Shown: piece by piece, positions 1-32,000 of the stretch | Position numbering within the stretch: the stretch's first letter is position 1 | Layout of the letters: the number at the start of each line of letters is the position of its first letter | NCBI GenBank assembly: GCA_947628345.1 | Contig: CANQZM010000006.1 | Coordinates: 1-32,000 of the forward strand | DNA length: 32,000 nucleotides | DNA from: an uncultured Bacilli bacterium | Lineage (GTDB): Bacteria; Bacillota_I; Bacilli_A; RF39; UBA660 | Reading direction: 5' to 3' | Notes under the pieces: generated by a model | Databases searched by the model: none | What the model saw: only the letters and a program-made list of their open reading frames with translations | Told to the model about the DNA's origin: nothing | Translations under genes and position numbers: made by a program

Positions 1-377
1 CTTAACCCCCAATTTATATTATTAGGATATGATGATTTATCTAAATATTTTATATTATTTTTATAAATATATTTTGTCATGTATTTTGCAAATTCTTCAT
101 CTTCTCTAACATTTTCATATTTTAAATTACCATGTTTATCATATCCGCCATATCTAATTTCATTATCAACTATCTGTACATAATCTTTACCATTATTATA
201 ATCTATATCTATATTAGTTATTTCTTCAAATGAACTAGGTTTTTTATAAAAATATCCTGTTTCAGACATATCTGTTTCAGGCATATAATTTTTATTCTTA
301 TTTACTATAACTCCTATACCAATTCCAATTATAATTACTGTTATGATACATAATACGATAATTGAGCCTTTTTTCAT
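1..377 (-). CDS. hypothetical N-terminally membrane-anchored protein (3' end runs off the window)
   Basis: Not in the supplied track. ATG at 375-377 follows a strong RBS (minus strand AGTAGGAGGTAAAGTAAATG). I translated it by hand as MKKGSIIVLCIITVIIIGIGIGVIVNKNKNYMPETD... with no stop before position 1. There is one hydrophobic N-terminal segment. Confidence 0.6.
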   Translation of the reverse strand, partial: MKKGSIIVLCIITVIIIGIGIGVIVNKNKNYMPETDMSETGYFYKKPSSFEEITNIDIDYNNGKDYVQIVDNEIRYGGYDKHGNLKYENVREDEEFAKYMTKYIYKNNIKYLDKSSYPNNINWGL

Positions 378-552
378 TTACTTTACCTCCTACTATTACT
401 TGTCAAATTTTTATTTTTTTCAACATTACTCTTTATTTCAGTATAATGCTGCCACTCATCCTAGTCAATTTTTTTGTTTTTTTATAATTTTTTTTGACAT
501 AAAATAAAAAATAAATAAAACTTTGTTATTATGCATTGCTTTAATTTATTTC

Positions 553-582
553 TTTACTTAAAAACTTTATGAAATGTATAAT
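553..582 (+). promoter_or_regulatory. possible sigma-A promoter for trpS (extended -10 TGTATAAT, weak -35 TTTACT)
   Basis: TGtATAAT at 575-582 lies about 30 nt upstream of the trpS ATG. A TTTACT -35-like hexamer sits at 553-558. AT-rich DNA makes chance matches common. Confidence 0.3.
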
Positions 583-612
583 TTATGATAAAATATTCCT
601 AGGAGTGATTTT

Positions 613-1617
613 ATGAAAAAAACAATACTTACAGGATTAAGACCAACAGGTAATCTACATTTAGGTCATTTATTTGGTGCTGGTCAAAATTATGTAAAAT
701 TACAAAATGATTATGAATTTTTTTTAGAAATTGCTGATGTTCAAGCTTTAACTGATAATTTCCATGATCCAGAAAAAGTAAGAAAAAATGTCTATGAGAT
801 TACAATTGATTTATTATCTATTGGCATAGATCCTAATAAAGTTAATATTTTTATTCAGTCACAAATATCAGAAATTGCTGAACTTACTGTTTTCTTTTCT
901 AATTTAGTTACTATTTCTAGATTATATAGAAATCCTACTGTAAAATCAGAAATGATTCAAAAGAAAGAATTATTTGGCAATGATGGTGAAAGTATTACTT
1001 ATGGATTTTTAGGTTATCCTGTATCTCAAGCTGCTGATATTACAATTTTTTCTGGAGAACTAGTTCCTGTTGGAGATGATCAATTACCTTTATTAGAACA
1101 ATGCCGTGAAATTGTAAGAAAGTTCAATAATATTTATGGCAACACCTTAGTAGAACCTCAACCCGTACTAAGTAAAAATACTCGTATTAAAGGTTTAGAT
1201 GGTAATGATAAAATGGGTAAAAGTTTGGGTAATGCTATTTTCTTAGTAGATGATGAGGAAACTATCACTAAAAAAGTAATGGGTGCCATTACTGATCCAT
1301 CAAAAATAAAAAAAGACGATCCTGCTAACCCTGATATTTGTATGGTTTACTATTATCACAAATTGGTTACCAAAGGTGATGAATTAGACACTGTTTGTCA
1401 AGAATGTAAAGCAGGTAAACGTGGTTGTGTTAATTGCAAGAAAGAACTAATTAAAAATTTAATTGAATTCTTACAACCAATTAAAGAAAAACGTAAAGAA
1501 TATGAACAAAATCCTGAACTAGTTAAAAGTATATTACAAAATGGTACAAATGTAGCTAAACAAAGAGCTAGTGAAAACATGAAAAAGATAAAAGAAGCTA
1601 TGAAAATAGACTACTAA
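613..1617 (+). CDS. trpS: tryptophan--tRNA ligase (class I aaRS)
   Basis: 334 aa. HIGH-type motif GNLHLGH near the N-terminus, KMSKS-type motif KMGKS, and a bacterial TrpRS-like length and layout. RBS AGGAG at 601-605. Confidence 0.93.
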   Translation: MKKTILTGLRPTGNLHLGHLFGAGQNYVKLQNDYEFFLEIADVQALTDNFHDPEKVRKNVYEITIDLLSIGIDPNKVNIFIQSQISEIAELTVFFSNLVTISRLYRNPTVKSEMIQKKELFGNDGESITYGFLGYPVSQAADITIFSGELVPVGDDQLPLLEQCREIVRKFNNIYGNTLVEPQPVLSKNTRIKGLDGNDKMGKSLGNAIFLVDDEETITKKVMGAITDPSKIKKDDPANPDICMVYYYHKLVTKGDELDTVCQECKAGKRGCVNCKKELIKNLIEFLQPIKEKRKEYEQNPELVKSILQNGTNVAKQRASENMKKIKEAMKIDY

Positions 1618-1634
1618 TTGGTAGTCTTTTTTTT
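1608..1634 (+). terminator. rho-independent terminator of trpS, overlapping its stop codon and the 3' end of the convergent gene
   Basis: Stem AGACTAC (1608-1614) pairs with GTAGTCT (1621-1627) around the 6-nt loop TAATTG, followed by a run of 7 T. Confidence 0.6.
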
Positions 1635-2276
1635 GGAATGAGTTAATTTTAATATCTTATAAATATTGTTATACTTTTTAGAATAATTATCTTTGATATC
1701 TGCTAACATTAATTGATATTTTTCTTCTAAGGTATTATTGTCTTTTGTAAATGCTTCTTTATATAAATAGTTAATTTTTTCATATAATCCTTTTTTATAG
1801 GCATATTTAAGTTCTTTTAATAAATAGTTTCTTCTAAACTCTTCTTCTCTAGTTAAAAATAGAACTTCATTATTTTTTCTAATAACTTTATAATCAATAT
1901 TAGTCAATTCAATTTGATCACTTAACTCTAAAATTTCTTCTTCTTCATCTAATAATAAATAACTTTTAAATAGAGATTTACCTTCCTTATTAAATTCTAC
2001 TGCCACTACTTTAATATTATTAGTAAATAAACATGCATAATCAATAGTATCAGAGCCTTCATCTGTATAAATTTCTGTTTTTTGATATATCTTTTTTAAA
2101 AATTCCTTATCTATAGTTATATTATTTTTAACAATATCTTTTAAAAATTTACTACTAACTCTAACCATAGGAATTTTTTTAATGTGTTCAATATTATCCT
2201 TGTTACTCCATTCAAAAAATTCATAAATTCTATTACTATCTAATAAATTTAAAATTATGTCGTATACGTTTAACAT
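1614..2276 (-). CDS. hypothetical cytoplasmic protein, Lys/Glu/Asn-rich, no motif recognised
   Basis: 220-aa ORF with RBS AAAGGAG 8 nt upstream of the ATG. It is convergent with trpS, and the two coding regions overlap by 4 nt. Confidence 0.6.
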   Translation of the reverse strand: MLNVYDIILNLLDSNRIYEFFEWSNKDNIEHIKKIPMVRVSSKFLKDIVKNNITIDKEFLKKIYQKTEIYTDEGSDTIDYACLFTNNIKVVAVEFNKEGKSLFKSYLLLDEEEEILELSDQIELTNIDYKVIRKNNEVLFLTREEEFRRNYLLKELKYAYKKGLYEKINYLYKEAFTKDNNTLEEKYQLMLADIKDNYSKKYNNIYKILKLTHSKKKTTN

Positions 2277-2481
2277 GTTTTTTCTCCTTTCTAAATAAAG
2301 ATAATATTACCATAATTAGACCTACTATTACTATTATGCATTCAATTCTAGTCATTATATATACTAAATATTCCCCAATGCTATAACCAAAACTTAATAA
2401 GTTAAGATAGATAATCATAAATGTAAAACCTATTATCATTAGACTTAAGCCTAATAAAAACAAAAAAAATCGTGATATCAT
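2236..2481 (-). CDS. small membrane protein (two to three hydrophobic segments)
   Basis: 81-aa ORF with RBS GAGGAG upstream of the ATG. It overlaps the next gene by 41 nt. Confidence 0.55.
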   Translation of the reverse strand: MISRFFLFLLGLSLMIIGFTFMIIYLNLLSFGYSIGEYLVYIMTRIECIIVIVGLIMVILSLFRKEKKHVKRIRHNFKFIR

Positions 2482-2651
2482 TTTAACTCCTCATTTATAT
2501 TTATGAAATATCTAATTATAGTATACAGATTATTTAATTTATTATACGAACAAATTGATTTCTCATTCATGGGATATTTTATTCTATAAAGACCAATTTA
2601 CACATAGTCGCTGTCATATTTATTTTAAAGTATAAACTTATATTAATATAT

Positions 2652-2679
2652 AAAAAATGAGTTTATATTACTCATTTTT
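2652..2679 (-). terminator. possible intrinsic terminator at the rmuC stop
   Basis: AAAAATGAG (2653-2661) pairs with CTCATTTTT (2671-2679) around a 9-nt loop. The stem is AU-rich, so this is a weak call. Confidence 0.3.
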
Positions 2680-3741
2680 AGTTTCAATTACATCTACTTC
2701 AACTTGGTTAATAGATGCAAATTTTTTACTAATTTTCTCTGTTGTAATTGAGACATTTTCAACATCTTTGTTTACAGCCTGAATACTTCTTGATAGCTTG
2801 TCCCAACGTTCTTTATATCTTGCAAACTCTAATCCTAATTTATTTAGTTCTTGATGAATTATTGAACTATATTTATCTTTTTCTATATTCTTAATAATCA
2901 TTTGAATTACGGTAAGAGTTGAAATTAAAGTAGTTGGTGAGGTAATCCAAACTCTTTTTTTATAAGCATATTCAATAATATCAGGATGATATGCATTAAT
3001 TTCTGCAAATATTGCCTCAGCTGGTAAAAACATAATCGCTTGATCACTTGTTTCACCAGGAATTATATATTTAGTACAAATTGCATCAATGTGTTTTTTA
3101 ACATCAATTTTAAATAATTTTTCATATTTTTCTCGTTCTAAAGCTGAAATTTTTTTATCAACCATTAATTGATAATGTTCTAAAGGAAACTTAGAATCAA
3201 TCGCAATGGTTCCCAAAGGTTCTGGGGCAAATAATACACAATCTACAATGAATTTGTTACTAAAAGTATATTGCAACTGGTAAATAGAATCATTTTTTTC
3301 ACCAAAAACACTGGCTAAAATATGTTTTAAATTAACTTCTCCAAAAATACCTCTACTCTTTTTATCTGTTAAAATACTTTGGAGTGAAACTATATCTGTT
3401 GATAAGTTTTCAATTTTTTTCTGAGCTTCATCAATTTTACTAAGTCTCTCAATAACTGACATAAACGTTTTATTAGTTTTTTCAAAGTTATCGTCTAAAC
3501 GTTCATTAACTTTTTCATTTATAGCTATAAGTCTTTTTTCTACTTGTTCATTTAATTTATGAAAATCATCTGTCATACTTTTAGTCAAATCAGATTTAAA
3601 ACTACTTAATTCTTTTATAATATCAACTTCTAATTTACCTAAACGTTCAGTAATATTACTTTCATTAATATTTTTACATAACGATATAATTATCAAAATT
3701 AAGTTAACTATTAATAATCCAACTATAATATAATTTATCAT
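2668..3741 (-). CDS. rmuC: DNA recombination protein RmuC family
   Basis: 357 aa. N-terminal TM helix, a long coiled-coil-like region and a C-terminal RmuC-like block (AIMFLPAEAIFAEI, VWITSPTTL). Strong RBS AAGGAGG. Confidence 0.8.
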   Translation of the reverse strand: MINYIIVGLLIVNLILIIISLCKNINESNITERLGKLEVDIIKELSSFKSDLTKSMTDDFHKLNEQVEKRLIAINEKVNERLDDNFEKTNKTFMSVIERLSKIDEAQKKIENLSTDIVSLQSILTDKKSRGIFGEVNLKHILASVFGEKNDSIYQLQYTFSNKFIVDCVLFAPEPLGTIAIDSKFPLEHYQLMVDKKISALEREKYEKLFKIDVKKHIDAICTKYIIPGETSDQAIMFLPAEAIFAEINAYHPDIIEYAYKKRVWITSPTTLISTLTVIQMIIKNIEKDKYSSIIHQELNKLGLEFARYKERWDKLSRSIQAVNKDVENVSITTEKISKKFASINQVEVDVIETKNE

Positions 3742-3759
3742 TTACTTCCTCCTTAATTA

Positions 3760-4329
3760 TTACTCTATTTGAAATTTTTTATTTAATATTTTTGAAATTA
3801 AATAAGCTACTAGGATAAATATACAAATGATAATAATGGTACTAATATCTGTCACACTTTCAATTAAACTTTTACCAATAAGTCCCCAAAATAGTATCAT
3901 AAAAATCTTACCTGTTAACAAAGCAAATAAAAATTTTCTTTTACTAGTTTTAACTAATCCACAAGCAATATTAATTAAAAATGCAGGTGTAAATGGTAGA
4001 GCAATAATTACCACTAATTTAGAAAAATCAATTTTTTTCATTTTCTTCTCAATTTTCTTTAATCTTGGATTTTTAATTTTTTCTTTAATATATTTTTTGG
4101 AAATCATACTAAATAACAAAAAAGATAAATAACAACCAAGACAAGTAGCTAACCAAGAAATGATTATACCTACAATAACACCAAAAGCATTGACATTTAA
4201 AGCTACGAAAACTCCTAAAGGCAATGCTGGAATTATTGACTCTAAAAGTACTAATAAAATACCACTGATAATACCACCATGTTGTAATAATAAGGTTAAA
4301 TAATCAACTATATCATATAATAATTTCAT
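3760..4329 (-). CDS. DedA / TVP38-TMEM64 (SNARE-associated) family membrane protein
   Basis: Polytopic membrane protein with the motif region PFTPAFLINIACGLVKTSKRKF. I place the start at the internal ATG (MKLLYD...) because AGGTGATGATA precedes it. The track start at 4359 has no RBS. Confidence 0.7.
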   Translation of the reverse strand: MKLLYDIVDYLTLLLQHGGIISGILLVLLESIIPALPLGVFVALNVNAFGVIVGIIISWLATCLGCYLSFLLFSMISKKYIKEKIKNPRLKKIEKKMKKIDFSKLVVIIALPFTPAFLINIACGLVKTSKRKFLFALLTGKIFMILFWGLIGKSLIESVTDISTIIIICIFILVAYLISKILNKKFQIE

Positions 4330-4409
4330 TATCATCACCTTATTATTATTATAGTACAAATTATTGATATTTAAAAGAAAAAGATAATAATTAAAAAAGA
4401 TAGTATTGA

Positions 4410-4709
4410 TTATCTACTATCTTCTAAATAATTAGCATATCCACCTACTACATTTACTACATTATAACCTTGTTTTGTTAAGATATTACAAATTTTACTA
4501 CTTGTTGTTCCATAATTACAAAAAAGATAATAATCATCTTTCTTATTTAAATATTTACTTGGATTAGTTAATAAATAATTAGTTGGAATATTTTTAGCAC
4601 CACTTATACTTCCTAAGGAAAATTGATAATTATCTCTGATATCTATCAAGTTAATGTTATGTGTTGACATAAGCTCAATCAATTCATATGAATTTATTTC
4701 TTTATACAT
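4410..4709 (-). CDS. single-domain rhodanese-like protein
   Basis: 99 aa. Rhodanese-like layout with the candidate active-site loop CNYGTTSS. RBS GAGGTG. Confidence 0.7.
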   Translation of the reverse strand: MYKEINSYELIELMSTHNINLIDIRDNYQFSLGSISGAKNIPTNYLLTNPSKYLNKKDDYYLFCNYGTTSSKICNILTKQGYNVVNVVGGYANYLEDSR

Positions 4710-4732
4710 ATACTACACCTCGATATAATATA

Positions 4733-4768
4733 TGAAAAAAAAGTAATCTAAACAATTATAGATTACTT
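4733..4768 (-). terminator. rho-independent terminator closing the long minus-strand operon
   Basis: On the minus strand, the 10-bp stem AAGTAATCTA / TAGATTACTT (4759-4768 with 4741-4750) flanks an 8-nt loop and is followed by TTTTTT. It overlaps the stop codon of the 436-aa gene. Confidence 0.6.
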
Positions 4769-6077
4769 ATCTAATTATATATGGATTTTTTTGAGTACCA
4801 TTTCCTTTTTCAATCATCGTATCAGTACCAACTCTAATAATTAGTTTTATACGTTTAACATTATTAGCATAGTATTTATTAATATAACCATTAGAATTAA
4901 CTGCATATACTCTAGCTGAATTTTCAGCTGTTCCATTAGCTAACCAAAAATTACCACTATTAGCTAAAAAATTATAATTTTGACAACTAGGATCAACGGT
5001 AGTTTTACAATTTGAATCCAAGCTAGCATTAAGATAATCATAAACAGGAAGTAGAGCTATTTTAGTTTCTATGACCTCAGAACATTCAGTACTACCATTA
5101 CGACTAGTATCAGTTTCACTTCTGTTACCAACACATGATTTAAATTTAACTAATTTAGACTTTATTTCCTTTGAAAATGAAAATTGTTCAACACTATAAG
5201 ATGTATATTTATCCTCTGAATCATCTCCTAATTTATTATTGTAGATTTGATCAATAAATTCACTTATAGTACTATTTTGGTATGTATTAATTCCAGAATT
5301 ATCTTCAGTTAAACTATTATATCTTTCATCCCAAGTAAAAGAATTTTTAGAAACATCATCAAGAACTAAAGTAACTTCATCAGCAGAACTAACTTTTAAA
5401 ATTCTCCACATAGCATCTGAATTTTTAAATTTTACATAATTATTAACTTCTTTTCCTCGATATACATAACCATCATTTAATTTATAAAGACCATATCCTT
5501 CAGTAACAATATTTTTAGAATCAGTTACTTTTTTATATAATTCAGTAGTTTTATATAAATCACCACAATTTAAATATGCTGTATAACTATAGTTTTTAGA
5601 ATCAATCTTTTGAACTATAACTTCTCCCGTACAACTATCATTTTTAACATATTCATTTAAAGGTTTCATATATTTAGATTCAACTAAAACAGTATCAGTA
5701 ATTTTTACTTTCTTAGCTACTTGTGAAGGTAGATTAGACTTGTTATCAGCAAAATATGTTTGAGCAGCTTCTTTCATAATATTTTCAACATCTGCATAAG
5801 AATAATCTTTTTTAGATATTAAAGAAGATAGGAAAACTATTAACAAAATTATTATTATTATCAATATAATTAATCCTGTCGTTTTAACTAGTCTATTTCT
5901 AAATTGGGCTTTAGCTAAATTTTCATTATGTTTTATTTCTTCTTCTAAATTTTCACTATTATCTTCTAAATCTTGCTCCTCATCAGTTTCTTCATTAGCC
6001 AATTTTTCTTCTGATTTTTTAATACTTTCTTCTAAATCTTTATACTTATTATTATTTGGTCCAACTTTTTTATCCAT
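4767..6077 (-). CDS. N-terminally anchored surface protein, paralog of 26894-28678 (acidic cytoplasmic head, one TM, Cys-containing ectodomain, C-terminal GNGTQKNPYIIR)
   Basis: 436 aa, RBS AAGAGG. After the TM helix it shares a module with the 594-aa protein (...LP...C...Y.YL.CG.LYK). It also shares the block NNYV.F....WRILKV and a terminal G-x-G-x-x-x-x-P-Y-I-I motif. Confidence 0.7.
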   Translation of the reverse strand: MDKKVGPNNNKYKDLEESIKKSEEKLANEETDEEQDLEDNSENLEEEIKHNENLAKAQFRNRLVKTTGLIILIIIIILLIVFLSSLISKKDYSYADVENIMKEAAQTYFADNKSNLPSQVAKKVKITDTVLVESKYMKPLNEYVKNDSCTGEVIVQKIDSKNYSYTAYLNCGDLYKTTELYKKVTDSKNIVTEGYGLYKLNDGYVYRGKEVNNYVKFKNSDAMWRILKVSSADEVTLVLDDVSKNSFTWDERYNSLTEDNSGINTYQNSTISEFIDQIYNNKLGDDSEDKYTSYSVEQFSFSKEIKSKLVKFKSCVGNRSETDTSRNGSTECSEVIETKIALLPVYDYLNASLDSNCKTTVDPSCQNYNFLANSGNFWLANGTAENSARVYAVNSNGYINKYYANNVKRIKLIIRVGTDTMIEKGNGTQKNPYIIR

Positions 6078-6100
6078 ATAAATACCTCTTTCTACTTTTA

Positions 6101-8251
6101 TTAATTATCAAAGAAATCATCAAAAAATTCATCATCATCGTCATCATCTTCTAAATTAAGATTTTGAACAACTACATCATCCTTATGAATAATTTCTGAT
6201 TCTTTATCACCAATAATCTCTAATTTAGATTCTTCTTTCTTCTTATCATCTAACTCTTTATTTCGTTTTTCTTCTTCTTCTATCTCAGCAATTTTAGCAT
6301 CGATTTTTTTAATTAAATCATCCATATCAAAATTATTAGGAGCTGGTGATTTATCATCCTGTAGACTAGCCATAGGTGGTCTTGAATCCATTTGGGCAAA
6401 GGGATTAAAACCTTGAGACATAAATGGATTGTTAGGATTAGGTATTCTCATATCAGCATTATCCATATTCATACCAAATGGATTAGGTGGTAATGGATTA
6501 ACACCACCTTCTACTTCATCATTAGCATTCATCATTTCTAATAACTTTTTCTTCTTTTCTGATTTTACAAACTCTTTAATATTAAAGGTATGTACTTGTT
6601 GTTTTTGTCTATGAGGATATTTAGCTTGTGGATATTTCTCTCCCCAATCAATTTTAAAATCAGGGGTCATTTTAGTTTTAAATGGCTGTTTTCTAAGACG
6701 CATAATAACAACTTCAAATTGTTTCATTCTTTGTAAATCGGAAACTGTAATTAATGGGGTTGAAGCTGTTTTATCGTCTTTTTTACTTTTTTCTTCACCA
6801 CACATTTTAGATATTTCCTCTAAAGCTGCCAATTCAGTACTAATTAAATAAATGATATTTCCACAGTTTCCTCTAATTGTTTCGGCATCTTCTTTACCAT
6901 ATACTTTATTTAACTGAGCATAGTTTTGAATAATCATTGTAAATCTAATTTGACGAGAACGTGCTGCCGTAATCATAGTGGTAACATCTTTTAAAGGGGG
7001 CATATTAGCAAACTCATCTAACAAGAAATTAGTTCTGATTGGCAATTTACCTCCACACTTTTGAGCTACATCAATTAACGTTTCATAAATTTGTTTTAAT
7101 AAAATTGTTACTAAAGAATGATAAGTTTTCTTTTCATCTTGAATAACAATAAATACTGCCGTTTTTCTTTTTCCGATGGATGCTAAATCAATATCACTAT
7201 AAGATAACATCTCACTTAAATTTTCACGTGAGGCAAATAATTTTACTTTTTGTTTAAATACTGATAAAATTGAACCTTTAGTATCAGTTGGAGCTGTAAT
7301 GGTGGCAAAAGCATTAATTGCAGCTGCGCTAGATGGATCTTTAATTCCAAAATATTCCTTAATATAAGTAGAACCACCAAATTTATCTTCACCAACTGTA
7401 CTCATTAAATTAATACTATTGATATTAATTTCCTGTTCTTTAGCATCTTCAAATAAACCTAAAGCAAGTCCTGAAAAATAATCAGCAGAAGTCTTTTCCC
7501 AAAATGGGTCAGCATTGGTATTAGATTCATCATATAAAATATTTAGAGCTAAATCGTCTAATAATTCGATTGCTTTATCTTGTTTACCACTTTTATAAAC
7601 TTGATAAGGTAAAGACATAGGATTCCAAGCATTACCATGTTGAGGATCACGGAAATTAAGTAATAATATTTGATAACCCTTAGCTCTTAACATTTCTGCA
7701 GAAGATTCATAAATTTCACCTTTAGGGTCAGTAATAATCATACTTTCCCCTTTTTTAGCTAAAAACTTAACTGTAGGTTTAATAATAGTTTCAGTCTTTC
7801 CACTACCAGTAGCACCAATTACTAATGTATGATACTCACTATTATCTACCCAAGCTTCATTATCTTTAAGAATAAGGGGAACACCTGCGACAGTTGATTT
7901 TTTTTGAAGAGGGGTTATATAGGAAAGCTCTTCTTTCATCTCTTTTTCTTTAGACCAACGACTATATCCTTTATTTTTTTTCTCAGTACTAAAACCTACT
8001 CCTTTTTCCATATCAAAAAATCTCGAACTAACACTAGCAATTAATCCCAACAATGATAAAAGGTAAAAAATTAAGGTAGCTGTTATATATTGAGTTGAAA
8101 AGGCTGGTAAAGGATTTAAACCTGATAAATGACCATTTTCAGCTAACGTAGCTAAATTCACAACTCCAATTGAAATGACATATAACAAAAAAATCGCAAA
8201 TAACACAAATATAGCAACATCTTCTGAATCAGCAGTAAATTTAAGTTTCAT
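6101..8251 (-). CDS. type IV coupling protein, VirD4/TraG family
   Basis: 716 aa. N-terminal TM helices, Walker A VIGATGSGKTE, Walker B-like NFLLDEFANMP, then the conserved ARSRQIRFTMIIQNYAQLNKVYG block. A long low-complexity C-terminal tail follows. Confidence 0.9.
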   Translation of the reverse strand: MKLKFTADSEDVAIFVLFAIFLLYVISIGVVNLATLAENGHLSGLNPLPAFSTQYITATLIFYLLSLLGLIASVSSRFFDMEKGVGFSTEKKNKGYSRWSKEKEMKEELSYITPLQKKSTVAGVPLILKDNEAWVDNSEYHTLVIGATGSGKTETIIKPTVKFLAKKGESMIITDPKGEIYESSAEMLRAKGYQILLLNFRDPQHGNAWNPMSLPYQVYKSGKQDKAIELLDDLALNILYDESNTNADPFWEKTSADYFSGLALGLFEDAKEQEININSINLMSTVGEDKFGGSTYIKEYFGIKDPSSAAAINAFATITAPTDTKGSILSVFKQKVKLFASRENLSEMLSYSDIDLASIGKRKTAVFIVIQDEKKTYHSLVTILLKQIYETLIDVAQKCGGKLPIRTNFLLDEFANMPPLKDVTTMITAARSRQIRFTMIIQNYAQLNKVYGKEDAETIRGNCGNIIYLISTELAALEEISKMCGEEKSKKDDKTASTPLITVSDLQRMKQFEVVIMRLRKQPFKTKMTPDFKIDWGEKYPQAKYPHRQKQQVHTFNIKEFVKSEKKKKLLEMMNANDEVEGGVNPLPPNPFGMNMDNADMRIPNPNNPFMSQGFNPFAQMDSRPPMASLQDDKSPAPNNFDMDDLIKKIDAKIAEIEEEEKRNKELDDKKKEESKLEIIGDKESEIIHKDDVVVQNLNLEDDDDDDEFFDDFFDN

Positions 8252-8292
8252 ACTATACCTTCTTCCTTCTTTTTTTATTATATCATCTAATG

Positions 8293-9075
8293 CTAGTTAG
8301 AAACAAGTAATTTAAACATTCCGTCTTTAAATTTATACATTCTATGTCTAATTCCATTATTACTATAATATCCACAACTTAAAATAATTTCATATTGATT
8401 ATCTTCATCAATATCTAAAATGCTATTAATATAGGGTTTACAGCCACTATAAGAGTCTTGAGCATCTTTTTCAATATTTTTATATAAGTAAATAATTTTT
8501 TTATTCTTAATCATGAATACAAAACTAAAATAAGTAGAGCCAACATCTTCTAAAGCAAACTTATTACTTATTGTATAAATTTCTTCTTTTTTTTGATCAT
8601 TATCAATATCTACATAAATAACTGATTGACTAGTTAATATTGAATCTTGTTTAATATCGTTGTCTTTTAACACTTTATTTACATAATCTTTATTACTAAT
8701 ATCATGAGTACTAAATTGTACTACCTTATATTTTATATCACCTTTTAAGGCTAATAAATTACCATTATAATTTACTGGTGAGTTATTTTCTTCAAACAAA
8801 TAAGTTTTATCATCATTATATAAATAATAATTACCAAAATAAACATTATCAACATAAGTATAATATTTTTTCCAATTATATTTATCAATATGGTCAAAAG
8901 AAATATTACTCCATTTGCCACCTTCTTCTTTAAAAATAGCATTATCACCAACTATAATTGTATTAGAGTTAGTAACTTTTTTTATTAAATCTATTCCATA
9001 ATAACAGAAGAAGAAAATAGACAATCCAATTAACAAAACTATTATTATAAAAATTATTTTATTTGTTTTTTTCAT
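8293..9075 (-). CDS. hypothetical N-anchored extracytoplasmic protein (its position fits a VirB8/TcpC-like scaffold, but this is unproven)
   Basis: 260 aa, RBS AAGGAG, one N-terminal TM helix. It has two D-x-D-x-D-like motifs (DIDNDQKKEE, DIDEDNQYE) reminiscent of FG-GAP-type repeats. Confidence 0.35.
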   Translation of the reverse strand: MKKTNKIIFIIIVLLIGLSIFFFCYYGIDLIKKVTNSNTIIVGDNAIFKEEGGKWSNISFDHIDKYNWKKYYTYVDNVYFGNYYLYNDDKTYLFEENNSPVNYNGNLLALKGDIKYKVVQFSTHDISNKDYVNKVLKDNDIKQDSILTSQSVIYVDIDNDQKKEEIYTISNKFALEDVGSTYFSFVFMIKNKKIIYLYKNIEKDAQDSYSGCKPYINSILDIDEDNQYEIILSCGYYSNNGIRHRMYKFKDGMFKLLVSN

Positions 9076-9092
9076 TGCAAACTCCTTATTTA

Positions 9093-11036
9093 TTAAACTT
9101 TAAAGTATGCTAGACGACTTGTATTTTTCCAATTATATTGACTCCACATATTAGTAGAAGTACTTCCAGGATCAAACATATTTATTGTCTCACCTGTAAT
9201 AGAATCTATGGCTACCCAGTGTTGTCCTGTATTACCTTTTACTTCTGCGACTACATAGTAACCAGCATTTAATAAAGATTGTATTGTTTGTAATTTATCC
9301 TTTCTCGATTGGTTACTTACGTCAATCCTATTTTGATATTTAAAATCAGGAGCTACAGTAGTAACAACATTCCACTGTAGATTACCTCTATTATCAAATC
9401 CTCCATTTTTTGATAATGCTTCAACAAATGTTCCTGGATTAAAGTCGCCTACTACATTAGCACTAACACCAGATTTAGCAATTAACATTGAAATAGAAGT
9501 AACTAGACATCCAGCAGTTTCAATAGTAGCATTACTATTACCTAATCTAATATTAGACCATGGTGCATTGTACTGTTTCCAAGAAGTATAATCACCAGTT
9601 GATGTTGATCCTCCTGTACAACTCGCAGTATAAATTGATTTATTAGATCCATATGTTTTTAATAATATTTGTTTATAGTCCAGTAAAAATCCTAATTCCC
9701 TCCAGGCTTTCTGACTACCTGCTGCATTTGTTCCTTCAGAATCATAATTAGTTCCTACAATATAACCAGTATTATTAGTAACCAATAGTTGTCCTGCGGT
9801 TTCTGCTACCCATTGTCTTGTTTTTGCATTTTGTGGTAAAGCATCTTTATAAGTTACCGTATTATTTAGACCCGAATAAACATCTAGACGCTCATTATCT
9901 CTACTTCCGTGTTTTGAACAACCTTGCTCTGGATTACAAAAAACTTGATCGGCAACGCAATTTCTAACTTGTAAAATCCACTGTCCATTTTCATTTTCTA
10001 ATTTGACACCATTAGCTCTATTACCACCTCGAATAGCTCTATCTAAAATAAAGCTTCTTGCTGCTACTGCTTGAGTCTTAGCTTCAGCTTCATTCATACC
10101 TCCACCTACTTCAGCATATACAACTCCTAAAATGTAAGTTTCAAAATCAATTAGAGATTCATCTTCAATTGGAACATTATCAGTACCATCACAAAAACTT
10201 GAATGCATTAATCTAACTTTTATATCCGATACTTGTTGATTAAATTTAACACTAGTTTGACCATTGGTTGCTCCTTTAATATCATAAGTACAAATACCAC
10301 CTGTACTAAAAGCAGAATTCGTAATATCTTTTTCATATTTTGTACCAGCAGCATATTCTTTATCAGGATTTCCAACATCACCATTACTATTATCAGCATC
10401 TTCTTTATCAACAGATCCAATACTACCTACAAGACCAAAAAATATAAGTATAAGGAATAATATAACTCCAGCACCAATATATTTAAACTTATCTTTTCCT
10501 GGTAAAAATCCTGTTCCATAAGCATCTCCAGAGTAGCTTACTTCAGTATCTTTTTGTTCTTCTGTTGAATTATTATCTTCTGTATTACTATTATCCAAAG
10601 AAGAAGGTTTACCTAAACCTTCTTTATCATTTCCAGTATTATTCCCTTCTTTTGGAACACTTTCGGCGGCATCGGCGGCATCAACTGCACCATTTGCAGC
10701 TTGTGCTGCTTGCATAGACATAACTTTATTAGCCGCATCTAAAATTTTAGCATCATCTGCTTTTTTGGCTACTTTTCCAAAGGCACCACCAGTAGCTTTG
10801 TTAACTAAATTGGCAGCCTTACCTTCAACTTTATCTATAGCTTTACCAACACCTGGAACCTTTTTAGCCGTTTCAAAAGCAGCCCCACCAGTTCCACCTG
10901 TAAAGGCATTAATAGCCCCTTTAGCTGCAGTATCAACAGCTTTTTTACTGCTTTGTTGCTCTGCCTGTTTCTTATCATTACGAGCTGCTTGATACTTGTT
11001 TTGATCTTCTTGATTATTTTGGCTATTTTTTGGCAT
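9093..11036 (-). CDS. T4SS-associated bifunctional cell-wall hydrolase (SpoIID-like domain plus papain-like C39-like/CHAP-like Cys peptidase)
   Basis: The SpoIID-like block is ETYILGVVYAEVGGGMNEAEAKTQAVAARSF. The C-terminal candidate Cys/His pair is TAGCLVTSISML ... GQHWVAID. The N-terminal ~190 aa are Ala/Gly/Lys-rich, followed by one TM helix. I prefer the ATG at 11036 (GGTGA RBS) over the GTG at 11045. Confidence 0.7.
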   Translation of the reverse strand: MPKNSQNNQEDQNKYQAARNDKKQAEQQSSKKAVDTAAKGAINAFTGGTGGAAFETAKKVPGVGKAIDKVEGKAANLVNKATGGAFGKVAKKADDAKILDAANKVMSMQAAQAANGAVDAADAAESVPKEGNNTGNDKEGLGKPSSLDNSNTEDNNSTEEQKDTEVSYSGDAYGTGFLPGKDKFKYIGAGVILFLILIFFGLVGSIGSVDKEDADNSNGDVGNPDKEYAAGTKYEKDITNSAFSTGGICTYDIKGATNGQTSVKFNQQVSDIKVRLMHSSFCDGTDNVPIEDESLIDFETYILGVVYAEVGGGMNEAEAKTQAVAARSFILDRAIRGGNRANGVKLENENGQWILQVRNCVADQVFCNPEQGCSKHGSRDNERLDVYSGLNNTVTYKDALPQNAKTRQWVAETAGQLLVTNNTGYIVGTNYDSEGTNAAGSQKAWRELGFLLDYKQILLKTYGSNKSIYTASCTGGSTSTGDYTSWKQYNAPWSNIRLGNSNATIETAGCLVTSISMLIAKSGVSANVVGDFNPGTFVEALSKNGGFDNRGNLQWNVVTTVAPDFKYQNRIDVSNQSRKDKLQTIQSLLNAGYYVVAEVKGNTGQHWVAIDSITGETINMFDPGSTSTNMWSQYNWKNTSRLAYFKV

Positions 11037-11062
11037 CAGTATCACCTACTTCTAACTTACTT

Positions 11063-12853
11063 TTATAGTCCTCCTCCACTACCAAACAAATCTAATTCTT
11101 GCTTAGTTACGGAAATATTAATTCTCATTCTTCTATTACCACAAACAAACAGTGCTTCACCTTGTGAATATCTTTTTATGCTTTCTTTTTCACTCTCATT
11201 CAAATCTATTAATAGACTTAAATCTTCAACAGCCTGTTTCTTTAGTCCCATTACTAAATAGTAAGAGGCATTATCAAAAATAGCTTTACCTTGAGTAATA
11301 ACATTAGGTGCTGAAAAATCACTAGGTTGTTGAGTAATAATAATAGTTCCTGTGTTATACTTACGAGCACGTCTTTGTACCTGAGCCAAGAAATCAGCTC
11401 CCAAAGTATTTTGCTCTCCCAACAAGACATGTGCCTCATCAACCATTAAAACTGTATCTACCCTTGGATCTAGGCACAAACTCCAAGCATATTTTAGAAC
11501 ATTAAAGAATAAAGCATTTTTAACATTAGATTCACTATTCATTAACTCTTTAATATTAAATACCATAAAATCACTATTTCCATTAATTGTCGTATGGCCA
11601 TCAAAGTAGAACTTTAATTCTTTAATGATTGGTCTAATTTTCAACTCTAAACGTTCCATTATATCACGTTCTTGAGTTTGTTCTGTCATTGACATAAGAC
11701 GACCCTTGATAGTTGCATAAACATCAGTGAAGGTTGGATAATCTTCCGATGTAAATCCAGAAAAATCAGTGTTAAAATCAATTCCAAAACGTCTATATGT
11801 ATCTTGAACAATTTCACTAAACATAGTTAAAACGTCTTCTTGAATGGAAGGATCATAATACTTCATAAATGCTTTTAAAAATTGCAATGTTCTAGTTAAA
11901 ACTGTATAACCAAGACCTTGTTTTATTTCATCATCATCAGCATCAATTACAACTTCCAATGGATTAATTAACCCAAATTCGCCACCTTTACCAATATCAA
12001 TTTGATCTCCTCCAAATGCTTTCGTAATTTCAGCATACTCATTTTCAGGATCAATGGCAACAATTTGACAACGATTTCTAATATGGGTTCTAAGCATTAG
12101 TTTAGCTGCGGTTGATTTTCCGGAACCAGAGGTACCTAAAATTATCATATTGGCGTTGTTTCTATTATGTTCTTTTCTTATTTTATATAAAAATTGATTA
12201 AATAGGATTACACCACCTGAAAAATCAACTCCTAATAAAGTAGCTAATCCTGGATCTTTAATACTATCAAAAATAAATGGATACATAGCCGCAATGGTTA
12301 TAGATGGAATTGGCGTTCCAATACGTTCTTCAATATCTTGAGATGGAAAAATTGGTAATATTGATTTAAGAACTTTTTCTTGTTCAAAACGAAGTGACAC
12401 TGCCCTTAATTCCATTGCATCTAAATAATTTTTAACATTTACTTTTTTTAGTTCCAAATCTTCTTTTGTATTTGCGGTAATCATAATATGTAATTGGAAA
12501 TCAAAAATACGGGCTTGACTAGCAGCTAACATGGAAATAAAATACTCTAAGCTCTCATAATCTTGTCTAATTCGCTCACGTGATGTTTGATCTCTTTCTT
12601 TGCTGTATCTTTCTTTTAAATCAGCAACTTGTTTATTTAGCATTTTTGATATCATTGAAAAATCAACAGGAATATGTTTAACAACAACTTTAATTCCTGA
12701 CATATTAGTTAAAGTTGATAAATATCCTGGTTGAATATATCTTGGGTAAGAAACTACTGTCAAAATAGTTGCATATTTATCACTAATAAAGAAATCACTT
12801 GCATTAAAGCTTAATCCCTTAGGGGCTAATTGTCCTCTTAAACTTACACTCAT
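11063..12853 (-). CDS. VirB4-family ATPase, ATPase (C-terminal) portion
   Basis: 596 aa. Walker A ILGTSGSGKST, Walker B VLMVDEAHVLL, and IIITQQPSDF. Its ATG overlaps the TGA of the upstream ORF (ATGA). Confidence 0.9.
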   Translation of the reverse strand: MSVSLRGQLAPKGLSFNASDFFISDKYATILTVVSYPRYIQPGYLSTLTNMSGIKVVVKHIPVDFSMISKMLNKQVADLKERYSKERDQTSRERIRQDYESLEYFISMLAASQARIFDFQLHIMITANTKEDLELKKVNVKNYLDAMELRAVSLRFEQEKVLKSILPIFPSQDIEERIGTPIPSITIAAMYPFIFDSIKDPGLATLLGVDFSGGVILFNQFLYKIRKEHNRNNANMIILGTSGSGKSTAAKLMLRTHIRNRCQIVAIDPENEYAEITKAFGGDQIDIGKGGEFGLINPLEVVIDADDDEIKQGLGYTVLTRTLQFLKAFMKYYDPSIQEDVLTMFSEIVQDTYRRFGIDFNTDFSGFTSEDYPTFTDVYATIKGRLMSMTEQTQERDIMERLELKIRPIIKELKFYFDGHTTINGNSDFMVFNIKELMNSESNVKNALFFNVLKYAWSLCLDPRVDTVLMVDEAHVLLGEQNTLGADFLAQVQRRARKYNTGTIIITQQPSDFSAPNVITQGKAIFDNASYYLVMGLKKQAVEDLSLLIDLNESEKESIKRYSQGEALFVCGNRRMRINISVTKQELDLFGSGGGL

Positions 12854-13404
12854 ACTGGCATCACCGTTCCAAATTCTGTTGTCGTTCCCCCATTTAAGAA
12901 ATTATCCAAAACAACTCTCAAATCCTCATTACTAACCTGTGCAGAATTTAACCCACATGTAGCTAATCCATTAATTAGTAATCTTACCTTTTTCTGAATA
13001 ACATCATCATTTTTTTCTTTAAATAATATGTAATATTCTGTATCAACAATATTATTATTAATAAACATTTGTACTTTATCCATATCTTGTAAAATTAATT
13101 TACGAATTGCTGGAACTTGTACATCATTTAATTCTAGTTGTAATTGAGACATATAAACAGATAAATCTACTGGTCTGTCTGCGACTACCAACCAAAATTC
13201 AAAATCAATCATATTATAAAAGTTTTTAAGACTAATTAAAACATTATCTTGCGAAGATGCATCTAATATGAAAATATTACGGGGAGTTATTTTTACTCCT
13301 GTTACTTTATAATTTCCATAAGTATATATCATACTATTTTGAATTGCTCTTACTGGTAGCCAATCTTCTGTCGATCTTCTCCCTTTTTCTTTTGTGTTCG
13401 CCAA
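12850..13404 (-). CDS. VirB4 N-terminal domain encoded as a separate ORF
   Basis: 184 aa. The pattern DWLPVRAIQNSMIYTYGNYKVTGVKITPRNIF matches the conserved start of Firmicutes VirB4-like ATPases as I recall them. The first in-frame start is TTG at 13404, and the next is ATG at 13332. The two ORFs together total about 780 aa, the usual VirB4 length. Confidence 0.65.
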   Translation of the reverse strand: MANTKEKGRRSTEDWLPVRAIQNSMIYTYGNYKVTGVKITPRNIFILDASSQDNVLISLKNFYNMIDFEFWLVVADRPVDLSVYMSQLQLELNDVQVPAIRKLILQDMDKVQMFINNNIVDTEYYILFKEKNDDVIQKKVRLLINGLATCGLNSAQVSNEDLRVVLDNFLNGGTTTEFGTVMPV

Positions 13405-13696
13405 TTCTCACACACCAACCTTTCCATTCATAATTTCTCTGATTTGAGAAAAATTCAAATAGTTCTAAAATTACATTTAATATATTATGATAATAAGGTA
13501 CTGGCACAACTAAGAAACCCGTGACTAGTGCCGGCAGTAATATAATAACAGTAACTAAAGTTGATGACATAGGTAAAATTATCATAAATAGTACTGTAAT
13601 TAAAACTCCTGTACCAAATAAAATTAAATCAAGTGGTCTAAACATACCAAATATTAATTGTCCCCTCTTTGTATTAGCGGGAATTAAATAATTCAT
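13334..13696 (-). CDS. VirB3-like / PrgI-TcpE-like small membrane protein
   Basis: 120 aa, RBS GGGGTGA. Two hydrophobic helices directly upstream of VirB4. The N-terminus NTKRGQLIFGMFRPLDLILFG is typical of this class. Confidence 0.6.
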   Translation of the reverse strand: MNYLIPANTKRGQLIFGMFRPLDLILFGTGVLITVLFMIILPMSSTLVTVIILLPALVTGFLVVPVPYYHNILNVILELFEFFSNQRNYEWKGWCVRIGEHKRKREKIDRRLATSKSNSK

Positions 13697-13751
13697 CTAA
13701 CATCACCCCTATTTATTAATCATCCTTAACATATCTTCAATACTCATTAGT

Positions 13752-15803
13752 TCAATCTTCATCATCTTTTTTCCTAGCATCTCTTAAATGATCATTAGTT
13801 TGCTCTGCCATTGCCTTATCTGCATCAACGATTTTATCCAATTCTTTCCGTCTTTGTTCAGCTCTATGAACACCTCTATTTCCAGGAATTGCAGCAACAT
13901 TACGAAGTGTTTCTCTAGCATTACCAGTTCTAATTGCTTCACGTCCTTCGTGGGTAAGTAAATCTCTAAATTGAGTATTCCTACTGGCACCATGTGGATC
14001 ACGAAGATCACCATGTTTAGCTCTATATGAACCTCTTTTTCCACCAACACGAGCCACTTCTTCTTCAGCAGCTTTAAATTTACTTTCTGCTTTAGAGGCT
14101 ATTTCTTCTGTACTCTGAGCATAATCAAATCCGGATTGCTTCATATCTTCAATCTGAGCAAGTGTAAAGTCTACTCCTTCTTTAATACCATGTTGCATTC
14201 TATACCAATCTTCAAGTGCTTGTTTTTCACGATCAGTAAGTGAATCATAACCACTATTATTAATTTTATCCTTGATATCTTTAGCATAATCAGCTGCTCT
14301 TCTAGCATCTTGTGCTGCCTCTTCTAATTCATCTAAATGTTGTGGACCTAAATCATGATTTTTCAAATATCTTTCAGCTCGATGCATTCTAGATGCAGTC
14401 ATATTTTTATCACCGGTCATTATCTGGGCCATGTCATTTCGACCACCAGTATAACTATCACCTAAACCTGGTGCTTGTTTACCTTGATTATATGCTGCAA
14501 TTTGGGTATTAGCATTTTCCCTAATACTATCGAACGCATCTCCTAAAGTTCCTTTTTCACGTAAGGCACCCAACCCAGCTAAAGCAGCTGAAAGTCCAAA
14601 ATTACTAAGATTACCCTTTAATCCTAAAGAATCTTTAATAAATTTAGGTGCAGTCCTAGCAAAATAGAACAGCCCAATTATAATAAATATTGTTGAAATA
14701 GCACCTACAATGCCTTTATCAATAGGTAAAACTAAACCTCTTTTATTAATAATTTCCTGAACTAAGAATAAAACAAAGAAAATAATAATAAGTCTTATAA
14801 ATAAATCTAAATAAGTTGAAGTTAAGGCCTTAACCCAAGATGCAAAAGATCCATCCTTAGACGATTTAGGATCAATATAGCTAATAATTGGGATAGGTGC
14901 TAGTAATCTTAACACAGCTAACTTTAAAGCACGAACGGCAATATCAACACAAAAGCCCAACATAACTACTAAAACAAATAATCCACATATAAAAGAGATA
15001 ATTGGAGTATAAACAAATAAATAATTATCATCTTTTCCATTAGGACCGTTACACCAATCATTTAAATTATCATTACTTAAGATAGTGTTAACTGTAACGT
15101 AATCACTTTTATACCTTTCAACTTTATATGATTCTTCATCCTTTAAATTACACATATAATTGGCTGGATCAGTTGCTCCGTCTTCAGTTGCATTTGATTT
15201 TAAATTAATTCTAACAAACGTCTTTAAAATAAATGTTGCCAGTTGCTGGGCATTACCGGAATTATCAGAATCAAAAGCTTGTTGCCCAGTTTCGGATACC
15301 GAATCATTACTAGAAACATCACCTAATACTAATTTTCCTAGTACATTATTAGATAAGACACGTGATTGTAATGAATATAAAACCCCAAATAGTAAACCAT
15401 TCTCGTTTAAGTATGCATTATAACTACCTTCAGTTGCATTTGGTATATTTAGAGGTATGATAGCTGTAAATAATGCTAACATAACAATAATCCTACTAAT
15501 CATTTTACCCATTCCAACTTCTTTATCATTAAATCGATCGGGATTCATAACAGTTTGCATCAAAGAAACTGATACTTTAAAAATCATAAATACACCAATT
15601 ATCATTTGTACTCTGCCATAAAAATCTATAATAACATCTGATGAAAAAATTTGGGCATCTGCAATATTAAAAAATATCTGATAAACAATTACTAGTAAGT
15701 TATAAACAACCTTATCAAAAGTAGCTAATAAAAATCTAATTATATCCATCCACCAATGTGTAACTTGGGTATCAGTTTCCATTGAAAGTGCTAACTGAAA
15801 CAT
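13752..15803 (-). CDS. VirB6/TrbL-like polytopic channel protein with a long charged C-terminal domain
   Basis: 683 aa, RBS GGGGTGA. It has at least 6 hydrophobic segments, one large Cys-containing loop and about 270 aa of hydrophilic C-terminus. The position upstream of VirB3/VirB4 fits a VirB6 role. Confidence 0.6.
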   Translation of the reverse strand: MFQLALSMETDTQVTHWWMDIIRFLLATFDKVVYNLLVIVYQIFFNIADAQIFSSDVIIDFYGRVQMIIGVFMIFKVSVSLMQTVMNPDRFNDKEVGMGKMISRIIVMLALFTAIIPLNIPNATEGSYNAYLNENGLLFGVLYSLQSRVLSNNVLGKLVLGDVSSNDSVSETGQQAFDSDNSGNAQQLATFILKTFVRINLKSNATEDGATDPANYMCNLKDEESYKVERYKSDYVTVNTILSNDNLNDWCNGPNGKDDNYLFVYTPIISFICGLFVLVVMLGFCVDIAVRALKLAVLRLLAPIPIISYIDPKSSKDGSFASWVKALTSTYLDLFIRLIIIFFVLFLVQEIINKRGLVLPIDKGIVGAISTIFIIIGLFYFARTAPKFIKDSLGLKGNLSNFGLSAALAGLGALREKGTLGDAFDSIRENANTQIAAYNQGKQAPGLGDSYTGGRNDMAQIMTGDKNMTASRMHRAERYLKNHDLGPQHLDELEEAAQDARRAADYAKDIKDKINNSGYDSLTDREKQALEDWYRMQHGIKEGVDFTLAQIEDMKQSGFDYAQSTEEIASKAESKFKAAEEEVARVGGKRGSYRAKHGDLRDPHGASRNTQFRDLLTHEGREAIRTGNARETLRNVAAIPGNRGVHRAEQRRKELDKIVDADKAMAEQTNDHLRDARKKDDED

Positions 15804-15832
15804 GTTTTCACCCCACTTCTTTTTTTATTTTT

Positions 15833-16270
15833 TTATTTTAAACCGCAATTAGCATTATCGGCTGTAATACCAAATAATCCTAATAGAATTTGAGTTAAGA
15901 ATGGTACAAAAAATAAAAGTAATGCAGCAATCAATCTGTATACAAATTTTGTTTGTGCCTTTTTCATATTTTCTTCATCCGATGTAATAATTGCTTTAGC
16001 AAAATCAATACTTCCTAAAACAATTGCTATCATAGGACCCAATATTTTTATATAATTTAGTAATCGTTGTATCAACCAAGCTACTGAATTTTCATCATTT
16101 TCAGCATCTCCTAAAACATCTTTACATGTACTTAGACCTGTATTTGCAAATTGCTTTTCAATTTGTACAGGACCATCTATTTTCAATTCCTTGGCTTTGA
16201 CATCATATGTAACAAATATTGTTATTAATATTAAAAATAAAAAAGCGATTTTTCCATACTTTATGAACAT
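15833..16270 (-). CDS. VirB2/TrbC-like pilin-type protein (signal peptide plus two TM helices around a charged loop)
   Basis: 145 aa. Signal peptide ending VKA-KE. TM1 ILGPMIAIVLGSIDFAKAII, loop TSDEENMKKAQTK, TM2 LIAALLLFFVPFLTQILLGLFGI. It is a paralog of 16370-16708. Confidence 0.6.
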   Translation of the reverse strand: MFIKYGKIAFLFLILITIFVTYDVKAKELKIDGPVQIEKQFANTGLSTCKDVLGDAENDENSVAWLIQRLLNYIKILGPMIAIVLGSIDFAKAIITSDEENMKKAQTKFVYRLIAALLLFFVPFLTQILLGLFGITADNANCGLK

Positions 16271-16309
16271 AACTAAGCCACATCCTCATTTACATAATGT
16301 ATCATCATA

Positions 16310-16338
16310 AGTATAACAAAAAAAAAAAGAAATATCAA
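16310..16338 (-). promoter_or_regulatory. sigma-A-like promoter for the 145-aa VirB2-like gene (-35 TTGATA, 17-nt spacer, -10 TATACT)
   Basis: Minus strand reads TTGATA (16338-16333), TTTCTTTTTTTTTTTGT, TATACT (16315-16310). RBS GAGGA lies downstream. Confidence 0.45.
16318..16328 (-). repeat. homopolymer: T11 on the coding strand (A11 on plus), inside the promoter spacer
   Basis: Counted directly: 11 consecutive A on the plus strand at 16318-16328. Confidence 0.95.
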
Positions 16339-16369
16339 TTTATATTTCATTTTTTTTAATATATTTCGA

Positions 16370-16708
16370 TTAAGCTGCTTGTTCCCAACAATCTGCCCAA
16401 CTATTAGAACTACCTCCAATATTTTCATCATTAGAAGTACCAACTAGTCCCATAATAACTGTTACTAAAGTAACTATAAAGAAAATTAAAACAGCATATA
16501 TACAACGTTTAATCAATCTACTTTGGGCTGCTTTTACTTCCTTGTCATCACTAGAAATAACTGCTTTACCTAAATCAATAGTTCCCATTACAATTAAAAC
16601 AATTGGAATACCTATTTGAATTATTGGTAAAAGTCCCTTTCTAACTAATCTAACAATTGACGTTAATCCTCTACATGGATCTCCGGCACCTATTTGAAAT
16701 AATTCCAT
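16370..16708 (-). CDS. VirB2/TrbC-like pilin-type protein, second paralog
   Basis: 112 aa, RBS AAGGAGAGG. TM1 LLPIIQIGIPIVLIVMGTIDLGKAVI, loop SSDDKEVKAAQSR, TM2 IYAVLIFFIVTLVTVIMGLVG. It shares the G.ID..KA.I.SD.....K.AQ pattern with the 145-aa protein. Confidence 0.6.
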   Translation of the reverse strand: MELFQIGAGDPCRGLTSIVRLVRKGLLPIIQIGIPIVLIVMGTIDLGKAVISSDDKEVKAAQSRLIKRCIYAVLIFFIVTLVTVIMGLVGTSNDENIGGSSNSWADCWEQAA

Positions 16709-16730
16709 AACTAACCTCTCCTTCTATAAC

Positions 16731-16750
16731 ACTATTGTAAACTATTGTAG
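16731..16750 (-). repeat. tandem 10-nt direct repeat ACTATTGTA(A/G) x2 in the promoter region
   Basis: Plus strand actattgtaa actattgtag at 16731-16750. Each copy carries a TACAAT hexamer on the minus strand. Confidence 0.9.
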
Positions 16751-16763
16751 GTATCTTTGTCAA
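16734..16763 (-). promoter_or_regulatory. sigma-A-like promoter for the 112-aa VirB2-like gene (-35 TTGACA, 18-nt spacer, -10 TACAAT)
   Basis: Minus strand has consensus TTGACA at 16763-16758 and TACAAT at 16739-16734. It lies in the 76-nt gap after the TadZ-like gene. Confidence 0.5.
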
Positions 16764-16784
16764 TCAATATATTTCATATTTACA

Positions 16785-17777
16785 TTACCTTTTACCAAAA
16801 ATACCAAATATTTTATTACCTTCACTTTTTCTAGCGGCAGTATTATCAATTAATCCCAACCTATACAATAAATCATGTAACATTGGATTTTTGGCTCTTT
16901 CATCTAATGCAGGAATACTGTAAAAGAATTTTACAGATGCTTCATATTCCAATTCATTGATATCTTTATTAGATAACATACATTTATTTAGCACTATTTT
17001 TTTATTTTGTAGTTTTTCAAAGACTGTGCGATTGGTTTTTACTAACTTATTTAACATGACTGTGCTAGGTTCAAGTAAATATAAAATTTCATCACACATA
17101 GTATCTGTTTTACAATTATTTAAATCAATAATTACTACTATAGGATGATCTAACCCTGCTATTTTTTTCATTAACTCGCTTTCATTAACTGAAAACATAT
17201 TTTTGTCATTGAAATATACAAAATCCTTTTTATTTACTTCAATTGCATATACTGAGTTACCATAAATATCTGTTAATTCTTTTTTTAACATATATGATAA
17301 AGTAGTTGCCCCAGCATGTTCAGTAACATTTTTTATTCCTAGAATTTTATTACTTCTACCAGCGCCACTTACCCTATTACTGATTTCTGCAGATGCATTA
17401 TTAAGTTGTTGAATTTTTTCTACATCTTTATAAGTATTAGGCTTTTCAATTAATTGTTTTATAGCATTTATATTATTAGTAAAATTATAAATACCCATTG
17501 ATACCAAATTAGATAAATAATTACCTGAAGTACATACTTCATCAGTAAGTACTAGAATTAATTTACTTTCTCCCAGTCCTATAGCAAGTTGCTTTATATT
17601 TTGTATATCTTTATAATTTTTTATAGCTGTAATATCTAAAATCATTCTATCAAAAAAGAAGTCTTTGAATATCGCAACTAATTCATTAACTTCAAATTCA
17701 CCAGTGACATCTTTTATAACTTCGATATCAAGATTAGATAATGAATCTTTTCTTTCATTAGCTACTACAACATTCAA
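16785..17777 (-). CDS. TadZ/CpaE-like protein: receiver-like N-domain plus ParA/MinD-like domain with a degenerate Walker A
   Basis: 330 aa. TTG start with RBS AAGGAG 8 nt upstream. The segment ILGIKNVTEHAGATTLSYML sits where the deviant Walker A (KGGxGK[ST]) would be. Hydrophobic beta-strand patterns such as VVIIDLN are ParA-like. Confidence 0.4.
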   Translation of the reverse strand: MNVVVANERKDSLSNLDIEVIKDVTGEFEVNELVAIFKDFFFDRMILDITAIKNYKDIQNIKQLAIGLGESKLILVLTDEVCTSGNYLSNLVSMGIYNFTNNINAIKQLIEKPNTYKDVEKIQQLNNASAEISNRVSGAGRSNKILGIKNVTEHAGATTLSYMLKKELTDIYGNSVYAIEVNKKDFVYFNDKNMFSVNESELMKKIAGLDHPIVVIIDLNNCKTDTMCDEILYLLEPSTVMLNKLVKTNRTVFEKLQNKKIVLNKCMLSNKDINELEYEASVKFFYSIPALDERAKNPMLHDLLYRLGLIDNTAARKSEGNKIFGIFGKR

Positions 17778-17790
17778 AATATCAACTCCT

Positions 17791-18267
17791 TTAATGTGAT
17801 TTTATAGCTTTAGTTGTTCCATTAACTTGAAAAATTTTCATGTTAGGTATAAATTTATTAAGTAGAGGAATATCAATATTAACAGCTGTAGTTACTGTAT
17901 AGTATTTTACTGGTAATTCTCCAGTACTACGATTTTGTTCTACAACACAAAATCCCAAAGTATTGTCACAATATGGATCACTACAACTTATTCCTGTAGA
18001 ACCATTACATTCAGCAGGAACATCTGCATTTAATTGAGTACTTAAACTATAACCGATTGATTTCCTATATCCATCAATAGTTTTTGTTAATACACTGTTG
18101 GATTCTCCAACACCTACTCCTTCATACTGCTCAATCAAATTAATTATTTTATTTTTGTATCTAAAGGCTTTATTATAGTTTGCCGCAAAAGCTAAATAAC
18201 CATTTACAATCACGATAAATACCACAATAAACCCAATATTGACTATTCCACCTAACGCATCACGCAT
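17791..18267 (-). CDS. pilin-like (TadE/minor-pilin-like) N-anchored protein with a 4-Cys C-terminal region
   Basis: 158 aa. A short basic leader MRDALGG precedes the hydrophobic helix IVNIGFIVVFIVIV. The Cys cluster is CNGSTGISCSDPYCDNTLGFC. It lies directly downstream of the Flp-like ORF. Confidence 0.4.
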   Translation of the reverse strand: MRDALGGIVNIGFIVVFIVIVNGYLAFAANYNKAFRYKNKIINLIEQYEGVGVGESNSVLTKTIDGYRKSIGYSLSTQLNADVPAECNGSTGISCSDPYCDNTLGFCVVEQNRSTGELPVKYYTVTTAVNIDIPLLNKFIPNMKIFQVNGTTKAIKSH

Positions 18268-18313
18268 ACTTAATCACACCCTATGAAACTATAATTTTGT
18301 ACTTTTTAAAGTA

Positions 18314-18466
18314 TTATTTAGGCTTACCTTGACTAATAGAATTCCATTGTTGATTAATTGATGTCTTGATATTTGGCCACATAAATGTCAAAAAGAATGC
18401 ACTAACTGCGGCGATAGCTATCAATGTAATAACCGTTAAATTTAATTCTCCTGATGCTGCCTTCAT
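18314..18466 (-). CDS. Flp-like small pilin candidate (50 aa), absent from the ORF track
   Basis: Hand translation gives MKAASGELNLTVITLIAIAAVSAFFLTFMWPNIKTSINQQWNSISQGKPK. It has a short basic leader ending in Gly, a ~22-aa hydrophobic helix and a short polar tail. RBS AAAGGAAG. It sits between the TadC and pilin-like genes behind a strong promoter. Confidence 0.5.
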   Translation of the reverse strand: MKAASGELNLTVITLIAIAAVSAFFLTFMWPNIKTSINQQWNSISQGKPK

Positions 18467-18501
18467 ATACAATATACACTTCCTTTCATCTTATATAAAT
18501 T

Positions 18502-18530
18502 ATTATACCAATTTTTTTTAATTTTAACAA
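18502..18530 (-). promoter_or_regulatory. strong sigma-A-like promoter for the Flp-like ORF (-35 TTGTTA, 17-nt spacer, extended -10 TGgTATAAT)
   Basis: Minus strand reads TTGTTA (18530-18525), AAATTAAAAAAAATTGG, TATAAT (18507-18502), with TG at 18510-18509. Confidence 0.55.
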
Positions 18531-18554
18531 TATAGTTTTTGTATATAATTTTTA

Positions 18555-19340
18555 TTATGATAAATTAAACATACCCATCATTGAAATTAAGACTATAACC
18601 ATAACCGAAATACCTGTTACAACAAGCATAATCATTGTTAAACTTTCCATATGTCCTAAACGTTCTTTATATTTAATTTCACGAGCTTTATTTTGTAAAT
18701 TTGACACCGTTCTAGAAAACATCATTAAACGTTCTTGTTTATTTTCTTGAGAACCAATACCTAAACGATAAAGTAATCTCATCATTCGCATTGAATCTCG
18801 AACTGGATAAGTATTAGAAAATTCCATATAAGGATCAATACTAGAATCACCAGCATTAACTCTTTCTACAATTTTTCTTAATCCAGGTTTAAAAATTTCT
18901 GGAGCATCATCAATTGATTTACCAATGGCAACAGGAACAGTATAATGCTGTATCAAAATTTCTAAGCTCTTTAAATAATATGGCAACATAATGTCAATTT
19001 CATGTAAATGAGCTTTATAATACTGTTGTAATTGTAAATATGGTAATTTAAAAACTCCAAACATTATAGCTATAGTAATAACAATATTTATTAAGGAAAT
19101 ATCACCTAAAATGAGTATTAAGAAAATAAATCCAACTATCAACCCTGTTGTTATTCTTTTTCTAAATAATAAATCTGGTACTACATCCTCTCCATAACGA
19201 GCATATAATAAGAAATCATAGTCTTCTTCTCTTAAAACTTGAAAATATTTTTCATTATCAATCAAAAATTTTTTACCATCAACTGTTTTATTATAAAATA
19301 ATATAAAAACTATAATGGCACAAACTATAATAATTTCCAT
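18555..19340 (-). CDS. tadC: TadC-like platform protein (T2SS-F / GspF family)
   Basis: 261 aa. TM helices flank a helical cytoplasmic domain (YLKSLEILIQHYTVPVAIGKSIDDAPEIFKPGLRKIVERVNAG...), with a C-terminal TM. It is coupled to TadB by a TAATG overlap. Confidence 0.65.
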   Translation of the reverse strand: MEIIIVCAIIVFILFYNKTVDGKKFLIDNEKYFQVLREEDYDFLLYARYGEDVVPDLLFRKRITTGLIVGFIFLILILGDISLINIVITIAIMFGVFKLPYLQLQQYYKAHLHEIDIMLPYYLKSLEILIQHYTVPVAIGKSIDDAPEIFKPGLRKIVERVNAGDSSIDPYMEFSNTYPVRDSMRMMRLLYRLGIGSQENKQERLMMFSRTVSNLQNKAREIKYKERLGHMESLTMIMLVVTGISVMVIVLISMMGMFNLS

Positions 19341-20233
19341 TACTCAGCCCCCACATTCTCATTATAATATTTTTCTCCTCTCATGAGAAAGATACTATTA
19401 ACTATTGCTGCTCCATGCATCAATATTTTAACTATTGGCTTTTCTAAAAGGAGCAAATATGATTCTCTTCCTAATAAAAGTTGAGTTAACATTAATAAAA
19501 AATATAACATTATTCCAAATTGTAGGAATTGTTTATGGAAAGTTGCTCTATCTTGTCTATCACGATAAACACTTTCTACTAACATATCAATATCTTGTTG
19601 CATATTTTCCAAACTATCTGCTGAATTTCTCGCACCTTCTTTTGTAATTTGTAAAAATAATTGATGCATATTTTTAACAATATAATATGGATATAAATTA
19701 GACATATATTTTAGAGCCTCATCAATTGTTCCATTTTGGTAAGATAACTCTATCATATGATTAACATCAGTTTTTACGGGATCTTCTAAAACACCTGAAT
19801 CTCTAACTCCTTCAATTGATTTTACAAATGACTGAGTTGTTGCAAATTCCATAATAGTGTTTGAGGTATATACTTGAACTTGTTCAAAAATAAATTCACT
19901 GTAAATTCTTTTACATCTTAAATATGATAGATAAGGAATTACCATAATAACTGCAACGACATAAATTACACTAATTACAACATTATAGAAATACAAATAA
20001 CTAATTACTGCGGTAAAAGTAGAAAATACAGCTACTTGAATAGCGTATTGTCTCACAGTATACTCTTTTCCCAATTGCTTTGTCTTTTCTCTAACTACTT
20101 TAAATGAATAAGGAGCAAATTTTTCATAGACAGTTCCGACTTTATCAGTAATAAATTTACCTACATTTTGTCCTTCGTAACTACGATATAAAATTACTAC
20201 TCCTGTTATAAGTAGTAGAAGAATCAATTCCAT
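19340..20233 (-). CDS. tadB: TadB-like platform protein (T2SS-F / GspF family)
   Basis: 297 aa with the same architecture. It has an N-terminal TM, an internal TM pair, the helical domain (FVKSIEGVRDSGVLEDP...IDEALKYMSNLYP...ITKEGARNSADSLENM) and C-terminal TM helices. Confidence 0.65.
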   Translation of the reverse strand: MELILLLLITGVVILYRSYEGQNVGKFITDKVGTVYEKFAPYSFKVVREKTKQLGKEYTVRQYAIQVAVFSTFTAVISYLYFYNVVISVIYVVAVIMVIPYLSYLRCKRIYSEFIFEQVQVYTSNTIMEFATTQSFVKSIEGVRDSGVLEDPVKTDVNHMIELSYQNGTIDEALKYMSNLYPYYIVKNMHQLFLQITKEGARNSADSLENMQQDIDMLVESVYRDRQDRATFHKQFLQFGIMLYFLLMLTQLLLGRESYLLLLEKPIVKILMHGAAIVNSIFLMRGEKYYNENVGAE

Positions 20234-20248
20234 AACTAATCACCCCTT

Positions 20249-21553
20249 TTACTGATTGGTTTGATTTGGTGTAGCCATAGCTACATTAACCATATTGTTA
20301 GATACATTTTGTACTCCTCCCAATGCTGAATTTGCAGAAATAGGAGATTGAATTGTACTAATATTTGGTACATTCACTGTTTGAACAGGAGTTGCAACTG
20401 GCATTGCTACTTGTGTAGCAGGAGCTGGTTGAGAAACTGCCTGAGGTTGAGCAGCCTGAGCATTAGCCATGTTTGTATGTGTTGCCTGTTCTCCTTCTTT
20501 CATTTTACTAGTTATTGCATTTATATCAATATTTTGATTTTCCAAATATTCAATTAAATGAGCACTAGGTTTATTTTGCACAGGAGGTTTTCCAAATACT
20601 TTACGATAAATAGTATGTGACTGTGGATTATTATTATCATCCACATAAAATTCAACTACTTCATCTACTTCTCGATGAAATTTTCCATATTCTTTACTAT
20701 AATAAGCTTTAATATGTACCCCCAACTGAATATATCTATAAATAGTTGACAAAAATTGATTAACATCTAAATCAGTTTCCATCAAACTGTATAAACGATA
20801 TGGTATAGCACTGGCTTTATCCGCATGTATTGTGGATAAAATATTATGTCCTGATGAAATTGAATTACGAACCGCACTTACAGCTTCAGCACTACGAACT
20901 TCTGATAATAAAATCCACTTTGGATTTTGTCTCATACATGTAACTAAAACATCAGAATAACTAGCTACATTATTTGTTTTCATAGCTACAATATCTCGCT
21001 GTGGAAAAATTTTATCCAAGTGAAGTTCCAAAGTATCTTCAATGGTAATAACTTTTTCTGTTTCAATTGTATGACTAGCTAAATATTTAATAAATTCTGT
21101 TTTTCCTGAACCTGTTTCTCCAGCTACCATAATATTACAATGTCCTTCTACACACTTAATCAAAATATCATGAATATCAGCTGTAAAATAATCTTCTTGT
21201 AATAATTTATTTTTCTCTAATCTAATTTTTGCTGGTGTTTTACGAATAACACAGGCAATTCCGTTAGTAGCAATCGACTGATGAACGAAATTAAAACGTA
21301 ATTCAGCCGATTCGGCATCTAGAAAAGGTTTTGCATTATTAAAGGTAGTACCCATAACATTTGAACATTGAAAAGCAAGTTTTTCCATAAATTCTGGAGT
21401 TAGACCTGGAATTTCAATACGTTGAGAGCCTTGAGTTAAGGAACGAATCCAAATCTGACCACCATTACAAAATGAAATATCAGTAATATCATCATTATCT
21501 AGTAATGGTTTTAAAGGACCAAAATCAAGCTTATCAAAAACATTTTCTGTCAT
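20249..21553 (-). CDS. tadA: TadA/CpaF-type secretion ATPase (T2SS-E / VirB11 superfamily) with a Gln/Ala/Pro/Val-rich C-terminal tail
   Basis: 434 aa, RBS GGAGG. Walker A VAGETGSGKTEF, Walker B region ILLSEVRSAEA and His box GHNILSTIHA. Confidence 0.85.
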   Translation of the reverse strand: MTENVFDKLDFGPLKPLLDNDDITDISFCNGGQIWIRSLTQGSQRIEIPGLTPEFMEKLAFQCSNVMGTTFNNAKPFLDAESAELRFNFVHQSIATNGIACVIRKTPAKIRLEKNKLLQEDYFTADIHDILIKCVEGHCNIMVAGETGSGKTEFIKYLASHTIETEKVITIEDTLELHLDKIFPQRDIVAMKTNNVASYSDVLVTCMRQNPKWILLSEVRSAEAVSAVRNSISSGHNILSTIHADKASAIPYRLYSLMETDLDVNQFLSTIYRYIQLGVHIKAYYSKEYGKFHREVDEVVEFYVDDNNNPQSHTIYRKVFGKPPVQNKPSAHLIEYLENQNIDINAITSKMKEGEQATHTNMANAQAAQPQAVSQPAPATQVAMPVATPVQTVNVPNISTIQSPISANSALGGVQNVSNNMVNVAMATPNQTNQ

Positions 21554-21588
21554 AAACTGACTACCTCCTATTTATTCTTTGTTATATA

Positions 21589-22392
21589 TTATTCTGTCCA
21601 CTCTGTAACTCTATTAATAAAGTCTCTTAAATCATTACTACTTAATTTTAAATCCCCTGGTTTATCTTTTAAGCTTTCATCAGTTGGAACAGGGATTAAT
21701 TCAGAGTCATATGCTCTTAGGAAACCAGCCTTTTTAAGTAATATATAATAGTCAGATGGCACAGCAAAAATTATCATGCTAGGTTCTCCTTTTTCATTAA
21801 CATTGGCAAATACATTATTACCAGCACTATCTAATACAGCTAAAACTTCAACATTTTCAATTAGTTTACCAACCATTATTTTATCTGTTGTTGTAATTTG
21901 TTGTCCCTCTTCAATAGCATTCATAGCCTTCAAATAAATATCAATATAGTTACCTGGAACAATTGAATTACCATAAGTAGAATTAATATCTACTGATAAA
22001 TTATATAGTACATAACCATTTGGATAGTCATAAATAATCTTATCAGGTAATTGATCTTTTGTTACAACTACAGATTTATAAAACAAACTACCTGCTGGAA
22101 TAATTGTATCGGTTCTAGCAAATTTATCTAATACTTCACTTCTATTAGTATAAGCAGCTCCATCACTAACAGTTTCACTAGAAACATTTTTTTCATCAAT
22201 CATATCATCAGTAATCTGAGTTCCTGGTGATATATCTACTTTAGCATATGGAACTTTAATTGGAGTAATAGCTTTATTTACTCGTGAATTATAACCAAAG
22301 TACAAAACAAAGACAGCTGCTACAATTCCTAGAATTGTAACAGTGTTTTTGTTCGACAAAAATTTTTTTATACCAACACTCAAACTTCCCAT
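21589..22392 (-). CDS. CpaB/RcpC-like Flp pilus assembly protein (N-terminal TM plus SAF-like domain)
   Basis: 267 aa, RBS GGAGGAG. The TM helix is followed by IKVPYAKVDISPGTQITDDMI... and ...IIPAGSLFYKSVV, which matches the SAF/CpaB pattern. Confidence 0.55.
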   Translation of the reverse strand: MGSLSVGIKKFLSNKNTVTILGIVAAVFVLYFGYNSRVNKAITPIKVPYAKVDISPGTQITDDMIDEKNVSSETVSDGAAYTNRSEVLDKFARTDTIIPAGSLFYKSVVVTKDQLPDKIIYDYPNGYVLYNLSVDINSTYGNSIVPGNYIDIYLKAMNAIEEGQQITTTDKIMVGKLIENVEVLAVLDSAGNNVFANVNEKGEPSMIIFAVPSDYYILLKKAGFLRAYDSELIPVPTDESLKDKPGDLKLSSNDLRDFINRVTEWTE

Positions 22393-22409
22393 TTTACTCT
22401 CCTCCTAAC

Positions 22410-22853
22410 CTAGTTAGCTCTTATATCAGAAACAAGTTGTTCTGCTAATACATCTTTTTTGTTATTACTTTCGATAATCATATCCAATCTAGTAGTAATA
22501 TCTATATCTGATTCATAGAAAGTTTTACTAGTAGCACTTTTTACTTCTACACTAACTTTAGGTGGAATTTCGTTGACATCGTAGAAACTAATTTGATAGT
22601 ATCTACGATCATCAACGCTTCGTGCAAATCTTTTTAGAAAACTTTCTGCAAATTTTTCTTTATCCATTCTAATTACTGATTGCTCTCTATAATAACTTAA
22701 ATCAACTGCATCTTCTAAAGCTGCTTCTGTTGTCTCTTTTAATAGATAATAATCTAGTTCTTGACCCGTGGTATAATTTTGAATAACATTTATGACACCT
22801 AAAGCCATTAGGCTTAATAATATAATTCCTACTGTTAACATTGCTTTATTCAT
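22410..22853 (-). CDS. hypothetical N-anchored small protein
   Basis: 147 aa, RBS GGTGA. One N-terminal TM helix and no recognisable motif. It could be a VirB8-like or pseudopilin-like accessory protein. Confidence 0.3.
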   Translation of the reverse strand: MNKAMLTVGIILLSLMALGVINVIQNYTTGQELDYYLLKETTEAALEDAVDLSYYREQSVIRMDKEKFAESFLKRFARSVDDRRYYQISFYDVNEIPPKVSVEVKSATSKTFYESDIDITTRLDMIIESNNKKDVLAEQLVSDIRAN

Positions 22854-22864
22854 ATATTCATCAC

Positions 22865-25800
22865 CTACTTAATATTATTCTTTCCACGATTATTTCTAAA
22901 TTTATCAGTGGTAATCGTTCCTATACTTGCAAAATTATCCTGACTCATGGACCTATCATACATATTATAAGCATATAATCCAGGAATAATCTCTTTATCG
23001 ACTTCAAATTTACCACCGAATTCTAAGCTAAGTGCTTTTAAGTCATTAATATCATCGGTATCTAAAATAATTCTGAAATCTAAATTTTCATCAGTATAGG
23101 TTCCTGATTCTCCCTTACCATAACAGTCTGGACAATCAGCAGAGTTTGGTATTATAGATCTTGAGTAATCAACTGGATCAACATCATAGCCACTAGCTTT
23201 TAATTTTGTAGCTACTACCTCATCATTAGGTGCAGATAATTTAGCAGAACTTCCCCAGTTATAACCACGTAATCGGTTATTAGGGAACATATTATCAAGT
23301 GAAACAACTCTTATATCGTAGTTCAAAACCGTAGAAATATCATTTCCATCTTGTTTATCAGTATCTGAAGGGCAATCTTCTCTATTACCTTCATCCCCAC
23401 GATAGCAATTTGGACCGTCTGTTGTTTTATTATAAACAGAATAGAAACAACTTAAATTTATATGCCAATTATATTTACCAAATCCCTTAGTATTTGTTCC
23501 TAAATTAGCATCTATTGTAGCACCAGTACTACTAGGAGTAAAATCAGTTGGATACTTATCGGCAGCATACTTATCAACAACTGCCCAATCCCACCATTTT
23601 TTATTAACTTCTGCAGCATCATAAGTAGTACAAACAAATTGACTTTTATTTCTATAACCATCTTTTTTACATTCATAAGATAACTCACCAGTTTTTAAAT
23701 TAATTAAAGTACCAGGGAAAGTTATAGTTGTTTGATAATCAATTGGATTACCACCTAAATCTTTAATATTATTATCATCATAACATTGTCCAAAAATACC
23801 TTCTTCAGATGGATCATTTTCAAATGCAGGTATGAACATTGAAGGTTTAGGTCCATCTTGGTTAGTAATGTCACACATATTAGAATCATCTGAACCTGTA
23901 TTTTTATGTAAATCTGTATGTCCTGTGGAACTTTGACTATTACCATTTTGACTATTTATCTTAATATCAAAATTAGTAGTTGTTTCTGTTGTATCACAAG
24001 CACTTGAAGTTTTACATTTTTGTAAAGCATCATTTATATTTTTAAGACTAGCTTTAACTCCTTTAGTATATTGTTTACTAGTTAATGCATCATCTTTATC
24101 ACAACCATAGAATGAACAACTCATAGTACATTGCCAAGAATTAATTTTTGATCTTTGAGTCTTTATTCCATTATCACTTATATAATATTTTCTATTCTCA
24201 CGTCCATTAGCTACAAAGAATCCTTTAATTAAATCTTTAGTGGTTTCAACATCACGAACATAAAATGGTGCAGCACGAGCTATTTGCATACCAATATCTT
24301 CTACTTCGTTAGCTTTATCTTTTGCTTTTGTAACGCCATCATCCATTTTCCAAGTACATTCACCATCCTCAGTACAATTGAAATGACCCATTGGGTATAA
24401 AGTTTTTGCTTTATAATAAAATTCTGCACATTTTTCTATGTCTGCATCTTCCACAAATCCCCCATTTCGATATATATCACTATTTTCACATATATTATTC
24501 TTATAATAATTTTCATAATTTTTTTCAACTAAATCCTTTTTTGCTTTTACTGTTAACTTAACAATACTACTATTACTATTATCATATATAACAGGTGTTG
24601 TTATAGTGTTCTGAGTTTTTTTAGTACTTGCTGTTTTAGATGTATCATATTTATCTTTATATACTTTGTCATAACATTTATTAATACATTTTTGACTATA
24701 TTGTCCATTATCACAGGAATTTACACAATTATCAAAATCTTGTGAAGGCCCTGCTTGGGTTTTTTGTTTATTGTCTTCACATGCAGGCATTGCAGAACAC
24801 ATATCTCGCTTATTCAAAACATCATTTAATTTATTAAGAATTTGTTCAGTATTATAGTCAACACCACACTCTACTTTACTTTTTACAGTTACTCGATATT
24901 GAAAACATAATCCTGCTTTTACAGTCTGAGGAGGACTATATACTACTGTCAAATGTTCATAACAAGTAGAGTCACAAACCTTTACTGTATCAAGCTTTTC
25001 AACTTGATCTGTATCTTCATTCCATCCTACTAATTTAGCAGACTGTGAACTGGTTTCAGCATATAAATAACTTTTTTGTCCAGAACCAGCTTTATATTTT
25101 CCAGTATGATTAACTGTGTCGTATTCCATATTAGCACTATCATATTCACAATATAATTTTTGATCTCTTACATTAACACTATTAGCAGTTTTTCCTTCTG
25201 TTTTAGAAGAATCTGTAGAATTATAAATATAATAATCATCAACTTGATTTTTTAATGCATTCATTGAAGCTGTAACCGCAGCAACACTAGTTCCTGTAGA
25301 ACCATTTCTAATACGATAGTACATTTCCAATAAAGCATCAGACACTTTTTCAATTTCGTCATCATCTAAATTAAATGGAACTTCTTTATCTTCACAATAA
25401 TGTAAAATTCTACTATAATAATCAGAAATCCATGTATCTTTAACAGCTTGAGATTCATTTTTTACTGAAAACTGGGGATTTGATGAATGTATACCCTCAT
25501 ATGCATTGCTACATTTTTCTCCTTTATGCTCTCTATTTTTATAATTAGTTAAAATAGTTCCACTTTCAGCACCAGGATTTTGAATAAATGCACTTGCGGC
25601 TGTACCTGTTAATTCTATATCATAAGCAGTACTATTTACTCTAACTATATCACCTGCTTCACATTTAACTTTCTTATTATTTTTATTGATGAGCTCATAA
25701 TTCTGATCCTGTAAAACTATAACAATAATTTCTTTTCCTGGATCTAACTCATAAAAATAATCATCGTCCTTTAATATTTCATTCTTTACTCTAGCACCAG

Positions 25801-26122
25801 AATTTTTAATTTCCTCTTTAGTCAAATCATCAGCATTTTCCAAAGAACCGTATGGACCTTCAAATATAATTAATCTATATTTATAGGTATCCGAGTTTTT
25901 AACGGTAATTTTAACTTCTCTTTTTTCAACGCTATTCCAATACTTTCCACTTCTATATCCAGCAGAACGCTGATATGTTCCTGGATCAATTGTTATACCT
26001 ATTTTATCTCGACATGTTTTTCTTGCAGATGCTTTGGTTACTACAGCATATGCACTTTTAGGCAGAAACACAATAGTACAAATAATTATAATTAATAAAA
26101 TTTTACCCCTCAATTTATTCAT
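22865..26122 (-). CDS. giant secreted Cys-rich protein (~1085 aa), function unknown, candidate adhesin or tip component
   Basis: Signal peptide ...FLPKSAYA-VV. I counted about 33 Cys in the mature part, often in close pairs (CDSTC, CSAMPAC, CVNSC, CINKC, CTEDGEC, CTMSCSFYGC, CPDC). I place the start at the ATG at 26122, 9 nt after AAGGAG, rather than at 26131. Confidence 0.75.
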   Translation of the reverse strand: MNKLRGKILLIIIICTIVFLPKSAYAVVTKASARKTCRDKIGITIDPGTYQRSAGYRSGKYWNSVEKREVKITVKNSDTYKYRLIIFEGPYGSLENADDLTKEEIKNSGARVKNEILKDDDYFYELDPGKEIIVIVLQDQNYELINKNNKKVKCEAGDIVRVNSTAYDIELTGTAASAFIQNPGAESGTILTNYKNREHKGEKCSNAYEGIHSSNPQFSVKNESQAVKDTWISDYYSRILHYCEDKEVPFNLDDDEIEKVSDALLEMYYRIRNGSTGTSVAAVTASMNALKNQVDDYYIYNSTDSSKTEGKTANSVNVRDQKLYCEYDSANMEYDTVNHTGKYKAGSGQKSYLYAETSSQSAKLVGWNEDTDQVEKLDTVKVCDSTCYEHLTVVYSPPQTVKAGLCFQYRVTVKSKVECGVDYNTEQILNKLNDVLNKRDMCSAMPACEDNKQKTQAGPSQDFDNCVNSCDNGQYSQKCINKCYDKVYKDKYDTSKTASTKKTQNTITTPVIYDNSNSSIVKLTVKAKKDLVEKNYENYYKNNICENSDIYRNGGFVEDADIEKCAEFYYKAKTLYPMGHFNCTEDGECTWKMDDGVTKAKDKANEVEDIGMQIARAAPFYVRDVETTKDLIKGFFVANGRENRKYYISDNGIKTQRSKINSWQCTMSCSFYGCDKDDALTSKQYTKGVKASLKNINDALQKCKTSSACDTTETTTNFDIKINSQNGNSQSSTGHTDLHKNTGSDDSNMCDITNQDGPKPSMFIPAFENDPSEEGIFGQCYDDNNIKDLGGNPIDYQTTITFPGTLINLKTGELSYECKKDGYRNKSQFVCTTYDAAEVNKKWWDWAVVDKYAADKYPTDFTPSSTGATIDANLGTNTKGFGKYNWHINLSCFYSVYNKTTDGPNCYRGDEGNREDCPSDTDKQDGNDISTVLNYDIRVVSLDNMFPNNRLRGYNWGSSAKLSAPNDEVVATKLKASGYDVDPVDYSRSIIPNSADCPDCYGKGESGTYTDENLDFRIILDTDDINDLKALSLEFGGKFEVDKEIIPGLYAYNMYDRSMSQDNFASIGTITTDKFRNNRGKNNIK

Positions 26123-26876
26123 CTTTATCATCTCCTTCCAATATTTTCTTTATTTCTTTATAATTACTTTTTTCTATTACTTTATAATTTTTAACTAATT
26201 CGTTTTTTCTAACTAATCTTGCATCTACTACAAAGGAATAGTCAGCATTACCAAAGAATCTTGTACAAGTAACTAAAGTAATCAATTTATCACTATCATT
26301 AACATCTACTTTAAAATCAAAGTAACTTTTTTCTTTAGTATATTCAATATAATCTTCTACATCATTTTGATCAATATCTTCTAATTCTAGATCTTCTTCT
26401 TCCTGAAGAGAAACACCATATATTTTAAATAAATAGTTTTTATTATTTATTGTATACTGAATATATTTATTTTCTTTTACAAAATCATAATATATATATC
26501 CCATTAATTGTTCAAATCTAGCATGTTCTTTATTTCCAATTAGTGGTTTACTAGAAACATTTCTCATATTATGAGATAAAATAACTACTCTATTAACAAG
26601 TTTTTTATGATTAGTAAATGTCCATCCTAAATCATAACTAGGATCACTAATATCATCAACATCATAGTAATACATAATTGGAATATCAATATTAGTTCCT
26701 TGAACTCTTAGCCATCCTAAGGGATCTGCATCATTTTTATTAGAGGTAAAGGTTTTTATATTATTTAGTCGATTTTGAACTTTATAATATGGCTTTAACA
26801 TAATAACCGAAGTTATACATAGTATTACTACCAAGAGTAATATTATTTTTTGTTTTTTATTTTTTTTTCCCTTCAT
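26115..26876 (-). CDS. class B-like sortase (N-terminal TM anchor)
   Basis: 253 aa. GWLRVQGTNIDIPIMY, His motif LSHNM, Cys motif LITLVTCT and Arg in VVDARLV. Its stop overlaps the start of the giant protein gene by 8 nt. Confidence 0.8.
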   Translation of the reverse strand: MKGKKNKKQKIILLLVVILCITSVIMLKPYYKVQNRLNNIKTFTSNKNDADPLGWLRVQGTNIDIPIMYYYDVDDISDPSYDLGWTFTNHKKLVNRVVILSHNMRNVSSKPLIGNKEHARFEQLMGYIYYDFVKENKYIQYTINNKNYLFKIYGVSLQEEEDLELEDIDQNDVEDYIEYTKEKSYFDFKVDVNDSDKLITLVTCTRFFGNADYSFVVDARLVRKNELVKNYKVIEKSNYKEIKKILEGDDKDE

Positions 26877-26893
26877 ATTGCTTACATCCTTTA

Positions 26894-28678
26894 TTAGCTA
26901 GATATTATATATGGTGATATTTCAAGACCAGAACCACTTTTTACTTCAACAGAGGATTTTAGATAGCCAACTATTCTAAGCCCATTAATTTCGTTATAAT
27001 CATAATCTTCACAAACTACTTGTCCACTACTATTATAACAATACTTTTTAGCTTTGCTGGAATAGTCTTTATACCAGTAATCATTAGAACTTATTGAAGA
27101 ACTAAATAAATCATACATACTTGGAATAGTAACTTTAACATTATAGCTATTTTTCTTACTATCAGCATTATAATTAATATTATTAGTATAATCTAAAACT
27201 TCTAATTTCTTTTTTTCAAAGATTTCTGTTTTTACATATGAGGTAGCGTTATTGGCAATATAATAACCAATATTATTTTTCTTATTTGGATTATATTCCA
27301 AATTACTATCTTCACCAAATTTAACATAATAATTAGTTCCTGAATTTTCTATAATATCATCCATAATAATTTGAGTAGTACCGTCATCTTCTTTTCCAAT
27401 TACTCGCCATCTATATCCTGAATAACTAATATAGTCTCCCACTCTAGTTTCAGAAACCTTAGTACCTGCCTTTGCTGAATATTTGTTACCTTGTAAAATA
27501 TAAGGATTATAAGCAGAACCATTTCCTTTAATAACTTTAGTATATTTTTTGATATTTACAGCTGGACTTATTACTACATTTTCATTAGTTTTGTTTGTCA
27601 TATATTGTTGATATAAATTTGTCCAAACTGTTTTTGAATCTTTTTTATTAGCCAATAATGAATTATTGTTAATATTATAAGAATTATCTTCTCCTTTAGA
27701 GTTATTAATATCAGCGATAGATAAAATTCCTACGTTAGCTTTTTTACCATAGTGATTACATTTTGTATAATTAGTACCATCACTAACTTCTTCATCACAC
27801 CATTTACTCTTAACTATCAAATTTTTAGCACTATCACTAAATTTATTATAGAAATAATCATTAAGCCATTCTTCTGCATGACTATAATCAATTGCTGAAA
27901 TATTAGAATCAGTAACTAATTTAACAGTATCATCATCATTAATTCCTACAATTTTAAATGTTATTCCATCTAACTGAACATAATTATTATCTTGATAGCC
28001 TTTATAAACTTTAGTACCATTAGTATCTTTTTCTACAATATGATTTAAGGTTTCTATTACTTTAACAGTTCTAACTTTTTCTGTTTTATTATTAAAACTG
28101 TCTTTTATTGTATAAGTAATTTGATATGTGCCTATTTTATTATTATTAACATTATTAACAACTTCTACTTTACTCACATCCATAGAGCCATCAGTATTGT
28201 CTTTAACACTAGCAATTCCAGGATCATCAAACTTATCACCTTTATTAATAGTTATAGTTTCTTCTCCTTTTAATTTTATAACTGGACCTTGATGATCAAC
28301 TTTTGATTTTAAAATTCCACAATCTAAATATACATAATATTTACACTCGCCATTTTCTTGTCTTACTTTAACCCAAGAAGATTTAGTATCACAGACTTTA
28401 CCAGTATAAGGACTTCTGATATCATTTTCAATAAATTTTTTCTGATATAAAGTTGTCAAAGTTACTTCTTTAATTCTATTACCTGTAGGTAATTGTCCAC
28501 TATTAATTTCATAATATCTTTTGGTTGCATCTAAAACTACTTTCTCGTTTCTTTTAAAAGTTAATATTGGGCTTAATACTACAAACCATAGTATTAACAA
28601 AATAATAATGATAATAACTACAAGTTTAACTTTTGTTGCTTTATCCATTTTATCTTTTTTACTTTTCTTTTTTTCCAT
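26894..28678 (-). CDS. N-anchored surface protein with a bacterial Ig-like (DUF5011-like) domain and two repeat modules ending in G-x-G-x-x-x-x-P-Y-I
   Basis: 594 aa, RBS AAGGAG. The post-TM module ends YLDCGILKSK. The Ig-like block is GPVIKLKGEETITINKGDKFDDPGIASVKDNTDGS...GTYQITYTIKDSFNNKTEKVRTVKV. Two motifs are GNGSAYNPYILQG (internal) and GSGLEISPYIISS (C-terminus). Confidence 0.7.
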   Translation of the reverse strand: MEKKKSKKDKMDKATKVKLVVIIIIILLILWFVVLSPILTFKRNEKVVLDATKRYYEINSGQLPTGNRIKEVTLTTLYQKKFIENDIRSPYTGKVCDTKSSWVKVRQENGECKYYVYLDCGILKSKVDHQGPVIKLKGEETITINKGDKFDDPGIASVKDNTDGSMDVSKVEVVNNVNNNKIGTYQITYTIKDSFNNKTEKVRTVKVIETLNHIVEKDTNGTKVYKGYQDNNYVQLDGITFKIVGINDDDTVKLVTDSNISAIDYSHAEEWLNDYFYNKFSDSAKNLIVKSKWCDEEVSDGTNYTKCNHYGKKANVGILSIADINNSKGEDNSYNINNNSLLANKKDSKTVWTNLYQQYMTNKTNENVVISPAVNIKKYTKVIKGNGSAYNPYILQGNKYSAKAGTKVSETRVGDYISYSGYRWRVIGKEDDGTTQIIMDDIIENSGTNYYVKFGEDSNLEYNPNKKNNIGYYIANNATSYVKTEIFEKKKLEVLDYTNNINYNADSKKNSYNVKVTIPSMYDLFSSSISSNDYWYKDYSSKAKKYCYNSSGQVVCEDYDYNEINGLRIVGYLKSSVEVKSGSGLEISPYIISS

Positions 28679-28689
28679 ATTAAATCTCC

Positions 28690-30252
28690 TTATTTTATTT
28701 TATAACTATATTGTTGATTTCTAATAGTGTAAACTAATTCAATGCTTTTAGCATTCTCTAAACCTGAAGGTATTTTAAGATAAATGTAATTACCTAGATA
28801 ATCTATGTTACTAGCTGCATTTTCTACTGTTAACTCCCGTACTATGTTATCATTATCTATATATTTAATTTTACCATAATTAATTGAAAAGTCAATCAAT
28901 TCTTGCCCATCATAACTACCTGATGAAAAAGTAATAGCTAAAATCTTGTTATTGCCCGTTACTGCTAAAGATGAAGAAGAAATACTACAGTTATAATTAT
29001 TATTACAAATTTCAACATTATAAGAAACTTTATCAGTTATAGCAACAGATTCAAAAGTCATCTGTTCTTTAGTTCCATTTGGATAAGTAACTTCTAATTC
29101 TTCACCTATATTCTTAGCTTTATGTTTAACAATATCTGACATGTCTTTTAAATTCAATTTAATTTTGCGTAAATAAACTTTAGTAGCTGATTTATATTGT
29201 TGATAATATAAAACAAAATTATCCTTTTCCAAATTTTTATCGACTTTAAAAATCAATGCAAAGGTTCTCTCTTCTGAAGAATTAAAATCCCTATTTTTAT
29301 ATTCTTTTCCTATATCTGTAAAATATTTTGTATAAGTACTTCCTGAATAAGTTATATCATTTTTACCATTTACTAAATGAAAATTACTCATATCCATAGC
29401 TCGTTGGCTACTATTATTTTTTACTGTTAAATTTAAAACTACAAAACTACTATTTTCCTCTAAAACATTACCAGCTTTATCTAAATTAGTATAATAACTT
29501 TCATTTACAACTATCGAGTAACCATTAGCATTCAATACTTTGGTTTCTGAAATAGATTTATGATTTAATAAGTAATTAACTGATATTAAAACTATAACAA
29601 CAAATGAACCAACCAAAATGATATTTACAGTTTTTTTATGTTCTTCATAAAAATATCCTAACAGTCGTTTTATTTTTTTATATTGTCTTTTAAAAATATG
29701 TTTATCAAAATCAACATTAATTTCTACTTCTTCTCTATCAGCTTGATCTAATTCTAAAAATTCTTCATCATTACCGAAACTAAATCTATTTAAATCTAGT
29801 CCAATAATTCTAATTAAGAATATTAATAAACTTCCATACTGAGGTATTGTAATCATATTTAAAAAATCCCTAAAAGCTCTAGCTGTTGCAGTAGCACTTC
29901 CTCCCTCATATGAGGCAAAGTATTTTTGAACTGATACAAAAATCACAATTAAAACTATATATGTAATAACTGGAAAAACATATAAAACCCATGGTTTCTT
30001 TTTTCTTCTTAAAAGTAACAATAAAATTGCTGACAAAACTATTACTATAAGTGATGTTAAATAAAACAAAAAACTAGTATATTTAGTAATAGGTTCTAAA
30101 TAGGCATCATAACTAACATAAGTTATAAAATCTTTAACAAAACCTGTTAATTGTACAGTTTTATATAAAAGGAATATTCCTAATGCAAATAGGACAATAT
30201 GAATTTTGCGAAAGTTCTTTATTAAAAATGCATATGGTTTTCTAAAAATCAT
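28690..30252 (-). CDS. polytopic membrane protein with a C-terminal extracytoplasmic DUF4352-like beta domain; first gene of the block
   Basis: 520 aa, strong RBS GGAGGGG. There are about 5 TM helices in the first 230 aa. The following block SSFVVLNLTVKNNSSQRAMDMSNFHLVNG...ERTFALIFKVDK fits the DUF4352 pattern. Confidence 0.55.
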   Translation of the reverse strand: MIFRKPYAFLIKNFRKIHIVLFALGIFLLYKTVQLTGFVKDFITYVSYDAYLEPITKYTSFLFYLTSLIVIVLSAILLLLLRRKKKPWVLYVFPVITYIVLIVIFVSVQKYFASYEGGSATATARAFRDFLNMITIPQYGSLLIFLIRIIGLDLNRFSFGNDEEFLELDQADREEVEINVDFDKHIFKRQYKKIKRLLGYFYEEHKKTVNIILVGSFVVIVLISVNYLLNHKSISETKVLNANGYSIVVNESYYTNLDKAGNVLEENSSFVVLNLTVKNNSSQRAMDMSNFHLVNGKNDITYSGSTYTKYFTDIGKEYKNRDFNSSEERTFALIFKVDKNLEKDNFVLYYQQYKSATKVYLRKIKLNLKDMSDIVKHKAKNIGEELEVTYPNGTKEQMTFESVAITDKVSYNVEICNNNYNCSISSSSLAVTGNNKILAITFSSGSYDGQELIDFSINYGKIKYIDNDNIVRELTVENAASNIDYLGNYIYLKIPSGLENAKSIELVYTIRNQQYSYKIK

Positions 30253-30296
30253 ATTACCCCTCCTCTATTATCTATTACTTATTATAAAAGATTTTT

Positions 30297-30325
30297 ACAA
30301 AAAATAAAAGAGATTTTCCTCTTTT
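30297..30325 (-). terminator. intrinsic terminator after the M23 peptidase gene, immediately upstream of the block
   Basis: Minus strand reads AAAAGAG, GAAAAT, CTCTTTT, then ATTTTTTG. Confidence 0.45.
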
Positions 30326-30373
30326 TTCTTAAATTTTATTATTGTTAATATTTTCTTTGCTTATATAATCAAT

Positions 30374-30970
30374 TTAACTATTTTGTACATAACTATTTTG
30401 AGTTAAATACTTAGTTTTTTTAAATTTATTTTTTTTATTAACTAAAACATTTTTAAAAGTTATAATAATGCCTGTTTCATTATTAATATTATAATTATTT
30501 TGTAGTTGATAATGAATGTGTGGTCCTTGGGTGTTACCACTATTTCCAACAGAAGCTAAAACTTGCCCTGTTTTTACAATTTCTCCTATTTTTACTTTAA
30601 AACTATCTTTTTTTAGATGAGCAATAAGACTATATTCATTATTTTTATGTTTTATAACAATATAATTTCCTCTAGGATCATCAACATCACAAATTATAGG
30701 TCTACCAGGTAAAATTCTTGTATCATCATATTCGTTTTTTAAATCAATAACCCACCCATCTAAAGGGGCAATTACATTTTGTAAGTAACTATAATAGTTT
30801 TTACACTTAGTATAGTCTCCACAATAAGGTAAATTATCATGTCTAATTTCAAAGTCATATGCATATCTTTGAGAAGGTATATCCCAGGAATGAGAAGTTT
30901 TTTTCGTAAGACCACCATATTCTACATACCATAATCCTTCCATAGGTAAAATATATTTATTCTTACTCAT
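30374..30970 (-). CDS. M23 family metallopeptidase (LytM-like), cytoplasmic or leaderless form
   Basis: 198 aa. GNSGNTQGPHIHYQL (HxH motif) and the upstream YAYDFEI (HxxxD-like position). TAATG overlap with the aminopeptidase gene. Confidence 0.75.
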   Translation of the reverse strand: MSKNKYILPMEGLWYVEYGGLTKKTSHSWDIPSQRYAYDFEIRHDNLPYCGDYTKCKNYYSYLQNVIAPLDGWVIDLKNEYDDTRILPGRPIICDVDDPRGNYIVIKHKNNEYSLIAHLKKDSFKVKIGEIVKTGQVLASVGNSGNTQGPHIHYQLQNNYNINNETGIIITFKNVLVNKKNKFKKTKYLTQNSYVQNS

Positions 30971-32000
30971 TATATATTAAAATTCCCATCTTTAAAAATT
31001 ACTACCTTTCCATTATCAGTTTCAGCTTCAATTTTCAAATCAGAAGTTCCAATCATAAAATCAACATGTTGAGATGACTGATTAATACCTAACTGTAGCA
31101 ATGCTTCTTTAGACAAATTCATTCCATCTTCAATAGCATCCTTAAATCCTTCACCTAAAGCTAAATGACAAGATGCGTTTTCATCAATTAAAGTAGTACC
31201 AAAAACTAATCCTGTATTAGAAATTGGTGAGTCATAATTAACTAAAGCAACTTCCCCTAAATAACAAGAATTAGAATCACTTTCAATAATTTCTTTTAAG
31301 ACTTCTTTACCAATTTTAGCATCATAATCAATTACTTTTCCTTTTTTAAATTTTAAATAAAATTGATCAATTAAAGCCCCAGCATAAACTAGAGGTCTTG
31401 ATGCATATACAATTCCTTCTGTTTTGATATAATTTGGTGTTGAGAACACTTCATAACTTGGCATATTAACAAACATTTTTAATTTAGTATCATCAGACGC
31501 ACTTAAGAAACGATAATTATTAGGCATTTCAATAGTCAAATCAGTTCCTAAACTATTAGTATAATGTAACTTCTTAATTTGTAAGGAATTTAATTTTTCT
31601 GAATTAACTGCCATTTGTTTTATATAATCATCCCAACTTTTAATAGGATCTTCCTTATCTACCATACATATTTCCATAATTTTATCAAATAATTTTTGAT
31701 AGGCATTACTATCATCTTTAAATATATATTTGGCCCAATATATATTAGGAAAGGCTGCGATACACCATGGTATTTTGTAAGTCAATTGTAATTTGCGATA
31801 TAAGGGACAACTAGTTCTTTTAACATAGGCTGCTTTAGCAACTAAATCAGTTGGAATATCATCTAAAAATTTAGGAAATTCAGTTACTATCATTAAAAAA
31901 CTAGCATTCTTTTTAGCATAAACATCCCAGATACTTTTACTAAAATAAGGATCATTTTCAATACTATTAATAGTTCCATTTTTTAATTTTTCATAAGTTA
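30970..32000 (-). CDS. M29 family aminopeptidase (AmpS/PepS-like), 5' end beyond the window
   Basis: The C-terminal block QSSQHVDFMIGTSDLKIEAETDNGKVVIFKDGNF is typical of M29. I checked by hand that the frame stays open upstream of the track ATG (31893) to position 32000 (...TYEKLKNGTINSIENDPYFSKSIWDVYAKKNASFLMIV...). Confidence 0.8.
   Translation of the reverse strand, partial: TYEKLKNGTINSIENDPYFSKSIWDVYAKKNASFLMIVTEFPKFLDDIPTDLVAKAAYVKRTSCPLYRKLQLTYKIPWCIAAFPNIYWAKYIFKDDSNAYQKLFDKIMEICMVDKEDPIKSWDDYIKQMAVNSEKLNSLQIKKLHYTNSLGTDLTIEMPNNYRFLSASDDTKLKMFVNMPSYEVFSTPNYIKTEGIVYASRPLVYAGALIDQFYLKFKKGKVIDYDAKIGKEVLKEIIESDSNSCYLGEVALVNYDSPISNTGLVFGTTLIDENASCHLALGEGFKDAIEDGMNLSKEALLQLGINQSSQHVDFMIGTSDLKIEAETDNGKVVIFKDGNFNI

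Follow-up and report, generated by a model that had tools for sequence, protein, structure and literature searches.

What is a conjugation-type secretion apparatus doing in a chromosome, between housekeeping genes? This question is raised by the genes at positions 4767-30252 of the window, i.e. the whole 32,000-nucleotide stretch of DNA that was analyzed, which stems from an uncultured Bacilli bacterium. A preliminary description had recognized a monoderm type IV secretion system (T4SS), a Tad-like set and a sortase/surface-protein set in one block, and this combination was confirmed. We favor, with moderate confidence, the explanation that a conjugation-type machine of the cell envelope was domesticated: a large clade of uncultured gut Bacilli with low G+C and small genomes inherits it vertically, as an operon fixed in the chromosome.

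Layout of the block

The block is filled by 22 ORFs, all co-directional on the minus strand, to which all coordinates below refer. Their spacings range from -71 to +99 nt and include one -1 overlap; the two VirB4 ORFs overlap by 4 nt (spacing -4, ATGA), which was also seen in all four loci mapped. Co-directionality and tight packing had been described before, and only the earlier count of about 23 genes has to be corrected. Both flanks are indeed made up of housekeeping genes, as had been stated: rhodanese, DedA/VTT, RmuC, YuzI, DUF3603 and TrpRS are the 3' neighbors, and M23 and M29 peptidases lie on the other side.

The terminator proposed to close the block is found as an intrinsic-terminator-like hairpin at 4733-4768, where direct reading gives an A+T-rich stem of 10 bp and, after it, T8 (fold -10 kcal/mol, z = -1.95). 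At the second proposed terminator, around 30297-30325, a stem and a T-run can likewise be read directly, but the stem is weaker (fold z = -0.87). Both z-scores are modest, and a simple terminator scanner misses the two hairpins because it demands three G-C pairs.

No HMM match to a relaxase, recombinase, Rep/Par protein or A24 peptidase was obtained in the window, in agreement with the preliminary description, which had recognized no such gene and no prepilin peptidase between the flanks. The window also contains no tRNA and no Rfam family, and the two block borders share no word of 13 nt or more, i.e. no att repeat.

The T4SS genes

The secretion ATPase VirB4 is encoded in two parts. The N-terminal part is an own ORF (12850-13404; VirB4_plasma model positions 97-276, E 1.7e-14), whose orthologues match PF26593 (TraC-like), and the C-terminal part of 596 aa (11063-12853) covers positions 295-893 of the same Mycoplasma ICE model with 361 bits, below the equivalog cut-off of 590, and matches the CD1110 family with 177 bits. 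Close counterparts are found on BTB_78p, a conjugative plasmid of B. thuringiensis Bt407 that carries a MobP3 relaxase and that we take to be pAW63/pXO2-like: the C-terminal part matches its VirB4 (phmmer E 3.9e-83) and the N-terminal part the ORF just before it (1.8e-18). The coupling protein VirD4 (6101-8251) has an acidic C-terminal tail and is assigned by NF045973 (CD1115 family, 307 bits vs. a cut-off of 250) and PF02534 (E 5e-53). A cell-wall hydrolase that would take the VirB1 role (9093-11045) combines a SpoIID domain (PF08486, E 5e-9) with a C-terminal C39-like region; in other lineages its slot is occupied by M23, NlpC/P60, or CHAP plus lysozyme. VirD4, the two-ORF VirB4 and the hydrolase are thus HMM-confirmed as described, and the Walker motifs, as read in the translations, are intact in all three ATPases of the block.

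The remaining components are supported to varying degrees. Two VirB2-like proteins were proposed, and the second (15833-16270; 145 aa, signal peptide and two TM segments) matches PF18895 (T4SS_pilin) with 30.0 bits vs. a cut-off of 26.6, and the first (16370-16708; 112 aa, two TM segments) is its paralogue, with 38% identity (E 8e-20). The 683-aa protein at 13752-15803 appears to be an extended VirB6/TrbL-like channel protein; its TrbL_4 score (PF19597, 26.6) lies just under the cut-off of 27, and it also matches the Mycoplasma MMCAP2_0566 family (E 7e-7) and gene 49 of the B. subtilis plasmid pLS20 (hhalign 84%). The small 2-TM protein at 13334-13696 gave no HMM family match, and its designation as VirB3/PrgI-like is based on position, topology and an hhalign E of 5e-4 to PrgI of BTB_78p; it occupies the slot of PrgI/DUF5592 in the plasmids. 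A 260-aa N-terminally anchored extracytoplasmic protein (8293-9075) is a candidate for VirB8 by its position, had no match in Pfam, NCBIfam or PDB profile searches, and is swapped for other ORFs in the L073 lineage.

The Tad-like set

A DUF5411 protein with an N-terminal TM segment (22410-22853; PF17424, E 3.6e-49, 167 bits) serves as marker of the Tad-like module. It is followed by a CpaB/RcpC-like SAF-domain protein (21589-22392), for which the earlier CpaB label is supported by TIGR03177 (E 4e-8) and by RcpC (E 4e-5), the latter with 23.9 bits below the curated cut-off of 28.8. Its homologues are SAF proteins of BTB_78p and of a Priestia plasmid locus, L091 (phmmer E 2e-26 to 2e-27, 2.2e-26 for BTB_78p; hhalign 99.5-99.7%). 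The protein that had been called TadA (20249-21553) is a hexameric secretion ATPase of the VirB11/CpaF(TadA)/FlaI superfamily with Walker A GETGSGKTE and a variable, low-complexity C-terminal tail. PF00437 (T2SSE) assigns it with 93 bits, whereas the NCBIfam models VirB11 (110 bits) and TadA-conjugation-type (100 bits) both stay under cut-off. It is 35% identical to pLS20 "tadA"/gene 37 and matches the BTB_78p ATPase with a phmmer E of 2.4e-35.

We infer the labels TadB/TadC, Flp and TadZ at a level below HMM identification. The TadB-like platform candidate (19340-20233; 297 aa, four TM segments) belongs to a tiny family (229 clusters in 1.8 billion) and has no Pfam match, T2SSF included; its AF2 model is all-helical and found no Foldseek match. 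Homologues are pLS20 gene 38 (hhalign 97.4%), an L091 protein (97%) and a BTB_78p membrane protein (phmmer 1.7e-13). The TadC-like candidate (18555-19340; 261 aa, three TM segments), also without direct HMM match, resembles the L091 and BTB_78p proteins encoded after the TadB-like gene there (phmmer 1.3e-17 and 1.5e-9) and, weakly, the TadB-like family itself (hhalign E 0.004). PDB profile searches and Foldseek gave no match for either protein, and the putative TadB/TadC identification rests on the borderline T2SSF score (E 2.3e-5, 24.8 vs. a cut-off of 25.2) of one remote family member, P0387, which is encoded on a Priestia plasmid and annotated as "T2SS F family".

In both the Flp-like ORF and the pilin-like protein of the preliminary description, a hydrophobic helix is combined with a short charged leader and a conserved Gly; neither has a family match. 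In the Flp-like candidate of about 50 aa (18314-18472) the N-terminus MKAATGELNLTVIT, followed by the helix, is invariant in 30 species, and the canonical G/xxxxEY processing motif is absent; in the 158-aa protein (17791-18267), possibly a minor pilin, a conserved MRDAxGG precedes the helix. The 330-aa cytoplasmic protein at 16785-17777 had no match at the sequence level. Its AF2 model (pLDDT 81) combines a receiver/flavodoxin-like domain with a ParA/MinD-like P-loop domain with degenerate Walker A, and Foldseek matches to ParA 3ea0 (E 3e-4), HypB, MeaB, FleN, FlhG and BcsQ are consistent with a TadZ-like architecture.

An alternative is that no Tad-type filament exists, that the ATPase is VirB11, and that the membrane, CpaB-like and small proteins are T4SS-specific parts of the inner membrane and wall. 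VirB11 is the best NCBIfam score of the ATPase, and the pLS20 paper as well as a review covering pAW63 name its homologues VirB11, the former listing genes 38-41 as "unknown"; the plasmid literature implicitly treats these proteins as T4SS parts. The window, moreover, offers no T2SSF Pfam match, no Foldseek match for the platform, no prepilin peptidase and no canonical Flp motif. Against this, homologous sets stand alone in the classical Tad order of CpaB, ParA-like protein, ATPase, two membrane proteins and small ORFs. L091 has DUF5411, SAF (CpaB), a ParA-like protein, a CpaF-family T2SSE ATPase and two membrane proteins, together with a large surface protein, and its CpaB, TadB-like and TadC-like proteins match those of the block at hhalign 97-99.7%. 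In Clostridia, DUF5411 lies next to CpaF/PilC in operons (Miller et al. 2022, PMC9523054), likewise with platform protein(s) and a large surface protein. Unlike the block, both lack T4SS genes, and the Tad-like set can thus stand alone. As the T2SSF score of P0387, the TadZ-like two-domain fold and the two leader-bearing small proteins also speak against it, we think that this alternative is unlikely, although of the rivals it is the one to be taken most seriously.

Sortase and surface proteins

The first gene (28690-30252) encodes a 520-aa polytopic membrane protein with about six TM segments and an extracellular C-terminal part. It had been described as DUF4352-like; a weak match of this kind is found in orthologues, whereas the window copy has no Pfam match. 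The sortase and the Ig-like surface protein that were described next could be confirmed: a 594-aa N-terminally anchored protein (26894-28678; PF16403, E 3.4e-18) and a membrane-anchored, class-B-like sortase (26115-26876; PF04203, 29.8 bits vs. a cut-off of 26.6; TIGR03064 E 4e-12, below cut-off), the translation of which shows TLVTC, His and Arg motifs. Within the block, no protein with a C-terminal sorting signal could be recognized as its substrate. The following Cys-rich protein (22865-26131) is 1088 aa long instead of 1085 and contains 34 Cys; with its N-terminal TM segment it is predicted to be secreted or anchored and is a candidate adhesin without family match. It evolves fast, with orthologues 27-45% identical in L007-L009, and in L091 and BTB_78p its position is held by large surface proteins to which it has no detectable similarity. 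A 436-aa N-terminally anchored surface protein without family match (4767-6077) closes the block and is kept at its 3' end in 65 loci. It had been called a paralogue of the 594-aa protein, and a similarity does exist over the C-terminal ~110 residues, but it is weak (E 7e-4).

Conservation in related genomes

A VirB4-based scan found that at least 581 species genomes carry a relative. The loci examined are the best 80 of these, i.e. the closest relatives, with VirB4C 82-94% identical; nearly all are MAGs, labeled as Bacilli, Tenericutes, Mycoplasma sp. CAG:877, Ca. Faecimonas or Ca. Onthousia. Ca. Faecimonas corresponds to CAG-877 of order RF39, so that RF39 membership is documented for this one of the two named genera and assumed for the rest. 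The gene order from CpaB to the 436-aa protein is conserved in the loci examined, and the 5' surface module, with the 520-aa protein at first position, in L007-L009, L094 and L095.

It would be conceivable that two independent machines merely lie side by side without coupling, an adhesive Tad-like pilus whose adhesins are sortase-linked and a T4SS of its own, given that Tad-only loci exist and T4SS-only elements as well, such as the Mycoplasma ICE from which the best VirB4 model is derived. We regard this as quite improbable, as the two sets remain tightly spaced neighbors throughout the loci examined and do so independently in two plasmid families, as the TadZ-like gene sits between the pilin-like and the VirB2-like genes, and as surface proteins bracket the block at both ends.

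In most of the best 80 loci the 3' neighbors are the same as in the window (rhodanese, DedA, RmuC, YuzI, DUF3603, TrpRS). In one sub-lineage, to which a complete chromosome of 1.52 Mb belongs, isochorismatase and NAPRTase take their place, and these alternative flanks contain no integrase, relaxase, tRNA or att repeat. Block and flanking chromosomal genes have diverged together: the pairwise distances of VirB4C, the TadB-like and TadC-like proteins and VirD4 correlate with those of RmuC (Mantel r = 0.59-0.69, p = 0.001; secretion ATPase r = 0.48, p = 0.001) as RmuC does with DedA (r = 0.63). A limit of this comparison is that the flanking genes used, being its linked neighbors, might in theory move together with the block. 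VirB4 is also more conserved than these neighbors, with mean pairwise distances of 0.13 for VirB4C, 0.20 for RmuC and 0.45 for DedA. Relative to the window, VirB4C has a median identity of 85%, the secretion ATPase one of 83% and TrpRS, the copies of which are mostly cut by locus ends, one of 74%; the extracellular parts of block proteins are 37-57% identical.

These data bear on the view of the block as an ordinary element, integrative conjugative or mobilizable, that serves its own transfer and has its relaxase, integrase and oriT outside the window or elsewhere in the genome. In its favor, VirD4 is retained, the 5' flank varies among lineages, and the closest characterized relatives are all conjugative plasmids with a relaxase adjoining VirD4. 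The shared 3' neighbors, the co-divergence, the conservation of VirB4 above RmuC and DedA, the occurrence in at least 581 species and the lack of integrase, relaxase, tRNA and att repeat in the window and at the alternative flanks make it very unlikely. Conserved position, chromosomal co-divergence and very strong conservation instead favor the domesticated machine, which the preliminary description had named as one option. As the block is kept at a fixed chromosomal site, is very strongly conserved and has no DNA-processing gene nearby, this 25-kb gene set probably works for the cell that carries it, when this cell meets others.

Proposed function

The sortase and the three large surface proteins may mediate the contact with a partner cell, after which the hydrolase would open the wall. 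The ATPase and the TadB/C-like platform could build a short filament of the Flp type, or a pseudopilus, that spans the wall, and the VirB2-like proteins, VirB6 and the VirB3-like protein would form the conduit. VirB4 and VirD4 would then drive the transfer of a substrate other than a self-transmissible element, for which chromosomal DNA moved without a canonical relaxase, comparable to Mycoplasma ICE-dependent chromosomal transfer, and proteins are the candidates.

Comparison with known systems

The homologies show that the block shares descent with the apparatus of the Bacillus conjugative plasmids BTB_78p and pLS20. BTB_78p has TrbL/VirB6, PrgI/VirB3, the split VirB4 and the wall hydrolase in this order, as well as a CD1115-family VirD4. 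After the hydrolase follow a large surface protein, a small TM protein (142-aa ORF), SAF/CpaB, a ParA-like ATPase, the T2SSE ATPase and two membrane proteins; phmmer E-values to the window range from 1e-9 to 1e-83. Unlike the block, it carries the MobP3 relaxase adjoining VirD4, recombinases and partition genes, has the reversed module order with the T4SS first, and is without sortase and recognizable T4SS_pilin; its ParA-like protein precedes the ATPase and has no sequence similarity to the 330-aa protein.

On pLS20, the weak DUF5411 match (gene 36, as also in L091), the ATPase and gene 38 share an operon with VirD4 (27% identity to the window), VirB6 and VirB4 (23%), and gene 39 weakly resembles the TadC-like gene. 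Small TM proteins, an extended VirB6, a 2-TM protein and a 192-aa ORF followed by VirB4 are further similarities, and the operon also has VirB8 and VirB1, with an adhesin upstream. Unlike the block, pLS20 has the relaxase MobL and auxiliary proteins, CpaB and a TadZ-like protein were not found there, and its paper reports no VirB2 homologue. Judged by these homologues, the combination of T4SS and Tad-like set has a precedent, side by side on BTB_78p and partly on pLS20, and the earlier statement that no system of such composition had been described does not hold. The notion that monoderm conjugation systems lack a platform-driven filament set is too strong as well, because both plasmids carry homologues of the ATPase/platform set.

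Mycoplasma ICE proteins (Mbov_0397 VirB4, MMCAP2_0566 family) provide the best NCBIfam VirB4 model and a VirB6 match, whereas their VirB4 is one polypeptide and that of the block two ORFs. These ICEs are mobile via a DDE transposase and support chromosomal transfer; to our knowledge, they have neither a canonical relaxase nor a Tad-like set.

For a domesticated T4SS without relaxase, an analogous precedent may be seen in Patescibacteria, where the chromosomal T4SS is usually without relaxase and co-option to a non-conjugative role was inferred (Quinonero-Coronel et al. 2025, PMC12102498). Like the block, it lies in the chromosome and is common throughout a lineage with reduced genomes, with VirB2-like/T4SS_pilin genes and monoderm MPF-FATA ancestry; unlike the block, it belongs to a different phylum, and that paper mentions no linked Tad-like set or sortase ("tad" 0 occurrences). 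No description of the block was found in the literature searched, and its novelty lies in the setting: it is chromosomal, occurs in at least 581 species genomes, usually with the same 3' neighbors, co-diverges with the chromosome, and has a VirB4 that is conserved above its flanks.

Organization of the block and its flanks

In the window, whose G+C content is very low throughout (0.23-0.36), the minus strand between 4767 and 30252 is filled by 22 co-directional ORFs with spacings of -71 to +99 nt. The preliminary description had counted about 23 co-directional genes delimited by a terminator. The co-directional run is evident and hairpins are seen at both sites, namely one with a T8 run behind it at 4733-4768 and another, less strong, around 30297-30325, while the number of genes has to be corrected. 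Both A+T-rich hairpins were missed by a consensus terminator scan, which demands G-C pairs. A 56-aa ORF with a TTG start (16273-16443), situated between the two pilin genes with an overlap into one, is probably spurious, since it is absent from the gene calls of related contigs.

As proposed before, both flanks consist of housekeeping genes. Downstream of the block, these are rhodanese, DedA/VTT, RmuC, YuzI, DUF3603 and TrpRS, and upstream an M23 peptidase is followed by an M29 aminopeptidase that extends past the window end. The gene of the latter (30970-32000) is thus cut, and as the full protein has 403 aa in the compared locus L004, the 307-aa ORF listed in the window begins at an internal ATG.

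No relaxase (MOB) or oriT was found with Pfam and NCBIfam in the 32-kb window or in the scanned flanks of related loci, and the window contains no Pfam or NCBIfam match for an integrase/recombinase or for Rep/Par, and no tRNA or Rfam family. A prepilin peptidase of the A24 family (TadV/CpaA) was not detected among the 31 window ORFs scanned with the same databases, so that the claimed absence of relaxase, recombinase, Rep/Par and prepilin peptidase between the flanks holds for the window. Att-like junctions were also looked for, and the two block borders have no repeat in common and share no words of at least 13 nt. A 520-aa polytopic protein was considered as prepilin peptidase and rejected, as its translation has no GxGD-type motif.

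The type IV secretion genes

VirD4 matches NF045973 (CD1115 family) with 307 bits against a cut-off of 250. Its gene (6101-8251) encodes a strongly acidic C-terminal tail, …EDDDDDDEFFDDFFDN. VirB4 is encoded by an N-terminal ORF of 184 aa (VirB4N) and a C-terminal ORF of 596 aa (VirB4C), which overlap in an ATGA and jointly cover positions 97-893 of VirB4_plasma, the Mycoplasma ICE VirB4 model. Both ORFs are present in 81-84 related loci, and where the overlap was mapped, in the window and four further loci, it measures 4 nt. The two-ORF arrangement lies at 11063-13404 in the window, at about 9400-11790 in L010-L089, at 1277-3856 in L096 and at 22518-25005 in L093. Because the split is found in all of these related loci, it does not mark a pseudogene. 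A two-ORF VirB4 is likewise present on BTB_78p, a conjugative plasmid of B. thuringiensis Bt407 that we take to be pAW63/pXO2-like, and its N-part ORF is homologous to VirB4N of the block; the conjugative plasmid pLS20 of B. subtilis has a 192-aa ORF in the VirB4N position, without detectable similarity to VirB4N. As the split is kept in related loci and recurs in the same layout on BTB_78p, it does not look like a frameshift and appears to be an ancestral trait of this T4SS lineage.

The wall hydrolase, which would take the VirB1 role, carries a PF08486-type SpoIID domain (Pfam). The slot between VirB4 and VirD4 that it occupies is exchanged among lineages, and the 260-aa protein is replaced together with the hydrolase. 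In the window (9093-11045) the slot encodes SpoIID and a C39-like region, in the L073 group (L073, 11769-16714) M23 and NlpC/P60 with three extra ORFs, and in L029 (11808-14690) GDSL, CHAP and a phage-tail lysozyme.

The VirB6-like protein stays just below the cut-off for TrbL_4 in Pfam (26.6 against 27) and aligns with gene 49 of pLS20 (hhalign, 84%). At its C-terminus, VirB6 (13752-15803) has a hydrophilic, charged extension of about 290 residues, like the "extended VirB6" of pLS20. The VirB3 candidate has the right position and two TM segments and aligns with PrgI of BTB_78p at an hhalign E-value of 5e-4. The 260-aa protein occupies the VirB8 position, has no Pfam/NCBIfam family and no PDB profile match, and is aligned with gene 53 of pLS20 by hhalign in the TM region only. 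One block protein matches the T4SS_pilin family and its upstream neighbor is a paralogue; neither resembles the 126-aa ORF that precedes TrbL on BTB_78p. The VirB4, VirD4 and hydrolase assignments place the block with monoderm conjugative T4SSs of the pAW63/pLS20 type, probably MPF-FATA.

The Tad-like module

For the Tad-like region, Pfam and NCBIfam clearly identify an ATPase of the T2SSE superfamily and a DUF5411 protein. The subfamily of the ATPase is ambiguous, since the VirB11 (110 bits) and TadA-type (100 bits) models of NCBIfam both score far below cut-off. The C-terminal ~90 codons of its gene (20249-21553) encode a low-complexity tail rich in Q/A/P/V, whose length is highly variable in relatives (total of about 404-693 aa, with a core that is 71-90% identical). 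CpaB lies just under the cut-off for RcpC and for TIGR03177 (E 4e-8 for the latter), and aligns with the SAF proteins of related loci at 99.5-99.7% in hhalign. Ten block proteins have no family match in Pfam or NCBIfam, including those previously called TadB, TadC, Flp, pilin-like, TadZ and VirB3.

The TadB-like family is small, with 229 clusters among 1.8 billion representatives. T2SSF is found at E-values up to 0.1 in 2 of the 31 members of its alignment, and the remote relative P0387, which is annotated as "T2SS F family" and encoded on a Priestia plasmid, matches T2SSF slightly under the cut-off (E 2.3e-5). T4SS genes are absent from the locus of P0387 (L091), which encodes DUF5411 and SAF/CpaB together with a large surface protein, ATPases of the ParA-like and T2SSE types, two membrane proteins and small ORFs. 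The CpaB, TadB-like and TadC-like families of the block align with proteins of L091 at 97-99.7% in hhalign. AF2 predicts an all-helical TadB-like protein (pLDDT 78), for which Foldseek found no PDB structure at E <1, and a T2SSF fold is thus not shown. PDB profile searches with the TadB-like, TadC-like, 330-aa and 260-aa families returned nothing meaningful, and homologue searches with the TadB-like and 330-aa proteins recovered close relatives only, with no added annotation.

In the AF2 model of the 330-aa protein (pLDDT 81), a receiver/flavodoxin-like domain precedes a ParA/MinD-like P-loop domain of the SIMIBI class, which Foldseek matches to ParA, HypB, MeaB, FleN, FlhG and BcsQ. Its Walker A motif is degenerate, and it has no similarity to gene 47 of pLS20 or to the ParA-like proteins of L091 and BTB_78p. 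The predicted architecture is that of TadZ, at the level of the fold only. The 50-aa protein has an invariant N-terminus, MKAATG-ELNLTVIT, with a glycine ahead of the helix; the canonical Flp site G/xxxxEY is absent from it, as there is no EY at +5/+6. In the 158-aa protein, a conserved MRDAxGG is followed by a hydrophobic helix, and both proteins can be described as putative pilin-like proteins of non-canonical type.

A Tad-like module is therefore likely to be present in the block, with the defining Tad features found only in part. Of the set CpaB/TadA/TadB/TadC/Flp/TadZ of the preliminary description, the T2SSE superfamily of the ATPase, CpaB (below the cut-offs) and the TadZ fold are retained, while no HMM match stands behind the names TadB, TadC, Flp and TadZ.

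Sortase and surface proteins

The sortase of the block matches PF04203 above the cut-off and contains a TLVTC motif and the catalytic His, Cys and Arg, which identifies it as a member of this family, and an Ig-like surface protein is clearly identified by Pfam/NCBIfam. No protein of the block ends in the LPXTG-type signal, hydrophobic segment and basic tail expected of a sortase substrate; none has a C-terminal TM segment, and the LPXTG-like strings in them are internal only. The 1088-aa protein is not similar to the large surface proteins of L091 and BTB_78p. The two anchored surface proteins of 436 aa (4767-6077) and 594 aa (26894-28678) have a common extreme C-terminus, G-x-G-x(3,4)-(N/S)-P-Y-I-I, of which the 594-aa protein has an additional internal copy (GNGSAYNPYIL). 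Past the TM helix, both contain a short stretch that is like the "Y..N.G.LP" region of pseudopilins.

Homologues of both modules on conjugative plasmids

The best plasmid matches of the block ATPase are on pLS20-family plasmids. The pLS20 operon encodes a weak DUF5411 match (gene 36), an ATPase with 35% identity (gene 37), several small TM proteins, VirD4 and an extended VirB6, and then a 2-TM protein, a 192-aa ORF with VirB4 behind it, VirB8 and VirB1; a relaxase lies farther along. Gene 38 is related to the TadB-like family (hhalign, 97.4%), with an E-value of 0.13 for clade-only alignments, which are too shallow, and of 1.2e-11 with remote relatives included, and gene 39 shows weak similarity. 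The authors of the pLS20 study named gene 37 as VirB11 and genes 38-41 as unknown.

On BTB_78p, the order is MobP3 relaxase, VirD4, a 126-aa 2-TM protein, TrbL, PrgI, a 227-aa ORF, VirB4 and NlpC/P60, followed by an SLH protein, 851-aa and 142-aa proteins, SAF, a ParA-like ATPase, a T2SSE ATPase and two membrane proteins. Its proteins match both parts of the block in phmmer (VirB4C, E 3.9e-83; VirB4N, 1.8e-18; CpaB, 2.2e-26; ATPase, 2.4e-35; TadB-like, 1.7e-13; TadC-like, 1.5e-9). A review describes pAW63 with VirD4, VirB4 and VirB11, and pili are not mentioned there.

As pLS20 and BTB_78p carry T4SS and Tad-like homologues, the composition of the block is not undescribed as had been thought: both modules have counterparts on BTB_78p and partly on pLS20. 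For the same reason, the premise that monoderm conjugation systems do not have such an ATPase/platform set has to be given up. The comparisons show the "VirB11 plus unknown genes" of these plasmids as a putative Tad-like module, most clearly in BTB_78p, which suggests that some Gram-positive conjugation systems may cross the wall with a type-IV-filament-like device. TadB-like relatives occur on 366 Bacillus-group plasmids. They are also found on B. anthracis plasmids of 181-184 kb, the size of pXO1 (H47-H52, ~29% identity to P0387), and on many B. cereus-group plasmids typed as non-mobilisable by MOB-suite, and the module thus appears to be widespread on B. cereus-group plasmids too.

Distribution and conservation

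In gut metagenomes, close relatives of the ATPase and of VirB4 are very numerous. In a scan with one genome per species, a VirB4 relative was found in at least 581 genomes; among these, the best 80 are 82-94% identical and consist almost entirely of MAGs with the labels Bacilli, Tenericutes, Mycoplasma sp. CAG:877, Ca. Faecimonas or Ca. Onthousia. Ca. Faecimonas corresponds to the GTDB genus CAG-877 of the order RF39, with a G+C content of 28% and a genome of 1.4 Mb.

Synteny was compared as the preliminary description had envisaged, and the 3' site is largely conserved across species with the block order kept. From CpaB to the last gene, the order is identical in the related loci examined, and the 5' surface module is likewise kept in the loci where that region is visible. 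The 3' neighbors are the same as in the window in most loci; in a sub-lineage to which a complete chromosome of 1.52 Mb belongs, isochorismatase and NAPRTase lie at the 3' side instead, and the hydrolase set is different. The 5' neighbors vary by lineage (window 30374-30970 compared with L007-L009, L094 1-1331 and L095 1-1567), with M29/M23 peptidases in the window, U32 peptidase/PedC-like/SpoU methylase in other lineages and a 1065-aa ORF in L095. Since the 5' neighbors vary while the 3' neighbors are mostly constant, the comparison points to rearrangement at the 5' border only.

As identity-to-window correlations were uninformative, Mantel tests on pairwise distances were used instead. VirB4C, TadB-like, TadC-like and VirD4 gave r = 0.59-0.69 against the flanking RmuC and the ATPase gave 0.48, compared with 0.63 for the flanking RmuC and DedA (p = 0.001 in all cases). 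Block proteins thus co-vary with RmuC as well as the two flanking genes do with each other, and the block, which is chromosomal, is probably inherited vertically. No protein of the whole region is more conserved than VirB4C (mean pairwise distance 0.13; RmuC, 0.20; DedA, 0.45), while identity to the window copies is as low as 37-57% for the extracellular block proteins. Such a pattern fits a functional core machine whose surface parts evolve fast, and not a recently moving element.

Possible function and known systems

The genomes of this group have about 1.4-1.5 Mb, and a 25-kb operon is roughly 1.7% of such a genome. As the block takes up this share and is more conserved than neighboring chromosomal genes, it is likely to be central to the organism's biology, and its surface proteins, pilins and ATPases offer a concrete handle on a possible dependence on contact with other cells. 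In open-access papers and on bioRxiv, no description of this locus was found for RF39 or RFN20 in connection with T4SS, pili or conjugation. We suggest, only tentatively and with more doubt than confidence, that the hybrid of T4SS and Tad-like parts serves the uncultured order RF39 as a core organelle, inherited vertically, which these small-genome gut bacteria need for a contact-dependent lifestyle. If so, it could permit a relaxase-independent exchange or acquisition of chromosomal DNA, or deliver molecules to partner bacteria or extract them from there, in the way suggested for episymbiotic Patescibacteria and their T4SS, and a monoderm conjugation machine would have been domesticated independently for a second time, with the filament-assembly module retained.

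Going beyond homology, we infer that the block is probably a domesticated contact-dependent translocation machine. In such a machine, adhesins and sortase would set up the contact, the hydrolase would open the wall, the ATPase and platform-like proteins would build a short filament or pseudopilus, and the VirB2-like proteins, VirB6 and VirB3 would form the conduit, with energy provided by VirB4 and VirD4. Candidate substrates are proteins, or DNA without a canonical relaxase. This proposal follows from the differences to the plasmids and from one precedent. Unlike the plasmids, the block has no DNA-processing or maintenance genes nearby and a largely conserved chromosomal site, and it possesses its own sortase, three large surface proteins and two clear T4SS_pilin paralogues. 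In concept, the block comes closest to the T4SS of Patescibacteria, which is chromosomal, mostly relaxase-less, derived from MPF-FATA and equipped with VirB2-like pilins, and for which a non-conjugative co-option has been proposed (PMC12102498).

Follow-up and report, generated by a model that had tools for sequence, protein, structure and literature searches.

Can the two ends of a pilin-like T4SS subunit be tied together by a disulfide, and which filament is built by a machine whose genes lie beside a Tad-like set? Both questions are raised by a locus in a 32,000-nucleotide stretch of DNA (the window) from an uncultured member of the Bacilli of the order RF39. RP4 TrbC and Ti plasmid VirB2 are the classic head-to-tail cyclised bacterial proteins, closed by a TraF-type peptidase through a peptide bond. 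The initial annotation of the window, made from the letters alone, described two tandem VirB2/TrbC-like paralogs, each with an N-side and a C-side cysteine, and suggested a disulfide as a counterpart to cyclisation. Its observation (two ORFs, their paralogy and the cysteine positions) is confirmed; its interpretation overall is partly supported.

Both genes lie on the reverse strand, where the ORF list places the short paralog (112 aa) at 16370..16708 and the long paralog (145 aa) at 15833..16270. The two proteins are 38% identical over 91 aa (BLASTP, E 8e-20), and hhalign pairs them with a probability of 99.2%. TM1, a charged loop and TM2 are common to both, as first proposed, with aligned motifs GSIDFAKAIITSDEENMKKAQ and GTIDLGKAVISSDDKEVKAAQ. 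The short paralog, for which more than 1100 homologs were found, possesses no signal peptide and consists of an N-tail with C12 (DPCRG), TM1, the charged loop SSDDKEVKAAQSRLIKR, TM2 and an acidic C-tail in which an invariant W-x-x-C-W motif holds C107 (ADCWEQAA). It has a third cysteine, C69, at the cytoplasmic start of TM2, which is kept in only 36/80 homologs. The long paralog begins with a signal peptide, likely cut at about residues 26/27 (between VKA and KE), followed by an extracytoplasmic N-tail with C49 (LSTCKD), TM1, the charged loop TSDEENMKKAQTKFVYR, TM2 and a short C-tail that carries C142 (NANCGLK) and ends C-G-L-K. The cysteines of the long paralog do sit in the two tails as annotated, but C142 is the fourth residue from the end and not five residues away from it. 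Similarly, C49 is C-terminal to the signal peptide but stands 23 residues past the likely cut, and not just after it. The cytoplasmic loop of the pair is conserved, with the consensus S-D-[DE]-x-E-x-K-x-A-Q. AF2 models predict helices at 63-96 and 99-132 in the 145-aa protein (mean pLDDT 68.9) and at 16-52, 55-91 and 102-111 in the 112-aa protein (mean pLDDT 75.8); the cysteine-bearing tails of both have low confidence. A 56-codon ORF at 16273-16443 was set aside as spurious, since it covers the 3' end of the 112-aa gene in a different frame.

The 145-aa protein matches the Pfam family PF18895 (T4SS_pilin) with 30.0 bits (E 5.7e-7, profile positions 5-71 of 71) and passes the curated gathering cut-off of 26.6 bits. 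The 112-aa protein scores 15.6 bits, under that cut-off, and is placed in the T4SS-pilin family because it is a paralog of the 145-aa protein. PF18895 is matched by 50/61 diverse relatives of the pair, and both paralogs have the architecture of the family (two long hydrophobic helices and a short charged loop) as judged from AF2 helices and charge counts. Direct homology to canonical VirB2 or TrbC is undetectable. PF04956 (TrbC/VirB2) was matched by 0/61 relatives at E up to 1, and hhalign gave the family a probability of 0.1-0.3% against a 36-sequence TrwL family alignment built here (R388 source NC_028464) and 0.05% against PrgF of pCF10. A profile of the family alignment run against all PDB chain sequences returned noise only and no pilin. 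Foldseek comparison of both AF2 monomers with the PDB gave no pilin among the matches listed, all with E >1; these were generic helical hairpins (ATP synthase c, DAG kinase, HtrII), and the result is uninformative because the query is a two-helix fold. The VirB2/TrbC-like identity given by the initial annotation is thereby qualified: membership of PF18895 and a site directly upstream of TrbL/VirB6, VirB3 and VirB4 speak for it, but a sequence relationship to the canonical proteins does not emerge from the PF04956, hhalign, PDB profile or Foldseek comparisons. A tblastn search of 72,556 plasmids gave zero matches for either window protein; this is therefore not a known plasmid system.

Relatedness to a pilin-like family of Mycoplasma ICEs is distant only, as far as profile scores indicate. 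The Mycoplasma ICE model NF045849 ('Mbov_0395 family pilin-like conjugal transfer protein') is matched weakly by 17/61 relatives (best E 7.8e-6), and the window proteins score 12.3-12.8 bits, far under its 40-bit cut-off. The neighbouring TrbL-like and VirB4 proteins also match Mycoplasma ICE models, and the Mbov_0395 proteins have a similar loop (K-x-S-K-A-D-x-x-Q...K-A-K-K). Unlike the pair, Mbov_0395 is a single gene on a mobile ICE of wall-less hosts, and the N-tail/C-tail cysteine pair is absent from the eight true members that were translated.

The genes around the pair are those of a T4SS. A polytopic TrbL/VirB6-like membrane protein (683 aa; 13752..15803, reverse strand) starts 30 nt downstream of the pair, and its gene follows the pair immediately in 76/80 loci. 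It scores 26.6 bits against PF19597 (TrbL_4), just under the cut-off of 27, and matches NF045848 with E 6.8e-7, far under that model's cut-off; VirB2-like subunits are expected to assemble on such a protein. Profile matches identify a VirB3-like protein (120 aa), a VirB4 N-part (184 aa) and a VirB4 ATPase part (596 aa) at 11063..13696 on the same strand, which are separate ORFs in at least 70/80 loci; the succession TrbL-like, VirB3-like, VirB4 is likewise seen in at least 70/80. A wall hydrolase and VirD4 are further neighbours in the T4SS locus. The Tad filament set reported beside the pair is real: a Pfam scan places a TadZ-like protein, a 158-aa cysteine-bearing protein (p158), TadC/TadB-like proteins, the CpaF ATPase and CpaB directly upstream of it, at 16785..22392 on the reverse strand. 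TadZ, p158, TadC, TadB and CpaF are syntenic with the pair in 67-78/80 loci; CpaB, whose gene falls at the limit of the 6-kb flank, was caught in just 21/80.

This arrangement recurs across related species. A short gene with no signal peptide in tandem with a long gene with one was found at 80/80 related species loci (the short gene is split in two at one of them), and the order Tad set, pair, TrbL, VirB3, VirB4 at 67/80 loci or more. The pair is near-universal in the order RF39 (193/201 genomes, 94/98 genera) and rare in the rest of the class (4/265 genomes). Two common relaxase families were searched for in the genome and none was found. The initial annotation had also given each gene its own promoter-like element. 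Hexamers do precede each gene, both on the reverse strand and both by consensus match only: TTGACA-18-TACAAT (16734..16763; 11/12 matches) stands before the 112-aa gene and has a GGAGAGG ribosome-binding site after it, and TTGATA-17-(TG)TATACT (16310..16338; 10/12 matches) stands before the 145-aa gene, within the 99-nt intergenic gap. However, the number of promoter-like sites in this AT-rich stretch, 7 against 8.9 +/- 2.8 in shuffled sequence, shows no excess.

Signal peptides and charge distribution agree on the topology. A signal-peptide-like N-terminus is present in 79/80 long copies. K+R counts in the long paralog are 0.6 before TM1, 4.6 in the loop and 0.5 in the C-tail, and across the pair the loop has 4.6-5.0 K+R and about 3 D+E, in keeping with the positive-inside pattern. 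The same genome encodes a paralogous hairpin bearing a C-terminal NlpC/P60 wall hydrolase; NlpC/P60 acts on the wall, and therefore the end that bears the hydrolase must be outside. We infer that the loop of both paralogs is cytoplasmic and that the N- and C-termini are outside, as first annotated. A topology with the termini on opposite sides of the membrane, which the initial annotation had named as contrary evidence, was not seen. The AF2 helices are of equal length within each protein, which would therefore bring both cysteines to one end of the hairpin.

Evidence for a bond between the two ends comes from the cysteines. Their conservation as a pair is far above chance. Among 43 homologs of the long family C49 is invariant and C142 is present in at least 90%; among 63 homologs of the short family C107 is invariant and C12 is present in at least 90%. 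Both cysteines are found in 80/80 short copies and 76/80 long copies at the 80 species loci, the exceptions among the long copies having the pair rewired or both cysteines lost, and in 138/149 cluster representatives with no more than 50% mutual identity. A lack of conservation would have counted against the annotation; the opposite was found. The cysteines also covary. The C-tail cysteine is present in 211 of 223 long-type sequences, and none of these (0/211) has an extra cysteine at -17 to -20, whereas 10 of the 12 that lack the C-tail cysteine have this extra cysteine and one has no cysteine at all (Fisher p ~1e-15, for sequences that are not independent). Taken together, covariation and conservation point to a disulfide tying the two ends of the hairpin. 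The comparison with cyclisation holds to that extent, but the product would be a lariat of about 94-96 residues and not a head-to-tail ring, because the N-terminal tail, which in other species is a large variable ectodomain of 250-300 aa, stays free. Ectodomains of 200-450 aa are carried by many family members. We found no published description of disulfide-tied hairpin ends in T4SS pilin-like proteins.

How such a bond would form in this organism is a puzzle: extracellular disulfides in an anaerobe that has no DsbA or DsbB. DsbA, DsbB, VKOR and Thioredoxin_4 gave no match in the genome (94.5% complete). The genome does encode thioredoxin-fold proteins that are exported, among them one whose CPHC site is DsbA-like; the domain with this site maps to contig C6 (about 36.4-37.7 kb) and to contig C53. 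These proteins are candidate enzymes; with them, a reading in which the genome has no oxidase was dropped. The 'non-enzymatic' disulfide of the initial annotation is not supported. The share of exported proteins with an even number of cysteines is 0.54 versus 0.45, no clear bias in a genome-wide count that used crude signal-peptide calls.

Several known systems bear on the identity of the pair. In Patescibacteria, VirB2-like PF18895 pilins occur in arrays in chromosomal, mostly relaxase-less T4SSs (PMC12102498; PMC12857230). The RF39 pair shares with these the PF18895 family, a monoderm host with a small genome, a chromosomal site, near-universal presence in the lineage and more than one pilin-like gene beside VirB4/VirB6, and the failure to find the two common relaxase families is a further likeness. 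Patescibacterial arrays are variable (2-11 copies), whereas the pair here is a fixed set of two distinct paralogs at 80/80 loci, coupled to a Tad-like set in a Bacilli lineage (order RF39). The N-tail/C-tail cysteine pair is not mentioned in the Patescibacteria papers (PMC12102498; PMC12857230). The VirB2-like PrgF(B2) of Enterococcus faecalis pCF10 is essential and has been modelled as a pilus on a VirB6 pentamer, with an ipTM above 0.65 for PrgF/PrgH (10.64898/2025.12.18.695078). That December 2025 preprint renders outdated the general view, repeated in the initial annotation, that monoderm T4SSs lack a pilus. The Gram-positive VirB2-like class has almost no internal sequence homology, and about half of the plasmid classes had several VirB2-like candidates (10.64898/2025.12.18.695078). 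PrgF resembles the pair in its small size, its two TM helices and a short charged loop with an S-x-D-D/E motif; its gene, too, immediately precedes the VirB6-like gene in an MPF-FATA-type T4SS, and its polymerisation on the VirB6 pentamer has been proposed. Both window proteins have the features that define PrgF-type candidates (50-150 aa, two TM helices, a PrgF-like topology and a gene near virB6), with 112 and 145 aa and a loop predicted to be inside. PrgF differs in being 75 aa long with no signal peptide, long tails or cysteines, in being plasmid-borne and serving conjugation with a relaxase, and in having undetectable sequence similarity to the pair.

The comparison with TrbC, VirB2 and TrwL is one of design. 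A signal peptide (in the long paralog), two TM helices, a cytoplasmic charged loop and a conserved proline early in TM1 are shared with all three, and, as with TrbC and VirB2, both ends appear to be outside and covalently joined, here by the disulfide that covariation suggests. The differences from TrbC and VirB2 would lie in closure by a disulfide between internal cysteines, leaving the lariat described above; from all three, they lie in the unmatched PF04956 profile, hhalign probabilities under 1% against TrwL relatives and the monoderm host. Among window ORFs of at least 90 aa, Pfam scans named no TraF/S26-type peptidase.

We consider it somewhat more probable than an even chance that the products of both genes are a fixed, heterotypic pair of PF18895 helical-hairpin membrane proteins with disulfide-tied ends, which are putative conduit or pilus subunits of the T4SS. 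The long paralog would take the Sec route and have its signal peptide cleaved, and the short paralog would insert its short N-tail as a leaderless protein. On the outer face, the cysteine before TM1 and that of the C-tail would then form an intramolecular disulfide and close the hairpin. Such a staple may lock both helices together and shield the exposed ends in the gut, much as peptide-bond cyclisation does for TrbC and VirB2. If they behave like VirB2 and the PrgF of pCF10, stapled subunits would be delivered to the VirB6-like platform with extraction aided by VirB4, and the short conduit or pilus that they build across the wall would probably contain both paralogs. The variable N-terminal part of the long paralog would be shown on the surface.

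Alternatively, both proteins could remain in the membrane as static parts of the T4SS, acting as a scaffold, a channel lining or an assembly factor; they would never be extruded, the disulfide would only steady their small outer surface, and the sole filament of the locus would come from the Tad-like set. In favour of this, the NlpC/P60 hydrolase is carried elsewhere in the genome on the same hairpin as a plain membrane anchor, and the module therefore need not polymerise; ectodomains of 200-450 aa would be bulky for a tight pilus; homology to pilus-forming VirB2 is undetectable; and the adjoining Tad-like set is complete and has an Flp-like pilin of its own. The position before VirB6, VirB3 and VirB4 and a 2-TM charged-loop design like that of VirB2 and PrgF argue the other way, as does the loop, which is conserved more strongly than any other part, as expected of a lumen lining or an ATPase contact. 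Moreover, in pili of the F and T types both termini face outward (10.64898/2025.12.18.695078), and an N-terminal domain could therefore decorate a filament. We regard static subunits as possible, if rather doubtful.

Disulfides between subunits, from the N-side cysteine to the C-tail cysteine of the next subunit or from short to long paralog, would cross-link a polymer or heterodimer, and a homotypic head-to-tail link would give the same covariation. The segments before TM1 are of opposite charge (basic in the short paralog, K+R 2.5; acidic in the long, D+E 2.2), which hints at pairing. A bond between short and long copies is nevertheless unlikely, as one locus (L068) has a long copy that has lost every cysteine beside a short copy that keeps both; the cysteine pair of each protein would therefore be self-contained. 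In 10/12 sequences that lack the C-tail cysteine, the replacement cysteine is 11-13 residues from the N-side cysteine, in the same tail, as in a local intramolecular solution, and the hydrolase-anchored paralogs retain the cysteine motifs with no sign of polymerisation. Intermolecular bonding seems to us improbable. It is very improbable indeed that the proteins belong to an unrelated 2-TM family (holin-like or other) whose cysteines bind metal or carry a lipid or thioester: fold searches cannot separate this hairpin from any helical hairpin and the classical Dsb system is absent from the genome, but only 2/61 relatives touch Phage_holin_1 (E 0.29, with no better holin match, so that a holin assignment, named beforehand as contrary evidence, failed to appear) as against 50/61 for PF18895, the gene order within the T4SS is strict, two cysteines by themselves are a poor metal site, the partner swap is typical of disulfides, and the N-side cysteine has no lipobox (a lipobox reading of LSTC was rejected with C49 23 residues past the cut and homologs having D/N/S at -1 and -2).

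VirB2-like subunits in single-membrane bacteria have been accepted only lately, through work on Patescibacteria in 2023-2025 (PMC12102498; PMC12857230) and the December 2025 PrgF preprint (10.64898/2025.12.18.695078). The locus adds a large, lineage-wide, chromosomal example from common uncultured bacteria of the human and animal gut, in which two subunits are obligate and the surface domain varies. If true, a disulfide between these ends would solve, independently and by a different chemistry, the problem that cyclisation solves in RP4- and Ti-type pilins, and it is easy to test with reducing agents.

As to the filament that this machine builds, we offer a broader proposal that is speculative and on balance unlikely. 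The RF39 lineage would build a conjugation-type filament from two disulfide-closed VirB2-like subunits, on a chromosomal and probably relaxase-less T4SS that is genetically fused to a Tad-like machine and retained by almost all species. Such an apparatus might, by analogy with Patescibacteria, serve cell-to-cell or host contact rather than plasmid transfer, with the hypervariable, cysteine-rich ectodomain of the long subunit as its contact surface.

The short pilin-like protein (112 aa, 16370-16708, minus strand) and the long one (145 aa, 15833-16270, minus strand) are encoded by ORFs 99 nt apart. They align with 38% identity over 91 residues (BLASTP, E 8e-20), hhalign joins the two family alignments with 99.2% probability, and both contain a common core (GSIDFAKAIITSDEENMKKAQ in one, GTIDLGKAVISSDDKEVKAAQ in the other) flanked by two hydrophobic helices. 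This confirms the paralogy and the common TM1, charged loop and TM2 described in the initial annotation. A signal peptide is evident in the 145-aa protein only (MFIKYGKIAFLFLILITIFVTYDVKA, followed by KE). The long protein carries cysteines C49 and C142, the short one C12 and C107; a further cysteine of the short protein, C69, where TM2 begins on the cytoplasmic side, is not conserved. Each gene had also been credited with its own promoter-like element. Hexamers do lie upstream of both (11/12 and 10/12 matches), but they are leads only, because shuffled versions of this AT-rich stretch contain at least as many such sites.

The 145-aa protein matches Pfam PF18895 (T4SS_pilin) at 30.0 bits, above the cut-off of 26.6; the 112-aa protein reaches 15.6 bits and belongs to the family by its paralogy to the longer protein. 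PF18895 is matched by 50 of 61 diverse relatives and the Mycoplasma ICE 'Mbov_0395 pilin-like' model, weakly, by 17, whereas holin models match the same 61 at noise level only, which speaks against membership of a holin or unrelated family. Direct homology to canonical VirB2/TrbC was not detectable: none of the 61 matches PF04956 (TrbC/VirB2). Among 1.84 billion cluster representatives, 9,722 relatives score E ≤ 1e-3, and many are proteins of 200-580 aa with the hairpin at the C-terminus; neither window protein matches anything in 72,556 plasmids.

The proposal that both termini face outward around a cytoplasmic loop was supported by the signal peptide, the charge distribution and a natural fusion. 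The long paralog shows a clear positive-inside pattern that predicts an N-out, loop-in, C-out topology: the loop averages 4.6 K+R, against 0.6 over the 15 residues that precede TM1 and 0.5 over the C-tail, and the signal peptide places the N-tail outside. The short paralog is basic before TM1 (K+R 2.5) but has twice as many basic residues in the loop (5.0), and its C-tail is acidic. Over the window proteins and their orthologs in 80 species loci, the 15 residues before TM1 have mean K+R 2.5 and D+E 0.3 in the short protein, and are acidic, with mean K+R 0.6 and D+E 2.2, in the long; such complementary charges would fit a contact between the two paralogs at the outer face. AlphaFold2 monomers contain two helices of equal length (63-96 and 99-132 in the 145-aa protein, 16-52 and 55-91 in the 112-aa protein), so that both Cys-bearing tails exit the same end of the hairpin, with low confidence in the tails themselves.

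Elsewhere in the same genome, contig C9 (~11996-13769; 7997-9769 of locus L087) encodes two tandem, near-identical 289-aa proteins among housekeeping genes (RuvX-like, MltG-like, Mur-ligase-like). Each joins a short-type hairpin, which keeps the N-tail Cys cluster and the A-A-C-W motif after TM2, to a C-terminal NlpC/P60-like domain assigned by its D-C-S-H-F motif only. Such a wall hydrolase has to be extracellular, which gives independent support for hairpin termini on the outside. The hairpin module thus appears to double as a plain membrane anchor, and a static membrane role for the hairpin proteins is the main rival to their reading as VirB2-equivalent subunits.

Conservation of the Cys pair in homologs is extensive. 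C49 is invariant among 43 homologs of the long paralog and C142 is present in at least 90%; all 63 homologs of the short paralog have C107, set in W-x-x-C-W, and at least 90% have C12. Both cysteines occur in 80/80 short and 76/80 long copies from 80 species and in 138 of 149 representatives with mutual identity of at most 50%, while the tail residues around them vary freely. Covariation is the stronger argument for a disulfide. The C-tail Cys is present in 211 of 223 long-type sequences, and not one of these 211 carries a further Cys at positions -17 to -20, counted from the TM1 proline. Ten of the 12 sequences that lack it have gained such a Cys, often as C-x5-C...C-x-C (Fisher p ~1e-15, the sequences being related); of the other two, one (L068) has no Cys at all and one looks damaged at its C-terminus. 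The N-side Cys is therefore always partnered, and is lost only along with its partner.

In L068 the short copy adjacent to the Cys-free long copy retains both cysteines, so each protein seems to have a pair of its own and a bond between the short and long copies is unlikely. A disulfide joining subunits of the same kind head to tail is a less probable alternative to an intrachain bond. An intrachain bond would close loops of 94 (C49-C142) and 96 residues (C12-C107), similar in size despite Cys offsets that are shifted by 7-8 residues on either side from one paralog to the other; offsets across the family give ~89-100 residues. The terminal disulfide had been put forward as an equivalent of cyclisation. 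The conserved, covarying pair sustains the idea in part, but the 11-22 residues, or the whole ectodomain, ahead of the N-side Cys would stay outside the loop and make the product a lariat instead of a true head-to-tail ring.

That the bond forms non-enzymatically was not established, as exported thioredoxin-fold proteins encoded in the genome may oxidise, reduce or shuffle disulfides. DsbA, DsbB, VKOR and Thioredoxin_4 have no match in this 1.3 Mb, 94.5% complete genome, and a crude genome-wide test found no clear even-Cys bias among exported proteins. The exported thioredoxin-fold proteins score below family cut-offs. Two paralogs among them, of 427 aa (contig C53, locus L097) and 412 aa (contig C6), start with a signal peptide and combine a thioredoxin/glutaredoxin-like domain, whose active site C-P-H-C is DsbA-like, with a polytopic membrane part that carries conserved Cys (NPC, ELACSAG) and matches no Pfam family. 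Both follow a cysteine desulfurase and a small thioredoxin in a duplicated gene set, the C6 copy lying at ~36419-39033 (4620-7234 of locus L099), ~4.4 kb past the window end. Of 101 genomes from the order, 89 encode the 427-aa type, and the set may provide a lineage that lacks DsbA/DsbB with a thiol-disulfide system outside the cytoplasm. A weak resemblance to PedC/BrcD and to TrbB, the isomerase of the F plasmid, is seen in a third, membrane-anchored protein of 200 aa with C-Q-Y-C. Cys-rich exported proteins also occur in the hairpin locus, namely a 1088-aa protein with ~33 Cys (22865-26131) and a 158-aa protein beside TadZ (17791-18267) with four Cys after its first 30 residues; two further examples, on contigs C64 and C45, have 52 and 46 Cys.

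Downstream of the pair lie genes for a TrbL/VirB6-like protein, a VirB3-like ORF, VirB4 in two ORFs, a SpoIID/C39-type wall hydrolase and VirD4; upstream are a Tad-like set (TadZ-like, TadC/B-like, CpaF, CpaB), then a sortase and surface proteins. Taking one genome per species gave 80 related loci, and all 80 have exactly two pilin-like genes, in tandem and in the same order (the short gene is split in two in one locus). The leading gene encodes the short form (100-134 aa, no signal peptide), the following one the long form (122-435 aa, with a signal peptide in 79/80). In 25 species the long paralog bears an extra Cys-rich N-terminal ectodomain (270-435 aa in total; for example L013 5029-6291, L032 5176-6303 and L081 5242-6324) that matched nothing in a Pfam scan, diverges strongly between species and may serve on the cell surface as an adhesin or contact domain. 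The order CpaF-TadB-TadC-p158-TadZ-short-long-TrbL-VirB3-VirB4N-VirB4C, p158 being the 158-aa protein, is conserved in 67-78 of the 80 loci, with identities of ~86% for VirB4C, ~82% for CpaF and only ~42% for TrbL.

VirB4 is divided into a 184-aa N-terminal ORF (12850-13404) and a 596-aa ATPase ORF (11063-12853) with an ATGA overlap. The split looks ancestral and not a sequencing error, because the two parts are separate ORFs in 74 and 70 of the 80 loci as well, with starts ~570 nt apart. The Mycoplasma TrbL-like model NF045848 matches the pilin-like hairpins of 18 of 61 relatives through positions 59-124 and the window's TrbL-like protein through positions 132-314, so the VirB6-like family may hold a pilin-like hairpin at its N-terminus.

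Across the order, the hairpin family is encoded by 193 of 201 genomes and represented in 94 of 98 genera. In the class as a whole, all 34 genomes of the window's own family have it, against only 4 of 265 from other families. The locus looks like a vertically kept chromosomal machine, not a mobile element. A search of the whole 94.5%-complete genome found neither of two common relaxase families, PF03432 and PF02486, and the 436-aa ORF after VirD4 (4767-6077) has no family match; the T4SS may operate without a relaxase, as in most Patescibacteria.

Reviews to late 2025 describe VirB2 as missing from Gram-positive T4SSs, Patescibacteria excepted (PMC12857230, PMC12102498). A December 2025 preprint reports PrgF of pCF10 as an essential VirB2-like protein, modelled as a pilus on a VirB6 pentamer, and PrgF-like candidates in 95% of 174 Gram-positive plasmid classes; cysteines go unmentioned there (10.64898/2025.12.18.695078). 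PrgF and VirB2 have architecture and gene position in common with the window's proteins, with no detectable sequence similarity, and PrgF, unlike them, has no Cys in its sequence. We found no published account of a VirB2-type protein whose N-tail and C-tail are linked by a disulfide. The true Mycoplasma ICE pilin-like proteins translated here resemble the window's proteins in the loop but have no such pair of cysteines, which makes the proposed staple a derived trait of this branch.

Membership of the T4SS-pilin family, hairpin topology and a conserved, covarying Cys pair are supported; canonical VirB2 homology, a true ring and non-enzymatic formation lie outside what the evidence supports, and pilus assembly by the hairpin pair is putative. 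Most likely, the two proteins would act alongside the neighbouring VirB6, VirB3 and VirB4 as a heterotypic pair of VirB2-equivalent subunits, each stapled by a disulfide.

Follow-up and report, generated by a model that had tools for sequence, protein, structure and literature searches.

The genes at positions 16785-22853 of the window (the whole 32,000-nucleotide stretch of DNA that was analysed) are somewhat more probably than otherwise a strongly diverged, Tad (type IVc)-derived assembly module that is integral to a monoderm T4SS of the pLS20/CD1115 class, in which the Tad-derived motor would build a short filament cooperating with the T4SS. The cluster is a fixed chromosomal feature of an uncultured gut bacterium with a small genome, from the order RF39, a lineage related to Mycoplasmatales. 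A sequence-only reading of the window had described a near-complete Tad set within the T4SS gene order. Every ORF that it listed was found where it had been placed, all on the minus strand, in a single co-directional array; the component types are indeed Tad-like and co-directional with the T4SS genes, but their divergence is far greater than that wording suggests. The features of the window, in order of transcription, are the following.

22865..30252, minus strand: upstream surface-protein block, encoding a polytopic protein of 520 aa, an Ig-like protein of 594 aa (Pfam Bact_surface_Ig-like 3.4e-18), a sortase-like enzyme (Pfam Sortase 5.4e-7; class B sortase model 4.3e-12) and a secreted, Cys-rich protein of 1088 aa
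22410..22853, minus strand: DUF5411 protein, 147 aa, N-terminal TM anchor, first gene of the module (Pfam DUF5411 3.6e-49)
21589..22392, minus strand: CpaB/RcpC-like protein, 267 aa, N-terminal TM
20249..21553, minus strand: secretion ATPase of a Firmicute CpaF/VirB11-like clade, 434 aa, with a variable low-complexity C-terminal tail (Pfam T2SSE 1.8e-26)
19340..20233, minus strand: candidate platform protein 1, 297 aa, about 4 TM, TadB/GspF-like, homologue of pLS20 gene 38 (hhalign, Foldseek)
18555..19340, minus strand: candidate platform protein 2, 261 aa, with about 4 TM segments, paralogous to platform 1 and homologous to pLS20 gene 39 (hhalign)
18502..18530, minus strand: promoter-like element TTGTTA-17-TG-TATAAT, ahead of the 50-aa ORF
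18314..18466, minus strand: 50-aa pilin-like protein (MKAASGELNLTVITLIAIAAV...)
17791..18267, minus strand: 158-aa protein, N-terminally anchored (MRDALGG...), candidate minor subunit
16785..17777, minus strand: putative TadZ-like scaffold, 330 aa
16370..16708, minus strand: VirB2-like T4SS pilin candidate, 112 aa (Pfam T4SS_pilin 0.017)
15833..16270, minus strand: VirB2-like T4SS pilin, 145 aa (Pfam T4SS_pilin 5.7e-7, 30 bits, over cut-off)
13752..15803, minus strand: VirB6/TrbL-like polytopic channel protein (TrbL_4 4.6e-6; MMCAP2_0566 family 6.8e-7)
11063..13404, minus strand: VirB4 ATPase as two overlapping ORFs of 184 aa and 596 aa (Mbov_0397 VirB4 model)
9093..11045, minus strand: cell-wall hydrolase in the VirB1 role, with SpoIID/LytB and C39-like domains (Pfam SpoIID 5.3e-9, Peptidase_C39_2 0.009)
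6101..8251, minus strand: VirD4 coupling protein, CD1115 family (NCBIfam conju_CD1115 307 bits, cut-off 250; Pfam T4SS-DNA_transf 4.8e-53)

The ATPase and its partner proteins

Both the Walker A motif GETGSGKTE and the His box GHNILSTIHA were found in the ATPase as described earlier. Among PDB structures, CpaF (73 bits) and FlaI (68 bits) were its best solved relatives, ahead of VirB11 (52 bits), and among NCBIfam models VirB11 scored best (110 bits), followed by TadA-conjugal (100 bits) and TrbB (92 bits). In a crude NJ tree built from 19 sequences, in which the position of its clade relative to CpaF and VirB11 has 54-63% bootstrap, the ATPase grouped with the enzymes of pLS20 (p37), pXO2 and Listeria plasmids, and the pLS20-family ATPase is its best plasmid match at 35% identity; identity across related genomes is 71-87%. 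Of the claim that the enzyme is a CpaF rather than a VirB11, the T2SSE family and the motifs stand, while the tree placed it neither with canonical CpaF nor with VirB11/TrbB.

Plasmid members of this Firmicute clade have been published as ‘VirB11’, and pLS20 gene 37 is treated as such in the literature. Together with the NCBIfam ranking, this agrees with a different explanation, which we regard as possible but unlikely: the enzyme would be a third, VirB11/TrbB-like T4SS ATPase that energises the secretion machine, the polytopic proteins would be its membrane anchors and the small TM proteins parts of a channel or stator, with no Tad filament and no prepilin processing. However, known VirB11/TrbB enzymes come without GspF-type partners, whereas here two GspF-like paralogues, a CpaB and a TadZ-like protein accompany the ATPase. 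For the N-domain, CpaF and FlaI (aligned over residues 5-256 and 5-302) also give a better alignment than the VirB11 model does, for which the best-scoring stretch is residues 113-289, and the clade of the ATPase takes in the enzyme of a Tad-like locus on pXO1, with weak support (59% bootstrap).

The two candidate platform genes are coupled by TAATG, the stop of 19340-20233 overlapping the start of 18555-19340, in line with the sequence-only reading. That both encode GspF-family proteins was borne out by profile-profile and fold comparison, but the T2SSF profile check set beforehand was negative at face value: neither protein matched T2SSF in direct Pfam or NCBIfam scans, and just one of 25 aligned members of the 297-aa family did so, at 2.3e-5. 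By hhalign, the 297-aa family matched the pLS20 p38 family (98.3%, E 2e-14), the pXO1 protein adjoining CpaF (98.1%, E 8e-14) and bona fide TadB (P 1.8e-4), and the top PDB matches of its model (pLDDT 82) in Foldseek were the cytoplasmic domains of EpsF (2vmb, prob 0.97) and OutF (5nbg, TM 0.73). The 261-aa family in turn matched the 297-aa family (95.8% probability, E 7e-9), the pLS20 p39 family (88.6-93%) and TadB (P 1.5e-4). These sequence and model comparisons lend remote support to a pair of GspF/TadB-like paralogues; a P of only about 1e-4 to bona fide TadB weighs against the preferred reading.

The CpaB-like protein, proposed from its SAF pattern, lies below curated cut-offs in direct profile searches (RcpC 4e-5, SAF 0.008, TIGR03177 4e-8), and was confirmed by hhalign to the annotated CpaB of pXO1 (99.5% probability, E 1.4e-22). 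For the 330-aa protein, sequence-level searches, including Pfam and NCBIfam, gave no match. Its AF2 model (pLDDT 81) combines a receiver-like N-domain with a ParA/MinD-fold C-domain, and Foldseek returned ParA (3cwq), ParF, MinD, HypB and BcsQ at prob 1.0 and TadZ (3fkq) at E 6e-3; in the alignment the P-loop is degenerate (GxKNxTxHAGATT). The predicted two-domain fold is therefore in keeping with the TadZ-like ParA relative proposed earlier, a sequence match is not found, and the modelled fold remotely supports the assignment to TadZ.

Candidate filament subunits and prepilin processing

In an alignment of 73 sequences (the window and 72 orthologues), the first 21 residues of the 50-aa protein are nearly invariant while the tail varies. 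Its TGEL motif is kept even in a distant relative, locus L178, where the genes around it are just 27-36% identical to those of the window. Ahead of the ORF, 70 of the 72 spacers from orthologous loci retain a TTGnnn-16..18-TAnnnT element, and the 30 spacers inspected show a Shine-Dalgarno sequence, GAAAGGA. Such a conservation pattern, combined with a private promoter-like element, would be expected of a polymerising subunit, and in this it argues against a purely VirB11-type energiser. The protein is pilin-like in anatomy only: the proposal that it belongs to the Flp family failed, as no Flp profile matched, the Flp motif G/XXXXEY is missing and there is no glutamate at +5. Cleavage after Gly6 would leave Glu as the first residue, and the best profile match was a weak one to Pilin_N (E 0.066).

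The 158-aa protein, likewise called pilin-like, has the expected anatomy, and its conservation profile shows a variable, Cys-containing middle and a conserved C-terminus; membership of the TadE family did not hold, with no match in Pfam, NCBIfam or profile-profile comparison. It has a homologue in L178 (E 7e-5), a paralogue of which makes up the N-terminal part of a larger protein, at least 1305 aa long (E 2e-19). By analogy, a family serving as the N-terminal module of a large protein may resemble modular pilins.

The DUF5411 gene at 22410-22853 also belongs to the module, which is therefore wider than had been noted. Its position ahead of CpaB and the ATPase is kept in L178. In Clostridia, a system with DUF5411 adjoining CpaF and PilC/GspF has already been reported.

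Peptidase_A24 was not found in Pfam scans of every ORF of at least 95 aa in the 32 kb, and no polytopic protein of the window has a GxGD motif, which agrees with the peptidase-free window described before; nor was a prepilin peptidase found within ±10 kb in L176 (a further related locus) or L178. The sequence-only reading had offered three routes for the pilin: a peptidase encoded elsewhere, use without cleavage, or maturation by another enzyme of the block. In the reading favoured here, maturation of the 50-aa protein would either depend on an A24 peptidase from elsewhere in the genome or be unnecessary. The missing A24 peptidase and Flp motif favour the VirB11-type energiser, for which VirB2-like pilins could be the client of the ATPase, as in diderm systems. 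These two VirB2-like proteins could themselves be the true filament subunits, which counts against the preferred reading, as does the failure of the pilin candidates, platforms and TadZ-like protein in all direct Pfam and NCBIfam searches.

For the Tad-derived module that we favour, we infer filament formation and a role for the filament as follows. The hexameric ATPase would dock onto both GspF-like paralogues, with the TadZ-like protein and its degenerate P-loop acting as a scaffold and the CpaB-like protein spanning the cell wall. The hydrophobic 50-aa protein, which would be abundantly expressed, would be pulled from the membrane by this machine, as would two minor subunits, the DUF5411 and 158-aa proteins; together they may polymerise into a short filament or pseudopilus crossing the peptidoglycan. 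The filament could then provide a contact or piston function for the neighbouring VirB4/VirB6/VirD4 machine.

Linkage to the T4SS and conservation

In the window, as in at least 59 loci related to it, the Tad-like genes form an unbroken run with the VirB2-like, VirB6, VirB4 and VirD4 genes, all read in one direction. The gaps in the array are 1-99 nt, and the VirB2-like genes, with a promoter-like site at 16763-16734 by the 112-aa one, come directly after the TadZ-like gene. In L176 the genes for RcpC, platform 1, platform 2, the TadZ-like protein and the VirB6-like protein each directly adjoin the next. The ATPase and small ORFs are missing from the module site there, though CpaB, both platforms and the TadZ-like protein are kept, and platform genes without an adjoining ATPase are a point for the VirB11-type energiser and against the preferred reading.

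A Tad-type pilus for adhesion or colonisation, like those of Bifidobacterium or Eubacterium, could also be independent and lie merely beside the T4SS, with no functional tie to secretion. Monoderm Tad loci of like components that lack a T4SS are known, one of them on a Streptomyces plasmid; the clostridial DUF5411 system is another precedent, and in L178 the module is followed by a large adhesin-like protein. We consider this explanation improbable, however, given the interleaving of the module with T4SS genes in a tight co-directional array and the recurrence of that linkage both in the RF39-like loci and in the unrelated replicons pLS20, pXO2 and pLIS8.

Orthologues of the cluster occur in at least 567 species genomes, apparently of RF39, and the cluster co-diverges with the adjoining trpS and rmuC. 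VirB4 has a higher mean pairwise identity (85%) than the TrpRS encoded nearby (77%), and T4SS distances track those of the housekeeping genes (matrix correlation r 0.85, Mantel p ≤5e-4). Median identity over related loci is 82% for the ATPase, 69-72% for the platforms and 69% for the 50-aa ORF, and the module is under strong purifying selection. The two VirB4 ORFs cover positions 97-276 and 295-893 of the 894-position Mbov_0397 model, and the split is present in every orthologue examined. The upstream surface-protein block is syntenic yet fast-evolving, with a median identity of 28% for the 1088-aa protein. A decaying ICE remnant with non-functional Tad-like genes would account for the poor profile matches, the several proteins without a detectable family and the relaxase, integrase and peptidase not found in the window. 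Every gene is intact, however, and the promoter-like elements and, in the spacers inspected, the Shine-Dalgarno sequences are conserved; the conservation data already contradict this explanation, which we hold to be extremely improbable.

Relation to other systems

The window resembles canonical Tad/Flp systems (Aggregatibacter tad, Caulobacter cpa; the examples compared were Sphingobium and Streptomyces plasmids) in its CpaF-like ATPase, two single-domain platforms, CpaB, TadZ-type two-domain scaffold, pilin candidate of about 50 aa and larger N-terminally anchored proteins. In contrast to these systems, it has no Flp motif, TadE/TadG profile match or TadV/CpaA peptidase and, as expected for a monoderm, no secretin; its TadZ-like gene comes after the pilin genes rather than before the ATPase, its platforms are too diverged for Pfam T2SSF, and the module is embedded in a T4SS.

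Type IV filament machines that act with VirB4/VirD4-type proteins for contact or transfer are found in the IncI R64 thin pilus and PAPI-1. These are diderm type IVb pili, with components recognisable as PilQ/R/S/V/U and a prepilin peptidase of their own, and their pilus genes form separate blocks, unlike the embedded module of the window. Mycoplasma ICEs are mobile and carry a DDE recombinase, and to our knowledge no CpaF/platform module has been reported in them. The window shares with them its best NCBIfam VirB4 model (Mbov_0397 family, 361 bits) and a weak match of the VirB6-like protein to MMCAP2_0566, although all mycoplasma ICE family scores are under cut-offs and the window VirB4 is split into two ORFs. 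Saccharibacteria (Patescibacteria) likewise have a chromosomal monoderm-type T4SS in reduced genomes, usually without a relaxase and with VirB2-like pilin genes, and its co-option for a non-conjugative function has been proposed. They belong to a different phylum, however, with no embedded CpaF/platform module reported and type IV pili described as a separate machine; essentiality of their T4SS was shown genetically.

The Tad-like locus of Bacillus anthracis pXO1 comprises CpaB, an AAA ATPase, CpaF, two platform-like ORFs and three 67-aa ORFs. It shares with the window a ParA-like ATPase (its TadZ-like protein, annotated as an AAA family ATPase), small pilin-like ORFs, and homologous CpaB and CpaF-adjoining platform proteins. 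Unlike the window, it keeps the canonical order (CpaB, TadZ, CpaF, platforms, pilins), and its pilin candidates have long leaders.

In pLS20, pXO2 and Listeria pLIS8, the same ATPase is followed in the conjugation region by two membrane proteins (245-277 aa) and then, as in the window, by small N-terminal-TM proteins (114-120 aa, with further ones of 47-48 aa in pLS20 and pXO2); the host T4SS of this type also has a CD1115-family VirD4 and a large VirB6-like protein. Plasmids of the pLS20, pXO2/pAW63 and pLIS8 types are relaxase-bearing and mobile (MOBP typing), whereas the window cluster is chromosomal and without a relaxase. Unlike the window, the plasmid stretches examined have no annotated CpaB or TadZ-like gene adjoining the ATPase, and their small proteins lack the TGEL motif. 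Because these plasmids carry the same ATPase in their conjugation operons, along with the pair of membrane proteins and the small TM proteins, the layout of the window is not an intrusion into the T4SS but is typical of this T4SS class, and the linkage is conserved on plasmids and RF39 chromosomes alike. In print, pLS20 gene 37 is ‘VirB11’ and genes 38-41 are ‘unknown’; the arrangement is thus present but unrecognised in the conjugative plasmids of Bacillus and Listeria.

Gene order and components of the cluster

The window has about 28% G+C and carries nearly all of its genes on the minus strand, where positions 30252 down to 4767 form a single tight co-directional array, with spacing that runs from a 71-nt overlap (ORFs as listed) up to a 99-nt gap. 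Along this strand a surface-protein block leads into the Tad-like module, followed by two VirB2-like T4SS_pilin genes, a VirB6/TrbL-like gene, VirB4 as two ORFs, a SpoIID and C39-like wall hydrolase and a CD1115-family VirD4. Housekeeping genes flank the array, with rhodanese, a VTT/DedA protein, RmuC and TrpRS on one side and M23 and M29 peptidases on the other; in many divergent relatives (loci L096-L166) the cluster at 4767-30252 holds a fixed chromosomal position beside rhodanese, DedA, rmuC and trpS. Every ORF named in the sequence-only reading exists and its anatomy of the region was largely right, but its family labels were over-confident and its interpretation was supported in part.

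Main features of the cluster
22865-30252, minus strand: upstream surface-protein block (520-aa polytopic protein, 594-aa Ig-like protein, sortase-like enzyme, 1088-aa secreted protein)
21589-22392, minus strand: CpaB-like protein
20249-21553, minus strand: ATPase
19340-20233, minus strand: first platform protein, 297 aa
18555-19340, minus strand: second platform protein, 261 aa
18314-18466, minus strand: 50-aa protein with the TGEL motif
17791-18267, minus strand: 158-aa protein
16785-17777, minus strand: TadZ-like protein, 330 aa

VirD4 was assigned by the conju_CD1115 model (307 bits, cut-off 250), VirB4 matched the CD1110 and Mbov_0397 models with scores below both cut-offs, and a domain scan found TrbL_4 and SpoIID domains in the cluster. 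The array thereby holds the parts that define a pLS20/CD1115-class monoderm T4SS, namely VirD4, VirB4, a large VirB6-like protein, a wall hydrolase, and an ATPase with two membrane-protein partners.

Several further features of these genes were observed. VirB4 (11063-13404) consists of two ORFs of 184 aa and 596 aa with a 4-nt overlap, which both align to one mycoplasma-ICE VirB4 model of 894 positions, the first along its N-terminal part and the second along its C-terminal part; the two-ORF form was kept in 31/31 orthologous loci with a complete VirB4 ORF, and the 4-nt overlap in 25 of these 31. Two VirB2-like (T4SS_pilin) genes lie at 15833-16708 despite the monoderm character of the T4SS, whereas published text describes Gram-positive T4SS classes as having no virB2 homologues; pXO2 has an annotated TrbC/VirB2 gene at the equivalent relative position. 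The sortase-like gene (26115-26876) carries a TLVTC motif and matched a class B sortase model at 4e-12; an LPXTG-type sorting signal was absent from the C-terminus of every protein in the window. The 1088-aa secreted, Cys-rich protein (22865-26131) evolves very fast, with a median identity of 28% in an otherwise conserved cluster. The 436-aa (4767-6077) and 594-aa (26894-28678) proteins have similar C-terminal endings, GNG..NPYII and GSG..SPYII, which suggests that they may be related surface modules. Long low-complexity tails that vary between orthologues end both the ATPase (the C-terminal ~85 residues, 20249-20500, Q/A/P-rich) and VirD4 (6101-6500, acidic, ending DDDDDDEFFDDFFDN).

The ATPase and its partners in the Tad-like module

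The ATPase had been read as CpaF and not VirB11. Both motifs on which that call drew, GETGSGKTE and GHNILSTIHA, were recovered in the translated ORF, which is a T2SSE family member (Pfam, 1.8e-26). Against solved structures it scored 73 bits with CpaF, 68 with FlaI, 60 with archaeal GspE and 52 with VirB11, and against NCBIfam models 110 bits with VirB11 (TIGR02788, cut-off 250), 100 with conjugation-associated TadA and 92 with TrbB, all far below cut-off. In a crude bootstrapped neighbour-joining tree of 19 sequences, with CpaF, VirB11, TrbB and TraJ sequences taken from plasmids, its nearest group was made up of the ATPases of pLS20 (p37), pXO2 and Listeria pLIS8 (63%), the CpaF-like enzyme of pXO1 came next (59%), and the whole lay apart from canonical CpaF (71%) and VirB11/TrbB (61%), with weak deep branching (54-63%). 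By its score, its place outside the VirB11/TrbB clade and its two GspF-like partners, the enzyme does not classify as a VirB11/TrbB member, and in this crude tree it does not fall within canonical CpaF either. The tree, which should not be over-read, and the scores suggest a separate Firmicute clade, neither clean CpaF nor VirB11. Such a clade, between CpaF and VirB11, may bear on the origin of VirB11 from type IV filament ATPases.

The best plasmid matches of the ATPase were pLS20-family plasmids. In pLS20, pXO2 and pLIS8 the ATPase gene is followed by a pair of genes whose products measure 245-277 aa and then by one for a small 114-120-aa protein, with an additional 47-48-aa protein in pLS20 and pXO2, and all of these genes lie within the conjugation region. 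The first plasmid membrane protein corresponded to the 297-aa window protein (98.3%, E 2e-14) and the second to the 261-aa protein (88.6-93%); p37, p38 and p39 of pLS20 are homologous to the ATPase, the 297-aa and the 261-aa proteins. The layout of an ATPase with two membrane proteins is the norm for this T4SS class. At the nucleotide level, the region had no blastn match among plasmids. A comparative paper on pLS20 lists gene 37 as a putative VirB11 and genes 38-41 as unknown, and in Clostridia DUF5411 has been noted beside CpaF and PilC/GspF. Our literature search found nothing tying pLS20 genes 38-41 and their kin to Tad platforms, and nothing relevant on RF39 together with T4SSs or on CpaF together with VirB4 in Firmicutes. 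In the Tad-like locus of pXO1 we also observed, at L085 7050-7962, an unlisted TadC-like ORF (about 224 aa) that separates the annotated platform-like gene from three 67-aa ORFs; it could be a pseudogene, or a gene that the PLSDB gene table omits.

The genes of the two membrane proteins are joined by a TAATG stop/start overlap, as the sequence-only reading had seen. It had also assigned both to the GspF family, and neither gave a T2SSF match in Pfam or NCBIfam at thresholds as loose as E 0.1, the very outcome that the reading had named as refuting it and one that at face value counts against the assignment; the likeness that does exist lies in remote profile-profile and fold similarity. The 297-aa protein had 229 detectable relatives among 1.84 billion representatives. 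One of the 25 members of its family alignment matched T2SSF at 2.3e-5; a scan of ten distant relatives did not find this positive member. Among PDB structures, an AlphaFold model built from the 25-sequence alignment (pLDDT 82) came closest to the cytoplasmic domains of two T2SS platforms, EpsF (2vmb, prob 0.97) and OutF (5nbg, TM 0.73, 3.1 Å), both with non-significant Foldseek E-values. In profile-profile comparison the family matched an unnamed pXO1 protein adjoining CpaF (98.1%, E 8e-14) and bona fide TadB of Sphingobium and Streptomyces (P 1.8e-4), for which true TadB against TadC, with equally thin profiles, gave a yardstick of 2.3e-5. The 261-aa profile, extended with three distant orthologues, matched the 297-aa family over 139 columns (95.8%, E 7e-9), identifying the two as paralogues, and matched TadB at P 1.5e-4. 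BLASTP detected no significant similarity between the two platforms, or between them and p38 and p39, the links coming from profile methods alone, and the platform-family profiles had no match among PDB sequences. On this remote evidence we accept the pair as two single-domain GspF-like platform paralogues.

Direct Pfam and NCBIfam matches of the CpaB-like protein were below threshold. Its comparison with annotated pXO1 CpaB (hhalign, 99.5%, E 1.4e-22) makes the call solid and places it in RcpC/CpaB, and its homologue in the distant locus L176 carries a Pfam RcpC match. For the 330-aa protein, proposed as a TadZ-like ParA relative, Pfam, NCBIfam and PDB-sequence profile searches gave no sequence-level match, but its architecture and fold agree with the proposal. 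Its alignment has a conserved GxKNxTxHAGATT at the position of the ParA deviant Walker A and lacks the Walker A lysine. A structure predicted from database homologues (pLDDT 81) has two domains, matches ParA, ParF, MinD, HypB and BcsQ with probability 1.0 (Foldseek), and also resembles response-regulator two-domain proteins and, at E 6e-3, Eubacterium rectale TadZ (3fkq). Given the two-domain ParA-like fold of the model and the degenerate Walker A, the protein is predicted to have TadZ architecture and probably does not hydrolyse ATP.

In the more distant, low-GC locus L176 (9209-14539), RcpC, platform 1, platform 2, a TadZ-like protein (39% identity) and a VirB6-like gene are directly adjacent, and this gene set sits beside ribosomal protein genes. 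Neither an ATPase nor small pilin-like ORFs occur at this platform/TadZ-like locus of L176.

Small pilin-like proteins and prepilin processing

An ATG at 18466, preceded by an AAGGAAG Shine-Dalgarno sequence, is the most likely start codon of the small ORF and gives a 50-aa product beginning MKAASGELNLTVITLIAIAAV. It had been described as Flp-like, a label that fails on both the G/XXXXEY motif and the Flp_Fap profile: its start (MKAASG-ELNLTV) has no EY, it has no Flp_Fap match, and its best match was Pilin_N at E 0.066, so that it is not an Flp prepilin by definition. Across 73 aligned sequences the N-terminus is almost invariant and the tail variable, and the TGEL motif persists in the distant relative L178, whose neighbouring genes have only 27-36% identity to the window. 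A promoter-like -35/-10 element lies just upstream (18502-18530, minus strand) and is kept in 70/72 orthologous spacers that have otherwise diverged; a Shine-Dalgarno sequence was likewise visible in all 30 spacers inspected. A second sigma-70-like site (16734-16763, minus strand) lies just upstream of the first VirB2-like gene. Because the promoter scan returned 64 sites against 52 expected, we dropped it as evidence in its own right and used only these two intergenic sites, one of them backed by conservation.

The 158-aa protein, described earlier as pilin-like, did not match TadE, nor did the DUF5411 protein (Streptomyces TadE by hhalign, P 0.74 and 0.16), and neither is a TadE/TadF/TadG pseudopilin by definition. 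Direct Pfam and NCBIfam scans placed neither the 158-aa nor the 50-aa protein in a meaningful family. The description fits the 158-aa family in another respect: in L178 it is found both standalone and built into a protein of at least 1305 aa, whose N-terminal module it forms, which is, by analogy, a modular-pilin pattern. By these sequence features the 50-aa and 158-aa proteins still appear to behave like filament subunits.

No ORF of at least 95 aa in the window matched Peptidase_A24, and the GxGD motif was absent from every polytopic window protein; these two scans bear out the earlier observation that the 32 kb encode no prepilin peptidase of the dedicated TadV/CpaA type. Cut after Gly6, the 50-aa protein would start at Glu, a mature N-terminus that is atypical for A24 substrates. 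The subunit may be used uncleaved, or may be processed in trans by a housekeeping ComC/PilD-type enzyme. Three other processing routes were considered and rejected. Sortases act on C-terminal sorting signals and no window protein has one, so the sortase is not a plausible replacement; a signal peptidase I cut of the 158-aa protein at AFA|A would use a site that is not conserved among orthologues; and the 520-aa polytopic protein, examined for a hidden A24-like domain, has no Pfam match and no GxGD motif.

The analysis shows which genes are present, their remote homologies, their conserved linkage and the purifying selection acting on them, whereas the filament and its role are inferred. In the best reading, which we hold to be slightly on the probable side, a Tad-derived motor makes a short filament that serves the T4SS. 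This motor would be made up of the ATPase, both platforms, CpaB and the TadZ-like scaffold. It would polymerise the 50-aa protein and add the 158-aa and DUF5411 proteins as minor subunits, and the resulting short filament would cross the wall and act as a contact device or piston for the adjacent VirB4/VirB6/VirD4 translocon. In the main alternative, the ATPase would be purely a VirB11-type energiser, with the platforms as its anchors and no filament at all. We consider this rather unlikely, while acknowledging that it fits the missing peptidase, the non-Flp N-terminus of the 50-aa protein, the presence of VirB2-like genes, and L176, where CpaB, both platforms and the TadZ-like protein occur with no local ATPase or small ORFs.

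Chromosomal linkage and possible role in RF39

Relatives of the ATPase were found in at least 567 species-representative genomes, with 71-87% identity among the best 80 loci kept, in genomes labelled uncultured Bacilli, Tenericutes, 'Mycoplasma sp. CAG:877' and Candidatus Faecimonas, and on contigs of which some reach up to 765 kb. Candidatus Faecimonas corresponds to GTDB genus CAG-877 in the order RF39, with one species described at 1.4 Mb and 28% G+C, and RF39 bacteria have been predicted to keep a peptidoglycan wall. Synteny from the 520-aa protein through VirB4 was seen in 59-80 related loci. VirD4 is followed by the 436-aa cluster gene and then directly by rhodanese, DedA, RmuC and TrpRS, and the order from the 436-aa gene to TrpRS recurred, whole or in part, in most of 34 long metagenome contigs. 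VirB4 and VirD4 gave pairwise identity matrices that correlate with the TrpRS and RmuC matrices (r 0.79-0.86; Mantel p ≤5e-4 in the three pairs tested), and mean identity was higher for VirB4 (85%) than for TrpRS (77%). The cluster co-diverges with these housekeeping neighbours (r 0.85). Median identity is 28-43% in the fast-evolving upstream surface-protein block, and the far left flank shows no conservation. Profile scans found no relaxase, integrase or Rep/replication domain in the 32-kb window, and on that content the cluster does not classify as an ICE or a conjugative plasmid, though a relaxase may be encoded elsewhere in the genome.

By these comparisons the T4SS/Tad-like cluster resides in the chromosome and is inherited vertically. 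Two further readings sit poorly with the data on linkage and conservation: that the module builds an adhesion pilus independent of the T4SS, which we regard as improbable, and that the cluster is a decaying ICE, which is hardly credible. We class the RF39 system as a monoderm T4SS of the pLS20/CD1115 class that carries an extended Tad-like module and has become domesticated in RF39 chromosomes.

Patescibacteria likewise have a chromosomal monoderm-type T4SS with VirB2-like pilins, usually without a relaxase, and theirs is essential for epibiotic growth. By analogy with that system we tentatively offer a wider reading as possible, if doubtful. Here the 25-kb cluster (4767-30252) would be a domesticated, vertically inherited T4SS/Tad-like hybrid and a core organelle of RF39, an order with genomes of about 1.4 Mb. 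It would serve contact-dependent exchange between cells, either of chromosomal DNA as in mycoplasma chromosomal transfer or as uptake of material, and not plasmid conjugation; the TGEL protein would be the first of a new kind of type IV filament subunit, whose assembly does without a dedicated A24 peptidase.

According to published descriptions, Gram-positive conjugation systems have no pilus or comparable structure, and the formation of mating contacts has been called largely elusive. As the module also occurs in pLS20, pXO2 and pLIS8, Gram-positive T4SSs of this class would, if the filament reading is true, have a pilus-like structure. If the pLS20-class 'VirB11' truly pairs with TadB/TadC-like platforms, CpaB, a TadZ-like scaffold and small polymerisable subunits, it would be part of a candidate filament machine that has gone unannotated in well-studied plasmids, and pLS20 genes 38-41 are directly testable in Bacillus subtilis. 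In RF39 the machinery is chromosomally fixed, with no relaxase in the window, and across hundreds of species its VirB4 is more conserved than the adjacent tRNA synthetase. By analogy, this points to a lineage-defining cell-cell interaction device that may be comparable to the essential one of Patescibacteria, and the cluster offers a concrete way into the biology of this uncultured, small-genome gut order.

Follow-up and report, generated by a model that had tools for sequence, protein, structure and literature searches.

The 50-codon open reading frame at 18314..18466 on the minus strand is a real, strongly conserved gene under purifying selection, and we consider it likely that it encodes the main subunit (pilin) of a type IV filament of divergent Tad type (type IVc/archaeal-like) in a Gram-positive-type gut bacterium. 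The frame lies in a stretch of 32,000 nucleotides that was analysed as a whole (the window) and runs from an ATG at 18466-18464 to a stop codon at 18316-18314. The 50 encoded residues (MKAASGELNLTV...GKPK; full translation MKAASGELNLTVITLIAIAAVSAFFLTFMWPNIKTSINQQWNSISQGKPK) can be subdivided into a putative class-III-like signal (residues 1-6), a single helix (residues 10-45), and a short, variable C-terminal tail. The first-pass annotation had read the N-terminus as MKAASG with a putative boundary after the Gly; the sequence itself was verified on the minus strand, where Gly6 is followed by a hydrophobic stretch. It had also described the frame as unannotated, which is correct in so far as no name, Pfam family, or NCBIfam family is attached to it, but public gene callers do call the 50-residue product.

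The pilin family comprises 638 clusters at 90% identity, and counting a sister subfamily that carries Cys-rich tails raises the number to about 2,500 at the same identity. An exhaustive profile search returned 635 clusters at 50% identity, with nearly all matches beginning at residue 1, and a start at residue 1 was seen in almost all of 150 clusters among those listed. The family is confined to abundant, uncultured gut Bacilli; no homologue was found in the plasmid collection, and neither a Pfam nor an NCBIfam model covers the family. Metagenome-assembled genomes with the locus include CAKOXO010000002, DFEZ01000009, and HF992479. Its N-terminus follows the invariant pattern MKA[AE]..G-E-L-N-[LM]-T-V, the mean pairwise identity is 80% over residues 1-25 and 51% over the next 14, and the tails range from 6 to 32 residues. 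The AF2 model consists of a single helix that spans residues 10-45, with a mean pLDDT of 85 and a core pLDDT of 95. Sister lineages carry pilin paralogues in tandem. Among 186 sister-family tails, 117 contained six Cys residues, 27 contained four, 11 contained two, and 3 had an odd number; the even counts point to disulfides and an external C-terminus. A Zn-ribbon reading of the Cys-rich tails, to which weak zf-RING matches pointed, was rejected, as two, four, or six Cys residues fit disulfide pairs better.

Pilin_N (PF07790) was the most recurrent weak Pfam match of the family, and in fact the only recurrent one. Nine of 40 members matched it, at E 0.0028 at best, and the similarity stayed sub-threshold, the window protein reaching 14.7 bits at a gathering cutoff of 25.2 bits. 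The comparison with Flp_Fap (PF04964) that had been proposed for this ORF gave no match at E <= 1 for the window protein and none for 39 of the 40 members, in line with the earlier suggestion that the protein, if a pilin, belongs to a divergent class. The remaining member, P0218, which seemed to combine a canonical Flp N-terminus (G/QTLVEY) with this family and matches Flp_Fap at E 0.011, was considered as a bridge to Flp but discarded as a chimera because it comes from a short contig (729 bp) of 0.59x coverage, on which the ORF that follows is pieced together from unrelated proteins. The genuine ones among the 40 members matched neither the N_methyl nor the Class_IIIsignal profile, and a profile search of the PDB and a Foldseek search, both started from the pilin, yielded nothing beyond nonspecific single helices, among them ATP synthase subunit b (E 0.006; also matched in NCBIfam).

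The genes around the pilin are a complete monoderm Tad-like set, all encoded on the minus strand. The type IV filament superfamily is reportedly defined by Denise et al. 2019 through the combination of an ATPase, a membrane platform, and a pilin. The ATPase encoded at 20249..21553 (Pfam T2SSE 1.8e-26) belongs to the PilB/CpaF/FlaI family of secretion ATPases and is of CpaF/TadA type; its best PDB relatives are CpaF (2e-19), FlaI (7e-18), and VirB11 (7e-13). Two polytopic proteins that are weakly paralogous to each other are candidates for the platform, namely a TadC-like protein of 261 residues (18555..19340) and a TadB-like protein of 297 residues (19340..20233). For both, direct Pfam and PDB profile searches as well as hhalign comparisons with E. 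coli GspF were negative, and the link was obtained by a transitive route via the Priestia koreensis plasmid NZ_CP061869.1 alone. The TadC-like protein aligned with a TadC-like protein of this plasmid (hhalign probability 97%, E 1.8e-10), and the TadB-like protein aligned with the neighbouring plasmid protein, which PGAP annotates as a type II secretion system F family protein (97%, E 4.4e-11) and which itself matches Pfam T2SSF at 3.4e-5 with 24.2 bits, under the 25.2-bit cutoff. An AF2 model of the TadC-like protein, built on a shallow alignment of 72-99% identity, reached a pLDDT of 61, and Foldseek on this model was meaningless. Alignments of the TadB- and TadC-like proteins can draw on 7,419 homologues.

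Upstream of the ATPase gene, a protein at 21589..22392 is RcpC/CpaB-like by sub-threshold matches only (Pfam RcpC 4e-5 and SAF; NCBIfam pilus_cpaB 4e-8). It is preceded by a DUF5411 protein with an N-terminal transmembrane helix (22410..22853; Pfam DUF5411 3.6e-49), which recurs in the related locus L087, on the Priestia plasmid, and in the operons described in PMC9523054, and which marks such Tad-like modules in Bacillota. Downstream of the pilin gene lies the gene for a pseudopilin-like protein of 158 residues (17791..18267), which begins with MRDALG/GIVNIGFIVVF and continues with a Cys-containing globular part; its N-terminal M[KR][DE][AST]x[GS] is common to paralogues in L087 and L089. A 330-residue protein without a Pfam match follows at 16785..17777 and always travels with the pilin genes. 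It is putatively TadZ-like, this assignment and the TadE/F-like one being based solely on position and sequence features, and its positional counterpart in Priestia has ParA-like matches. The Tad-type context that had been noted for the pilin, between tadC and a pilin-like gene, is thus borne out by an ATPase that is nearest to CpaF, by the RcpC/CpaB-like protein, and by the hhalign links of the platform.

We propose that the long hydrophobic helix takes the 50-residue product into the membrane and that the variable C-terminus probably lies outside, as the even Cys counts of the sister tails suggest. The hexapeptide M-K-A/E-A-T/S-G would act as a very short class-III-type signal, and a prepilin peptidase whose gene is located elsewhere would probably cleave behind Gly6, so that Glu becomes position +1. 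Judged by the homology of the parts, the CpaF-like ATPase and the TadB-/TadC-like platform would pull the subunits out of the membrane and polymerise them, with the 158-residue pseudopilin-like protein as a further filament component and with help from the TadZ-like and CpaB-like proteins.

The processing and assembly motif of Flp/Fap pilins is G/xxxxEY, with Glu at +5 and Tyr at +6 after the cleaved Gly. The product resembles these pilins (PF04964; Aggregatibacter Flp1, Caulobacter PilA) in a mature length of about 45-50 residues, in its all-helical fold with one hydrophobic helix preceded by a Gly, in its short polar tail, and in being encoded together with a CpaF/TadA-type ATPase, a TadB/TadC pair, and RcpC/CpaB, TadZ-like, and pseudopilin-like genes. 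However, genuine family members do not match PF04964, their leader of six residues is invariant and non-basic, no tadV is found nearby, and the TadB/TadC relatives have diverged too far for Pfam T2SSF to match them directly. Moreover, as the first-pass annotation had cautioned, the canonical G/xxxxEY is absent: Glu is at +1, there is no Tyr, and no cleavage site that places Gly at -1 would put Glu at +5. The same annotation had counted several features as Flp-type, and the small size, the short leader that ends in Gly, the single helix, and the Tad position all stand, but the leader is not basic, as the net charge of the N-terminal flank is 0 or -1.

Archaeal type IV pilins carry class III signal peptides that are cut by PibD/FlaK/EppA. 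Like those of PF07790, the product combines a very short putative signal with a long hydrophobic helix, and FlaI is almost as close a relative of the cluster ATPase as CpaF. Unlike the archaeal pilins, it has a bacterial host, lacks the usual [KR] at -2, and has no large globular domain. Tad systems probably descend from archaeal pili (PMC6668835).

A first alternative concerns the N-terminus. A flank without net positive charge is unusual for a class III signal, and conservation of positions 2-6 (pN/pS 0.096 versus 0.25 in the helix) at least level with the helix is atypical for a discarded leader. Both features, together with the fixed length of the N-terminus, in which ATG, GTG, and TTG occupy the same codon, would fit a filament subunit without A24 processing that is either leaderless, polymerising as translated, or cut by a different enzyme and that retains MKAATGE in the mature protein. 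No A24 prepilin peptidase domain was found in the window, and a phmmer search with E. coli GspO against about 1.96 Mb of related loci gave no match, although this search must be regarded as insensitive because the GspF control was equally blank. We nevertheless consider a subunit without A24 processing unlikely. Prepilin peptidase genes are often located away from their system and serve several systems (PMC6668835). M1, K/R2, and G/S6 are the only residues common to the major and minor paralogues and thus look like a cleavage signal, and the proposed Gly6 boundary is supported by the larger pilin-like paralogues, which share M-[KR]-[DE/A]-[AST]-x-[GS] ahead of a hydrophobic helix. We are not aware of any description of a leaderless type IV pilin. 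A sortase with a TLVTC motif was examined as a candidate processing enzyme and rejected as unsupported; the paralogues have I/L/M-G in place of 'ATG', and a search for substrates of LPXTG type gave none.

Expression signals also set the pilin gene apart. The gap of 88 nt (18467-18554) between the TadC-like ORF, which ends at 18555, and the pilin ATG contains, on the minus strand, a -35 hexamer TTGTTA (18525..18530) and an extended -10 element TGgTATAAT (18502..18510) at a spacer of 17 nt, followed by a Shine-Dalgarno region GAAAGGAAGTG (18477..18487) with AAAGGAAG at 18479-18486. As the 28% G+C window contains 117 promoter-like matches, close to the 95.8 +/- 8.7 expected from shuffles, a promoter call from this single sequence is not significant alone. 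The comparative evidence, however, is decisive. TGnTA[TC]A[AC]T was present in 76 of 77 related loci, TTGnnn at a spacer of 16-17 nt in 75 of 77 (17 nt in 70 of these 75), and the Shine-Dalgarno motif [AG]AAGG[AG] in 76 of 77, with variable intervening sequence between the three elements. In a control, the same motif upstream of 10 other cluster genes was matched 0-5 times per approximately 70 loci. The near-consensus extended -10 promoter that was originally noted in the gap is therefore conserved, and the proposal of a dedicated promoter inside the operon is supported. After the pilin gene, the fold z-score was about 0, giving no indication of a terminator, an attenuator was not found, and the gap to the next gene had a median of 20 nt in the 77 loci. 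A dedicated sigma-A-type extended -10 promoter, combined with a strong Shine-Dalgarno sequence, would be expected to raise pilin output above that of the machine genes.

This suggested excess over the machine genes argues against a second alternative, in which the product is a small bitopic membrane protein that serves as a stoichiometric accessory of the Tad motor or the type IV secretion (T4SS) complex and anchors or regulates it without polymerising. Such a role would be compatible with sequence-level matches that are confined to generic transmembrane helices, the absence of a pilin profile above threshold, and a charge distribution that does not impose an N-in topology. It is improbable in our view, as the gene occupies the position expected for a pilin, directly before the pseudopilin-like gene, shares its N-terminal motif with larger pilin-like proteins, and belongs to a family with tandem duplications and hypervariable, Cys-paired C-terminal extensions.

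The Tad-like set is fused to a type IV secretion module in the chromosome of uncultured gut Bacilli. This module (6101..15803, minus strand) encodes a VirD4 coupling protein, a SpoIID/C39-like hydrolase, VirB4, and TraC-like, VirB3-like, and TrbL/VirB6-like proteins, and keeps its synteny with the pilin in 60-70 of 86 loci; no relaxase is recognisable within the window. Two VirB2-like T4SS_pilin genes (Pfam PF18895) at 16370-16708 and 15833-16270, also on the minus strand, each have their own promoter-like site, which is retained in 49 and 54 of 75 loci, respectively. The association differs between lineages: in L087, the Tad motor and pilins occur with no adjacent T4SS, and in L089 and L090, the pilins occur with the T4SS and no adjacent motor. 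As the pilin genes are linked to the motor or to the T4SS depending on the lineage, the most probable role of the filament is to assist the adjacent T4SS, for instance in establishing contact between cells or keeping it stable.

The shared cluster with VirB4, VirB6, and VirD4, and the two loci in which the pilin adjoins the T4SS and not the Tad motor, might also suggest that the product is itself a VirB2/TrbC-type conjugative pilin of the adjacent T4SS. We regard this as very improbable, as two genuine PF18895 genes are already present at 15833-16708 and as the pilin itself does not match PF18895. In addition, VirB2-like proteins span the membrane with two helices that a charged loop connects (bioRxiv 10.64898/2025.12.18.695078), whereas AF2 predicts one helix for the pilin. 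What the gene shares with PrgF/PF18895 VirB2-like pilins is that a small hydrophobic, presumably highly expressed structural protein is encoded in a T4SS cluster with a conserved promoter, but it differs from them in its linkage to a type IV filament motor. We propose a functional analogy to the type IVb thin pili that conjugative plasmids encode (R64 PilS/PilV; TP114) and that act in mating-pair stabilisation (PMC9045228), as there, too, a type IV filament is encoded alongside a conjugation-type T4SS. Those are, however, diderm T4bP systems with large pilins and their own peptidase, whereas the system described here is monoderm and chromosomal, with a Tad-type motor and no recognisable relaxase. 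A type IV filament module inside a monoderm T4SS cluster was not found in the conjugation literature searched.

That the gap holds a non-coding regulatory element and the ORF is a chance frame in AT-rich DNA, as its shortness and the chance frequency of promoter-like matches in the window might suggest, is practically excluded, and this reading has already been refuted by frame retention, substitution pattern, stop codons in the other frames, and homologues. In a set of 70 loci gathered via TadC alone, and thus independently of the pilin ORF, with enough downstream DNA, the ORF was kept in at least 67. The pN/pS ratio was 0.085 in pilin-ascertained loci and 0.22 in TadC-ascertained loci, at a pS of about 0.55, so that the conservation and synonymous bias that had been suggested as checks of the ORF were indeed observed. 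Alternative reading frames over the ORF are packed with stops, and thousands of homologues keep the peptide invariant while the DNA varies. The conserved start among relatives is the ATG codon, with GTG or TTG occasionally at the same position. In the window, the frame can be extended upstream to a TTG at 18472, which was rejected as the true start, as it is not conserved among relatives.

A more far-reaching reading, which we find doubtful as a whole but not negligible, is that the Tad-type filament and the T4SS, in which no relaxase is recognisable, form one composite, chromosomally fixed machine and that the pilin represents a new type IV class. Such a machine might carry out contact-dependent import or export of DNA or protein with neighbours in genome-reduced gut Bacilli. 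Under the same tentative reading, the 6-residue N-terminus might be kept, or removed by a non-canonical or non-local peptidase, and the Glu beside the Gly might replace Glu5. Should the filament serve the T4SS, it would constitute a second kind of pilus for Gram-positive-type transfer systems. The invariant hexapeptide and the Glu at +1 amount to a natural experiment on the features that are required for processing and assembly of type IV pilins. With over 600 clusters at 50% identity, the family also marks a considerable annotation gap, and Tad-like filaments in gut Bacilli are being overlooked because this family escapes Pfam and NCBIfam as well as annotation by name. The pilin is probably a dominant surface antigen of these gut bacteria.

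Related modules occur elsewhere in Bacillota. Gut Clostridia carry operons with CpaF, PilC/GspF, and DUF5411 (Miller et al. 2022, PMC9523054). These operons and the module on the Priestia plasmid share the core of DUF5411, SAF/CpaB, CpaF, and platform proteins; an experimental study of either was not found in the literature searched. The Priestia module is located downstream of genes for a relaxase and a T4SS coupling protein, and the gene that follows TadC there encodes a 128-residue DUF4320-like protein, unlike the 50-residue pilin described here.

The predicted pilin is encoded on the minus strand by an ORF with its ATG at 18466 and its stop codon at 18316-18314 (product MKAASGELNLTVITLIAIAAVSAFFLTFMWPNIKTSINQQWNSISQGKPK, 50 aa), and a gap of 88 nt separates it from the TadC-like ORF on its 5' side, which ends at 18555. 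A word-seeded search returned 638 clusters of this family at 90% identity, none of which carries a name or a Pfam domain, and when 1.84 billion representatives were scanned exhaustively with HMMER, 635 clusters at 50% identity matched with E <= 1e-3, the match almost always beginning at residue 1 of the matched protein. The alignment is near-invariant in M-K-A-A-[TS]-G-E-L-N-L-T-V-I-T-L-I-A-I-A-A-V...FF...WP, and codons 1-26 showed a pN of 0.046 and a pS of 0.54 in 78 genome loci. As these loci were ascertained by peptide patterns of the pilin itself and are therefore biased towards its conservation, the analysis was repeated free of this bias with 80 metagenome loci ascertained solely via the neighbouring TadC-like protein. 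The ORF was present in at least 67 of the 70 loci with enough downstream DNA; some loci have GTG or TTG instead of ATG at the identical start codon, and in a few an insertion separates the pilin gene from tadC. At a pS of about 0.55, pN/pS was 0.22 over codons 2-26 and 0.096 over codons 2-6. The first-pass annotation had proposed looking for a conserved reading frame with synonymous bias in homologous loci, and this is what was found; judged by its substitution pattern, the ORF is a real gene. A non-coding element in its place is excluded by the retained frame, the low pN/pS and the stop codons in which the alternative frames are rich. The TTG at 18472, with which the longer frame of the ORF listing begins, was rejected as start codon, as the extension is not kept in relatives.

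The gap contains a -35 hexamer TTGTTA (18530-18525), an extended -10 element TGgTATAAT (18510-18502) after a 17-nt spacer, and GAAAGGAAGTG (18487-18477) between the -10 element and the ATG, all on the minus strand; the earlier description of the ORF, the gap and the promoter-like elements was thus correct throughout. Promoter-like matches in the window, which has 28% G+C, were judged no commoner than in shuffles (117 observed, 95.8 +/- 8.7 expected), so that the promoter cannot be called from the window sequence alone. When the upstream DNA of 77 loci was aligned on the pilin start codon, it varied freely except for three blocks: TGnTA[TC]A[AC]T in 76 loci, TTGnnn 16-17 nt 5' of it in 75 (with a 17-nt spacer in 70), and [AG]AAGG[AG] in 76, the distance from the -10 end to the ATG being 30-55 nt. 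By this phylogenetic footprint, the promoter is real. As a control, the same criterion gave 0-5 matches per roughly 70 loci in the 120 nt upstream of ten other cluster genes. Promoter-like sites were also found upstream of the two VirB2-like T4SS_pilin genes (49/75 and 54/75 loci), namely the putative promoters TTGACA-18-TACAAT (16734-16763) before the gene at 16370-16708 and TTGATA-17-TGnTATACT (16310-16338) before that at 15833-16270, both on the minus strand. Internal promoters therefore appear to single out the three small genes for structural subunits, which fits the earlier idea that a subunit needed in excess would have a promoter of its own. Across the 77 loci, a median of 20 nt (46 nt in the window) separates the pilin gene from the one that follows it, and no terminator was found 3' of the pilin gene, this interval folding no more strongly than shuffles.

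The ORF probably encodes the major subunit of a divergent Tad-type filament. The AF2 model is a single long helix (residues 10-45, mean pLDDT 85), identity drops from 80% in residues 1-25 to 51% in the following 14, and the tail ranges from 6 to 32 residues. Tandem paralogues occur in sister lineages. In the sister subfamily (80-107 aa, MKEATGELNMTV..., 1897 clusters), the tails contain 2, 4 or 6 Cys, with an odd count in only 3 of 186, a pattern that points to paired disulfides and to a C-terminus on the outside. Larger proteins encoded downstream share the N-terminal motif M-[KR]-[DE]-[AST]-x-[GS] ahead of a hydrophobic helix, for example MKEAIGGTW, MRETIGSTW and MKESIGVLS, and MRDALGGIV in the window. 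Within a pilus system, major and minor pilins typically resemble each other in this way. The sole recurrent Pfam similarity was to the archaeal type IV pilin N-terminus, sub-threshold in 9 of 40 members. The original interpretation as a Flp-type major subunit is supported.

Comparison with Flp_Fap pilins gave a divided result: anatomy and gene context are alike, whereas no genuine family member matches the Flp_Fap profile and the G/xxxxEY motif is absent from the family, as the annotation had cautioned for this ORF. The pilin is thus not a Flp_Fap member as defined by profile and motif, but behaves like one in every respect of anatomy and context testable in silico. Cleavage after Gly6 would place the invariant Glu at +1; the hexapeptide, whose net charge is 0 or -1, is not basic; it is constrained as strongly as the helix, and an insensitive search found no A24 peptidase nearby. 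These features leave some room for a pilin that is unprocessed or processed unconventionally. However, prepilin peptidases are often encoded elsewhere and common to several systems (PMC6668835), and we consider this explanation unlikely. An apparent hybrid, in which a canonical KG/QTLVEY N-terminus precedes the core of the pilin family (ERZ1767604 NODE_134582, 729 bp), was rejected as an assembly chimera; the contig has 0.59x coverage, and its downstream ORF is a mosaic of L1-like and ligase-like segments. The chimeric protein sits in public protein collections.

Between 4767 and 30252, every gene is on the minus strand, and housekeeping genes flank the stretch at both sides (rhodanese, DedA and RmuC at one, M23 and M29 peptidases at the other). 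In order of transcription, the genes of the stretch encode a 520-aa membrane protein, an Ig-like 594-aa protein (26894-28678), a sortase (26115-26876), a 1088-aa protein, a DUF5411 protein, an RcpC/CpaB protein, a T2SSE ATPase, polytopic proteins of 297 and then 261 aa, the pilin, a 158-aa protein (N-terminus MRDALGGIVNIGFIVVF), a 330-aa protein, the two T4SS_pilins (PF18895), TrbL/VirB6, a VirB3-like protein, a TraC-like protein (184-aa ORF, 12850-13404), VirB4 (11063-12853), a SpoIID/C39-like hydrolase, a 260-aa protein, the VirD4 coupling protein and a 436-aa protein (4767-6077). None of these genes gave a match to a relaxase, integrase or A24 peptidase domain, and the 25-kb cluster of T4SS and Tad-like genes resembles a chromosomal T4SS more than an ICE; something similar has been reported from Patescibacteria (PMC12102498).

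The best solved relatives of the ATPase are CpaF (2e-19) and FlaI (7e-18), followed by VirB11 (7e-13). The two polytopic proteins are weakly similar to each other and had no T2SSF match by direct search, and they are clearly homologous, by profile alignment, to two adjacent proteins of the Priestia koreensis plasmid NZ_CP061869.1 (hhalign 97%, E 4e-11 and 2e-10). The first of these is named type II secretion system F family protein by PGAP and scored 24.2 bits against Pfam T2SSF (cutoff 25.2). The plasmid module (L172, 163726-169505, and L173) comprises DUF5411, SAF/CpaB, ParA-like, CpaF, TadB (T2SS-F) and TadC-like proteins and a 128-aa DUF4320-like protein beginning MSEGVNVAIF, and is immediately preceded by the genes for a relaxase and a T4SS coupling protein. 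This distant homologue in a cultured member of the Bacillaceae could be a relative open to experiments. A DUF5411-containing CpaF/PilC operon has been noted, uncharacterised, in gut Clostridia (PMC9523054).

In a collection with one genome per species, the pilin pattern had 181 matches, almost all of them in uncultured gut Bacilli that go under the labels Bacilli, Tenericutes, Mollicutes or 'Mycoplasma sp. CAG:877'; a few bins are labelled otherwise. NCBI taxonomy places one named carrier in Bacilli incertae sedis, and we take the lineage to be RF39-type by GTDB names. Within the reach of the 10-kb flanks, synteny of the stretch running from the Ig-like protein through VirB4 is kept in 60-84 of 86 loci. 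In the sister subfamily, the pilins of locus L087 lie beside the Tad motor with no adjacent T4SS, whereas those of L089 and L090, together with pseudopilin-like genes and a 348-aa protein, lie beside the T4SS with no adjacent motor; L087 (10001-11563) and L089 (10001-11534) each have a pair of pseudopilin-like genes and, in tandem, two pilin paralogues with 6 Cys in their tails. These arrangements suggest that the pilin set is a common partner of both modules, and we propose that filament and T4SS would act together. The locus is best explained as encoding a predicted filament coupled to a chromosomal T4SS that lacks a recognisable relaxase.

The cluster sortase has a TLVTC active-site motif and is conserved in 66 of 86 loci and present in L087 too; no LPXTG-like sorting signal was found near the C-terminus of any window protein. 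The 184-aa ORF overlaps the VirB4 start; its counterpart in related loci is a TraC-like (PF26593) protein encoded separately, so that the VirB4 N-terminal region seems to be a gene of its own in this lineage. The 436-aa and 594-aa proteins at opposite cluster ends are weak paralogues (BLASTP E 7e-4), both with an N-terminal transmembrane helix and the C-terminal end G-x-G-...-PYII. In the pilin, an N-x-T sequon is invariant at codons 9-11 (18434-18442), where the hydrophobic helix begins, beside the invariant Glu7; it reads N-L-T in the pilin and N-M-T in the sister subfamily.
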